The notes: generated by a model from the sequence alone, not told the origin. A DNA stretch of 64,000 nt from Macrostomum hystrix (GCA_950097015.1 CATNEN010000007.1:2480001-2544000), one strand, 5' to 3'; shown: positions 1 to 64,000, numbered from the stretch's first letter. Numbers and translations: made by a program.

Positions 1-678
1 GCTGTAGGCTGCGGGCAGGTGTTTCAGAGCCTACCTTGCACCCCGACTCACTTCACAAATAGATTTTTTTGATATACGCATCGAAACACTACACTCAACT
101 CAAGTTGGTGTCATTGTCTGAATTCACGCCCGAGCAGTTCTGAGTCCCTGTGAGTACGCGTCAAACAATGGGAGAATTGAGAGGTGTTGGCGACACATTG
201 AGCGCAACCCACGCACCATTGAAGCCATGTGAGTTCAAGACTCAAATATTGAAACTGTCTGTTTGCTGCATTTCATAAATTGACACTGGCCCCCATAACT
301 GGATGAAGCTGGGAATAGAGTCTGTATTTTTCCATTATTTTTTACCTCTGGCTGCTGATATCAATTTGAGAGATGGGGACAGAAAAACAGCCACCCATTA
401 TGGGCCTCTGTAAACGGCTGCCATTCTCTCATTTCAGAACGAGGCCTTCCAGAACTATTAGCGAGTGATAAGCGAAATAACTGAGAAAGGCTTTTAGCGA
501 TATTTCGCATACCTGAGTAATCAACACAGCGTTTCTGAGCTCCAAGCAGTTCTAATTTAGCTGCCATTGCTGCTCGATATTTACAGGACGACAAGCTCAA
601 CTCAGACCCCCGCGAGGGATACTTAAGCGACAGGATGGCAGGTTTTTAGAACGTCTGGGCTATTTTTAGAACGGCCTG

Positions 679-899
679 ACAGGGAGTTGCAGGGATCGGG
701 CAGGGAGTTGCAGGGATCGGGAAGGGAGTTGCAGGGATCGGGCAGGGAGTTGCAGGGATCGGGCAGGGAGTTGCAAGTATTGGGCAGTGATTTGCAGGGA
801 TAGGGCAGGGAGTTGCAGGGATCTGGCAGGGAGTTGCAGGGATCCGGCAGGGAGTTGCAGGCACATGACAGGAACCGGCAGGGTTCGGGCAGGGAGTTG
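679..899. repeat. 21-bp minisatellite (GGGAGTTGCAGGGATCGGGCA), about 10 copies, degenerate at the right end
   Basis: 21-bp period visible directly; explains the repetitive ORFs 646-864 and 666-911. Confidence 0.9.
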
Positions 900-1574
900 G
901 AGCGTACTCAAAGTACTAAACCTACGTTTGTCTGACTATTTTATATGAATTTTTATTGCTGAAGGGCTTGTTGTAAAACTTAAATGCGGTGTCAAATTAA
1001 AAGCAAAATATCAATTCGTTTGAAACAGATTTCACCCTAGCTTAATCTCATGCAGATTGCGAGAAAAGCGAAACAAAATGTACAGGGCGTCTCCAAAATG
1101 CAGGCTTTTGAATTGCCTCTCCTCAAAAAGGCCGATTTTTCTAAGAATCGAGCCGAGAATTCTAATAAAATTAGGCTGCTGGGTGACAAGCCAACAATAA
1201 TTTCTGAAAAGGCATTTTAGCACCTCAGCCTGCATCAGGGTCGAGCACTTTAACAAATTCCATCCACCAATCATGGAATCTGCAAAATCCGACTTAAAAT
1301 TTGACATTTGGCGCTTTGTGGGACACAATTTTGTCCCTGCACTTTTAGGGTTTAATGGATGACGCACTGAAGGATCTCAGGGTTATTGCTGATGCACTGA
1401 AGAAACACAGTTCAAAGGACTCCGAAACGGATGGCCAAATTTGTGAGCAGTTTACTCAGCACCAAATGACGTGCTGGAAAGCGACAAGAAAAAAGTTTAC
1501 TGGCCCAGATACCAACCGTCGGTAAGAATTGAAACAAAGAATACAATCGTGAGACTTTATAAAAACATAAATCT

Positions 1575-1733
<159 letters not shown>

Positions 1734-3229
1734 CTGCACTTTTATTAATCTGCTGTCCTGACATGTTAATTAGTGCGTATGGCAGCTTTGACAGCTGGTT
1801 AATTGAAAAGTTATTGGTGCAGCAATGACCTATAGAATGGAATGGACAATCGGAATGGACAGCTTCAGGGTATTGTGAGCCAAATAAAGGGAAATAGTTG
1901 TATTTTATTATAATGAACTTTTAGTAATGAGCTAGAAACAGACTCCGATTGTTTGACAGTTGTCGAAATAACAAAACATAGTCTCATTGTGATGAAAATG
2001 GATAAACAAAACCATCGGGACTGTTTTTTGCAGACTGTTGTTCTAGAAAGCTTTCTATAGAGCTCAATATTATAAAGGCTCACATCCTTCTGCTATACTA
2101 CGAGCTATTTCCCTATAGAACGTGAGACACTGAGTGGATTGATTTCAGAAAGTTGACATTGCCCAACACTCTCCGGTGGGATTGGCTTCACAAAAGGGGA
2201 GGTGAACTGACTTCGTGACTGTAAAAACACGACAGCCGCACCCACGAGCTTTTTGCCTGGTTTTCTGGAATTTCTTGCTTGCCAAAGTTTTCCTTCTGAA
2301 TATGAAACTAGGCGACACAACAAGCCAGCCAGAGCCTTTTCCATCTAAACCTTGCCTTTAGTGTTTTCCAAGCGCTGGTAAATGAGGAAGCCTTTATTGG
2401 TTTTTACTCGTATTTTGAGCATGGAAACAAAATGCGTCCATGGAGATGGACGGAGGCATTTGAGTATTTTGATAGAACGAGGCACAGAGACAGAGATTGG
2501 CAGTGCAATAAATTCATTGGCAGCTAGACAGACAGAGAATCAGAGCACTCGATCGTTCTTTGAGTTCCCCAGGCCTCCCAGCTCAGTTCTGATTGGTCTG
2601 TAGCTCCGCAGCCAATCGGACAGTTCGGCTGAGGTGGTTCCAGGCACATCCAATTCATTGCGAAGTGAAGCTCTTCGCCCGTGGTTTCCAGGCGGAGAAT
2701 TTGTCGCATTGTTCGGCGCTAAAACTGTATCGTTCGACGAACCTCCCAGATTTAGGACGTCCACATATTGGGATAAATTTAGGGACGCCTAGACGACCGC
2801 CACTACAATCTTCAGACATTCTCCCTTCACGGTGTCTCGCCTTCTCGAGGGTAAGTTATTACTGATTCCATTAAAATATTACAGAGGGAAGGCAGAAGCG
2901 GATAGGGAAGATAGGGAAGAGGGAGCAGTACGGTAAAAAAAGAGGGGATTGATCAATCAAAGGCGGTGTGAGGAAGATTTGGAAAGAGAGAAAAAAGCGA
3001 ACCAAGGAGATGGAGAAGATGATGTCGTGGGGATCTCGATCTCCTACTACAATCTAACCCAAAAATCAAAGAGGAAGTCCGCCCATTGGCAACAGTGAGC
3101 TTTGGCTGAAGAACCGGTCAAACCTTAGAGATTTGCATAGTGTGTCCAGCCAGCTGAAGCCACAGCCAGGAAACCTGCGCCAGAACGCCTGAACGCCTCT
3201 CGTGCACCGAGTTCAGCTTCTTCCAAATT

Positions 3230-3700
3230 TTAATAGCTGTCATAGTCCAAGCAGTGCACTGCGGTCTTCAAAAACAGCATGCTTACCTTGATTTCCTTTC
3301 CATCTGTGATTTGATATTTTGTCAGGTACGACTTTTTCAGCCTGTTGACGACTAGAGCGATAGTTTTGCGCCATTTTGATCGACCTTTCTTCTGACGCCG
3401 CGTGCCTTCAGCAGAAAACTGGGCAGGCAAATAGAAGCGCTTCACATTTTAGCATCGACCGACACGCTGAAATGGCGGGAGGTTGCCGTCCCCTGAAACC
3501 CTTCTAACAAAAAGGAGTCAAACTGGTTCGATAAACCTACTGCAAGCAGCGGTACGTCGCATTGTCCTCAGCACTGACTGCAGATGATCTACAAACAGTC
3601 CGTCAAAGAACTGGATATGATCGAGAATTTCCGCCCTGTGGAAAATAAATTATCGATCGGAATTCGCACGATAAGCGATAGGTTCAGCATTTTGGGTACA
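3230..3700 (-). mobile_element. Heavily decayed non-LTR retrotransposon reverse transcriptase relic
   Basis: Minus-strand translations in different frames give LSNQFDS (cf. DLSKAFDS), LLKARGVRRKV (cf. LLxKLxxxGVxGK) and LKKSYLTKYQITDGKEIKVSMLFLKTAV (cf. SYLTNRxQxVxxxGxxSxxxxxxxGVPQG), in the expected order. Many stops and frameshifts. Confidence 0.45.
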
Positions 3701-6145
3701 GGGCGTACTGTTCGTGATCTATAACTCTGGTAACGTGAGACGCCAGGCAAAGGAGCCGTAACACCTTGATGGTAGCATCGGCATATTCAGCGCCTTTCCT
3801 CGCAGTGCGTGTTGAGCGAATAGCTCAACGTCCTTTGTATAGGAAGGTGCCGGCAAAGAGCAGACTATTCCCATCCAGCTCCTCGGTACTTTATCTCCTC
3901 TGGGTTCTCGAGGATAAGAGAATACTGCATCACAAGAACCAAAGGCATCGATTAAAAGAAAAGGCCCAAACAGGGTAGGTTTGAGCAGTTGGTGTGCGCG
4001 GCGGATGTGCCAGGACAAAGAAACGGACAGTAGCTACAAAGCTCAACAGCTCTTGCCACAATGAGCAGATGAAGCATGCGGGAGTGTGAGCTGGACGCTG
4101 TTCTGGGCTTTGAATATCCCATGAACTATGCAAATGCCGACGGGAGTAATTTAACGCTCTCGCTGAGGCCTGATTGTTGTCCGAGTCTCCACTTCTGGTG
4201 ACTGCAGACACCGACTTTAGCCAATATTTGGCCAACAAACAACTGCAGCCCAACTGGTCTGTAGAAACACGAGCCGATCGAGCAAAGCGTTCTCAGTTGG
4301 CCGAAGCAGTTTTTGCTAATTTGCATATTTCGCTACTTAATGATTGGATAATATAAAAGGCGATCTGACAGGCCGACGTAAAAAGCGCTCGCCTCTTGAC
4401 AGTTGCTAATGCAGAATACAATATTTCTGCAAGTTTTCACAACACTTCTATGATCTCTTGTAAAAAAGAAAATGTCTCGTGTTAAATGGTAAATCTTAAA
4501 AGCATCTACACCAAATCGTACATGGATAAGCGCAAGATTAGACGAGGTAAAGTATCACACTGGCAATCAGATTTGAACTTCTAAGCTTAGACTCAAAATA
4601 AAACCCGGACCCTGACGGAGATTGTACAAGTATCAAGACTTCAAAACTCAACTCTAGCTCATTGTGTACAATATCTCATTGTAAATTCTGCGATTAAATT
4701 TTACAAAAAACTTTGAGACAGCATTTATAAACTAATTACGCCCAAAATTTATTTCCGCTTGCATGTGGTAACAGGTTCTGGCCTGGCCAACCTAAGTGAT
4801 TGGTTTGCCACTCACAGAAGGCCTTTCACAATGAGTGAAAGCTGCACAGTTTTAGGAAAAATCTGTTGAGTTTCACTCCGTTTTTAAAGGAGTGAGCTCA
4901 AGTCTTGAACTGAAGTGTCTGGCCTGACTAGATTACCAATACATTAATCTAGGTACATTGTCCTTCAAGCGAAGAAAGGTTTACTCCGGTTCTACGCAGA
5001 TCACAAATGTGCTGTTAAGTTTCACTTAAAGCTATGCTGATTGACGCGGCTACAGTGACAGATGGTTCAACATTTCTGATCACAAGAGCTTTCAACAGTG
5101 CGATCCTCGCTATTGTCTGCTCTTCTGGTTTGTTTTCAGAGACAGAGTTCGGCGCAACCTGCTCAGGGGCAAGTACGAGCAACTTCATGCCTGCAGTAGC
5201 CTTTAGGCTCTTGAGCGCGAGTTCACGTGACCTGTCTTAAAGCACCGTCCGCATTAATACTTAATTGGGTTGGGGCCGTGGCCGCAATCGTTCAAGTGCA
5301 TCAATATTTCAACGCAGGCCAATCGTTTCTACATCGTTCTTCCATTAACATTTTTGCGCTTGCAGTACCATATCAATTTTCTATTCTTTTTGCTACCGTG
5401 TTTCATGGTTCACCTGAGTTATGCTGCTTTAGTCAATTGGCTGCACTGTGTGATTTGGGATATTTTATATTCGATAATGTTAGTATTAGAGCTAGGAAAA
5501 ACCGAAATGTATGCTGGAAAACAAAACTGCTACCAAAATACTAAAGGACCAGATGCAGCTACCAATCATGAAAGGCCAGAAGTTTATCTAGTGACTCGGT
5601 AATCAATTAATTCACTTCTCATCAAAATTCCGTACCTCGTTTTGAAGGTCAACTGGGGTACAGTCGTCAACGTTTGTATGCTTCAAGCCAGTGCACAGCT
5701 AATACGAGCGTAGTATCGAAATTGAAGTAAGCAAACAGGCAAAGACATTCCACCAGCTCACCTTTTACCTGGTCTTTTTCAGCAGTAAATCATCCGGGTG
5801 GGTCTACCGTAAATTAACCTAGCTCTATTGCATTCCACTAGTTAGGACTTCCGGTGAGACCATCAGATAGCATTGACAAGCATGCGACAGCAAGCAGTTG
5901 ATCACCGGGTGCAGTGGGAGGAAGAGGGGCAGGAGAGTAGCTTCAATGATTTCTGTACGGGCACTGCTCAGCTGTGACAGAAACAGTGGCATCACATTGA
6001 ATTGACTATATTTTTAAGCCTGGCCAACATGACATCGGGCCAGCCTTAATCCCTGAGTCAGCCAAGGCAGGTTGGCTTCATTCCGTCCATGTTTTCTCAC
6101 TTCTACAATTAAATTTCTTGGCATTTTGCTTGGCTACTCCGCTTG

Positions 6146-6889
6146 TGCCCCTTCATCTCACAGCTATCAGCCTCCAATCCATTCGCCCCTTCATCTCACA
6201 GCTATCAGCCTCCAATCCATTCGCCCCTTCATCTCACAGCTATCAGCCTCCAATCCATTCGCCCCTTCATCTCACAGCTATCAGCCTCCAATCCATTCGC
6301 CCCTTCATCTCACAGCTATCAGCCTCCAATCCATTCGCCCCTTCATCTCACAGCTGTCAGCCTCCAATCCATTCGCCCCTTCTTCTCACAGCTGTCAGCC
6401 TCCAATCCATTCGCCCCTTCTTCTCACAGCTGTCAGCCTCCAATCCATTCGCCCCTTCTTCTCACAGCTGTCAGCCTCCAATCCATTCGCCCCTTCATCT
6501 CACAGCTATCAGCCTCCAATCCATTCGCCCCTTTATCTCACAGCTGTCAGCCTCCAATCCATTCGCCCCTTCATCTCACAGCTATCAGCCTCCAATCCAT
6601 TCGCCCCTTTATCTCACAGCTGTCAGCCTCCAATCCATTCGCCCCTTCATCTCACAGCTGTCAGCCTCCAATCCATTCGCCCCTTTATCTCACAGCTGTC
6701 AGCCTCCAATCCATTCGCCCCTTCTTCTCACAGCTGTCAGCCTCCAATCCATTCAACCCTTCTTCTCACAGCTGTCAGCCTCCAATCCATTCGCCCCTTC
6801 ATCTCACAGCTATCAGCCTCCAATCCATTCGCCCCTTTATCTCACAGCTATCAGCCTCCAATCCATTCGCCCCTTTATCTCACAGCTGT
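6146..6889. repeat. 38-bp minisatellite (ATCAGCCTCCAATCCATTCGCCCCTTCATCTCACAGCT), about 19-20 copies
   Basis: 38-bp period read directly; the three long overlapping ORFs 6072-6990 are by-products. Confidence 0.97.
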
Positions 6890-7939
6890 CATGTTTAGCT
6901 TATATCAATCCCTTCTTCTACCTACACTTCCACAAACAATATTTGTTGTATGCGAGAAAATATTTCCGTATTATGTCAATTGACCTTTGATCATAATATT
7001 ATTTCATTATACTCTGCCTGCACCCTCCACCGACGGTCTCATTGTCGACCGTCGCATTGAATCGAAGCACTTTTCAGCCGCCTTTCAAGTGCAAAGCGTC
7101 TCTGCTTTTCCTTGATTAAGCAGCACAACTTTTTGATCAAGCAGTCGCCAACGCCTCGTCACCTCTCGGAAACAGCAAAACACTGTGGTGCCTTGTCATT
7201 CACTTATCGACAGCGTTGGAAAAAGGGGCTTCAGAAGCTTTGCGAAGCGAATCAAGACGGAGGATATTCATAAGTGACTATTGAGTCGATAGCTAAAGTC
7301 CGTTTCTCTCTTTCTATCCACCGCCCCAAACTCCCTCTCACTTCCTCACTCAAGTTCAGGTAGCTTTGCCAGTTTAAAAAAAGGAAGCGAAAAATTGCAA
7401 CCCTTCTGCCACATCTCATGCTCGTCTTTCCTTTCCCTGGTGCGGTGCCCGCCTGCAGAGCTCCGTTCAAAGCGAACCTGAATGGGAAGCGAAAAAGGGA
7501 CACAAGTAGGCTGAGACAAAAGGGAAGACAAATTGTTCGAAGCACTTAAAATATTTTTGCAGTGACACTGACATTGTGCAGCAACATTTAACCTTGAGTA
7601 TTTCAAAACTTTTATGTACCCAATAAAAGCATGCAGGCTTTCTCATTTCCATCAAACTACGAGTATTTTCGGGTATGAGAACTTCCTGGGAAATTGTGCA
7701 CTTAGATAATTTATCAACTGTAGCTCACTGGGATGCTGGCGCCTTCGTGAGCTAATCTCCAGGTGAACAGCGAAACCAGGATTTTTATTAGTTTTTACTG
7801 CCTGGCAATATGGCCAAGCACTAAAAGTCGGAAAATGAGGCGAGATGAAGCTGCAAGCTAAATCTTCCGCAAGATTTCTCTGTTGCTTTTTGGTTGCCAT
7901 CCGAGCCAATCTCCCCAGACTCCCTCGGCACCAGTTTTC

Positions 7940-9200
7940 ATTGTTTGCCGCATTGTCCGCTTTGGTCAGTGTGGCAATTTCCTGAACTAAGTGCAGAGAA
8001 AAAATAGGAGAATAAGGTAGTGAAGGAGGTAGAGATTGCTACGCCATTATTAAATGCTTTCCCTTGTGACTCTATGGACAAAAAGCAAGGCTTTCGCAGG
8101 CGAAGGCATTGATTTGTAACTTGCCCAACTAAGGCGCTGGTGCCAGCATTGACTGATCCCCCATTGTGGGGGGTCACCACATGGTCAGACATGGTCAGGG
8201 GTCACCACATGGGGGAAGCATCGAGGGAGGAACACAATGAGTTTCATCCCATTCATCATCCCCAGCTTACAATGAGAGTCGCTGCGGGCTACATTAGTCG
8301 ATCCTTAATTAAGCCATTTATACCTGAACTCACTCAAGGTCGAATGATGAGAATACTAATTTGTTTGTTTAGAGGAATACAAGCATGACAGTACCGAGAC
8401 CATTCTCATTACCTTCTGTTTGGTGCGGAGACCCAAACACAGGTATTAATAGAGCTCCCAGCTGCATACTTGTCTAGCGTGACTACCAGAGTTCATTGTG
8501 AGCAGCGGGGCGAGGCGAGTGATGTGTTTCTGCGGTGCATTCCCAGCAACGGAGCCCTTTGAATAAGTCAGTGCAGGAGTCAGAGAGAGCTCAAGTCAAG
8601 AAGTGTAAAAGCTGCCCCGTTGCTGGCTGAGCTAACACAAGGCTGAGCATTGGATGTTTCATGAGGCGCTTCGCTCCAACTCCAAGCTCGAGATCGGCTG
8701 CCTCTGTCCCTAACGTCTGGTCTCGTTTTTTGCTTCTCGGCCCGGCCCACGAGGCAATTGAGCGTGAAGGACCGCGGTCTGCAATCGGTCTCCCGGCGCG
8801 CCTGTTTAAGTCTGATCGAATTAGAGGCAGGGAAGATTATTTTATTGATCCCTTGGCTGCTGCCTGCCTAGTGTTTGAGCATGTTTGAGCTAACCTCAGA
8901 CTCTGCCTCCCAGGCTTCCTTCTCTTACTTTGAAGTCCCTAATTATTAGCGCACCAGAGGATCAATTTTCAGGAGAATCTTCGATTCTCGGAACCAATCA
9001 GTTCTCGGCCGTGCACCAGGATGACAAAGTCAGTCTGGCTCTTTCGTGGATCGTTTTCCGCCTTCATTAGTGGCCTTTCTGGTCTGTCGCAGCCGAATTG
9101 GAAGGTGCTGCACTTGCTCACTCAGAATATGCGCCGTCTAAAGTCTCTGCCGGCTGGCAAATTTCCCAGCACAATCTGCTGCGGCTGGACAGAGGGACCT
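7940..9200 (-). mobile_element. Possible decayed LINE fragment (ORF1-like part plus APE-endonuclease-like part)
   Basis: Weak minus-strand motifs: ARSDSHCKLG (cf. RxDRxxxxGGG) and CGDPPQWG (cf. GDFNAHHPxWG). The upstream part weakly resembles the similar relic near 2540-2764. Confidence 0.25.
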
Positions 9201-9596
9201 TAAGCATCAACATCGGGCAGTGTTTACTCACGGTGCTTGCAGCAATACCTACAAGATTAATCTGATCACAACATATACACTCTAGTTAGTATTCTAGAAG
9301 ATCTTTACCAGTAATTACAGGTGCACGATTAAAGTGTATTGGCTTAGAGAATTCAGAATATGAAAAAATACTCATTCACATAAGAGGGCATTTAGGAACC
9401 CCATAGGGGGGCAAAGTTATTGTCAGTTGGGTAGTGTGAGCGACCAACTCAGCCATAAATCGATGCTTGTCAGAACAATAGAGATGCTTGAAAGTTACCT
9501 GCTCAACTTTCATTTTGAATCCACTTGAATCTCTTTTTTCTCAGCATTGAAGTTCTGCAGCAGTTTCGTCACTCGCTGTGACCGAATTCATTATCG

Positions 9597-10421
9597 ATGC
9601 TGCCCGAAGCGGCGCGATTCTTCCTAGAGACCACGAGCATTCGCGGTGTTGGAAAGATTGTCAAGACGCAGAATGTGTTCCTCAGCCGCTTGTGGGCTCT
9701 GTTTGTGCTGGCTTCTACCACTCTGCTCTTCTACAGCGTCTTCAAGATCATCGCCGACTATCTACAATATGATGTCAACATTCAAACTTACCAGGATATT
9801 GATGACGCCACACCGTTCCCAGCCGTGAGCATCTGCAACAACCAGCCGTTCTCAAAGAACGCCTACCGCTTGTGGGCCGACAACCGGGTGCGCTCGCCCT
9901 CAGAGTTCAACAGGCAGTTGCGCCAGAAGGCTCTTAAAATGCTCACTAATCCAGACTTTCGAGCGGCGTACAAAATTGCCAATCAGTCGGAGGTGCAAAC
10001 GCTGCGCGAGTCCGTGCGGGATCGGACCTTCATGTCCATGCACACTTCGTTGGTGATGGACAACTCGCGAACCTACTATCAGAACACCGCCGCTAACGAC
10101 TCCATCCGCCTGGGCCACGAGCGCAATGAGTCTCTTGTTGAGTGCGTCATTAAATACTCAAGCCGACAGGCTCTGGCAACCAAGGGCTGCCACGACTCGA
10201 TGCTGACCGTTACGCAGTTTTCGGATCCGAATTTCTTCAACTGCATGACAATCGAGTTCGACGAGCAGTCCTGGAGTGAAGTGCTGAGCTTGACACTGAT
10301 TGTGTGGTTGGGACCAGACGAAAACTATGATATGCGACAGCGGCAGGGCTTTCTCTATGACGTTTTTGAGCAAGCCTATGGACTGCGAGTCGCCATTCAC
10401 GAGCCCAGGTCCCAGCCAAAG
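9597..10421 (+). CDS. DEG/ENaC (amiloride-sensitive sodium channel family) subunit, exon 1
   Basis: FLETTSIRGVGKI pre-TM1 motif, hydrophobic TM1, FPAVSICNNQPF, FFNCMT, GLRVAIHEP. Donor AAG/GTAAGA at 10421/10422, phase 0. Confidence 0.95.
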
Positions 10422-11498
10422 GTAAGAACTGATCGGCGTTTAAAAATGTTGAGAATTCTGTAATTCTCAAGTAAATACCTAACTTCTAAACTAGACAGCT
10501 AACTACTTAGTGTAGCTTCTACAATACCCAGCTTGATTATCTAGGTCCTTTTTTAACAAACGGCTTTTTAAGGCAAAGGGTTGAGTGGAAATGTAAATAT
10601 GAGTATGTCACTTGAGACAGAGAAATTAGATGAAGTCACATGTGGGATCGAATTTTCTTATCGCAACTCTTCTTATCAGAGCCAATTATAGACGAATTTG
10701 CAGTCACGAATACCACTTTAATATCTCAATAAACGAATTTAGTCGTGAGCACCTGGGACCCTAGGACCTGCTCCAGGAAAAGATAATTTCATCTTCCGGA
10801 GAATCTCTTCACGCAGCCTCTGTAATTTCCGTTTCTAAAAATGGTGGCGTCTTTATAGTGATCTGCAAGTCTAATGAACTGCCATGATGCTAATTGACTC
10901 GAAAAAATATAAAAAACCTCTTTCGAAGACACGTCCCGAAACTTCCGATCGAGCACTATACGACTGTCTCAAATTGAGCGCTTCCTTTGCGCAGCTCACA
11001 AGTCTTCACTAGAGAGGCTGTGGTACTGCAGGGTCGGCTCACTTGGCTGGCAATTTTTTAAGTGGTATCAAATATTCATCATCTGCTGCTTGTGGACTAA
11101 TTATTATATTCTAAAAAGCTAGGGATACATTTTTTGCGAAAAAATCTGGAATTACGAGTAGATGAACAAGATTTTGTCATCGATCCGATTTTAATGAATA
11201 ATTTTAAGAACTTATAAATGTTCCTGAGTCAGCATGTACCTCTGGCTCTAGGCTGGGACTTGTTAGTGGGCTCGACCAATAATCACCTCATCATGCGCCA
11301 GCTTTAGTAACTCTCTTTATGAATTGTGACTTAATATAAAAAGCCATTCTCTTTGCCGAAACGTTTTTGATAGAAATACGAGTACGAGTATTAAACGCCT
11401 GCAAGACGCTGAAGTCAATCCATTTACTTTGGCCGCTAACAGATTATCTAGCCTTTTAAAATAACAAATATTTTCGATTGCATATTGTAAATCTTCAG

Positions 11499-12539
11499 AT
11501 AATGGAGCAGGGCATTCAGACTGAGCCAGGCAAGATGAACGAGATCAAGTACCAGCCGGTGCGCTTCGTGCGCGAGAACACCCCCAAGAAGCCGTGCATC
11601 AGCCCCGAGGAGACGTCGCATGTGAAGCTACGCGACCTCTATAACTACTACGACTATGACCAGGAACTGTGCTTGGACTCCAAGGTGCAGGCCATGGTGT
11701 TGGAGAAATGTGGCTGCTTGTACATTGAGCTGCCTCGAATCGCCATACCGAATGCCACGCATCCGTACTGCGGCATCATTGATGATAAGATGGTTCAACG
11801 ATCTGTCTGCATTCAAAATCTGCATCCGCGCGAGCTGCGAAAGTCATACGAGGCCACAGATTGCCTGCCTAAGTGTGTCGATCGAAGCTTTGACAAGGAG
11901 CTTTCAGTGACCAAATGGCGCGACACGCAGTGGATGATCTACTGGATAAAGGAGCTCTGTGAGCGCTGGGACAACTACTTCGCCCAACTGAGGGATAATT
12001 ATCTGCCTCCAATTGAGGAGTACGAGAAGAGCCTCGATCACCTGCGAGATTACCTGGCTGCGCCCAACATAACCAATGTTACGCAACTGCTAGCCAAGGA
12101 TTCATTTAAGTTCGATGATCATTACACATTTTTGGTAGTGAAGCGTCAGAGTTATAACACGCTTGTGAAGAGGGAGAAAATTGTGTTAACGCTTAACGCC
12201 CTGTTCAGTCGAATCGGTGGTCTCTGCTCAGTTTACATTGGCCTCACACTGGCTTTCTTTATGGAATGCATCGAGCTGATTTTCAAACTTATCTGTGAAC
12301 GGAAGTCATCGAAGGATGCGAACGGAAGCAAACCGGAAGAAGGCCGGCAACCAGCCACTGCTGACGTTGGCGACAACGGCGAGCAGCTGGGCCTCATTCG
12401 GGCTGCAGACGATGCCCAGCCGTTGCAGACTGCCCCAGGAAAACTGGGTGCAGAAGAATCCTTGGAGAACAGGAAGCGTCTGAAGCACAAACGCCTGCAC
12501 AGCTCGGAAACTGCGTGCCAGGCTGCCTCTACCGTCTGA
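11499..12539 (+). CDS. DEG/ENaC subunit, exon 2 (spliced product about 621 aa)
   Basis: Acceptor cttcag/ATA, phase 0, giving HEPRSQPK-IMEQGIQTEPG. Cys-rich thumb domain, CLPKC, TM2 LFSRIGGLCSVYIGLTLAFFMECIEL, stop TGA. Confidence 0.95.
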   Translation: MMEQGIQTEPGKMNEIKYQPVRFVRENTPKKPCISPEETSHVKLRDLYNYYDYDQELCLDSKVQAMVLEKCGCLYIELPRIAIPNATHPYCGIIDDKMVQRSVCIQNLHPRELRKSYEATDCLPKCVDRSFDKELSVTKWRDTQWMIYWIKELCERWDNYFAQLRDNYLPPIEEYEKSLDHLRDYLAAPNITNVTQLLAKDSFKFDDHYTFLVVKRQSYNTLVKREKIVLTLNALFSRIGGLCSVYIGLTLAFFMECIELIFKLICERKSSKDANGSKPEEGRQPATADVGDNGEQLGLIRAADDAQPLQTAPGKLGAEESLENRKRLKHKRLHSSETACQAASTV

Positions 12540-12869
12540 TACCGCAGGTCAGAGTAACGGAATGGAAAACTACACACATTTCTCCTGCTTCAAGCGAACC
12601 CCTTTTCTGTTGACTCCTATTTTAATGGATCACTTGAACAAAAAACTTTTCTCCTAAAATATTTATCTGTGATTGTTTCTTTAGAGAGCAAAAAATAATA
12701 GTTTTTCTTTGTATTAAGATTCTAACTCTTCGCTGAAAGTTTCATTCAGGCTGATCGGCTAAAGCGTCAGTAAGTGCCCCATAAAAAGGCTTAGATATTA
12801 ATGTGTCCATGAATAGCCAAATTAAGTTGAGAATTGAGTGGCGACCGATCAGCCTGAATCGAGTGGAAA

Positions 12870-15525
12870 ACTGCGAGCAATTTAAACAAGTGCCCCAACC
12901 CGTATTCAGCGTATTTTGCTATTTGCAAATGCTGTTAATGCGATTCTAGATTTCCCTTTCGCTTTTGAGGTTTCCACTTTAATACTCGAGAACTTTCAAG
13001 CGCTTATTGCAAATGAAATGTTGGAAGGCTTGATGATGAAAGTGAATCAATTCTATCTGAGCGACAGCGTAGAAAAAAGTCGGGAACAGTTTGAAAGTCC
13101 GGCTGTTATAAATGATAATGGGAAAAGAGACACAGAGAATGGTAAAAAGTTATAGGAAAGTAAGGTTAGCCTATACACAGAAAGCTGGATTCGTAGCAAA
13201 ATGCAATTCTGAGACAAAATGTCTACATTTAGGACAAGTGGAAACAGTTGAGTGGTGTCAGCAAAGCAGATCGCGATCTTTGATAACTGTCAATTCCGAG
13301 AACTCTATACGAGTGTAGCATTTCAATCCTGTTGAGCCTATACCTTCGCATGCTGTAAAAGTTGTTAAAGCCTAGGCGAACACGCAGAAAATTTACGATC
13401 AGCAATAAATGTAGCATTGCAGGCTGCAACCCAGCTAAATCCACTTGTCGAGTTTGAACAGCGGGCATAATCGGGATTTATTTAGAAAAGGCCAAGTGGC
13501 GCGATTATTAGCGGAACGAGACAGCTGGGCGCTAGTAATTTAGTGGGCCCAACAAGCTCTCCCGACACTCTATGTGAAATTTCCTCCTAACCTGCTTTCT
13601 GCCAGCGATGCTAAATCTAATAGGTTTAGGGGCCTGGAACGCACCGCTTCTCTCTTCCGTAAAGGAAATTAATGGCTTGATTATTATTTATTCCAAGAAA
13701 AAGTAGGAAACTCTCCTCAACCCATTCTTATGTTTTAAAAAGCAACAATATGATTTTTTTACTTTCTGCGTATTTTTCTTGCCTCAGAACTGCGTCTGAG
13801 TCGCTTCACACTTAATGCTGTCGTGAAACATATTTTGTATTATTGCTAGTGCGTAGTTGAGTGCATGTGTAGTTGAATGCAACCTTGCATCTACAGTTCG
13901 CATCATCGATAGAGTGCCTCACTTCATCGTACATATGTAATGTAAATGCTGTTTTGCGATTGCAACTTTTTAACAGTAGAACTACCTATAGGGGGATTTC
14001 CCCCCCCCCCTGACAATTTTTTTTGCTGCACCCGAACGGAACAATGCAACACCACGAAACTCAAGAACACGGGCCAACTTTTTGTTGCGCATCTTCTGAA
14101 ACAAGAAACAAGTCACCAGCTCTTCAGACCGTCGAGATATGTTTCTGGCCGAAGGTCCGATTTTTCCCATAAGAGCTAGTGTATTTCATTCACCCCTATA
14201 CACGAATTTGCACTGCGCCTCAGTGCGGCCTTGCCAGGCCTTTAAAATTTATCAGCATGTCACCCGAGTGTGCCTGCATCATCTCCGTCTTCGGTGGTCA
14301 CCTGCCTTTATCTAGACGGACTGCTGGACCTTCAAGGGCTACAACAGGTGGAACTAAGCTACTATGGACACCCTGATGCGAATTTCTCAAATTTCAATGC
14401 TTAAGCCAAAATATGAGGCGCAGCTCAACCACAGGACTGTCAATAAGTCTGTCAACCAATAAGTCACCACTCAACGCTGTTAGCATTCGGGCGCTGCCAA
14501 AAAAAATTGTCAGGGGAGGGAAATCCCCCCCTTGGTATAACGGGCGGAAAAATGGCTTGGTAGTCCTACTGTTAAATAGCTAATGCAATATGTTCTATTG
14601 GTGTGATTTTCTAATCAAAACGCTTTATTATAACAAAATATGTCTACCTAAACTTATTGATAAATGTCGAAAGAAAAATTTTAGTGTTTAAAAAAATATA
14701 TATATATATCACTGCACATATATGGACATGCAAATGACTCATGCGAATTAAATTCAAAGAATGCTGTAGCGTGATCCGATTTATTTGGTGCCAGCGCACT
14801 TCCCTACCTCACGCTTGAGAGTCCAGCAGGGTTAGTCCGAAAAGTTTTATCATCCTTAATTTCTAATTTATTAAAATAATTTTAATAAAGTCAATAGAAA
14901 TTATGCACTTCTGTGCCGGCCGGTACGTGGCAATCTGCAATGCTAATATAGCTATAGGCTGCTAACCCGTTGTTTAAGTCGGCTGCAAAATATTCAGGAA
15001 CTCGCTAAGCATCGTAGCGCTAAAATGCCATTGCCCATCAGTTTGCACGTGCACTTTTGTGTGTTTAAATGCTTTAACTTCTGCGCGATTATTACGGACT
15101 GCGAGCATTTGAATGTTGACGTTTTGGGATTTCATATTCTACTTTTTATTTACTCACCTAATGTCTGCTACAATCAGTGAAATTTTATAAAAATTTTCCT
15201 GTCCACCTGTTACGCATTATTTTTTCAGCGCTCTTGTTCATCGGACGAAAGAAACGGCGGAAAGGACGGGTTTGGGAATCAGGCTAAAAATAATCGCGTT
15301 CAGCATACTTCTAATTCTCAACCGTAGTGTCAAGGGGGTGGGCACTTCAACAGCTAATTTAAACGAGTGCCCCAACCCGACGTGCTGATGTTTTTCCGTC
15401 AGCGTTGCCTTAAAAAACTTCAGCGTATTTTGCTATTTGCAAATGCTTTTAATACGATTCTAGATTTCCCCTTCGCTTTTTGGGATTTTATATTCGACTT
15501 TTTATTTACTTACCTATGCTTCTTG
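12870..15525 (+). repeat. Dispersed short repeat with partial copies at about 12870-12965, 15095-15150 and 15355-15525
   Basis: Shared strings TTCAGCGTATTTTGCTATTTGCAAATGC...GATTCTAGATTTCCC and TTTTGGGATTT.ATATTC.ACTTTTTATTTACT. Confidence 0.7.
13974..14571. mobile_element. Non-autonomous DNA transposon (MITE), 598 bp, flanked by TTAA
   Basis: Termini CAGTAGAACTACC / GGTAGTCCTACTG, with inner IR GGGGGATTTCCC..CTGACAATTTTTTTT..GC..CCCGAA mirrored at 14487-14531. TTAA at 13970-13973 and 14572-14575. No ORF. Confidence 0.85.
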
Positions 15526-15636
15526 CCTATTCTTTGGCTATGCTTCACCCAGAATGGTAGTATTTACTATTTAGAAAGGCAGCCATTGGCCAGATGGTCC
15601 CATAGTCTGACTGTGGTTTGTTAGATCGTTCATACC

Positions 15637-16112
15637 AGCCGTGTTGACGACTCTTAGGCTACATCGAACATGCGCGACGGTCGCCTAATAGGCAACTCCG
15701 AACATGTTCTTTGTTCCGAGAACATGTTCTTTTAAATGAATTATTGGCTACTTTAATATAATGTATATTAAATACCGCTAGGTACTGAACACGCGATAAT
15801 ATGCGCTGTTGAAAAAAGATATATTGGTGGCTCATATTTAGGCTAAATGCTGGTATGCAGATTTTACAGACTTTACAGTAAATTACAGACATTGTAAGCC
15901 CCAGTTATCTTTACCATTATGTCTTCTTTTTTGGCCTGTAAAGGCCATCGCTTTTTCTTTATGTACATTTCTTTAGCTACATATATATATTTTACATTAC
16001 GAAGCCTTATAAATTAAAAAGAACATGTTCTCGGAACAAATAACATGTTCTGATTTGCCCATTAGGCATGTTCGATTACCGTTTCTTTGACCCTATCTCT
16101 GTCAACACGGGT
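15637..16112. mobile_element. Non-autonomous DNA transposon (MITE), 476 bp, with 9-bp TSD (Mutator-like)
   Basis: Direct repeat GTTCATACC at 15628-15636 and 16113-16121. Termini AGCCGTGTTGAC / GTCAACACGGGT. Long subterminal IR GAACATGTTCTTTGTTCCGAGAACATGTTCTTTT mirrored at 16017-16050. Confidence 0.85.
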
Positions 16113-17925
16113 GTTCATACCTGACTACTGGACGAGTAAGCCACTGTGAGTTTTGAAAAGGAGCATAAAATTGATTGTTTTTTATCGAGTAATTTCTTCT
16201 TGCGAGTCGATCAGAAACAGTACAAGCGAATCTTTGATACTGATCCTTTGTTTTAATGCTTTTCAGTAGATTACTTTAACAGACACAGACATTATTCAAA
16301 AAGTTGTCTCGAGCGCTACGTCTCTAAGTGTGTCGAACATGATCGTCGTGTGTACGTTCGGCTTACTTAGTACTAATAATATATAAAAAGCAGGGTAACT
16401 ATTTTTTTTTTTACTTGATATAGACTCATCGACATTGCTTTCTATAAATATTAACTTATTTAACTAGCACTCTGAAAGCATAGGCATAGAATTAGCTAGT
16501 CTTTAAGTGGCTTGATTTTTGCTGCCTTAACTTATGTCAATTCTTGCCTATGCTTCCATATTATTGGAAAATGTCCATATTCCATATAGTCCATATAGAA
16601 TATAGCATATACTATTACCACAGCTAGTCCTAAACGCAAACAGAGTAAAAAACGACTAAATGGCTAATCCATGGAAAATATTATTTTATTTAAAAAGACT
16701 AGACTTTTTATGTAGCTATGCTTGTAGTTGTAGGTCACCTTTTAGCTTATTTATTACCTTTCTAACACTATATGATTTCTTTACTAAGACAATTACAATT
16801 TAATTTAGTATAGTAAAGGTTTCCTGATATGAAATAAACTAATTAAGGAATCAAGGGGGTTCACACACATAATAAAAGATAATCGCTAGTATAATTGAAC
16901 CAACAGCTAGCTAGGTATAGCTATGTTGGTTTTATGCAATTTCAAGACTTGAAATAGTTTTTCAGCTAGAGCACCACTAGGCCTAATTATACAGCAAAAA
17001 TGTAATTCAGGGAGACAAGCATTTTTAATTGACTATTATAATAACAGCTAGCTGTTTTAACCTAGCCAATTAGCCATATTAATTACTACTATTATTAGCC
17101 TAGCCAATAATTAAATATTATAGTTGTAGCAAAGATATTAAATTTAGCTGCTTCAATTAAAAATTTTAGCTGAAAAAAATAGAAAAACAAAAAATAATTT
17201 TTAAGTATAATTTTAGTGAAGGTTTTATATAAATGTTTTCTTTGTTGTCTTTCAATATCTAAGCTCCTTCAGGCCTATTACTGTTATTAAGTTATACCTA
17301 AATTAACCATAACTTGTAAACTAAGTTAAAACTATGGGATTGGCAAAATATATTATTGATATTTACTAATTTCTATTCTTTATATTAATTAAAATTAGCA
17401 GTTGATTTTGCAAGCACAATTATTGGTTTTTAACTTTGTATATCATTATTCATTAATTTAAAAAGCACTAACATTCATTAAAACATCTCTTTAAGAGGTA
17501 TCTAAATTTAGTGATTATTTTTTAGTTCATATACTTTTATATGCAAAGATATTGATAAAGACAATATTGTCTCAGTTTGTTCCTAAAATTAGCATCAATT
17601 GTCAAAATTTAGATCCTAAATCTAAGGTATGTATATATGCATATATATATTGACTTGATGATTCTAGTCTCCTAAGCCATAAAACACAAATTGCTGTCAC
17701 ACCTTAATAAGTGTGTTTTACCTAAATAAAATTAGGTTAAAAATTGCATTGATACATTTCTTGTTTAAAAAGGGCCAAAACTTTTCATTTTTGCTTTTGT
17801 ATATATCCATTCAAAATGCTCACATTTGAAAATATAAAAGTGTGGTAAGTATTAATATATTTAATGTAGTCGTTGGAAATGAATGTTGTTCCATGGGTCA
17901 TTCAACACTATAAGAAATCTTCAAA

Positions 17926-18681
17926 ATGAACATATTTAACCTTAACCCATTTCCAGTTGTGCCAAATTCTACTTATAGAATGCAGCAACAATCTAACAAC
18001 TGGGCAGAACTGCCAGATTTCTTTTTCCAAGAACAATTGCCTATGCAGCAGCAACAACAACAGATTCCTATGCAGCAGCATCTGTCTGTCCAGCGACAGT
18101 CTCTGATAAGCAATCAAGAACTTCAACAGAGGCAGTTCCAGCAGCAAGCAAGGTTTCAGCTGATGCAGCAACCGCAGCAGCATCAGATGACAATACAAAT
18201 GCAGCGCAATCAACAATATCCACTAATTTCTGATCAGCCACTGCCACAGGATCAACGGCCAGGTGCTAATATGGGCTGGATATTTCAGACTTCAAATTCT
18301 TACGCACCAGAGCAGCAACAGCAGCAGCAGCAGTGGTCTCCACAATGGCGGCAGTGGCCGGCACAACAAGACGAGTTTCAACAGGCTGCATGGAATCCTC
18401 CACCGAGTGCGGCTCCGCTGAACACATTCGATGCCCAAGGTGGCTTCAGAATCACGGCGCCGCCACCGCAACCACTTAATCAGCAGCCTCCGCCTGCGTC
18501 TGATCAGGCTCAGGTCTCTGTTCCCGACTCCGATCTGGATAGCAAAGAATCAGTAGTTCCAAAGCGACCGCACCGAGAATTCCCAGCCCGATCTGTGATT
18601 GTGAAGCAGCCACTGCCTCCACCGCCTCCTCCTCAGCAGATGACGCCACAGGCGGCTGAGGCTACGAAGAGAAGCGGCCAG
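17926..18681 (+). CDS. SPATA22: SPATA22-like protein, exon 1 (Gln/Pro-rich disordered N-terminus)
   Basis: Open Q/P-rich frame ending CAG/GTACAC, phase 0, compatible with the 20749 exon. Start codon and any small upstream exon are uncertain (possible donor near 17845). Confidence 0.65.
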
Positions 18682-18759
18682 GTACACTACCACCGAAGCT
18701 GTTTGAAATTCAAAATATGAATTTTTTTAACTGTCCACTTGCAGACTCCTCACTGGTTC

Positions 18760-20650
18760 TACTCTCTGACTCTCATTCCCACTGTGTGCACTCTCTGACT
18801 CTCGTTCACACTGTTTGCACTCTCTGACTCTCATTCCCACTGTGTGAACCCACTGACTCTCATTCCCACTGTGTGCACTCTCTGACTCTCATTCCCACTG
18901 TGTGCACTCTCTGACTCTCATTCCCACTGTGTGAACCCACTGACTCTCATTCCCACTGTGTGCACTCTCTGACTCTCATTCCCACTGTGTGAACCCACTG
19001 ACTCTCATTCCCACTGTGTGAACCCACTGACTCTCATTCCCACTGTGTGCACTCTCTGACTCTCATTCCCACTGTGTGAACCCACTGACTCTCATTCCCA
19101 CTGTGTGCACTCTCTGACTCTCATTCACACTGTGTGCACTCTCTGACTCTCATTCACACTGTGTGCACTCTCTGACTCTCATTCACACTGTGTGCACTCT
19201 CTGACTCTCATTCCCACTGTGTGAACCCACTGACTCTCATTCCCACTGTGTGCACTCTCTGACTCTCATTCACACTGTTTGCACTCTCTGACTTTCATTC
19301 CCACTGTGTGCACTCTCTGACTCTCATTCACACTGTTTGCACTCTCTGACTCTCATTCACACTGTTTGCACTCTCTGACTCTCATTCACACTGTTTGCAC
19401 TCTCTGACTCTCATTCACACTGTTTGCACTCTCTGACTCTCATTCCCACTGTGTGCACTCTCTGACTCTCATTCACACTGTTTGCACTCTCTGACTCTCA
19501 TTCACACTGTTTGCACTCTCTGACTCTCATTCCCACTGTGTGCACTCTCTGACTCTCATTCCCACTGTGTGCACTCTCTGACTCTCATTCACACTGTTTG
19601 CACTCTCTGACTCTCATTCCCACTGTTTGCACTCTCTGACTCTCATTCCCACTGTGTGCGCTCTCTGACTCTCATTCCCACTGTGTGCACTCTCTGACTC
19701 TCATTCACACTGTGTGCACTCTCTGACTCTCATTCACACTGTTTGCACTCTCTGACTCTCATTCCCACTGTTTGCACTCTCTGACTCTCATTCCCACTGT
19801 GTGCACTCTCTGACTCTCATTCCCACTGTGTGCACTCTCTGACTCTCATTCCCACTGTGTGCACTCTCTGACTCTCATTCACACTGTTTGCACTCTCTGA
19901 CTTTCATTCCCACTGTGTGCACTCTCTGACTCTCATTCACACTGTTTGCACTCTCTGACTCTCATTCACACTGTTTGCACTCTCTGACTCTCATTCACAC
20001 TGTTTGCACTCTCTGACTCTCATTCACACTGTTTGCACTCTCTGACTCTCATTCCCACTGTGTGCACTCTCTGACTCTCATTCACACTGTTTGCACTCTC
20101 TGACTTTCATTCCCACTGTGTGCACTCTCTGACTCTCATTCACACTGTTTGCACTCTCTGACTCTCATTCACACTGTGTGCACTCTCTGACTCTCATTCA
20201 CACTGTTTGCACTCTCTGACTTTCATTCCCACTGTGTGCACTCTCTGACTCTCATTCACACTGTTTGCACTCTCTGACTCTCATTCACACTGTGTGCACT
20301 CTCTGACTCTCATTCACACTGTTTGCACTCTCTGACTCTCATTCACACTGTTTGCACTCTCTGACTCTCATTCACACTGTTTGCACTCTCTGACTCTCAT
20401 TCACACTGTTTGCACTCTCTGACTCTCATTCCCACTGTGTGCACCCACTGACTCTCATTCCCACTGTGTGCACTCTCTGACTCTCATTCCCACTGTGTGC
20501 ACTCTCTGACTCTCATTCCCACTGTGTGAACCCACTGACTCTTATTCCCACTGTGTGCACTCTCTGACTCTCATTCCCACTGTGTGCACTCTCTGACTCT
20601 CATTCCCACTGTGTGAACCCACTGACTCTTGTTCCCACAGTGTGCACCCC
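18760..20650. repeat. Intronic 29-bp minisatellite (CACTCTCTGACTCTCATTC[C/A]CACTGT[G/T]TG), about 65 copies
   Basis: 29-bp period with a few diallelic variant sites; lies between exons 1 and 2 of the SPATA22-like gene. Confidence 0.97.
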
Positions 20651-20748
20651 CTGACCAGTGTCCCTGATTCATCACCACAATGTCCAATTTATGTTGGACA
20701 GAGAATCAGCGACCTGAATCCTAGGCCCTGAGACCCATAACTCCGCAG

Positions 20749-20982
20749 ATCTTGCTCGCCTTTCGCCCTAGCGACACGCTGGATGCAGCCAGACGGCTGC
20801 TGCCGGACCAGCAGGCGCTGTTCGACCTGGTAGGCTGTCTGACCGGGCCGGCTAGGCCGATTCGCCGCAGCAATGGCCGCATTGGCAGCGGCGAGTGGCA
20901 GTTCATGTTGCGCGACCTTGTTGGCGGGCGCGACCCACTGAGATGCGTCTACTACGAGATGGATGATGGATCAGAAGAGTTG
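20749..20982 (+). CDS. SPATA22: SPATA22-like protein, exon 2 (OB fold, first half)
   Basis: Acceptor ccgcag/ATC, donor TTG/GTAAGA. LFDLVGCL...FMLRD...LRCVYYEMD matches SPATA22 LFEVLAVL...FLMRD...LPCVFYEID. Confidence 0.85.
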
Positions 20983-21347
20983 GTAAGATGATTCAGTGTT
21001 CAACATGATGGTCCACCACCCCCTTAGACCCATTTACTACATTAGCAGCCCTTCTTAGTCCCGAAATCAATACTTTCTGCAAATCATTTATTTTTACTAA
21101 AATAACTATCAAACTAACTAACAGCCATAGTTATTTTAGTATCTATGTTCTTGACGAAGACCCCGTTGACAAGAACATTGCTCTGTATAAACTTCTATGG
21201 CGAGTCCATATTGGTTAAGCATTGTATGAATTAACCATATAATCAATACAACATAGTAAAAAATATTATAATCTCTTTTATAAAAAAGTTTCCGACTTTT
21301 GAAAAGCCGTTTCCTTCAGTGTGTTCTGTTCCGTACCGCAACCGCAG

Positions 21348-21542
21348 GTGAAGCAGCTGCTCCAGCGGCAGCATCAGCAGGCGCAGGTGGTTCGCTGTGT
21401 CGGCCAGGCTCGCCTGGCGCAGAACCAGATGTGGTTCCAGTGCTTCTCGGTGCGAGCTTGCGACCAGAACGAGGCGACTCAGCATGCCATCTGTAGGCGG
21501 AAATGCGAATCCGAATGGTGGCGCCTGCTGAACGATGATTGA
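21348..21542 (+). CDS. SPATA22: SPATA22-like protein, exon 3 (OB fold, second half; total about 394 aa)
   Basis: Acceptor ccgcag/GTG. VVRCVG...WFQCFSVRAC matches SPATA22 HRCVG...IFQCVSVRPA. Stop TGA. Confidence 0.85.
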   Translation: MKQLLQRQHQQAQVVRCVGQARLAQNQMWFQCFSVRACDQNEATQHAICRRKCESEWWRLLNDD

Positions 21543-22291
21543 GGCGGCTCTGGTGATGGCGTTTATTTTGTTTCTTCCCTCATCCGTTGCGAGATTTTAG
21601 ACAGAAGCTACTTATCAGTAGTATTTTTAGCAATATGCAGGCCTTAGCTTTTTGGCCCATGTTGGATTGCGCAATTCTGTTGCATTTTAAATAGTATACG
21701 TCCTTTTTAGTTTTATTGGTTTTGTTACTGTTTTCTCGGAGCTTGTTTAATTTGCAAGTCTCTTAGTTTTTTTCGGTGATTTTTTCGCAGCATTTTTTAT
21801 AATAAAGCTTCCTTTCTTTACGTTTGTTGAAAAACTGTTCAAATCGCCGATGCAGTTTCTTGCGTACGACTCATTCATTTGAACCTTATTTTAAATTAGC
21901 AATCAATTAGTGTAAGTGAAAGAAGTGAATATAGACAAATCAAATAGCCGTAAATGCAGCTCTTTGATTTGACGTGCGAAATGATATTGCAAAAGTGAAA
22001 AAATCGGATGACTTTTAAGTGTTTTTGGTAGGTTGCCTAGTCAACGAACGCAATTAACCTATCGATAGCTTGGTCGATCACTTTTTCATTTAGTATCGAG
22101 GCTTGGCTTCTATGGCTGTAATTCTATTAAAGCTTAAGGCCTTAACTACAGAAAATGATAAGTTAAAATGATATCACAGAAAGTGACGATTTTCATGGTC
22201 TCGAGACAATCGCAGATTGTTCATTCTTTCATCAGCGGACGCTGTCAATGTATTAAGGTTGTTAATTAAACTCGGGTCAAACTTGTATCTA

Positions 22292-23622
22292 CCGGGTGGC
22301 CCATGCGTTTAAGGACAACCTTAAAAATAGAAGAAAGCAAAGCCAGCGGTAGCTAGAGCATAATAGTTTTGGTCATAGACAAAATAGTATCTATATAGTC
22401 TGTAGCTGCCGCGAAAATTTTCGGCAACTTAGCATTAGCCATGAATCGCGCTAAACGTTTGATGGTGGTAGACCAGCTCGCGCGGGGTATAAGCCCAGCA
22501 CAGATAGCAGAGAACCTCAATGTTGCAAGGTCGTTTGTTTACGCCGTCAAGAGCGACATTGAAGAAGTTGGAGCTGCTGCGGCAGTTGAAAGGAAACCCC
22601 ACAACTCTCCAAGACCAATCAGGTCAGAGGAGCTTCGCGAAACTGTGGCTGAGAGGATCAAAGCTGACCCTCGAGTGTCCATCAGGGAGCTTGCCAGGTC
22701 AAGTGGTGTTTCAAGGAGCACGATGCAGAGGCTGGTACACGAAGACCTTGACCTCAGTTCGTATAAGATTAAAGAATCGCAGGCATTAACAGCAACTGCC
22801 AGATCTGTTCGAGCAGAACGGTGCCGTCAATTAATCAACCGACTGAAAGGACCGGACGCCGGGAAGGTTCTGATCTTCAGCGATGAGAAGTTCTGGACCG
22901 TCGACAGGGCCTTCAATCGACAGAATGACCGATATCTGGCACCGTCAGGAGACTCCAGCTCTGCTGCGGAGGAACACCGCTTCATGCCTCGCCAGCAACA
23001 TGCCAAAGGTGCCATGTTTCTCGGTGTCGTGGCTTCGGACGGCAGGGTGGCTCCCCCGATCTGGGTACCAGCTGGAGTGAAAATCAACTCAGCCGAGTAC
23101 ATCCGCATGCTGCAGGATCATGTACTGCCATGGATTCGACACAACTTTGCCCCAGGTACGTTTGTTTTTCAGCAGGACGGCGCTCCTGCCCACACGGCTG
23201 TCGCTACTCAAGAATTTCTTCGCCGGGAGCTCGGCGAGGACTTCTGGGATGCGACCACTTGGCCACCATCGAGTCCAGACTGTTCCCCTCTCGATTACTT
23301 TGTGTGGAACAACGTGGCCCGCGTTGCATGTTTAACAACTTATGCTACCGTGGAGACTCTCCAAGTTGCTGTTAGTGCTGCCTGGTCAGCTCAGGGCCCT
23401 GCCGTCATCAGAGGTGCCTGTACCAAGTTTCGGTCTCGCATTGAAGCCGTGTATGCAGCGGAGGGGGGCTACACTGAGTAAATGTTATTTTTAGTTGCCA
23501 TCTAGACATTATGGCGGTCAGTTAAAATGTTAAAGTTTTCGTTTGTTGGTTGTTTTTATATTAAAAATGTATTACATTTGATTATTTTTAAGTTGTCCTT
23601 ATAAAACGCATGGGCCACCCGG
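22292..23622 (+). mobile_element. Full-length Tc1/mariner element of the maT (DD37D-related) group, 1331 bp
   Basis: TIRs CCGGGTGGCCCATGCGTTT(TAT)AAGGACAAC(C)TTAAAAAT at both ends; TA duplication at 22290-22291 and 23623-23624. Confidence 0.95.
22441..23481 (+). CDS. Intact Tc1/mariner transposase, 346 aa
   Basis: N-terminal HTH region; catalytic motifs FSDEK, FQQDGAPAH and WPPSSPDCSPLDYFVW. Confidence 0.95.
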   Translation: MNRAKRLMVVDQLARGISPAQIAENLNVARSFVYAVKSDIEEVGAAAAVERKPHNSPRPIRSEELRETVAERIKADPRVSIRELARSSGVSRSTMQRLVHEDLDLSSYKIKESQALTATARSVRAERCRQLINRLKGPDAGKVLIFSDEKFWTVDRAFNRQNDRYLAPSGDSSSAAEEHRFMPRQQHAKGAMFLGVVASDGRVAPPIWVPAGVKINSAEYIRMLQDHVLPWIRHNFAPGTFVFQQDGAPAHTAVATQEFLRRELGEDFWDATTWPPSSPDCSPLDYFVWNNVARVACLTTYATVETLQVAVSAAWSAQGPAVIRGACTKFRSRIEAVYAAEGGYTE

Positions 23623-25121
23623 TACCGGGTAAATGATTGGATTTCGATGAATATTCTATCCATTTTTATATCGCTTTACACTTTTTAAATTCTTGAACAC
23701 TAAATAAGTGCACTCCAGCTCCCATGGTTGGTACGATAATTTAACGCAGTGAAATTGTATTTCAATAAAATTCCACTCAATTTTCAAAAAGAAGTTGAAT
23801 AGCTTTAAAAGCTTAGGCCTGTATTAAACATTTAATGATACTCGTGTGCAGTTTATATAAACGCATTTTGCTTTTATCCTATATTAATGGGGTAAATGTT
23901 TTTTAACGATCGGATACCGCTGGTAGTAAAATACTTGATCATACAAACCAAATATTATTTTCCGCTTAGCGCTTATCTATAGCAACTTCTTGAGAAATCC
24001 GAAAATTTTCGCACTTTTAGAACGCTTTCTCAAATGCAAATACCGTGAATCCCATCTGCAGTCTGGTAATCGATATTGTTAATGGACTGTAAAAAAGCTA
24101 ATGATTGTTTCCAATTTGTGCAAATAGAGTTTTTTAGAATAGAATGCCCGTGTGTCTCCACGTCTGCTAGCTTATATACGAGTATGTTTCCCCAAGTGCT
24201 GTAATGTCTTGGTGAAACTGTCGCTTAACTTTCCAGTTGTCCAAGTAAAAAAGAAATTCTTCGAAATGTCGCATTCGCAAACTTACTAACTTCATTTCTT
24301 ATTTTTCCACATTTTTATTCTTATTACGATCTTAATTGATTTGACGGTCATTACGTCAAAGCTTAATTAATGCCTATGGACTCGTATTTTTAGTTCTATT
24401 TTGTTGCTAGGCTGATGCTCGTAATATGAGCCAACTGTCCTTAGAATTGTGTAAAGTTGCTTGCATTTTGCTTGGAAACTCATGTATTTTCGCAGCAGGT
24501 GTTGTTGAACGACGCCAGCAGAGTTCTGAGGTACTCGACGACCATCTTGACTTATCTGCAGGGTGCACCCGCCAGAGCGGACTCGAGAACCATCACTTGT
24601 CGGCTTGTTGGCAGCAGTTCTGCGCCCTGCGCCAGAGCGGTGCCTCGTTTGGCGATTTCATCGACAGCCTCGTTGCAAGAAAACTCACGCGTGGCCAGGA
24701 AATTTTTTTAGGTTGCAGTTGAACAAAGACCGATTGCGCATTCGGGGACATGCTACTGAAATGTTAACGGGCTTATCATGCTTGATTATAAAATCCCTTT
24801 ATCGACAAAAGTGTATTAACAAACAAGAAATCTGCTTCCTGCGACTTTAGTCAGATTGTGTATTTTTATATTTCTTAGACATTTTCGGTAAGTGCGTTTC
24901 GCAAATAGTCAGCACTTAGCAGAAGATTGCTTTTAAAATTAAGATGTTCATAAAAGCTTAATACAATCAACATTCTATTCGACATCCACCAGCATAGACT
25001 GGTAAGGTGGTTCGAGTATTAAACACAAGTCCTTAAAGTCAAGCGCTCTAGGATCATTCCAGTCCAGTCTCTCCAGAACCCATGCATTGCGATATTCCTC
25101 GGCCTTCCAATTTCAACGCCG

Positions 25122-25850
25122 TCAATCAAATGGTGACACGCACTCAGCCAGAGCGCCATTGTAAATAGTCCAGTTACGCCTATCATCGTTTAGCTTTGGA
25201 ACGCATGTGCATAGCACGACGTAGTTTTCAACGTTGAAAGAGTTGTCCGGCTGCCCAGCGGTCCACAGTGCGCTGTCGATGCTAGAGTTGCAGCTTGCCC
25301 AGACCCATCCACCAGCGGGCTCCTCGCTGCCTGGCAGCTGCCAACCACCGAGGATTATGCGGTCTGTGGAAAGGCTGCGCATGATTTCGTTGAGGTGACT
25401 CAGCTCATCATCATCGCTTGCGTCGGCCATGATGGTGAGGCCCGGAAGCGCATCGATCACATCCTGGGCCAAGTTCCAGTCATGAATCCCGGAGTAAAAC
25501 TTGTACCGTACGCCACAAAAACTGTGCGCGAATCCTGCAGGACACAGAGCTCCTAGGGGCAGTCCTGGCTGCTGCTTCACAAACACCTGCTTGGTGCGAG
25601 TGCAGTTGCAGTCTGTCACGTACTTGCTGCACCTGTTGAACACGAACAGCTGGCATGGACCGTCGGCCACGCTGAATGCCCGACAGTCGATCATGGGATC
25701 GCAGAGAGTGGCGCACTCGATATTTGACTTGACGCTGCTTCGAGTTTCGATGAACTCGGGTCTAATGCACTGAAGAGCGTGCGTCACTGCGTACTCGTGA
25801 GCCCTGACAAGCCCGGCCAGGTAGAATATAAGCACAATTTGTTGGTTCAT
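25122..25850 (-). CDS. Secreted PAN/apple + C-type lectin, copy A (QPD type), intact
   Basis: Signal peptide; CxxxCx5CxAFSx5CxL PAN motif; LCPAGF..CG; ILGG, WxW, QPDN..EN, LND, terminal EC. Single exon. Confidence 0.88.
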   Translation of the reverse strand: MNQQIVLIFYLAGLVRAHEYAVTHALQCIRPEFIETRSSVKSNIECATLCDPMIDCRAFSVADGPCQLFVFNRCSKYVTDCNCTRTKQVFVKQQPGLPLGALCPAGFAHSFCGVRYKFYSGIHDWNLAQDVIDALPGLTIMADASDDDELSHLNEIMRSLSTDRIILGGWQLPGSEEPAGGWVWASCNSSIDSALWTAGQPDNSFNVENYVVLCTCVPKLNDDRRNWTIYNGALAECVSPFD

Positions 25851-27398
25851 AATTTCAGGGTTTTGGCTTTGTTTATGAAATCTTCAAACCGTAAATTGCC
25901 TTTCTCCGACTGCGCACCATAGATATACCGTCATGGTTTATCATAGCTTGGAATTCTATTGCTCACGCCATTTCATTGGCTGTCTTCGTGATTTGCTAAA
26001 GCGGTCTCTACTAAATCGGAAATTTCTTGACTCATCTGCGATGCTTCATATAAGGAATAGTCGCGACATTAACTGTTAGGCATGTTCTACCTGATCAGTA
26101 ATTTATGAGAAGAAAACTCTAAACACGAAACAAAACCCGAAAGTTTTGATCTCTTGTGAAACTTGCGTTCTTTAATGGTTTATTCGTGCTCAAAGTCTGT
26201 ATCTTTGGTGCTAAAAAAATGTAGTTTCATCGCCAAACAAGCGACTCAAAGCCATTTGCAACTTGCTACAACAAAATTGTCATCTAAGTGATTCACTCAC
26301 TAGTGTCACTTGTAAAGCTCCTAACTAAGCCTAATTGCTACCTACCGCGGATTCAAGCTTCGGACCTCGGTGCGAGTGTTAGTACCGGTACTCCATTCGC
26401 AATTTTTTATAATCGTGTTGACAAAGGCAAACCGTTTTAAATAATTTTGGCTTTCTTTTTTAGATAATTGTTGTTTTTTATCTGCTCTACCACTTACCAC
26501 CTTGAAATAATGCTAAAGTGGTGTGAAGATTCCGCCGCATATTATAAAGCCAGTTTCTGAACGCATTAGTTATACAATTTATTTTTAGAAAATTTCTCAA
26601 GCCGCGAACAATTAAATGGACTCAATATGTGAAAGACTCTTTGTTATGACCAGCTTTGGACGCTGTTGGCTTTGGATGATTGTAGTTTTTTAATCGATTT
26701 AATCCTATTTGTAAAACACGTGGAGCCCTCACTTCGTGTCTAGTGCGTTTTCTACCTTGCAAACATGGTTAACTCTCGACCATATTTCATTATTACCATG
26801 AACGATGATACGATGATATTCGTGGATCAATCCATTAAAAACTAACTAGCGACCACTGCAGGCTTCTAGCACACGCTACTATTCGCAATTATCTGATCGA
26901 AGGTTGTGAATTTGACAGACCGAGTTTTGAATAATGGTTCAGTGTTTGATCAACACTGTTCATTTAAAGAATACCGGAGTCCAAAGCATATATACCTTCG
27001 ATATAATTAAACGTTGCCGTTGCTTTAAAAGCCATAGACTATTCCCCGCGCGGTTATGTACCCCAGTTAACAAGCGAGCCTCCGCACATTCAATTTTCTG
27101 CAATTCCTTCCGCATCTTGCGTTAACAACTCAGCTACATAATCCTCATCCTTTTTGTGTCTAGAAATAGGAATCTTAAATTTATACTTTTAAGGTCCCGG
27201 TGTTTCTAAGCTAAATTGATGTTCAGCTCTATGTCGACATACCAAATCCTAATTAAATATCTAGCTTAAATACCCAAAACTTTTGGTGCCTACCTTTTTG
27301 TAGTCGAATGCGCGCCGTGTGGATTTCATTGGTCGATAAAAACCACAAAAATCTAACAAAATCACAGTTGCAAAATATAAAAACCAAAAGCAAAGCCA

Positions 27399-27560
27399 TT
27401 GTTAGGCTACAGGTTGCCTCTTTGCAAATACTACAACGAAGATGCTGAGCACCTTGTCTGTCAGTACTGTTTCTTTAAAAGAGACCGGCAATCGACGAGG
27501 TTTGCCAGCCCGACGGCATCACGGCTCATCCAGTTCCTTCAGACAAAAAAGAGCCACGTT
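27399..27560 (+). mobile_element. Possible decayed non-LTR C-terminal CCHC fragment
   Basis: LCKYYNEDAEHLVCQYC...LIQFLQ resembles the CxxC..E..EHL..C..R...FL end of LINE ORF2. Confidence 0.3.
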
Positions 27561-28762
27561 CTTGTGACGAGGTCATTTATTTTATAGTCGTATTTTGTCG
27601 TTATTTATCTATGAATTTTTAGTTTCTATGGGAGTTGCATTTTTGTATTCCTAGTGAAGTATATTAATGTGTATTGTCTCCTATTTATCTATATTAAATG
27701 TATAACAGTACATATATTATTCGTTATTTATGCAGCATTGAAAGTCCGTTTGTCGTATACTATATTCAATGTATCTGCGCGCCGTATTTAAAAGCTGATG
27801 TGTTTTCATGCGCCACGTGCTATCCCGTTACCAGTGGTTTTGGACGCAGCGTAGTAATAGTGCTAAAGTGGAGCTGCTGAATCGCCAGCATCATCAGAGA
27901 CTGTCAATACTATTTTGCTAGGCAGTCAAAAAAAATACAATAGTCCATATTAGAGTTGGAGCCGTTATCTTAATAATATAACGAGAGTCCATCGCCGCTA
28001 CACTATTAAGTCCAGCCTTGGTCTTCCTTACTTCTGCAATCGAGTCCTCGAGTGTTACATTCTTCCCAGCGGAAGACAACGCTGCAGGACGGACCGGCGG
28101 ACCACCCTGACCGGCCCTGTGCCATCGCCTGTACGCGGACCCACAGGGGCTGGCGTTATGGGCGACCCTCGCCTCCCCGCTGTGTCCATGGACCACCCTG
28201 CAGCTAAGTCAAGAGCACACAGAAACTGCAGACATTGATACCAGACTCATCGGACAAGCTAAAAGAGTTGCTGTCGTGTGGTATGGCGATGCGTTGATAT
28301 TTTAGGCGAGGAGAGTTTACTATTGGGGTGGTCGCACATTTTAGGCGACGCCTAATAGTTTTGGCAGCGGATTCTCACCGAAATATTCATCATCGAGCGA
28401 TAAAAATCTCAGACTTTCATCTTAAATAGCTTTACTAAACTTATTTCTTCACGGTGTAAAGAAAAAATAGCAGAAAACAAACAAAAATACCTAATGCCTC
28501 CTAGATTAGCTATTGCTACTTGGCCAAACTTTTGTTTGTTTTAATTATATTTATTTACTACTTATTTAATATACAAAACAATCAATTATTTTGCGTTAGG
28601 GCTCATAATTTTAGCCGTGCAATCAAACTAAAAATTATTGAATATGTTAACAACAAAAAAGGCTTTGAACAATTCATAGCGCACAAAAACACACTTCTTT
28701 GCGTACTTTGCTCGTGTCATGCTCGTATTCTCATATGTTCAATGCCGAGCGATTTCAGACAG

Positions 28763-29491
28763 TCAAATAAACGGAGACACACACTCAGCCAGGGCGCCTG
28801 TGTACCTACTCGCTGAGCAGTCATCGTCGTTCAGCTTCGGAATCGTGGAGGGCAGAATCACACAGTCATCGCCAATAACCCAATTATCCGGCTGACCAGC
28901 ATTCCAGAGGCTGCTGTCAATGTTGGAGTAGCAGCTGGCCCAGGACCATCCACCGGCTGGCTCCGCACTGCCTGGGGCTTGCCTGCCTCCGAGAATGATG
29001 TAGGTTTCAGGAACTGTCGTGAACATCGGCTTCACGTGGGAGAGCTCCGCATCATCAGCGATGTCAGCCATGATTGTGAGGCCTGGGAGTGCGTCTATTA
29101 CAGTTTTGGCCAAGTTCCAGTCCTGAATTCCGGCGAAGAGCTTGTACTTGGTGCCGCAGAAGTCGTGAGCGAATCCGGCGGGACACAGAGCTCCGGGCGG
29201 AAGTCCTGATTGCTGCTTCACAAACACCTGCTTGATGCGAGTGCAGCTGCAGTCTCTCACGTACTTGCTGCACCTGTTGAACACAAACAGCTGGCACGGA
29301 CCGTCGGCCATGCTGAATGCCTGGCAGTCAGTTGTTCCATCGCAGATACTAGCGCACTCTATCTTTGACTGAATGCTTCTTGTAGTCTTTACGAACTCGG
29401 GTGCGATGCACTGCAGTCCATTCACATCGTAATACAAACTTGCGTAAGACACAGCAGCCAGTGATGCTAAGATTTCGAAATGAAACAGCAT
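28763..29491 (-). CDS. Secreted PAN/apple + C-type lectin, copy B (QPD, DDC), intact
   Basis: Same architecture as A; 242 aa ORF with ATG and signal peptide. Confidence 0.9.
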   Translation of the reverse strand: MLFHFEILASLAAVSYASLYYDVNGLQCIAPEFVKTTRSIQSKIECASICDGTTDCQAFSMADGPCQLFVFNRCSKYVRDCSCTRIKQVFVKQQSGLPPGALCPAGFAHDFCGTKYKLFAGIQDWNLAKTVIDALPGLTIMADIADDAELSHVKPMFTTVPETYIILGGRQAPGSAEPAGGWSWASCYSNIDSSLWNAGQPDNWVIGDDCVILPSTIPKLNDDDCSASRYTGALAECVSPFI

Positions 29492-31119
29492 TTAAGTGAA
29501 ATTTTTTGACTAGTTTTCTTGGCCGCAACTTACAGGCAGATTAGGAAGTGTCCCTAAACTAAAAAAATGCGCTCCTAGCATTTAAGCGCATTCCCAATTG
29601 ACTTCCACACGAAACGTTTGTCTCCTTTTAGTCGGAAAACTTCTTAACACGCATGTTTTCCAGTTTTTTTAGTTTTCTCCAAAAAGGACGTGAGTTTTTC
29701 TTTTGTCTGAAATTTTACCTAAAACTTGCTGGCACTTGACAAGTTCAGTGATCCGGAACAGTGTTAAACCTTCTGTTAAAATTTTCAGTCAGTTGTATTG
29801 TCAGATACTTAAACAGAATTTTTTAATGCAGACCCTTCTGCTGTTCTATGTATTTTTCTCTTTTGCATTTCGTTTCTCCGTATCGGCGGCTTTAAGTGGC
29901 GATCGAACCGTGCGGGACAGACTGAGACCGATTTCGGGCTTGTTTGCCTTCGTCAGTCAGTCAGCCACAGGAGGTCGGCTCCACCTCAGGTCAGCTGCTT
30001 GGAACTGTCTGCTATTTATGGTGTAATACGATTTTTGTCTGCTATTTTGAGGAATTCGGGCTATGTTTGATGAGTTCTACTTTTAGTAAGCTATCGCATT
30101 CACTTCGCTATGGTGAAAGTCCCTTTAGAATTAAGTCAAATAAGGATAAAAAAACGCCGGAACTCTATTTCGGTCCATAAAGTTGTTTCAAGGACTAATG
30201 CTCGAAATTATGCTTGGATTAGGAACATATTAGACTTTTGTAAATTTCTGTAGATTTCTTCATTATGTTCATTTATGCTGTGGCGCATTGTATCCAGCTT
30301 CAACTCCGCAGCACTCAACCTGTCCTGCAGCTGCTGTACAATGTCGCACTGTCTTTCAAAACGCTCTTATTCTCAGTTTGTGTTTCGACCAAGTCCTCCG
30401 CGTACCCAGTCAGCTCCTGCAGGTCTCCCCTATTCTGCGGCACCGCCTGTAGCAGCCTCGGCCGCGAGACTCTGAGTCGATATGCCTGATACTTCAGGTA
30501 GTCGAGATAGTCCTTTGGGATGTCCTCGAAATTGCCATCCACTGACCACCAGGGCTAAAAAAAGATTATTGAAACATTTGATAAAATCTGGCTTCGAGAT
30601 GGTGCTGTGTTTGTGTTAGTTGTAGAACGAATCCATGCATAGTGTATTTTATTCAAACAATATGCACTCGTTCAAAACAAATCCTTCGATGACGGGATTA
30701 TTTTTCAGCACGTGGATCTTTGTTCCACGTACTTGCGGAGCCACTTTATTACATAATAGATGAAGGAAATTGGCGGGGACAGGAAGCTGATGTGCCTGTG
30801 CTCTTGCAACATATCGTAAAACTTTCTTCTCCAAATCACATTAGCCTTTCTGACATTTTGCTGTTAACGAATTCATCATCATGATGTTCACGAGAATCAG
30901 GAACAAAAAATCATTATGTTGTACTCGGCCCACCAGACAGTCTTCCTGCACAATGAGAACTCGTTTTAAGCGTCTTCGCCTGAGAATATAATCAATCTCT
31001 GATAATAAAAAGCGCGTAACTGCTAATTATAGTCAATACTGATAAATCAATGTCCGGATATTTACTCGACAAATTTGGAAGATAAGGACAAAAGTACAAA
31101 TGGTGTAGTAAGCTATTAG

Positions 31120-31378
31120 ATAATAATGCTAATAATGCAGGCGGGCTGCATTTTCATTTGGTGACGCTACAGCCAGTGCGGACACAACTCTGCCCATTTC
31201 GCTGACTCTTAAGCACACACGCACACAGATACCGTACACGGGCACAAACTTACTCTGGTGTGTACATCTGCCCTGACTTTCTCATAGTCAGGCAGTGTAC
31301 TGTGCCTTGAAGGTTGGTCCTCAAGGGACCGTGGTGCGAGAGGCAAACGCGTTAACCGCTCTGCGACCGACCCCCAAC
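31120..31378 (-). mobile_element. Internally deleted copy of the tRNA-derived SINE at 54248
   Basis: Reverse complement matches 54260-54300 and 54385-54570 (GTTAACGCGTTTGCCTCTCGCACCACGGTCCCT; CTGACTATGAGAAAGTCAGGGCAGATGTACAC). TAA-type tail remnant near 31120. Confidence 0.75.
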
Positions 31379-31698
31379 CGTGTAGTAAGCTAAAGATACC
31401 GAGGAAAAATTCAAAGAAGACTGCGTAGATAATGGGATTTTTCTTATGCAGAAATACTTATAAGGCTCAGAACATCGGCGCGCTCTACATGTTCCCAATT
31501 ATCACACACCATATTATACAATAAATTAGTTGCAATTTTTTTCTATTTTCGCCATTAGCACTAATGCTCGCCTTACCAATCGTGCCCCAGATGATTAATA
31601 TCGCAATGCGGATCGCAATGAGCTCTCGTGTCATGCACTGCAAAGCATCAATTGGTTTGCTTTGGTCTAAGCGTCAGCGGCTTTTGCCAATCTACGAG

Positions 31699-31845
31699 CG
31701 TTGTACAACAGGAACAAGCTACGTTGTACAACAGGAACAAGCTACGTTGTACAACAGGAACAAGCTACGTTGTACAACAGGAACAAGCTACGTTGTACAA
31801 CAGGAACAAGCTACGTTGTACAACAGGAACAAGCTACGTTGTACA
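31699..31845. repeat. 23-bp minisatellite (ACAGGAACAAGCTACGTTGTACA), about 6 copies
   Basis: 23-bp period read directly. Confidence 0.95.
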
Positions 31846-32774
31846 AGCTACGATTTCTCGTAGCTTCAATGGGTGTAACTCGTATGCTTAAACAGTAAAT
31901 GCCACGTTCCTTTTGCTAAAAAATGCTCTTGTCTTCAATCTACGAGCTAGAAAGGACTTATGACTTTAATTCCATTTATTCTGTGTCTGAAGCAGCTCAG
32001 AGTCGGTCGATGTGAACATTTGACTCTGTAAAGTTTTCCTAATTTCAAACTGGATCAGAAACTTCATGTGATACAAGACGTGACTTGAACTCAATCATAG
32101 CTACTTCGTGTGTAAATTTATCTTTCCTATTGCAAATATGCAATGCATGCTTATTCTGGCTTCACTGTGTGTCTGTGTGACTATGCGCTTCAGAGTCAAT
32201 AGCACAGACTTGACTTTTACCAGCAACTAAGGGCTTTATACTACACTAAGCCAGCTTTATTGTCTAATCATAAGTCTGATCACCTCAGCAAAGTAAGCCA
32301 GGGACATTGACCATTACTCAAAGGCAAAGCGCGTTAGACCGTTCTGACACTCTCCCCCGTGCGAGCGCATGAGATACAGAGTCGCTCGATGTTAAACTTT
32401 TGACTCCCGAAATTTCTTCTAATTTCAAACTTGATCAGATGCTTCATGTGATAAAAGACATGACTTATCAGAGGTAGCCTTCTGAATAGTATCCCTAAAA
32501 AACTCATTATTAAAAAAGTTGGACGAATTGGGTATAACAAATTTCAACGCTAAGTATTGTGGCCCAGTGACGAGATCACACAGTCTTCATTCAATAAGCG
32601 AAAGCTGAAATGTTTTGACTTATTTCGTAGTTATGTGCATCATACTTCGTAGTTTCGTCGTAACATCGCTCGTATATTTAGTTTATTTGACAGCAGAAAA
32701 TTGCATCATGACAAGCAGCAAGAGTTCCTTTTGCGCTCATCGTTGCTTTTCGATTTCTGGACTCAATCCTGCGA

Positions 32775-33506
32775 TCAATTAAAGGGGGACACACACTCAG
32801 CCAAGGCGCCTGTGTACCTACTCGCAGAGCAGTCATCGTCGTTCAGCTTCGGAATCGCGGAGGGCAGAATCACACAGTCATCGCCAATAACCCAATTATC
32901 CGGCTGACCAGCATTCCAGAGGCTGCTGTCAATGTTGGAGTAGCAGCTGGCCCAGGACCATCCACCGGCTGGCTCCGCACTGCCTGGGGCTTGCCTGCCT
33001 CCGAGAATGATGTAGGTTTCAGGAACTGTCGTGAACATCGGCTTCACGTGGGAGAGCTCAGCATCATCAGCGATGTCAGCCATGATTGTGAGGCCTGGGA
33101 GTGCGTCTATTGCAGTTTTTGCCAAGTTCCAGTCCTGAATTCCGGCGAAGAGCTTGTACTTGGTGCCGCAGAAGTCGTTTACGAATCCGGCAGGACACAG
33201 AGCTCCGGGCGGAAGTCCTGACTGCTGCTTCACAAACAACTGCTTGATGCGAGTGCAGCTGCAGTCTCTCACGTGCTTGCTGCACCTGTTGAACACAAAC
33301 AGCTGGCACGGACCGTCGGCCATGCTGAATGCCTGGCAGTCGGTTGTTCCATCGCAAAGACTGGCGCACTTAAACTTTGATTTCACATCATTGCGAGTCC
33401 TCACGAACTTTGGTGTCATGCACTGCAGTCCGCTCACTTGGTAGTATTCACACCCACAAGCGAGAGCAGCCAGGGACGCCAAGATCACGCAGTGAAGGAG
33501 GAGCAT
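32775..33506 (-). CDS. Secreted PAN/apple + C-type lectin, copy C (QPD, DDC), intact
   Basis: 243 aa ORF with signal peptide MLLLHCVILASLAALACG; CTLD nearly identical to B and E. Confidence 0.9.
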   Translation of the reverse strand: MLLLHCVILASLAALACGCEYYQVSGLQCMTPKFVRTRNDVKSKFKCASLCDGTTDCQAFSMADGPCQLFVFNRCSKHVRDCSCTRIKQLFVKQQSGLPPGALCPAGFVNDFCGTKYKLFAGIQDWNLAKTAIDALPGLTIMADIADDAELSHVKPMFTTVPETYIILGGRQAPGSAEPAGGWSWASCYSNIDSSLWNAGQPDNWVIGDDCVILPSAIPKLNDDDCSASRYTGALAECVSPFN

Positions 33507-33950
33507 TCTCCTTGAATCAATGCAGGGAGTAGCTAAACTAAACTAAACTAAACTGAGTCACAGGCCTTACATACTGGGTGATTAGACATCATGCTTTGGA
33601 CAGCTTTTATTCTAGGCTGATCCTTTCAAGCAACAGGCTATTGGATTGCTTCAGCTCACAGAGTTTTTTTTCTGTTGTCTTGGTAACGCCAGTGGAAATC
33701 GGGGAAAGGGCCTACTAAGGAAGCTAACTACTATTGGTTTTTTACTCAGCTTAGGATTTAAACGTGCATTTTTACTCTCATGCTTTCAGTTTTTTAATTT
33801 ATTTTGGCGATTTTATTGAAAGGTACCAGGAATCAATATTATTTCAAAGTCCGCTCGTTATGATTCAAAGTTGATGGCTGAACGCTGTACAACTGTTCAG
33901 TCCGTGGACTGGGTGGGCTACACCCACCCCCAGTTGTCCCAGCTAATGCT

Positions 33951-34014
33951 GGTACTCATTTATCAGCTGGGTAAACTGAAACAATGCAGAGTCAAGTGTC
34001 TCGCTCCAGGACAC
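33951..34014 (+). mobile_element. CORE-SINE-like conserved core fragment
   Basis: GGTACTCATTTATCAGCTGGGTAAACTG...AAGTGTCTCGCTCCAGGACAC resembles the MIR/CORE core (ATTTTACAGATGAGGAAACTG...AAGTGACTTGCCCAAGGTCAC); judged by eye. Confidence 0.45.
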
Positions 34015-35875
34015 ACCAGTAGCCTCTTTAGCATAGAACATTATATATAACTACTAAAGTGGATGTCGAGGCAATTGTAGACCAAGGTACAAAGCTAGCT
34101 CGTTAGAATTTTCTATTGTACCTGCAGAGTGAAGCGGTACAAGTAATACTAGTAGAACAGTAGAAGACCATTTCACAGACTATTTCAAATAACCACTGCC
34201 TACTACACAATAGCTCCCAAACCGAATGATCGATTTGCGACTAATTCTTCCGTATTTTGATAAACATTTCCGCCCCTTTACGGTGAACAAAGTTTCAAAG
34301 CCGCTTAATTCAGCATCGTTGAGATCTATTCATCGATTTTTTTCGAAGACCTATGTGACAAGAACACATTGTTCAGTACATACCTCTATCGCTGAGGTAT
34401 AGTATAGTTAACGATAATAGACGTGGTTACATGATAAACTTTTGTGAGTAGAAAAATTATGCCTAGATTGGCAGTTTTTGCCTCCAGACACCTGACGAGA
34501 ATCGTTGAATATTGGACGCTGCCTATGTTTTGTGATTCTTCAAGTAATTTTATCGGATAGAGCGGAAAATTTTAGCCCGTGTTCTGGATTTTCATGGCAA
34601 TCGGTTGAATAATTAAGGAGATACAGAAAAAAGAAATGTGGGTATTTGAAATGCCCCCGTAGTCATTCAATTGTTAACTAATTTCGGCATGTCACACGCC
34701 GTGCTTCTCCCAGCCTTGACATCGGGTCATTCGCTCTGTCCTGGAGCTGCTCTGCGTAAAAACCTTCGTTGGAATCAACTAGGGCAGCACGGCGTGTTTT
34801 CCGTCGCTGGTGGGTTGTCTGGTCACCAGGTCCTGACATTTCGAATGTCAGACGACACAACGCTGGCGCAGTTCAAGTCCGAGGAAATCCAGTACGAGGG
34901 CGACTCGCACAGCGATTCGGTCAGCCGCTGTTTGTCAAAGGACGACGCGGCTCTCGGTCGGGCTCGGAAGCTTCTTCTACCACTTCCTGTGCCCCATTTC
35001 GGCTTTTTATCTTATTGTGTTTTGCGCTTTGATTTATTCCCCTTTTTTGCTCTGCGGAAGCGGCCTTTGATTCTGGTTTGTTTGCTTGCATTTGCTCTAC
35101 CTTTGCCACCGTTCCGTACCACCTGCCACTCCGCTTTAGCCGGTGCGGCCTTGTGAGCCCCGCAGCTTTGTTCTGGGCAGAGGCAGTTGGACTAACTACT
35201 ACATTTACTTAATTAACCAAGGTTGATTGCATTAGTGAACAGATACGAGCTAAAAATATACTTAGCGTTCGACCAAGTAACGTGAATTGCTACTAACTCC
35301 TCGCCAAAGAAAGCTTCCGTTAGTTCTTTTTAAGAAGAACCATCACAGATGGCTTCGTTATTTTTTAAAGGTTTTTTAGAGACATAACTAGAAAACTAAA
35401 AAAAGTCCAACATCAACGATCGTGTCACTGGCTCCTTGAACAATGAACCAGTCTAGTTCAAAGACCGAAAAATTCACGGAAATCCTGGAGATAGCACTAG
35501 GTAAACAAAAGGCTTTTGTCCGCTTCCAATTGTCTTTCGTTTGTGAGTGCGGGGTAAAAAATGGATTGACCTGTACTCACATGAGCTGTGCTCCATTGCT
35601 TCCAGGATTCCGAAACACTATTTTCTCACTTGTAGAAAAAAAAGACTACCAAATGCAACCAAATAAAAACTGCGAGTAGAAACAAAACAATTTTCTTCTA
35701 TTAATCTGAAGTGAGTGCAGCGATTCTGACGCATGCATCTTCATGTCAGATAAGTGCACCTTTTTAGCGAGTCCTAAGGTTTTTCTTACCACAATTCATT
35801 GTTCGAGTCGTGTTGCTTAGGATGTCCATGAATCACAAGGAAAAATTGTACTATGAGTTGAAGCTGCTCACGCAT

Positions 35876-36614
35876 TTAGCTCTGTCTTAAATTGAAAGGG
35901 GCAAGACATTCACCCAAGAAGCCATAGTAGCCAGTGTAAGTCACGGTGCCATCGTTAATACCGGGGAAACCCATTCCGTCGAGGGCGAAGTTCTCGGTTC
36001 CAGCGAAGTTGTTCGGCTCTCCGCTCCTCCACAGACTGCCGTCGATGCTGGAGTTGCAGCTGACCCAGTACCAGCCACCGGCTGGCTCAGCGCTGCCCGG
36101 CAGCTGCGTGCCTCCGAGCATCACGACGGACACGCTGTCCCTGACAAGAACAGCTTTCACATGGGCCAGCTCTGATGAGTTAGTGAGATCGGCCATGATT
36201 GTAAGTCCGGGCAACGCATTGGCTGTAGCCTTGGCCGAGTTACAGTCCTGAAATCCGGCGAAGAGCTTGTACTTGGTGCCGCAGAAGTCGTGAGCAAATC
36301 CGGCAGGACACAGAGCTCCGGGTGGCAGTCCCGACTGCTGCTTCACAAACACCTGCTTGATGCGAGTGCAGCTGCAGTCTCTCACGTACTTGCTGCACCT
36401 GTTGAAAACGAACAGCTGGCAGGGACCGTCGGCCACGCTGAATGCCTGGCAGTCAGTTGTTCCATCGCACAGACTGGCGCACTTCAACTTTGATTTCACG
36501 ACATTTCTAGTCCTCACGAACTCGGGTCTCATGCACTGCAGTCCGCTCGCTTCGAAAAAGATACTCGAGTCAGCCAGAGCTACCAGCGAAATCAACAGGA
36601 AAACCTCGCTTCAT
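35876..36614 (-). CDS. PAN/apple + C-type lectin, copy D (EPN type); the nearest ATG is 1 nt out of frame
   Basis: Open frame 36595-35876 with GEPNN..TEN and IND. ATG at 36614 would give MKRVFLLISLVALA only after removing one base. Conserved Trp of DWN is replaced by Cys. Confidence 0.75.
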
Positions 36615-37449
36615 ACTAGCAATACGACAACTCAGTGTCCTTTGTCAGTGACTTGCAATCAGACCAATTCTATGGTTTTTGAGAATAAATTACTTGAGTC
36701 TTCTTTTAAAATACTTCTGACTTTGGGTTGCTCTTGTCTTATATTGAGCCACTAGTCATTGGCTGTGACTCAAGCCAATCGTTTGCCAATGGATGCCGCT
36801 ATGTGTTTTTGTTTTACGAAAAAAAACGTAGCAAATAAACTCAAGTTAAAAAATGTCATCTTAAATGTAATATGCTCTGAAGTTATGGGCTACCTGTGCT
36901 ACTCTGTGTAATATTTCTCGAACTCAGGTGTTTGCTACATCTAATACTTCGGCATTTACTTTACCTTTCAATGAGCTCAGCAAAATATTGAGAAGCAGGT
37001 GTGTACGACGGGGCGCAGATCGACAAACAGAAAATTTAGATCGCAGTCTAGTCTAAACAGGATGATACCTTTTAAAGGTGAAAGTATAACGAGACTAATT
37101 CTATATTGTTTAATAGTCATTTATACAGTTAAAACAAAAAATATGCGATGTACATGTCAGTTAGGTCCTAATGGACACATTCCTTTCTAGTTTAGGCAAA
37201 ACCGTACCTCATAATTGAAATAGGTTTATCCTTTCAGCCGTTTTCCGCAACCAGTTGCATGCCCACACACTTGGCCAGGTAGCCTGAGTAGCGTGATTAA
37301 TAAACGGAGCCATCATTCAGTGGGGACTGGGCAGTTCCAGCAAGAACGTCATACTGCGCAAGGTCATGAGTTCGAAGCTCCAACCACCGAGCAACAAGCT
37401 TCAGCTGCCGCCTTGCAATTTCTATGAAATTTATCCTTTCCAGGATTCT

Positions 37450-37800
37450 TTTTTCCATGTTTCGTTGGCTCAAAGGCACTTCTAAATCCAGGTCCGCTGG
37501 TATATCGCATAATGTGGCTTGTAAAATCGGCACGGGCCATGCGTTGAGCTTCCAAGCTGACGAAAGAGCAGGAAGGAGACCCTCTACGCGAGGGCCCTGT
37601 ACGTGTGGGTCAGAGGGCCCAGCTGTCCAATATATTTCACGAGCAGCTTTTCAACACTCCGGCCGCCTGATCCAGGCCGAAAGCTACTGCCCACCTTCTG
37701 TTCAGGACGTCACTCTGCTCACCTTGCAGGATCCGCTCAGGTGGGACTGGCTCGCAGTCAGATCCTCGGCCTGTATTTATCTCTGACGCCAAAGCGCTTG
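37450..37800 (+). mobile_element. Decayed 3' fragment of the same RTE-like LINE family as 42800-44427
   Basis: FQHSGRLIQAESYCPPSVQDVTLLTLQDP aligns with LQLAGHVIRAEQHCPEPLQDVLLLSLQGP of the 42789 ORF. Confidence 0.6.
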
Positions 37801-38753
37801 TCACAGCGAATGGGCTGGATTATTTTCGCTCACTGGCACTGAAGCGTGCCAAGCTTTGCCGCCCGTTTTCGCTTCAGCTTTGCAATTGTTGCTGGTGCTA
37901 GAAAATAAAACAAAGGCTTCTTTACCAGCGCCCAGCTACGGTGTAATCATAATCCAGTTCATGGAACAATTCTAGCGCTAGTAAGAAATCTTTAGTGTTT
38001 TATGCCGACACATGGATCCGGTTTGCAGAGAAAAGCTGCTTTAGTAAAGTCCCTCACTACCAAGACAATCAGAAAGCAAAACAAAAATCGTTGACGGTTT
38101 GTGAATCAAAACGAGAAGGAACCGGCAAACACAAAGGAAGAAAAAATGCGGAAGTGTTGAAAACAATAGAATAAAACACAGCTCGCAGCTCTGCTTTCAA
38201 ACTCTAGCTGTACTCTTGCTGTAGCTCTAACTTTGTCTCAGTCGCGACAACTTTTTCACTTCCGTCCTGGTTCTAGGAATGATTATTACACAAAAAATGC
38301 GACGCCAATTTAGCCATAGTACAGCGTGACCGACTATAAAGTTGATTGGTAGCATTAGAAATAATAGGGTACATTTCTAATAGGTCTCGAAGACTTCTTA
38401 CGAAATCAACGCCATGGCCTTTGCACGATCCCGCTGCTAACAAGAAGATGCGCTGACAGCAGAAGACAAAGAGATGCTGTGTGAATCTCTTTACTTTTCT
38501 CCTTTGAATCAACGAATTAAAAATTAAGCAGACACTTTACCGTGCAAGACACGTTGCTTCTTTATCATACTGCTAATTTATTTCAGTCAATTGTCTCTGA
38601 ACGTGTGCACGAAGCTGAATATCATCCAAATTACTGCGTTATCTCTGCAACGCGAAAGGCAAGAGAATACAGCAACTCTAAACTTCAAAAGACTTAGCGA
38701 ATAAAAAAAGCCACGAAGTTTTTTGTTTAGCGACTGCACATTGAATCGGAAAA

Positions 38754-39485
38754 TCATATGAAAGGAGACACACACTCAGCCAGGGCGCCTGTGTACCTAC
38801 TCGCTGAGCAGTCATCGTCATTCAGCTTCGGAATCGTGGAGGGCAGAATCACACAGTCATTGCCAATAACCCAATTATCCGGCTGACCAGCATTCCAGAG
38901 GCTGCTGTCAATGTTGGAGTAGCAGCTGGCCCAGGACCATCCACCGGCTGGCTCCGCACTGCCTGGGGCTTGCCTGCCTCCGAGAATGATGTAGGTTTCA
39001 GGAACTGTCGTGAACATCGGCTTCACGTGGGAGAGCTCAGCATCATCAGCGATGTCAGCCATGATTGTGAGGCCTGGGAGTGCGTCTATTGCAGTTTTGG
39101 CCGAGTTCCAGTCCTGAATTCCGGCGAAGAGCTTGTACTTGGTGCCGCAGAAGTCGTTTGCGAATCCGGCGGGACACAGAGCTCCGGGCGGAAGTCCTGA
39201 CTGCTGCTTCACAAACACCTGCTTGATGCGAGTGCAGCTGCAGTCTCTCACGTACTTGCTGCACCTGTTGAACACGAACAGCTGGCACGGACCGTCGGCC
39301 ATGCTGAATGCCTGGCAGTCAGTTGTTCCATCGCAGATACTAGCGCACTCTATCTTTGATTTCACATCATTGCGAGTCCTCACGAACTTTGGTGTCATGC
39401 ACTGCAGTCCGCTCACTTGGTAGTATTCACACCCACTAACGAGAGCAGCCAGGGACGCCAAGATCACACATTGAAGGAGGAGCAT
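38754..39485 (-). CDS. Secreted PAN/apple + C-type lectin, copy E (QPD, NDC), intact
   Basis: ATG at 39485 (MLLLQCVILAS) gives 243 aa like C, preceded by acceptor-like actttcattccag. The longer ORF-track start at 39563 is unlikely. Confidence 0.9.
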   Translation of the reverse strand: MLLLQCVILASLAALVSGCEYYQVSGLQCMTPKFVRTRNDVKSKIECASICDGTTDCQAFSMADGPCQLFVFNRCSKYVRDCSCTRIKQVFVKQQSGLPPGALCPAGFANDFCGTKYKLFAGIQDWNSAKTAIDALPGLTIMADIADDAELSHVKPMFTTVPETYIILGGRQAPGSAEPAGGWSWASCYSNIDSSLWNAGQPDNWVIGNDCVILPSTIPKLNDDDCSASRYTGALAECVSPFI

Positions 39486-40616
39486 TCTGGAATGAAAGTA
39501 AGTCTTGCCGGCACAAAATTTGGAGTCGGTCATTTGGATCGGAGGACTTATACTCAGCTGCATCGGCTAGGGCCTGACTATCTTCCCCTTGATTTCTATT
39601 GGTTTACAGACTTCTCAACCTAAACTGATGGAGAATATAAGTTGTCTTGACAACGCTTTCATCACGCGTTGTTTTGCTGAGCTGCTTATAGTTTTTTTGC
39701 TCCGTTCTTCTAATGTCGACTTGGAATCAAACATGCGAGCTATGAATTCAGGACAAGACAACCGGTGACAGAATCTGCATTGTGGTGTTATTAAAATTGT
39801 GCATCTACTATCATTTACCTTTGGACTTGGTAAAAAATGTGAACAATTATTTGTTTATTGTGTTACTTTCATGATTTTGAAAACATAATATTATATTTTT
39901 TTAACGCCTAATATTTTGCATAGTTCTCTCTCCCTGTTTCTCTCATTTTTTACTCTTTTGTTTGCGTGCTAAGCCGTGATTGGCTGGTCTGAGGTGCTAG
40001 GGTGAGACTTACGAAGAGCATTCGGCCAGTCAGGGTTTTCTTCAGCCCTTTATTCGCGTGCGATTGGCTGTGGCCGCCACTTCCCGGGCCCCGAGAGCCC
40101 TTGTTCTCTCGCACCTGTCTGAAACTCACCCATACAAGCGTGTAGCTCATTTTTAACCGATTGCCCAACGAAACGGTGAGGCTGCGTTTCACTTTGATTT
40201 AATGCTTCATTAGGGACGGGGTCGATCGGGACGCTCCATCCAAAATGGAGACTCAAACGGTGAACACTCGCCGTCAAGCGCTAGTAAAATCTCGCCACTC
40301 CGGGACCAGTTGTCCAGAGCAGCGGCTTTAGGTCGGGACCTGAGGTCTCGATGGCAGACGGGGCCGAACCCTGTCCCTGCTCTTTGGGAGAGTAATCACA
40401 GTACGTTTGTGACTGTGAACTAGTTTTAAATAATACCAAATAATCTCTGTGTCAAATTTCGATTATGGGAAAGTCTGAATTTTCGCTATTTGTTGAGGAC
40501 GGTAAAACATCGAGCATCGGTTGCAAACTTGCAGGCTCACTCCACGAGCAAGGCAAAAAAGGATGCCAATAGTTCCTTAAATTGACATGCTTGCAATTCA
40601 GTCCTCATTTCCAGAT

Positions 40617-41346
40617 TTAATGAAACGGTGACAAGCATTCAGTAAGGGCGCCGCTGAATGCACCAGAGTTGAGCGGCCCGTCATTGAGAGCCCAAATCGA
40701 AATGTACAGGACAACGTAGTTCTCGTTGCCATTAACATCGTCAGGCTGACCGTCCTTCCACAGATTCACATCGATGCTGGAGTTGCAGCTGGCCCAATAC
40801 CATCCACCGGCTGGCTCAGCGCTGCCCGGCAACTGAAGGCCTCCCACAATCATGTAGGTGGCGGACTCTGCAGTCATTATGGCTTTGACATGAACCATTT
40901 CTGAGTCATCGGTGACATCAGCCATGATGGTGAGGCCTGACAATGAGTCGATGGTGGTCTTTGCCGCATCCCAGTCTCGAATCCCAGCTATGTACTGGTA
41001 CTTTGTACCGCACATGTCGTGAGCGAATCCGGCAGGACACAGAGTTCCGGGCGGCAGTCCCGACTGCTGCTTCACAAACACCTGCTTGATGCGAGTGCAG
41101 CTGCAGTCTATCACGTACTTGCTACACCTGTTGAACACGAACAGCTGACACGGACCGTCGGCCACGCTGAATGCCTGGCAGTCGAGCCTGGCATTGCACA
41201 GACTGGCGCACCTCGTCTTTGATAGAATATGGGTCCGAGTCTCCACAAAGTCGGATTTCATGCAGTGCAGTCCGCTAACTCTGTGGTATTCACCCCCACA
41301 AACGGCAGCAGCCAGGGACGCTGAGATCACAGTGAAGAAGGAGCAT
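40617..41346 (-). pseudogene. PAN/apple + C-type lectin, copy F (QPD), with a 2-bp deletion in the signal peptide
   Basis: ATGCTCCTTCTTCACTGTGATC versus CACTGTGTGATC in copy H; the ATG frame hits a stop after 18 codons. The rest of the ORF is open. Could be an assembly error. Confidence 0.7.
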
Positions 41347-41967
41347 TCTGGAGTGAAAGTGAGTATCTTCACAGCCGACCGCTCAGATTGTAAAAGAGTT
41401 TATTTATTTGGCTGCATCCCTACATACTAAAAACTGATTATGTCCAATTGTTTCTGATTGGTTGGGTACATATTTGTGATTTCTAGTCGTCCTGGCAACG
41501 CTTTTTTACGAGTATTATTTTTTTAGTTCCCTTATTTAGCTAATCACGAGTTGTTAGGCCTCAAAGCTTGTCTAGTAGGATTCAATTATCTTTTCAGCTC
41601 TGTTTTAGGTTGTATGAAAGTAGCGAGGCAAGCCTTTCAGCTCCCTTTTGTATCTGGCTTTTGTAAGTGGGCTAAGCCCGCTTTCGTCAGTAGAAAATTC
41701 TGCCTAAATAAAAATACCGAGGAAAAGCTAGTATTAGAAATCAACGGCACGATGCAGTATCGTTGAGCTTTGTCTGCATTTGACTGTACCAGTTATACAA
41801 GTAAATGTTAAAAATGTTTCCTGGACAGTGCACATAAAGCTCATTTCAATGCACTCAAGCTCTGCAACGATTCCTTCGTTTTATTTACAAAAGCCTTTTG
41901 TCTGCTGTCTTAAAATTACCCAATCTGATAGAAAGCGTTGAAGCTGCTCAAGCATTTAGCTCTGTCA

Positions 41968-42403
41968 TCAATTAAAGGTAGCAAGGCATACACCCCAGAA
42001 GCCAGAATAGCCAGTCACGGTGCCATCGTTAATACCGGGGAAACCCATTCCGTCGAGGGTGAAGTTCTCGGTTCCAGCGAAGTTGTTCGGCTCTCCGCTG
42101 CTCCACAGACTGCCGTCGATGCTGGAGTTGCAGCTGACCCAGTACCAGCCACCGGCTGGCTCAGCGCTGCCCGGCAGCTGCGTGCCTCCGAGCATCACGA
42201 CGGACACGCTGTCCCTCACAAGAACAGCTTTCACATGGGCCAGCTCTGATGAGTTAGTGAGATCTGCCATGATTGGAAGCCCTGGCAACGCATGATTGTG
42301 AGACCCGAACTCGGGTCTCATGCACTGCAGTCCGCTCATTTCGTAATAGGTACTCGAGTTAGCCAGAGCTATCTGCGAAATCAACAGGAACCTCGTCTCT
42401 CAT
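41968..42403 (-). pseudogene. Copy G (EPN type) with an in-frame loss of 95 codons removing most of the PAN domain and the central block
   Basis: QCMRPEF is joined via GSHNH to ALPGL. About 297 nt of copy D are replaced by 12 nt. Shares 5' and 3' flanks with D. Confidence 0.8.
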
Positions 42404-42799
42404 ACTACGCTCGTAGTAGTACTACAACTCAGAGTTCTCCGTCAGTACTTTGCAATTAGGCCAGTTCTGATGTATTTTGAAACCATAAATTTCTCAAACT
42501 CAACTGCTTACATCGACTGATTCTGAGAAATTTACTTGAGTCATCTTGTAAAATATTTCTGACTTTGGGTTGCACTTGTTTTATATTGAGTCATTAGTGA
42601 TTGACTGTGGCCAAAGCAAATAATTTGCTGAATTATGCTAAGAGTTATGCTATGCTCGTACTATGCAATTTTACTGTCTTGTTATGCGACAAAATGGAAT
42701 TTCTCAACAAATATGCGCAGGTATAAAAGTGGCCTTTTTATAAAATATAAATTCTGATACTAAGGCTACATGCGCTACTTTCAGTATTATGTATCTGGT

Positions 42800-44427
42800 G
42801 TTTACCGCAGAGGTCGCACTGCCAGAAGAAAGCTCTTTCAACACCAGTCCTATCACCATTGACGAGGTGCTTCTGCTCGCTAAGAAGACACCGGGCGGCA
42901 AAGCCACCGGACCCGATGACGTGCCTGTCGAAGTGTTGCGCCTCCCGCTGGTGGCGCAAGAAGTCACGCAAGTGATGAACTGCGTGCTGGCGGGAGGTCC
43001 CGCCCCCGCTGAATGGCGGACGGCGCACATCGTCGGGATCCAGAAGAAGCCCGGAACTGTCAAGGTCGAAGAGCATCGCGGAATATCCCTAATGTCCTGC
43101 GCCGCGAAGCTGTACAACAGGGTGCTGCTGACGCGGCTGCAACCTGTGTTGGACCCGTTCCTCCGGCGAGAGCAAAACGGCTTCCGGCCAGGTAGGGGCA
43201 CGGTGAATCAGATTCTCGCTTTGCGCCGCATTTTAGAAGAGACCCGTATCCACCAGTCGGCGGTCATCTGCATCTTCGTGGATTTTCTAAAGGCCTTCGA
43301 CTCGGTGTCGAGACGGGTCATCCCGAAGATCCTGCGCGCGTACCATGTGCCTGAGCAGCTGGTAACGGCTGTGATGGCCCTGTACCAGGAGACCAGGGCG
43401 GCAGTTGTGACGCCGGACGGCCTATCCGATTTCTTCGACACGACCTCCGGTGTGCTGCAGGGCGACACACTCGCCCCCTTTCTGTTCGTCCTGGTCCTGG
43501 ACTGGGTGCTGCGCACTGGCCTCCCTGACGACGCCAACGGCTTTCTGCTCTGTCGCAGGACAAGCAGCCGACACCCCGAAAGACGACTCTCTGTCCTGGC
43601 GTACGCGGACGACCTGGCGCTGCTGTCCAGCTCAATCGAAGGTGCTCAGCATCTGCTGGACAAGCTGACTGCGGCGGCGGCAATGGTCGGGCTGTCCGTG
43701 AACACCAAGAAAACAATAGTGCTGACCGTCCCAAATGACCTCAACGGCGAGATCTTCTGCCACAGCGTAAATGGGCAAGCGGCATTGCTGCCGCGCTGCG
43801 AGACCTTCATCTATCTCGGCGGTCAAGTGCCCGACATCCTGGACGACATGGCGCGACGCAGGGCGCTTGCCTGGGCAGCCTTTCGCACCCTGCGGACTGT
43901 CCTGCAGTGCCCCACGCTGCCGGATCGGCTGAGAGGGCGGTTGTTTCAAGCCGTCATAGAGACCGTCTTTCTCTACAACGCTCAAACGTGGACTCTGAAC
44001 GGCACACAGGAGAAGCAACTCGATGCCGCCCACGCCGGACTCCTGCGAGCCGCCTTCGGCGTCCACTATTCGCCGACTGCCGTCACCAACACCAGCAACG
44101 ATGAGCTCTATCGCCGGGCCCAGCTCTGCCGGCCAAGTCAGCTGCTGCGCATCCGGCGCCTGCAGCTGGCTGGCCACGTCATCCGTGCGGAGCAGCACTG
44201 CCCCGAGCCACTGCAGGACGTGCTGCTGCTTTCCCTGCAGGGGCCCCGGCGGCGTGGTCAGGCGAGGGCGCTACGCTATCCTGAACTGCTATTGACTGAC
44301 GCTGAGATCTCTGACCCTCGTGGACTGACAATTCTGCGCCACTCTGCTCTTGCGCGTGCCTTTTGACGGCAGCCCCTCTGGCTTCGGCCTTGGGTTGTCG
44401 TCCTTTGTTGTTGTTGTTGTTGTTGTT
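42800..44427 (+). mobile_element. 5'-truncated RTE-like non-LTR retrotransposon with an uninterrupted RT frame (ORF 42789-44366)
   Basis: KATGPD, HRGISL, QNGFRPGR, FVDFLKAFDSV, GVLQGDTLAPFLF, YADD. No endonuclease domain. Short 3' UTR and (TTG)n tail at 44405-44427. No clear TSD. Confidence 0.92.
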
Positions 44428-44776
44428 CCGATTTATAAAAGCTTTTATGAAATGGTTAGATAGCATTTAAACTCGAGCTAAGCAGCCAAAAAAGACCATA
44501 GACATCAGAGGTTGGAATCGAGCTCTTTCTAAGAGAAAATACTCTAATTAAATAGGGAAAACAGGATTTTATTGATTTTAAAGGCTCATCATTGACAGAT
44601 TGAAATGTGAGTTAAACCACTTAGTCACAAAAGATTAGCAAAGGCAATGAAAATGGTCAAGCGGTTCACTCTGTAGACCATTTCAGCCGATTTAGTATCG
44701 CAGGAATGCATTAAATGCATTGTTGGTTTCGGAAAACTCTAGAATATTTCTTCGATTTTAATTGAAATCTTGAAAC

Positions 44777-46440
44777 TGTTATGCTGTGCGAGCCTTGTTG
44801 GCATCATATAAATCACTACTGTACTGCATTCATTATCTGTTGTTCCGAGCTATGCAAACCGGCAATGAGCGCAAGACGTACCACCTCTTCTTCCGGGCTG
44901 TCGCTCTGCTTCAAAGAGTCGAATTTGCAGTGTGTCGCTGCCTTTCTTACCCGGGCTAGATAGTGAGTAATTGGCTCGTCAGCACTCTGCCGAAGCGTAA
45001 AGAAGTTTGTCCGCTCAGCCACAACTAAGCGCGTTTGAGGTTGAAGATAGGCTACAAGTGCAGCCTCCACGTTTGTAAAGAGCATTTCTTCAACATCACG
45101 CGGAGCGACCAAGTGTGATAGCTTTTCCAGTGTGGCCAGCCCACAGGATGACAGGAAATGATCCGTGATTTGCCGTGTCTCAGTCGTATCGGTCCATTTG
45201 TTAGCACGAGCCAGCGCTTTGAATGCTTTTAGCCAAGTGAGAGCCCGATCTGCGTTGTTGAGATCCAGTTCACCTAGCCGCGACGCCATTGTCGTGAATG
45301 TGTGGTGCAGTATATTGGCCTTGCTTTTGTTGGAATATGATTTGCCTTTTGCTGATGGCAGTTTGTATTTTTCAGCTTCACGCAACACGAACTCTAACAG
45401 AACGACAGGCGCGGGTTAAAGACTTAAAGGGACACGCCAGGTTGGGGCATAGACAATAAACGAAGCAGCAGCGCTTTTGCTAGTAATAACGAAACTAAAT
45501 GATACGCGATGAACAACAGATAACGAATGCAGTACAGTAGTGATTTATATGATGCCAACAAGGCTCGCACAGCATAACATGTCCCCCTTCCGATAAGAAA
45601 GGTGCAGGAGAAGAAACCAACGAATGATAATACATAGTAGTTATAGAATGCGAATAAACAAAACCATATAGTGTGTTGTCAGTTAGGACTCCAATTCAAT
45701 TGAGATGGGACAGTAATTTATAGATCATGGCTCAAAACGATCAGGTGCGCGCCGAGCACGCGCGCTCCTGCGCGGTGCAAATCCAGCTTCCTGTTGGTCA
45801 TTCGCAGGCTGCTCCTCCTGGTCCAGGACCTCAGAAGCGGCTTCCTCCTCCTCCTCTCCAGTCCCAGGTAGCGGGGCAATTTGGTTGTTGCTCGCCAGTC
45901 GCAATTGAGTCCGTTCAGGAAACTGGAAAGATTGCTCAGAAGCGGAGATGCCGTTCAAGAAGGTAGCTGAGCGCCTGACGATTGAGAATGGTCTGTTGTA
46001 CATGGGAAGGCGTATCTTCATCCCGCCTCGACTCCGCCTCGAAGCATTCAAAGCGGTTCACGATACTCATTCAGGAGTTTCTGCGACATACAATCTGCTG
46101 TCTCTGACCTGCTGGTGGCCTGGAATGCATCACGACACGGAGGAGTTTGTGCGCCAGTGCTATGCATGCGCTAAATTGAGGCCACGTCTGATGAAGTCAC
46201 GCGACATTTGGCCCCCGGCATTGGCCCCATTCCAGAGAGTCCACATGGATTGGGCCTTTGTACCTGGAGTTGGGAACATTCTGATAGTTGTCGATGCCTT
46301 TTCCGGATGGATTGAGGCCTTTCCATCAAAGGATAGATCTGCCGAAAGCGTCCTGAAGTGCCTCCGAACTGTGTTTTGCCGGTTTGGTGTTCAAGAGGTC
46401 TTAGTTTCCGATAACGGAGCCGAATTTACATCTGACGTTT
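44777..46440. mobile_element. Rearranged Ty3/Gypsy LTR retrotransposon relic
   Basis: + LTR 5' fragment 44777-44845; - gag start 45289-44846 (AERTNFFTLRQ..EPITHYLARVR); - LTR 45579-45290 (TGTTATG...GACA) preceded by PPT GGAAGGGGGACA and followed by TGGCG; - pol C-terminus 45947-45725 (PRRSARARRAPDRF); + integrase 45948-46440 (HDTH..C..C, VHMD, VSDNG). Confidence 0.88.
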
Positions 46441-46443
46441 TGT

Positions 46444-46610
46444 TGCTCGGAGGCACGCAGCTGCCGGGCAGTGCTGAGCCAGCCGGTGGCTGGTACTGGG
46501 TCAGCTGCAACTCAATCTTCCACGGCAGTCTGTGGAGCAGCGGAGAGCCGAACAAGACTTCGCAATCGCTCGAATGGGCACCGTGAGTTACACTGGCTAC
46601 TCTGGCTCCT
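46444..46610 (+). pseudogene. Copy K: inverted, decayed 3' fragment of a D/G-type (EPN) lectin gene
   Basis: LGGTQLPGSAEPAGGWYWVSCNS..GSLWSSGEPN followed by a deletion. Downstream flank to about 46900 is homologous to the flank of G. Confidence 0.85.
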
Positions 46611-47312
46611 TGGGTGAATGAGTCGCTCCCTTTAATAATTGACAGAGCTAAATGCTTGAGCAGCTTCAACGCTTTCTGTCAGATTGGCTACTTTTAAGAC
46701 AGCAGCTAAGAAGCTTTTTTGAATATAAGGGAGGAATCGCTACAGAGCGTGAGTCTACCAGTGCGCTGTGAGAAGACTCATTGAAATGACTTATTTAGTG
46801 CTAAATCAAGGCAAGTTTTTATAACGTGTACTTTCATAACTGATACAATTGAAAGCAGACAACGCTTAACGATACTGTTTCGTGTCGTTTACTTCCAAAA
46901 CTTTCACTAGCCCAATAGCCTGCCTTTTGTTCCTATGCCAGGATCCCTACAGAAGAACTCAGGCTCAGTTAGCTGAGACTTTTTTATTTTCTGGCTGTTT
47001 CCTTCCTGGCTGTGAGTCAATAAGGAAGACGAAAGGTGTTTAACTGCAGCCTTCTTTGCCTCGCTTCCGCAAAGTGCTAATGCACATGTTAATTGCTCTA
47101 TTAAGCATCCATTTAAGCCAACGCAGTACCCTCTGCCGAAAATTTTCTTCTGCATTGACGCATAGATGCATAGATGTATAGAGCGTCAATAGTCCAACTG
47201 AAACACTTATTTCCTGAATAACATATGGATTACCAGCGATTTACAAACTGAGTTACTGGTAACCGCTTACTGTTTGCTGAATGTGTCTTGTTGGATCACC
47301 TGAAAGTTTTGG

Positions 47313-48004
47313 ACAGACGCTACCAGGCTGTGCACAGCTCGCAGTAGCTGTACAGACGCTACCTGGCTGTGCACAGCTCGCAGTAGCTGTACAGACGCTA
47401 CCTGGCTGTGCACAGCTTGCAGTAGCTGTACAGACGCTACCTGGCTGTGCACAGCTCGCAGTAGCTGTACAGACGCTTCCTGGCTGTGCACAGCTCGCAG
47501 TAGCTATACAGACGCTACCTGGCTGTGCACAACTCGCAGTAGCTGTACAGACGCTACCTGGCTGTGCACAGCTCGCAGTAGCTGTACAGACGCTACCTGG
47601 CTGTGCACAGCTCGCAGTAGCTGTACAGACGCTACCTGGCTGTGCACAGCTCGCAGTAGCTGTACAGACGCTACCTGGCTGTGCACAGCTCGCAGTAGCT
47701 GTACAGACGCTACCTGGCTGTGCACAGCTCGCAGTAGCTGTACAGACGCTTCCTGGCTGTGCACAGCTCGCAGTAGCTATACAGACGCTACCTGGCTGTG
47801 CACAACTCGCAGTAGCTGTACAGACGCTACCTGGCTGTGCACAACTCGCAGTAGCTGTACAGACGCTACCTGGCTGTGCACAGCTCGCAGTAGCTGTACA
47901 GACGCTACCTGGCTGTGCACAGCTCGCAGTAGCTGTACAGACGCTACCTGGCTGTGCACAGCTCGCAGTAGCTGTACAGACGCTACCTGGCTGTGCACAG
48001 CTCG
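47313..48004. repeat. 39-bp minisatellite (GCAGTAGCTGTACAGACGCTACCTGGCTGTGCACAGCTC), about 18 copies
   Basis: 39-bp period; the (AVAVQTLPGCAQL)n ORF arises because 39 is divisible by 3. Confidence 0.97.
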
Positions 48005-48699
48005 TAGGTACGAGCCAAACAACCCATCGATTTAAAAACTAAAAGAATACAGAAGGCGACAAGCTGCTTTGGAATGGTTAGCGCACCAACTTTACATTGC
48101 GTTGCGATTATTGCTGATTTCCTACTCTAGTAAAAAAATAGATAAATGTTAATTATTCGGTCTCTATGTGTCGACGGTGCCGTCACCGTTAAATCTAAAT
48201 AATAAAGTACAACAGTTCACTAGCTAAGTGCACGATATGTGCAGACTACAAACCAGCAAATTGTGCATTCGTAGAAATAATCTGACTCGTTATAAAACTT
48301 TCTCAAAGTTTGAAAGGAGAAATGCGACTTAAATGCTTTATTCGCTCGAAAGTACACTTTCAAATGCAGATTTCCGTGTTCATAGAAAAAGAACTGATAA
48401 GAAAAGCTAAACCGATTCTAGAAACTTAGAGGTTCAACATCATGTGATCAGCTGTACGGAGGGAACGAAAAAATAATGAACAGAAAGCGTTGTCAAGACG
48501 ACTCGAAACTCAAATGTAGCTGATACGCTCGAATGCAGAGTTGGTTGCAAACCAACCTAAAACAAAGGTAGATTTTCAGTTTAAACTTCTGCAACCAAGT
48601 ATCCAATTCATATCCGTATCCGTATTTCGTATCCGTATTCATCCAATACGAGTATTCAGCTCTAAAGTTACAACCATCAAGACTTTCTTTCACCCAAGA

Positions 48700-49320
48700 A
48701 TGCTCCTTCTTCACTGTGTGATCTCAGCGTCCCTGGCTGCTGCCGTTTGTGGGGGTGAATACCACAGAGTTAGCGGACTGCACTGCATGAAATCCAACTT
48801 TGTGGAGACTCGGACCCATATTCTATCAAAGACGAGGTGCGCCAGTCTGTGCAATGCCAGGCTCGACTGCCAGGCATTTAGCGTGGCCGACGGTCCGTGC
48901 CAGCTGTTCGTGTTCAACAGGTGCAGCAAGTACGTGAGAGACTGCAGCTGCACTCGCATCAAGCAGGTGTTTGTGAAGCAGCAGTCGGGACTGCCGCCCG
49001 GAGCTCTGTGTCCTGCCGGATTCGCTCACGACATGTGCGGTACAAAGTACCAGTACATAGCTGGGATTCGAGACTGGGATGCGGCCAAGACCACCATCGA
49101 CTCATTGCCAGGCCTCACCATCATGCCATCATGTCAAAGCCATAATGACTGCAGAGTCCGCCACCTACATGATTGTGGGAGGCCTTCAGTTGCCGGGCAG
49201 CGCTGAGCCAGCCGGTGGATGGTATTGGGCCAGCTGCAACTCCATCATCGATGCGAATCTGTGGAAGGACGGTCAGCCGGACAACGCTGAAGGCAAAGAG
49301 AACTACGTCGCCCTGCACAT
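48700..49320 (+). pseudogene. Copy H: inverted PAN + C-type lectin (QPD), frameshifted and 3'-truncated
   Basis: ATG at 48700 (MLLLHCVISAS). 30 nt are replaced by CCAT at about 49126 (net -26, frameshift). Homology ends after ALHI at about 49322. Confidence 0.85.
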
Positions 49321-50107
49321 CCAGAACATCCAGCACATTCTGGAGGACAACGCCCTCCAGAAATACATCTCATAACTCGATCAGTTCCTCGGGCCCAGCC
49401 TTGAACTGGCGGGGTGGAAAATCCACATTCAGAATTGTAAAAGAGCCTCCATCCAACATGCTCGGTGTTCCATTAGAGTTCTTTGCAACCCAGTTTTCCG
49501 ACGTGTCTTACGGTTATATCCTTCATAAAGTTGTTTGATTCTCGCTAATTTTTTGCGTTGTTACAAAATTAGCTACTGCAAACAGGATTAGTTTCCTAGT
49601 TTTCCTAGAAAAAGACTTACGCTCAATAGGGTAGGTACCTCGAAACCCCGAAATCTCTTAGAGCCATTACACTATTCTTTCACTAAGTCGTGACATTTTA
49701 GCTGTCAATTGTCTTTCTAATTGAATTTACTACGATCGTTTTCTGGAGAGTAACTTATGCGCTTATCTCTACCGGAAAATCTGGCTGCAAATTTAATATG
49801 ACGTAAACCACTCAATATGCCTTGATAGTGCTGATTATTTGGTAGGCCTGTGTACATACACAGACAGTGATACATCAGGAAGTGAATCTATTTGCGTGTA
49901 GTAAACGATACCTTGGAAGTGCTTTACTATTCCAATTTTAGCTCGTATATTCTAGCTTCAGTCCTCAGTCAAAACTAGAGGTAAGTTTTTTAGGCGGGAA
50001 TTAGGCGAACCATCTGCAGCCTCACCTAAAGAGCAAAAAGTAAGAAAGCACTAAGCCAAGTTTTCCATAAAATATAGCATTTTGCAGTTCAGTCCTCATT
50101 TCCAGAT

Positions 50108-50850
50108 TTACTGAAACGGTGACAAGCATTCAGCCAGGGCGCCGCTGAATGCACCAGAGTTGAGCGGCCCGTCATTTAGATAAGGAATGGTGATGTGCAG
50201 GGCGACGTAGTTCTCTTTGCCTTCAGCGTTGTCCGGCTGACCGTCCTTCCACAGATTCGCATCGATGATGGAGTTGCAGCTGGCCCAATACCATCCACCG
50301 GCTGGCTCAGCGCTGCCCGGCAACTGAAGGCCTCCCACAATCATGTAGGTGGCGGACTCTGCAGTCATTATGGCTTTGACATGAACCATTTCTGAGTCAT
50401 CGGTGACATCAGCCATGATGGTGAGGCCTGGCAATGAGTCGATGGTGGTCTTGGCCGCATCCCAGTCTCGAATCCCAGCTATGTACTGGTACTTTGTACC
50501 GCACATGTCGTGAGCGAATCCGGCAGGACACAGAGCTCCGGGCGGAAGTCCTGACTGCTGCTTCACAAACACCTGCTTGATGCGAGTGCAGCTGCAGTCT
50601 CTCACGTACTTGCTGCACCTGTTGAACACGAACAGCTGGCACAGACCGTCGGCACAGTGAATGCCTGGCAGTCGAGCCTGGCATCGCACAGACTGGCGCA
50701 CATGATTTCAAATCTGACAGAATCGTGTTTGTCCACAAAGTTTGAGTTCAAACACTGCAGTCCGCTAACAGCGTGATAAACTCCAGCACCAGCCAGAGTT
50801 GCAAGTGAGACCACGAGAATGAGTTGTTGGGTCAATCGTACGTTAGTCAT
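50108..50850 (-). pseudogene. Copy I: PAN + C-type lectin (QPD) with a 1-bp frameshift near 50652
   Basis: ATG at 50850 (MTNVRLTQQLILVVSLATLAGA). GTGCCGAC versus GTGGCCGAC in paralogs. Both halves are otherwise open; could be an assembly error. Confidence 0.75.
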
Positions 50851-51611
50851 GGATTGCGATTCACAAAGGAGTTTCCAACAGATCAAGTCGCATAAGTCAC
50901 ATTGGCAAGACAGTGCCAAAAAGGAATTCTTCACAACCTTTAGAAAACTCTGTTCATCTCTGTAAAACTCAGTGATGGTTTTAAGATCATGTGGTGCCTC
51001 CTTTCACTTGCACTTCATTGGTTGCTGCATGACATCCTGAATGAAATTCATAACAGCCAATGTGCCCAGAATCGGATGCTGTCGAGTCCAGCCAATGTCT
51101 TGTCTTGTACCTGGCGAAATGTAGATAATCAAGGAAGTTGGCTCATTGTACTCTCAAAGTATCGCTGCTGCTTGGCCAATCACTAGACGATAGAAAAATC
51201 AGAGAAACATATTCTTACAGAAAGTTAGGTCATCGTTTTTATTGGAGTTTTAGCATGTTTGTAGCCATGGCTCCCAATGTGCTGTCAGACGGTCTTATTT
51301 GGGCTACTTTTGCATGAATGTCTTCCATTTTTTTACTTTATTTTTAACTTGCCGACAACCACAGCAAGCATACTCAGACAGTCACTCTGCTGACCATAAA
51401 GACAGAAGGCGAGGATCTAAAGGCTGCAGGACCTAGCTATTCCTTCATCCTAGAAGCAATCCTGTGCAATTTTCTCCGTGTTTCACAAAAGCTCGGCTTT
51501 CAACAAGTTAATGAAAAAATTGGTCGAAAAAAGCATTATTCAGGTGTGTGTTTCTGTCAGTAAAATTGTAATTTGTAAATTTGTAAATTGTAAATTGTAA
51601 ATTGTAAATTG

Positions 51612-52118
51612 TAAATAGATTATGTAGTAAGTGCAAAACAGAAGTTGAAAACGAGGTCCACTTCCTTTTTAAGTGCACTTGGAATAAATATAGCGCAGCA
51701 CGTTCGAAATTTGAGACGGAAGTTTCTGGGAAAACCCCCAATTTCATATCCTTAACAGCAGAAGAAAAATCTAACTACATAATGGCTCAAGACGATAGGG
51801 AAACCGCTGAAGCTTTAGCAAAATACATCATAGAAATATCTAAAATAAGGGAACAGCTGCCCTGAGACTACGAGATCTTACTAGCATTCAACAATAGATA
51901 TTTCATATTTTGTTTTATCCCTGCCGTCCCTTGTGTTTTACTGCTCTTATTTTTAATACCTTTGCTTTCCCTTCCCAGCTCGATATTTGATTCCTACTAA
52001 ACTTCGCTTTTTATGTTGCTTTTCGTTGTTCATTTAAATGTGTTGTTAAAAAAAATATAATAAAAAAAATCAGCACCCATAGATGGCGTGCGCGTTTTAA
52101 TAATAATAATAATAATAA
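51612..52118 (+). mobile_element. 3' end of a non-LTR retrotransposon (CCHC tail, 3' UTR, (TAA)n)
   Basis: NRLCSKCKTEVENEVHFLFKC..Y...R motif; 3' UTR ends AATCAGCACCCATAGATGGCGTG.GCGTTTTAA plus a TAA tail; second copy at 55669-56150. Confidence 0.75.
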
Positions 52119-52556
52119 ATTACAGGATGTGATGCTTCGATTCCAGCTGCTGTGACACAGAATGCCGCGATTCTGGTTGTCGCAATTACAGGATTTTATT
52201 TCTCGAATTTTAGCCACAAAATTTATGTACTACAGACAAATTAGAAGACAACAAAGGTATTCACTGGTATCAAAGTACCAACACCCAATGATAAAAAACA
52301 GAAAACAATTGCTTCTTTTATTTCACACATATTCATTCATTTTAGTTTAGCATCCAATAAGCGACGCATTTGAATAACACATGACTTTGATAACTTTAGA
52401 TTTATTTTAGTCGTAGCAGTGAGAAAGGATTGCGAAGAAATAATTTGTCAGGTGTTAGCTTTTGTTTCAAATAAACGATGCATTGCGGGTTGTATACCAA
52501 GAGCGGAGAGCTGGCGAAGAGGACGATTAAAAGTCTGCACAGCCGCAAGCTTCTGA

Positions 52557-53300
52557 TTAATCAAACGGTGAGACACACTCAGACATGGCCCCAATGTAGT
52601 CACTCGATGCAGCAACCGCATCGTTCATTTTGGAAGGCCACAGCGTACCAAAATTCTCCATGCCACCAGCGTTGTCTGGCTGGCTGTTGCTCCACAGGCT
52701 GCTGTCGATGGCTGAGTTGCAGGTAGCCCAGAACCAGCCGCCCGCTGGCTCAAGGCTGCCTGGAAGCTGCCTGCCTCCGACTATCACTGTTGCCCAGTGG
52801 TTTCTAGCCAGAATCGATGTCAGATGATTCGACTCCGTTAAGTTCGTGATTTCAGCCATGATTGTGAGGCCAGGAAGGGCGTCGATCGAAGTCTTGGCCA
52901 AGTTCCAGTCCTGAATCCCGGCATAGAGCTTGTACTTGGTGCCGCAGAAGTCGTCAGCGAACCCGGCAGGACACAAAGCTCCGGGCGGCAGTCCCGACTG
53001 CTGCTTCACAAACACCTGCTTGATGCGAGTGCAGCTGCAGTCTCTCACGTACTTGCTGCACCTGTTGAACACAAACAGCTGACACGGACCGTCGGCCACG
53101 CTGAATGCCTGGCAGTCAGTTGTTCGATCGCACAGAGTGGCACACTCAAGGTCAGATCTGGCGTCGTTGTGGGCCTGAAGGAACTGAGGCCTCACGCACT
53201 GCAGCCCATTGATCTCCGAGTAGATGCTCAAAACAGGCCGCCATCCGCAGATGGCGAAGGTGCAAAAGCACAGAAGGGCTTTGAGAATTTTTTCTGGCAT
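52557..53300 (-). CDS. Secreted PAN/apple + C-type lectin, copy J (QPD, MND), intact
   Basis: 247 aa ORF with signal peptide; divergent CTLD but the shared central block. Confidence 0.88.
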   Translation of the reverse strand: MPEKILKALLCFCTFAICGWRPVLSIYSEINGLQCVRPQFLQAHNDARSDLECATLCDRTTDCQAFSVADGPCQLFVFNRCSKYVRDCSCTRIKQVFVKQQSGLPPGALCPAGFADDFCGTKYKLYAGIQDWNLAKTSIDALPGLTIMAEITNLTESNHLTSILARNHWATVIVGGRQLPGSLEPAGGWFWATCNSAIDSSLWSNSQPDNAGGMENFGTLWPSKMNDAVAASSDYIGAMSECVSPFD

Positions 53301-54247
53301 GATGCAGAATAGGTCGCTTTCAGTTATGGAATTTTCGTTGTAGAGTTTCGTAATGGGCAGATTTCCCGCATGCGATGAAATTTATAGCCACTTTAATCCT
53401 CAGTTTGGCAATTGGATGTCGCATTCTTGACGAAAATGGCTCTAATACCTGAGTTTTTGCAGCTTCTAACTGTTTACTTCTGTTTAGACCCTCAACAGGT
53501 ACAGTGTTAAGCACCTGAAGCTACTATTTTTAATTGGCACATTGAACATCTGCATGAAATTCCCGATTAGAGAAGGGACTCGGCCACTAGTTACTCTTGT
53601 GGAAGGAGGGAAACTGGCAAAGCTAAATGCCTAGCCAGGCCAAGCTATAAATATTTTAAACCAGTGATGCAGACGGGAGCCTTGTGGAGTTACATTCAAG
53701 GCGTGGAGGACTCGCAGGAGGCAAGGCTCTTAAACCTCTCTGCTAGCTGTGACAGTCTGAGTCGGTTGATTTGCCATGATTTTACCAAATGTTTCTTGCT
53801 GGCTTTAGATTTATTTACTTTATTTCTGTCTGCAGAACTATTAGATTTGCAATCAATAATTTGATGACACTGTCTGACTTCTTTACACTGAAAACCAGTT
53901 TGCTCAGAAGACGCTTATGAACCTCGTAGCTATTGCAGATCAGCTCCCACTCGGTAGCCAATCGTTGTAGCTGCATGGTCACTACTCATATAAAATGTTG
54001 TAGTGAGACAGTGACAACCGCTTCGCTTCCCCATGAGTACACACTGCTGTGCATTTTATTGTCTAACTCCGCATTGTCTTTCAGAGCATGGGCATTACAG
54101 AGGTACATTGCAGCACCATAATAAATATATAAAGTGTGCATTAAACTCAAGGGCGGCATGAATAAAATAAGGAAACATTTTGCTGGCGAGAAATAAAAGA
54201 AATTATAATTGTGTCCTAAAATATGAAAAAATGAAAGTATGGAAGTG

Positions 54248-54715
54248 GGGGGGGAGCCGGTGGCAGAGCCGTTAACGCGTTTGCCTCTCGCACCACGGTC
54301 CCTAAGTTCGATTCCGCGACGAGGCCACAATTATTTGGGGCGCAGCCGCGCAGAGAGGTCTTGGGGGGTTGTCATGCAATTTACGCCCTTGAGGGCCAAC
54401 ATCCAATGCAAAGTGACAGTGTACACTGCCTGACTATGAGAAAGTCAGGGCAGATGTACACACCTGTGTGAGCGTATGCCTGCGTACAGTATCTGTGTGC
54501 GTGTGTGCTCAGGAGTCAGCGAAATGGGCAGAATTGCCTCCTCGTTGGCTGCGGGTCTAGTGTCACCACATCATGTGCCATTGCCCGAAACCCTCCTGCA
54601 ATTATTATTATTATTATTATTTTTATTTTTATTATTCTTATTATTACTATTAGTATTATTATGATGATGATGATTATTATTATTATGATTATTATTATTA
54701 TTATTGTTATTATTA
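54248..54715 (+). mobile_element. tRNA-derived SINE with (ATT/ATG)n tail
   Basis: A-box-like TGGCAGAGCCG at 54261, B-box GTTCGATTCC at 54306-54315, trinucleotide tail 54600-54715, second copy at 31120-31378. Confidence 0.75.
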
Positions 54716-55668
54716 AGTATGGAAGTATTTCTTACAAGATTTTCTTGTGAAGGTTTTTTTCTGCGACTTTCAGATAGAAATTGAAAAAATCTAAGGAGAA
54801 AGTTATTATCTCAGACCCGTAAAAATAAAATTCAGCTTTCTCGACTTTTCGGCGAGCACTTCTTTCTCAAGCTGAGGCACAAATGTTTTCTTGTCTCGGT
54901 CTCCAACGTTTGCCTTAAGTTAGGAAACCTAAGGAGTATCTACCACAACAGGCTACTTACTCTACGTGACACATTCCAACAGCTGTATTGATTTTCTGAG
55001 GAAAATGTGTCCTTCCTAGCAGAGACCAGAGGCAGTGCGTCTCCAAAGAGAAGATGCCTTTTGACCAATCAGCGACTGAGTCGTTTAATGCTTGCTTTTT
55101 GTTAGATTCACGTCTATAGTTGATGGCAAAGATTATATATCCACAAGATGAGCCACTCATTAACTACTATGTAGCCAAAGAAGCAAATGTAAGAAATGCC
55201 AGATTAGCGACGGAGTGAAAATCTACTACTGAATTCAATTTAGTCAGTAGTTTTGTTGCGCATGGCTTTTTTGTTTGAGCTACTTTTGAGCTGCAATTAG
55301 TTTTCAAAAGTGATAAAAATTTAAATCTAATGATAAGTTTTTTTAATATTTATTCTTTTATTTATTACTGATTATTGATTAATGATAATCAAGCATTGTT
55401 AATAATTATTATTTTAATTATATCCACGTAGACGTCTTTGTCGAAATAACGAGTGTAGATGTTTAGTTTATGCTGTCGTGCAACTTTTCGTGCCGTGCAA
55501 TATAAATCTGCCTCTTCCAAAATGTCGACAAAGACTGGGTGGAAAAAAGTGCAACGCGAACTGACCATCTACTTGTGAAGAAAATATATGCGAGTTACAA
55601 CCTCGTTCACAACAACGCCTTGAGTTTAGCTATAAGCTGGCCATGGTACTTAATGTAGAATACACACT

Positions 55669-56150
55669 GGTTATTATTATTTTATTATTATTATTATTAT
55701 TATTATTATATTAAAACGCACACGCCATCTATGGGTGCTGATTTTTTAAATGTATTTTTGACAACAGATATTTTACTGGAAAACAAAAAAACAAAAAATA
55801 CGAAGTTTTGTAGGAATCAACTATTGAGCTGGGAAGGGTTAAAAAAGGAATAAAAAAAAGAAATGTATATTGTTAAATGTTAATACGAGCTCGTAGCTTC
55901 AGGGCAGCTGTTCCCTTATTTTAGAGATATCTATGATGTACTTTGCTAAAGCTTCAGCGGTTTCCCTATCGTCTTGAGCCATAATGTAGTTAGATTTCTC
56001 TCCTGCTGTTAAGGATGTAAAATTGGGAGTTTTCCCAGAAATATTCTTCTCAAAATTCGAACGTGCGGCGCTATACATATTCCAACTGCACTTAAAAAGG
56101 AAGTGGACCTCGTTTTCAACTTCTGTTTTGCACTTACTACATAATCTATT
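55669..56150 (-). mobile_element. 3' end of the same non-LTR family as 51612-52118, in inverted orientation
   Basis: ORF 55899-56159 with CCHC motif; matching 3' UTR; (TTA)n on the + strand at 55669-55712. Confidence 0.75.
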
Positions 56151-57537
56151 ATATATCATAATCTATCGCAATGTTTCGCAAGCTAGCTTATGGTTTCCTT
56201 GTCTAAACGAGGATATGGTACGTCTCAACTCCGGGTTGTATATTTTTTTGTAAATATTTTTCGGCTGAATAATATGCTTAAAAGAGTAATAGAAGTGACT
56301 TAGCTTGCTTGAGTTCTGTGTCCTTTGTCTCCAATGGGTATCGAACTAAGAAACGAAATTTTTCCTGTGGTTTCTAATTGCTTTTGCAGGATTAATGCCT
56401 CTGCAGTTCAGCATGACCTCATTGTTGATCTTTGCTTTGGTTAAAACTTTATAGTCGCCCTTCGTGATTCTTTTTATCCTTAATTTCTCAAAAAAGTGTA
56501 CAAGCGTATATGTCCCTCAATCCCGCTGAATTGCTTTTTTGATGGTTCTATATATTCCATTTACGAGAGTACTTGGTATGTAGCAATCCTTATTGTAAAA
56601 CGATTGCAATGTCAAAAAGCGTGCATTAAATGAAAAAGTTTGCACTAAATTTATTTTAGCCAGTTAGGGACCGCGGGACGTTTAATGCACGCTTTTAATG
56701 CATAGTCTATGGTCGAGAATCCAGACTTAAATCGCGCAAAAATGCTCGCGCACTCGTGATCTCGACATTTAAGCACTCAAAACCAAAGATTATAAATACC
56801 CTTATAAAAGTTATGTATAGGGTATTTATAATATTTGCTCAAAACCGACTATGGAACCCCTCATTTACTGCAGTCGTTAAATGCACGCTTATAGCCCTAG
56901 AAATTAGCTGTCGGGATGCAGCCATACTAATAATGAATAAACCATTAGCCTGAAGTGGCAAGTCTTCGACAGTGTGAGTAATGCGCGAAAAAGACGCGAA
57001 GCTGATGTATTTGAGTTGGGTTGACGGGACCGGGTCAACGATCCCCGTGCTTCAACCGAAGCACTTGCATTCTAATTTTTTACGAAACAATAGGTAAAAA
57101 TTGTTAAGAGAAAACCTAATAAGCTTCAGTACGCTCGTACACTACTTATCAGTAGCAAAATCTCTGATCGCGAGACTGCCTAAGGTCTAGAATCTAATAG
57201 TTTTTCCTTATTTAAGACAAAAAATTCTAGAACTGATCACACTTATAGACTGAGAAAAGAAGCTAAAAATTGAATTGACTTCTTCCTAGCTTAATCTTAA
57301 CTTGGAAGAATTTTTGGGGAAATTCTTGTCTGTAATTCAGAGCTAATTGGAGGTTTCTTTCAACATGGCTTGAACATCTCGGCACCAATTTGAAGCGTTT
57401 CAAAGCGGATAGACCATCGACTCGTATAGGTGTGAGACAATGGCAGGGCGGCCCTGAAAACAGAGTTTTCGCGTTACTAGATAGCAACAGAGAAACCGTG
57501 GTTTTTGGGACTTTTTGTTAACGAGAACACAATTCCG

Positions 57538-57846
57538 CTAACTCACCATCCCAGTACCTTCAGCTGATTCCTTCTTAGTTGGCGTTTCAACGCAGAAATC
57601 CTTCGCGTAGCCCGCGTCGACCACAGCGCGGCGAAACTGCGGCAGCGCCGGGCCCCAGGCAGCGGTCGGTCGAATCAGCTGCAGCGGCGACCTGCGGAGG
57701 CGCCAGGCAACTCGGATGGAGACTGCGGCACCGATGACCAGGACACTGACCGTCAGCAACCAGCCGACGGCCTGGGACCAAGCGGGCAAGTCTTGACCAG
57801 CGTACTGCGACGGGGAGAAGTCCACCCAAGAGTAGACCATGATCAC
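57538..57846 (-). CDS. SLC6 (sodium:neurotransmitter symporter family) transporter, last visible exon (TM12, C-terminus)
   Basis: Acceptor cgcag/GTG; PAWSQAVGW..., LIRPTAAWGPAL. A GTGAGT near 57545 means a further exon is possible. Confidence 0.88.
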   Translation of the reverse strand: MIMVYSWVDFSPSQYAGQDLPAWSQAVGWLLTVSVLVIGAAVSIRVAWRLRRSPLQLIRPTAAWGPALPQFRRAVVDAGYAKDFCVETPTKKESAEGTGMVS

Positions 57847-58044
57847 CTGCGGGCAGCGATGCAAGTACTTTTCCGGGTTACATGCAGACACGTTTATAAA
57901 ACTGAAATCCAGAACAGACAGACATAAAAGTACAAGTATGAAAAAGATGAACTGAGTAGACGAAAACTGACAGACTGACGAGTTACAGACTGTAGACTAG
58001 AACGGCGTGACACAGGCAGTGGAGATTCAATTATAACGAACGGT

Positions 58045-58655
58045 CACCAACAGCGAACAGGCACCAACAGCGAACAGACACCAACAGCGAACAGACACCA
58101 AAAACGAACAGACACCAAAAACGAACAGACACCAAAAACGAGCAGACACCAACAGCGAACAGACACCAAAAACGAGCAGACACCAACAGCGAACAGACAC
58201 CAAAAACGAACAGACACCAACAGCGAACAGACACCAACAGCGAACAGACACCAACAGCGAACAGACACCAACAGCGAACAGACACCAACAGCGAACAGAC
58301 ACCAAAAACGAGCAGACACCAACAGCGAACAGACACCAAAAACGAGCAGACACCAACAGCGAACAGACACCAAAAACGAGCAGACACCAACAGCGAACAG
58401 ACACAAAAAACGAACAGACACCAACAGCGAACAGACACCAACAGCGAACAGACACCAACAGCGAACAGACACCAAAAACGAGCAGACACCAACAGCGAAC
58501 AGACACCAAAAACGAGCAGACACCAACAGCGAACAGACACCAAAAACGAGCAGACACCAACAGCGAACAGACACCAAAAACGAACAGACACCAACAGCGA
58601 ACAGACACCAACAGCGAACAGACACCAACAGCGAACAGACACCAAAAACGAACAG
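58045..58655. repeat. Intronic 17-bp minisatellite (AACAGCGAACAGACACC / AAAAACGAGCAGACACC), about 36 copies
   Basis: Two alternating 17-bp variants; causes the spurious Cys/Val/Phe-rich ORFs 58027-58780. Confidence 0.95.
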
Positions 58656-58716
58656 AAACTGACAAAGAACAGACGCCAATATCGAATGAATGAAATTACA
58701 AAGAAGTCGAGCTCAC

Positions 58717-59037
58717 TGCTAGAAACACAGGTGAGATGAAGCCCCAGCACAGAATCCACCACCATTTTGTGAGTCGCCATGGCACGCAGCCGCAGACCAC
58801 TGGTCCAGTCATCACTTCGATGTCGTTAGCAAATCGCCTGGCTCCGTAAATCCAGGCCACCGCAGCGCACTCGAGCACGGACAGTGCCATCACGTTCCAG
58901 CTCCCGCTGTAGTCGTCGAAGATGGTAAGCAGCTCAGGTCCGCCAGGTGTACACATACTCAGGCCTATTAGGCACATAACAGTTGAGGCGGACAGAATCA
59001 ATAGAGACTTGTAGCGACGAGCTCGAGGCCATTGGTC
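58717..59037 (-). CDS. SLC6 transporter exon (TM9-TM11)
   Basis: cag/GAC ... GCA/GTGAGC; 321 nt, phase 0-0; GGPELLTIFDDYSG, ECAAVAWIYGARRFANDIEVM. Confidence 0.92.
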
Positions 59038-59206
59038 CTGAAGGTTGAAGGTTAGATTTCGATTCACTGAGACGCAGTTATTTTTAAAGGCTCCGACTTT
59101 GGTTTTGTCCTCGTGCTGAGTAAAAACTAAAAGAACTGGCTGATATTGATAATTGTTGTTAGCACTATTGCAATTGCACAGATAAACAAAGAAAATACTC
59201 GCAAAC

Positions 59207-59355
59207 CTGTACGGCAGTCACCAAAGTTTCAACCATGGTAAACTGCGAGTCCAAGCCAAGCGTAATTAGCATCAGGAAGAATAGAATGGCCCAGAGAGGT
59301 GAGACTGGCAGCTTAGTCACCACCTGGGGATACACGATGAAGGCCAGTGAGACAC
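59207..59355 (-). CDS. SLC6 transporter exon (EL4, TM8)
   Basis: SLAFIVYPQ...[20 protein letters not shown]; GT-AG boundaries, phase 1-0. Confidence 0.93.
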
Positions 59356-59428
59356 CTGAAAATGAAAACAACGTTCAGGTAGGAATCTTTTCGAGATGAA
59401 GGTTGGGATTGTGCTCAGCCAAACTCAC

Positions 59429-59792
59429 CGCTGTCCACCACCTTCTCAATCTCCATGCCAGACTCATGGGCGAGAAAGCCTAGAAAGCTGAACACAACCA
59501 CGCCGGAGAAGATCGAGGTTAAAAAATCCGACACAACCACGGCCATTGTGTCCCGCACCACGTCCGTGTGAAACCGGTTATAACTGGCCAGTGTGATGAG
59601 GCCTCCACCGCCTGTGGACAGCGAGTAGAAAATCTGCACCGCGGCGTCCTTCCACACCGTGGCCTCCCGTAGTTTGTGCATCTGCGGACGCAGCAGGAAC
59701 CAGACACCGTCGCTGGCTCCGGGTAGGGTCAGGCCCCGGACTAGCAGGACTAGCAGCACAGCGTATGGGAATAAGGCGGTGAAGTACACGAC
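59429..59792 (-). CDS. SLC6 transporter exon (TM5-TM7)
   Basis: VVYFTALFPY, VWKDAAVQIFYSLS, LASYN, TSIFSG; phase 0-1. Confidence 0.95.
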
Positions 59793-59970
59793 CTGAGTGG
59801 CAATTGTGCGTGAGATGGCAATTGTGCTCTACTTTTTCTTCCTTCTCAACCTGCGTCTTATGACCTCCTTTGATCTTTCTATTCCGCTAACTGCGAGTCT
59901 ACCAGTACTATCAGTACCTAAAAGTGTTGGAGAGACACAAAAAGTACTAATCTAAGATGAATATATTTAC

Positions 59971-60106
59971 CTTTCCCGAACTTTTGATCCCTTTAATCAG
60001 CGACAGGCAGACAACGATCCAGGCCAGTACGAGGCAAAGACTCATATCCCAGCGCAGGGGTCCTAGACTGCTCAGGCTGCCGAGCTTGTCCTGCAGACCA
60101 ACGTAG
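59971..60106 (-). CDS. SLC6 transporter exon (end of EL2, TM4)
   Basis: LGPLRWDMSLCLVLAWIVVCLSLIKGIKSSGK; cag/ and /GTAAAT boundaries; phase 2-0. Confidence 0.92.
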
Positions 60107-60202
60107 CTGAAGTGATACAGAGAATTCTAGCTCTAAGTTGAGCACCTTACAACATTCGATACACTCAGCTACTCAAACTGATTATAAAAGTACATGACCC
60201 AC

Positions 60203-60398
60203 TTGAGAAACTCCGCACTCTCCGATCTGGCAACGTAATTAACAGAACTAGCCGCAGTCGCATTGTAAATTCCATAGAGACTGCGAGTGCCATTTGTGTC
60301 CAGCCAACACGTGCCATTGATGCCGGTCTCATTGTCAATGTAAACATCAGTTAAGCTGTTGCAGGAGCTGTTTACCGAGGTTAGCCGACCGCTGCACA
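60203..60398 (-). CDS. SLC6 transporter exon (extracellular loop 2, N-glycosylation-rich)
   Basis: Polypyrimidine acceptor cttcag/, donor /GTGGGT, phase 1-2 fits both neighbours; several NxS/T sites; ends SESAEFL. Confidence 0.85.
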
Positions 60399-60473
60399 CT
60401 GAAGCAAAGGGAGACGGAGGGACAGACACCTGTGACGCCAAAGTTAGACTCTATAGTACGAGTATTAGGCAGC

Positions 60474-63060
60474 TCCCCTGTTAGACAGACCCCTCTCTGT
60501 TAGACAGACCCCTCTCTGTTAGACAGACCCCTCTCTGTTAGACAGACCCCTCTCTGTTAGACAGACCCCTCTCTGTTAGACAGACCCCTCTCTGTTAGAC
60601 AGACCCCTCTCTGTTAGACAGACCCCTCCCCTGTTAGACAGACCCCTCTCTGTTAGACAGACCCCTCTCTGTTAGACAGACCCCTCTCTGTTAGACAGAC
60701 CCCTCCCCTGTTAGACAGACCCCTCTCTGTTAGACAGACCCCTCTCTGTTAGACAGACCCCTCTCTGTTAGACAGACCCCTCTCTGTTAGACAGACCCCT
60801 CTCTGTTAGACAGACCCCTCCCCTGTTAGACAGACCCCTCTCTGTTAGACAGACCCCTCTCTGTTAGACAGACCACTCTCTGTTAGACAGACCCCTCTCT
60901 GTTAGACAGACCCCTCTCTGTTAGACAGACCCCTCCCCTGTTAGACAGACCCCTCTCTGTTAGACAGACCCCTCTCTGTTAGACAGACCCCTCTCTGTTA
61001 GACAGACCCCTCCCCTGTTAGACAGACCCCTCTCTGTTAGACAGTCCGCTCTCTGTTAGACAGACCCCTCTCTGTTAGACAGACCACTCTCTGTTAGACA
61101 GACCCCTCTCTGTTAGACAGACCCCTCTCTGTTAGACAGACCCCTCCCCTGTTAGACAGACCCCTCTCTGTTAGACAGACCCCTCTCTGTTAGACAGACC
61201 CCTCTCTGTTAGACAGACCCCTCCCCTGTTAGACAGACCCCTCTCTGTTAGACAGTCCGCTCTCTGTTAGACAGACCCCTCTCTGTTAGACAGACCACTC
61301 TCTGTTAGACAGACCCCTCTCTGTTAGACAGACCACTCTCTGTTAGACAGACCGCTCCCCTGTTAGACAGACCCCTCTCTGTTAGACAGACCCCTCTCTG
61401 TTAGACAGACCCCTCTCTGTTAGACAGACCCCTCCCCTGTTAGACAGACCCCTCTCTGTTAGACAGACCCCTCTCTGTTAGACAGACCCCTCTCTGTTAG
61501 ACAGACCCCTCTCTGTTAGACAGACCCCTCTCTGTTAGACAGACCCCTCCCCTGTTAGACAGACCCCTCTCTGTTAGACAGTCCGCTCTCTGTTAGACAG
61601 ACCCCTCTCTGTTAGACAGACCACTCTCTGTTAGACAGACCCCTCTCTGTTAGACAGACCACTCTCTGTTAGACAGACCGCTCCCTGTTAGACAGACCGC
61701 TCTCTGTTAGACAGACCCCTCCCCTGTTAGACAGACCGCTCTCTGTTAGACAGACCCCTCCCCTGTTAGACAGACCCCTCTCTGTTAGACAGTCCGCTCT
61801 CTGTTAGACAGACCCCTCTCTGTTAGACAGACCACTCTCTGTTAGACAGACCCCTCTCTGTTAGACAGACCACTCTCTGTTAGACAGACCGCTCCCTGTT
61901 AGACAGACCGCTCTCTGTTAGACAGGCCCTACTCTGTTTGACAGACCCCTCCCCTGTTAGACAGACCCCTCTCTGTTAGACAGACCCCTCTCTGTTAGAC
62001 AGACCCCTCTCTGTTAGACAGACCCCTCCCCTGTTAGACAGACCCCTCTCTGTTAGACAGTCCGCTCTCTGTTAGACAGACCCCTCTCTGTTAGACAGAC
62101 CACTCTCTGTTAGACAGACCCCTCTCTGTTAGACAGACCGCTCTCTGTTAGACAGACCCCTCTCTGTTAGACAGACCCCTCCCCTGTTAGACAGACCCCT
62201 CTCTGTTAGACAGTCCGCTCTCTGTTAGACAGACCCCTCTCTGTTAGACAGACCACTCTCTGTTAGACAGACCCCTCTCTGTTAGACAGACCACTCTCTG
62301 TTAGACAGACCCCTCTCTGTTAGACAGTCCGCTCCCTGTTAGACAGGCCCTACTATGTTTGACAGACCCCTCCCCTGTTAGACAGACCCCTCTCTGTTAG
62401 ACAGACCCCTCTCTGTTAGACAGACCCCTCTCTGTTAGACAGACCCCTCCCCTGTTAGACAGACCCCTCTCTGTTAGACAGTCCGCTCTCTGTTAGACAG
62501 ACCCCTCTCTGTTAGACAGACCACTCTCTGTTAGACAGACCCCTCTCTGTTAGACAGACCACTCTCTGTTAGACAGACCGCTCCCTGTTAGACAGACCAC
62601 TCTCTGTTAGACAGACCGCTCCCTGTTAGACAGACCGCTCCCTGTTAGACAGACCACTCTCTGTTAGACAGACCACTCTCTGTTAGACAGACCACTCTCT
62701 GTTAGACAGACCCCTCTCTGTTAGACAGACCACTCTCTGTTAGACAGACCGCTCCCTGTTAGACAGACCACTCTCTGTTAGACAGACCACTCTCTGTTAG
62801 ACAGACCGCTCCCTGTTAGACAGACCGCTCCCTGTTAGACAGGCCCTACTCTGTTTGACAGACCCCTCTCTGTTTGACAGACCCCTCTCTGTTAGACAGA
62901 CCCCTCTCTGTTAGACAGACCGCTCCCTGTTAGACAGGCCCTACTCTGTTTGACAGACCCCTCTCTGTTAGACAGACCCCTCTCTGTTAGACAGACCCCT
63001 CTCTGTTAGACAGACCGCTCCCTGTTAGACAGACCCTACTCTGTTTGACAGATCGCTTAC
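60474..63060. repeat. Intronic 19-bp minisatellite (CTGTTAGACAGACCCCTCT), about 135 copies
   Basis: 19-bp period with recurrent variants (CCCC/CCAC/CCGC/TCCGC and 18-bp units). Confidence 0.97.
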
Positions 63061-63343
63061 CTGTTTAACAGACAGCTCATCTGTTTGACAGACCGCTCCC
63101 CAGTTATACAGACCCTGTTATAGGGACTAAGAGTATTTTACTGTCTAGGGTTCAAAGAGGATATCCGCGGGATTTAAAATAGCAAACCATATATACAGTC
63201 ATTTGCGGAATACCCACGCAAACACTTTTATCCTCCTTTCTGTCAGACTTGAATTATCCATTATCCCCATCCTTCAATGCGCCATCATTATGGAAATCCT
63301 TCAAGCTTAGAGAGCCCAATAAGTGTGAGCTCAGGGTACTCAC

Positions 63344-63484
63344 TCTGGCTGCTCCAGCTGCCGCAGTACGACCAGGGCAGGCGGCTGGTGAACGAGGCGA
63401 ACAGGTACCAGAATGACCAGGCCATCAGTACGTTGTAGTAGATAGCGCACAGTGCCGACACCAACACCATACTGATGCCCATGC
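63344..63484 (-). CDS. SLC6 transporter exon (TM3); the 5' exons lie beyond the window
   Basis: GMGISMVLVSALCAIYYNVLMAWSFWYLFASFTSRLPWSYC; cag/ and /GTGAGT boundaries; 141 nt, phase 1-1. Confidence 0.93.
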
Positions 63485-63535
63485 CTGCAGTGTTTGGCGG
63501 CCTCAGCTGCGATATTTGAATCAGATATAGGTGCG

Positions 63536-64000
63536 TGGGGATTGGGGAAGGGATTGGGGAAGGGATTGGTGGAGGGTTTGGGGAAGGGATTGGTGGAGGG
63601 TTTGGGGAAGGAATTGGGGTAGGGTTTGGGAAGGGATTGGGGGAGGGTTTGGGGAAGGGATTGGGGAAGGGATTGGGGAAGGGATTGGTGAAGGGTTTGG
63701 GAAAGGGATTGGGGAAGGGATCGGGAAAGGGATTGGTGGAGGGTTTGGGGAAGGGATTGGGGAAGGGATTGGGGAAGGGATTGGTGAAGGGTTTGGGAAA
63801 GGGATTGGGGAAGGGATTGAGGAACGGAAAAGGGAAGGGATTGATGAAGGAATTTGGGTAGGGTTTGGGGAAGGGATTGGGGTAGGGTTTGGAAATGGAT
63901 TGGGGAAGGGATTGGAAGGAATTGATGAAGGGATAGTGGAAGGGATTGGAGAAGAAAATAGGGAACAATAGAGTGATGGGATTTGGGGTTTGGGATTTGT
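63536..64000. repeat. G-rich 12-bp degenerate tandem repeat (GGGGAAGGGATT), intronic, runs off the window
   Basis: Direct reading; the (PNPF)n and (GEGI)n ORFs are by-products. Confidence 0.93.

Follow-up and report, generated by a model that had tools for sequence, protein, structure and literature searches.

Eleven lectin-like gene pieces in one array

The window, i.e. the whole 64,000-nt stretch of Macrostomum hystrix DNA that was analysed, harbors an array of eleven family pieces. A sequence-only reading had listed them as eleven intronless copies (A–K), and all eleven are indeed single ORFs. Full-length ORFs are found in copies A–F and J; H and I are broken, G lacks the core described below, and one piece is a fragment. 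Copies A (25122–25850; core at about 25503–25688) and B (28763–29491; core at about 29144–29329) are intact minus-strand ORFs of 242 aa each, and copy C (32775–33506, minus strand; core at about 33156–33341) is an intact ORF of 243 aa. Copy A lies at the array edge, and its core is the most diverged one (84–87% identity to the other copies), and B carries an N-terminal front of its own. Copy D (35876–36595, minus strand; core at about 36269–36454) combines a C/E-like front and core with an EPN-type C-type-lectin-like domain (CTLD); since its nearest ATG is not in frame, it may be a pseudogene or use an alternative start. Copy E (38754–39485, minus strand; core at about 39135–39320) is intact, and in copy F (40617–41339, minus strand; core at about 40998–41183) the start is out of frame because of a 2-nt deletion just after the ATG.

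Copy G (41968–42384, minus strand) is of the D type, with an internal deletion that takes out the core and joins the front straight to the CTLD. The fragment (46140–46556, plus strand) consists of a D/G-type CTLD through which a retrotransposon integrase ORF reads. Copy H (48703–49285, plus strand; core at 48865–49050) is an inverted pseudogene that has lost 26 nt and whose 3′ end is replaced, and copy I (50108–50817, minus strand; core at about 50489–50674) is a pseudogene that has a different front and lacks 1 nt at the 5′ core edge. Copy J (52557–53300, minus strand; core at about 52932–53117) is an intact ORF of 247 aa whose front and CTLD are its own. Only in A, B, C, E, and J does a hydrophobic leader follow an ATG that is in frame, and about half of the window copies appear to be broken.

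Predicted domains and fold

The product is predicted to be a small secreted protein in which a PAN/apple-like domain precedes a CTLD. Of this two-domain identity, already proposed from the sequence alone, the CTLD fold agrees with structure prediction and profile searches, and the PAN part draws on weaker evidence of the same kinds. It is not picked up at Pfam thresholds: none of 29 family members matched Lectin_C (PF00059) at E ≤ 0.1, and no copy passed the gathering score for PAN, the matches to PAN_1, PAN_3, and PAN_4 having E-values of 0.013–0.7 (10–14.5 bits where reported, versus cut-offs of 21–27).

The AF2 model of copy B has a pLDDT of 70–93 over residues 103–240. Foldseek searches of the PDB with this CTLD retrieved CD23, snake galactose lectins, CEL-I, and CRD4 of the mannose receptor (E 5e-8 to 1e-6; TM by target 0.75–0.81), and the family profile matches codakine (2.5e-6) and mosGCTL-1 (1.4e-4), which together point to a CTLD fold. 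On the alignment, a QPDN or EPNN motif after the conserved W196, followed by xND (LNDD, INDG, or MNDA), was placed by eye. The first cysteine pair (W..C...C) occurs in copies of clusters C1, C25, and C3, and the window copies are without it.

For residues 20–107 alone, the best AF2 model reached a pLDDT of 87.7 and the other four 39–66. Foldseek matches of this N-terminal domain are mostly PAN proteins, but weak (E 0.14–3, TMq 0.4–0.53); they include SRK, the N domain of HGF, plasminogen, the apple domains of kallikrein and FXI, leech antiplatelet protein, and EtMIC5, to whose apple domain the family profile aligns with an E-value of 7e-4. The core itself is of low confidence in the full-length AF2 model (pLDDT 30–48); in the predicted structure it corresponds to the three final PAN-like strands, the linker after them, and the opening hairpin of the CTLD. 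Judged by its fold, the protein may act in recognition.

A core frozen at synonymous sites between old ends

The core comprises 186 nt (nt 163–348 of the B CDS) and is 92–98% identical among copies B–J, and identity in the CDS outside it is 58–67% between deep types. A 77-nt stretch of copy E (39199–39275) recurs exactly in H (48910–48986, plus strand), I (50553–50629), and J (52996–53072), so that it is retained without a mismatch even in the broken copies H and I. Also as first read from the sequence, B and D differ from it at one position and C and F at two; A differs at four. Synonymous divergence along the gene is far from uniform, with a valley at codons 76–90 (pS 0.00) compared to 0.6–0.85 in the flanks. 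In the core 6–14 of 62 third positions differ; among the roughly 160 of the flanks, 71–87 do (Fisher p 8e-5 to 5e-9). These contrasts bear out the earlier argument that selection at the protein level alone is insufficient to freeze synonymous sites. GC3 is 0.76 in the core versus 0.61–0.63 in the flanks, an excess as GC-biased conversion would give.

The copies are old, because outside the ORFs, over 800 nt to each side, there is no homology between any of them, including B/C/E and F/I, whose CTLDs are 98–99% identical. In the variable modules pS is 0.3–0.8, and in the ends, four-fold sites where the amino acid is unchanged approach saturation (0.5–0.66). The variable modules are deep lineages rather than rapidly made variants. 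pN is high in both ends (0.3–0.5), and the most variable stretch corresponds to the predicted sugar-binding loops. With pN/pS at about 0.45–0.53 and synonymous sites partly saturated, positive selection in the variable parts is neither demonstrated nor excluded.

Mosaic copies and an exact hybrid gene

Segment comparison confirmed the combinatorial assortment of modules described in the sequence-only reading. Copies B, C, and E have one CTLD in common. Copy E is C-like over nt 1–120 and B-like thereafter, and D is C/E-like up to about nt 390 and then continues into a different, EPN-type CTLD, which is found in D and G. F and H have the same front, and the CTLD of F, H, and I is common to all three except for a 19-nt patch within nt 601–660 where F differs. 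Moreover, the F/H-type pseudogene I carries the B/C/E-specific synonymous pair TCA..CTT inside its core, which we read as a probable short conversion tract.

A Sawyer-type runs test gave p ≤ 0.0005 in 11 pairs. Separate trees for the three segments, a comparison that the sequence-only reading had called for, are discordant, with branches of 0.3–0.9 in the N and C segments and 0.005–0.03 in the core, and AU tests reject the rival clades (p 0.0013 and 9e-6). In the N segment a B+C+E clade is not rejected (p 0.33), so that it is the C segment together with the runs test that carries the case for D as a mosaic.

An example of exchange comes from a sister cluster, where gene L009 combines its two neighbors into an exact hybrid with the junction inside the core. 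It shows no differences to L008 at nt 1–300 and virtually none to L010/L013 from nt 181 on, and the hybrid extends beyond the gene, each flank matching that of the corresponding parent. The AU test of its N segment is uninformative because L009 equals L008 there. Junctions also lie outside the core, at about nt 120 in E, at about nt 390 in D, and at the patch in F.

A large family with cluster-specific cores

In the genome, the family comprises at least 150 single-exon genes, mostly intact, on at least 13 contigs. The core is homogeneous within each cluster and specific to it. In cluster C1, none of 141 four-fold sites differ in the core versus a divergence of 0.22 in the C flank, and in cluster C3 the homogenized block is about 470 nt long, extending from the core across the body of the CTLD. 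An antisense ORF of 274 aa is present in one gene of the family (L044), a feature that is not general in the family.

Homogenization depends on linkage: at a flank amino-acid divergence of 0.4–0.55, core four-fold divergence is 0.11–0.15 for pairs on the same contig versus 0.32 for pairs on other contigs, these pairs being non-independent. Between deep subfamilies it reaches 0.39–0.57, and since core divergence climbs with subfamily depth, the core nucleotides are not fixed as such. Even in the deepest pairs the core stays below the flanks (0.40 vs 0.67), and between groups the ratio of core to flank rates varies from 0 to about 0.5.

A word-based protein search with copy J returned no relatives outside this genome at E ≤ 1e-5, and a back-translated scan of metagenome contigs with the family profile returned none either. 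In the literature we found no description of the family for Macrostomum or other flatworms.

Gene conversion as the probable source of the frozen core

The synonymous block set against its flanks, the discordant segments with shared tracts, and the effect of linkage all argue for gene conversion. The probable explanation, in our view, is interlocus gene conversion and unequal crossing-over in the germline, made possible by protein constraint on the core, so that the synonymous sites of the core stay frozen and the ends change partners. Strong purifying selection at the protein level would keep the core DNA of paralogues sufficiently alike for homologous recombination, and recurrent conversion with occasional unequal crossing-over would then homogenize it, synonymous sites included. 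Both ends would have diverged beyond the reach of conversion and persist as ancient module types. Because exchanges start or stop in the core, fronts and lectin modules would be re-paired over evolutionary time. We thus infer a feedback between constraint and conversion, and the array is apparently a clean and fairly ordinary case of partial gene conversion.

Conversion could be minor if the core nucleotide sequence itself were selected, for instance because it is an RNA motif, is targeted by small RNAs, or acts as regulatory DNA within the CDS. Synonymous conservation of the core does extend to clusters on other contigs: core four-fold divergence of the C7 clusters from the C1 and C25a clusters is 0.14–0.21, hardly higher than the 0.14–0.16 within the window cluster, which is a point against local conversion, and the differences are mostly at the amino-acid level (8–9 aa versus 3–4 synonymous codons), which simple local conversion does not predict. 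Core 31-mers also turn up in sequencing runs from four other organisms and from wastewater metagenomes, so the core may be under some nucleotide-level constraint. When contigs of other organisms are compared with J, only the core aligns, at 84–92% versus 92–100% within the cluster and 81–86% for pieces of a neighboring SLC6 exon, although these are contig pieces whose orthology is not assignable; other clusters of the same genome are as distant from the J core as these contigs are. A search for such a constraint, which the sequence-only reading had named as a possible alternative, came back empty: the folding energy of the core is no better than that of shuffles (z −0.45), no Rfam family matched anywhere in the window, and none of the alternative reading frames of the core is consistently open. 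Against selection on the nucleotides also speak the core divergence between deep subfamilies, the varying core-to-flank ratio, the effect of linkage, and the mosaics and hybrid gene, which document that exchange does occur. We therefore regard this explanation as unlikely, if worth keeping in mind. It is less probable still that the family expanded recently, the core giving its true age and the ends having diverged under positive selection or through targeted hypermutation, a model for which conotoxins are a precedent. The high pN of both ends and the location of the most variable stretch in the predicted sugar-binding loops would fit; unlike in young tandem duplicates, however, intergenic DNA is unalignable between copies, four-fold sites of the ends are near saturation even at identical amino acids, pN/pS of the ends is about 0.5 and not above 1, and the same module types recur in different combinations.

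The sequence-only reading had gone further and proposed the core as a recombination hub of a diversification system. Recombination between paralogues has indeed re-paired N and C modules, with junctions in the core or at its edges, as indicated by the runs test, the AU tests, the hybrid gene, and the synonymous pair in copy I. We found no support for an evolved system or for somatic action, given an ordinary germline outcome, deep module lineages, and a window in which half of the copies look broken. That the core is kept, beyond its role in the protein, as a shared recombination site, with selection favoring an architecture that reassorts PAN fronts and CTLD loops into new secreted receptors, i.e. 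a germline combinatorial recognition repertoire possibly supplemented by somatic exchange, appears quite improbable. We see no sign here of a dedicated or somatic diversity machine, and programmed, possibly somatic, diversification, in which the core would be a defined recombination site making new lectin combinations within individuals, is very improbable: it can draw only on the variable/constant/variable architecture and the germline mosaics, whereas all observations stay within ordinary germline exchange, junctions fall outside the core in E, D, and F as well, about half of the window copies look broken, no recombination signal or repeat lies beside the core, and one probable RNA run of the same organism gave no evidence of J expression. 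It is hardly credible that assembly or polishing spread a single core artefactually across the paralogues, a concern raised with the original reading for which we found no supporting point; the pattern recurs in over 50 genes, which lie on many contigs and whose cores are cluster-specific, and core words are present in runs from three studies of this organism as well as in those of other organisms.

With partial gene conversion as the favored reading, the locus illustrates partial concerted evolution in nature with unusual clarity, through a short frozen internal block, ancient ends, and an exact hybrid between two parents. It also brings to light a very large, apparently undescribed family of small, predicted secreted, two-domain lectin-like proteins in a free-living flatworm. 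Because parts of one exon differ in their history, annotation and dN/dS scans in this genome call for caution. If the proteins are recognition molecules, they offer a starting point for studying binding diversity in non-parasitic flatworms.

Comparison with known systems

Region-limited interlocus conversion has been described for the tandem KRTAP1 family (bioRxiv 10.1101/282418), Drosophila duplicates (PMC2588116), Caenorhabditis paralogues (PMC3966223), and HMA4 (bioRxiv 10.1101/2025.10.29.685298). These cases resemble the flatworm array in a block homogenized at synonymous sites next to diverging sequence, in homology that stops at the coding edges, in significant exchange tracts, and in linkage-dependent homogenization. 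The flatworm block differs in that it is internal, only about 190 nt long, and placed across a domain boundary, that the ends on both sides are old module types, and that at least 150 genes are involved whose clusters have cores of their own.

MHC genes and the Ly49 and KIR NK receptors are immune multigene families shaped by the shuffling of exons or domains and by conversion. The flatworm genes share with them tandem clusters, hybrids from unequal crossing-over, and old binding modules re-paired on a conserved scaffold, but, being single-exon genes, they exchange sequence within one exon and not between exons. Snail FREPs and sea-urchin Sp185/333 are diversified invertebrate recognition families for which somatic diversification has been reported. 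Like them, the flatworm family forms clusters of secreted lectin-type or mosaic proteins, predicted as such here, with mosaic sequence patterns; unlike them, it has different domains and shows nothing somatic in the assembled contigs to which our analysis refers. The nearest ESM Atlas clusters contain mollusc proteins some 230 aa long that carry Lectin_C and PAN_1 annotations (score 0.95, 177–183 of 256 features shared). They are linked to the flatworm proteins by language-model features and not by alignment, the word search being empty and Pfam Lectin_C unmatched in the flatworm proteins, yet they have the same size and the same two-domain build.

An array of single-ORF lectin-like gene copies

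All eleven pieces between 25.1 and 53.3 kb of the window belong to one gene family combining a PAN-like front with a CTLD, and each is a single ORF. Seven (A, B, C, D, E, F, and J) retain a full-length ORF, while H, which lacks 26 nt and has had its 3′ end replaced, and I, a pseudogene with a 1-nt deletion, are broken. Only in A, B, C, E, and J does a hydrophobic leader follow an ATG in frame with the ORF; in F, 2 nt are deleted 3′ of the ATG, and in D (36560–36640) and G (42380–42440) the ATG is offset by one base from the frame of the long ORF, G having also lost its core through an internal deletion. The CTLDs of D and G show a pN/pS of ∼0.24 despite this common out-of-frame ATG. Speculatively, D would have a normal signal peptide if a leader trans-spliced behind an AG a few bases farther downstream supplied the start.

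Remains of a retroelement lie between G and H and comprise a reverse-transcriptase ORF (RVT_1; 42789–44366, plus strand) and an integrase ORF (Integrase_H2C2 and rve; 45948–46586, plus strand). The latter continues into a lectin fragment of the D/G type (46140–46556), and an insertion has therefore truncated a lectin copy. The retroelement is separated from H by a tandem repeat (47281–48042) of roughly ten 78-nt units that are 96–98% identical. Neighbours of the array are an amiloride-sensitive sodium channel (ASC; 9597–12539, plus strand, E 2e-22) and a sodium:neurotransmitter symporter of the SLC6 type (SNF; 57538–60441, minus strand, E 1.6e-46), in which a tandem repeat (58027–58780) separates two coding ORFs. 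At 22441–23481 lies a transposase-like ORF that encodes helix-turn-helix (HTH) DNA-binding domains.

A nearly uniform core between diverged ends

The sequence-only reading had described a nearly invariant centre with a 77-nt stretch identical at all sites in four copies, and both observations hold. Relative to the 77-mer of copy E (39199–39275), H, I, and J have no mismatch, B and D one, C and F two, and A four. The 186-nt core as a whole (nt 163–348 of the B coding sequence) is 92–98% identical within B–J and 84–87% identical to A, and the coding sequences of the deep types without the core are 58–67% identical. For the distant copies A, B, D, F, and J, pS in sliding windows (Nei-Gojobori) was 0.6–0.85 at both ends and dropped in a valley at approximately codons 52–115, with a minimum of 0.00 at codons 76–90. 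Third positions differ at 6–14 of 62 sites in the core versus 71–87 of ∼160 outside it (Fisher p 8e-5 to 5e-9). The contrast persists at four-fold sites of codons that specify the same amino acid (0.10–0.17 in the core versus 0.5–0.66 in the flanks), so that amino-acid change does not account for the flank values. The variable ends have a pN/pS of ∼0.5, a value that does not by itself indicate positive selection.

Among the cores on the contig of the window, CATNEN010000007.1 (C7), half of the variable third positions are in CpG context, compared to 13 of 62 third positions overall. This suggests that the variation outlasting homogenisation is largely recurrent mutation, and the CpG excess may point to hypermutable CpG sites in this genome.

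Mosaic structure of the copies

Self-comparison of the window showed that homology among the copies is confined to the ORFs, and a sensitive search of 800 nt up- and downstream of eight copies found nothing shared except 26 nt after the stop codons of F and I. At the same time, the CTLDs of B, C, and E have a pS of only 0.06–0.09, and those of F, H, and I are about equally close. Such young coding sequence amid old, unalignable DNA is the characteristic trace of non-reciprocal transfer among old paralogues.

Separate trees of the segments 5′ of the core (N), of the core, and 3′ of it (C) have conflicting topologies: the N and C trees resolve deep types with branches of 0.3–0.9 substitutions per site, and the core tree has branches of 0.005–0.03. 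A clade of C, D, and E is rejected by the C-segment data (AU p 9e-6), as is a clade of L007, L008, and L009, three family members outside the window (AU p 0.0013). A Sawyer-type permutation test on runs of identical polymorphic sites was significant for 11 pairs (p ≤ 0.0005). Difference tracks reproduced every module combination that had been proposed from the sequence. For example, E is C-like until ∼nt 120 and B-like thereafter, D resembles C and E until ∼nt 390 and then carries an unrelated EPN-type CTLD, and I is unlike F and H until ∼nt 180 and identical to them from there on. Within pseudogene I, a synonymous pair (TCA..CTT) that is elsewhere restricted to B, C, and E is embedded in sequence of the F/H type; one of these substitutions is a non-CpG transversion, and we read the pair as a short conversion tract.

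The clearest mosaic is the hybrid gene L009 in a sister cluster at C7:2.909–2.914 Mb, where it lies between L010 and L008. It shows no difference to L008 over nt 1–300 and almost none to L010/L013 from nt 181 onwards, while its upstream flank matches L008 and its downstream flank L010/L013. L009 is thus a product of unequal crossing-over with its junction within the core. The clusters at C7:2.711–2.720 Mb (L007/L013/L017) and 2.897–2.915 Mb (L008/L010/L011), 190 kb apart, are 94–98% identical across genes and flanks and represent a recent segmental duplication; L009 is present only in the 2.897–2.915 Mb cluster.

Cluster-specific cores across the genome

A profile search of the 220-Mb assembly (42 contigs) yielded at least 152 family matches among 317 candidates on at least 13 contigs, the majority full-length and free of stops. 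Literature searches returned no description of this lectin-like family in Macrostomum or other flatworms. Comparison of ∼50 sampled members showed that the amino-acid sequence of the core is conserved family-wide and that its nucleotide variant is cluster-specific and near-uniform inside each cluster. In cluster C1, on another contig, four-fold differences amount to 0/141 in the core versus 0.22 in the C flank, and the core values are 0.03–0.06 in clusters C25a, C25b, C3a, and C3b. The uniform block of the C3 clusters extends through the CTLD body; deep types are there confined to the front and to the final ∼40 codons, which correspond to the predicted sugar-binding loops. Core codons 84–88 vary by cluster (TRIKQ in the window; TRTAQ, SRTGQ, SRRGQ, or NRTGR) through multi-nucleotide, amino-acid-altering changes, with the surrounding synonymous sites unchanged. 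In L044 (C9:1421900–1422950), the longest ORF, of 274 aa, runs antisense to the lectin gene, which is not general in the family.

Conversion versus selection on core nucleotides

The frozen synonymous sites could also reflect selection on the core nucleotides themselves for a function at the nucleotide level. Between C7 cores and the C1 and C25a cores, which lie on other contigs, four-fold divergence is only 0.14–0.21, about the level inside the cluster of the window, and per 50 codons these comparisons contain 8–9 amino-acid changes versus 3–4 synonymous codons. Moreover, core 31-mers occur in sequencing runs of four other organisms and in wastewater metagenomes; when four runs were compared to positions 52500–57950, only the core of J (∼52850–53147) was covered within that gene, by pieces of 44–183 nt at 84–92% identity. 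The adjacent SLC6 exon was matched by pieces of 58–90 nt at 81–86% in the same comparison.

However, four-fold divergence of the core reaches 0.39–0.57 between deep subfamilies, with core-to-flank ratios between groups ranging from 0 to ∼0.5. At matched flank divergence (amino acids 0.4–0.55, four-fold sites 0.52–0.55), cores differ by 0.11–0.15 in pairs on the same contig but by 0.32 in pairs on different contigs. The GC3 of the core also exceeds that of the flanks (0.76 versus 0.61–0.63), its RNA folds no better than shuffled sequences (z −0.45), the window contains no match to an Rfam family, and none of the alternative reading frames of the core is consistently open. Because of this evidence and the CpG-rich residual variation, we favour conversion seeded by protein-level constraint and regard selection on the nucleotides as improbable.

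Protein architecture and relation to known systems

All Pfam matches to PAN were below threshold and Lectin_C was not matched. In an AF2 model of copy B the C-terminal domain is confident and resembles solved C-type lectin domains (E ∼5e-8, TM by target 0.75–0.81); the family profile matches codakine (2.5e-6), a mosquito C-type lectin, and an Eimeria apple domain (7e-4). Modelled alone, the N domain adopts a beta-beta-alpha-beta-beta-beta fold in only one of five models (pLDDT 87.7), and its Foldseek matches are weak, the majority being PAN or apple proteins. On the predicted models the core spans the last three PAN-like strands, the linker, and the first lectin hairpin, and would thus be a scaffold, not a domain.

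Copy J is missing from the contigs of a run that is probably RNA from the same organism. Of the proposed recombination hub, the germline part stands, acting over evolutionary time; a diversification system and somatic shuffling are unsupported. The ESM Atlas clusters closest to the flatworm family are mollusc proteins of ∼230 aa with Lectin_C and PAN_1, and the two-domain build is therefore not new. The array is a further case of an already known phenomenon rather than a new kind.
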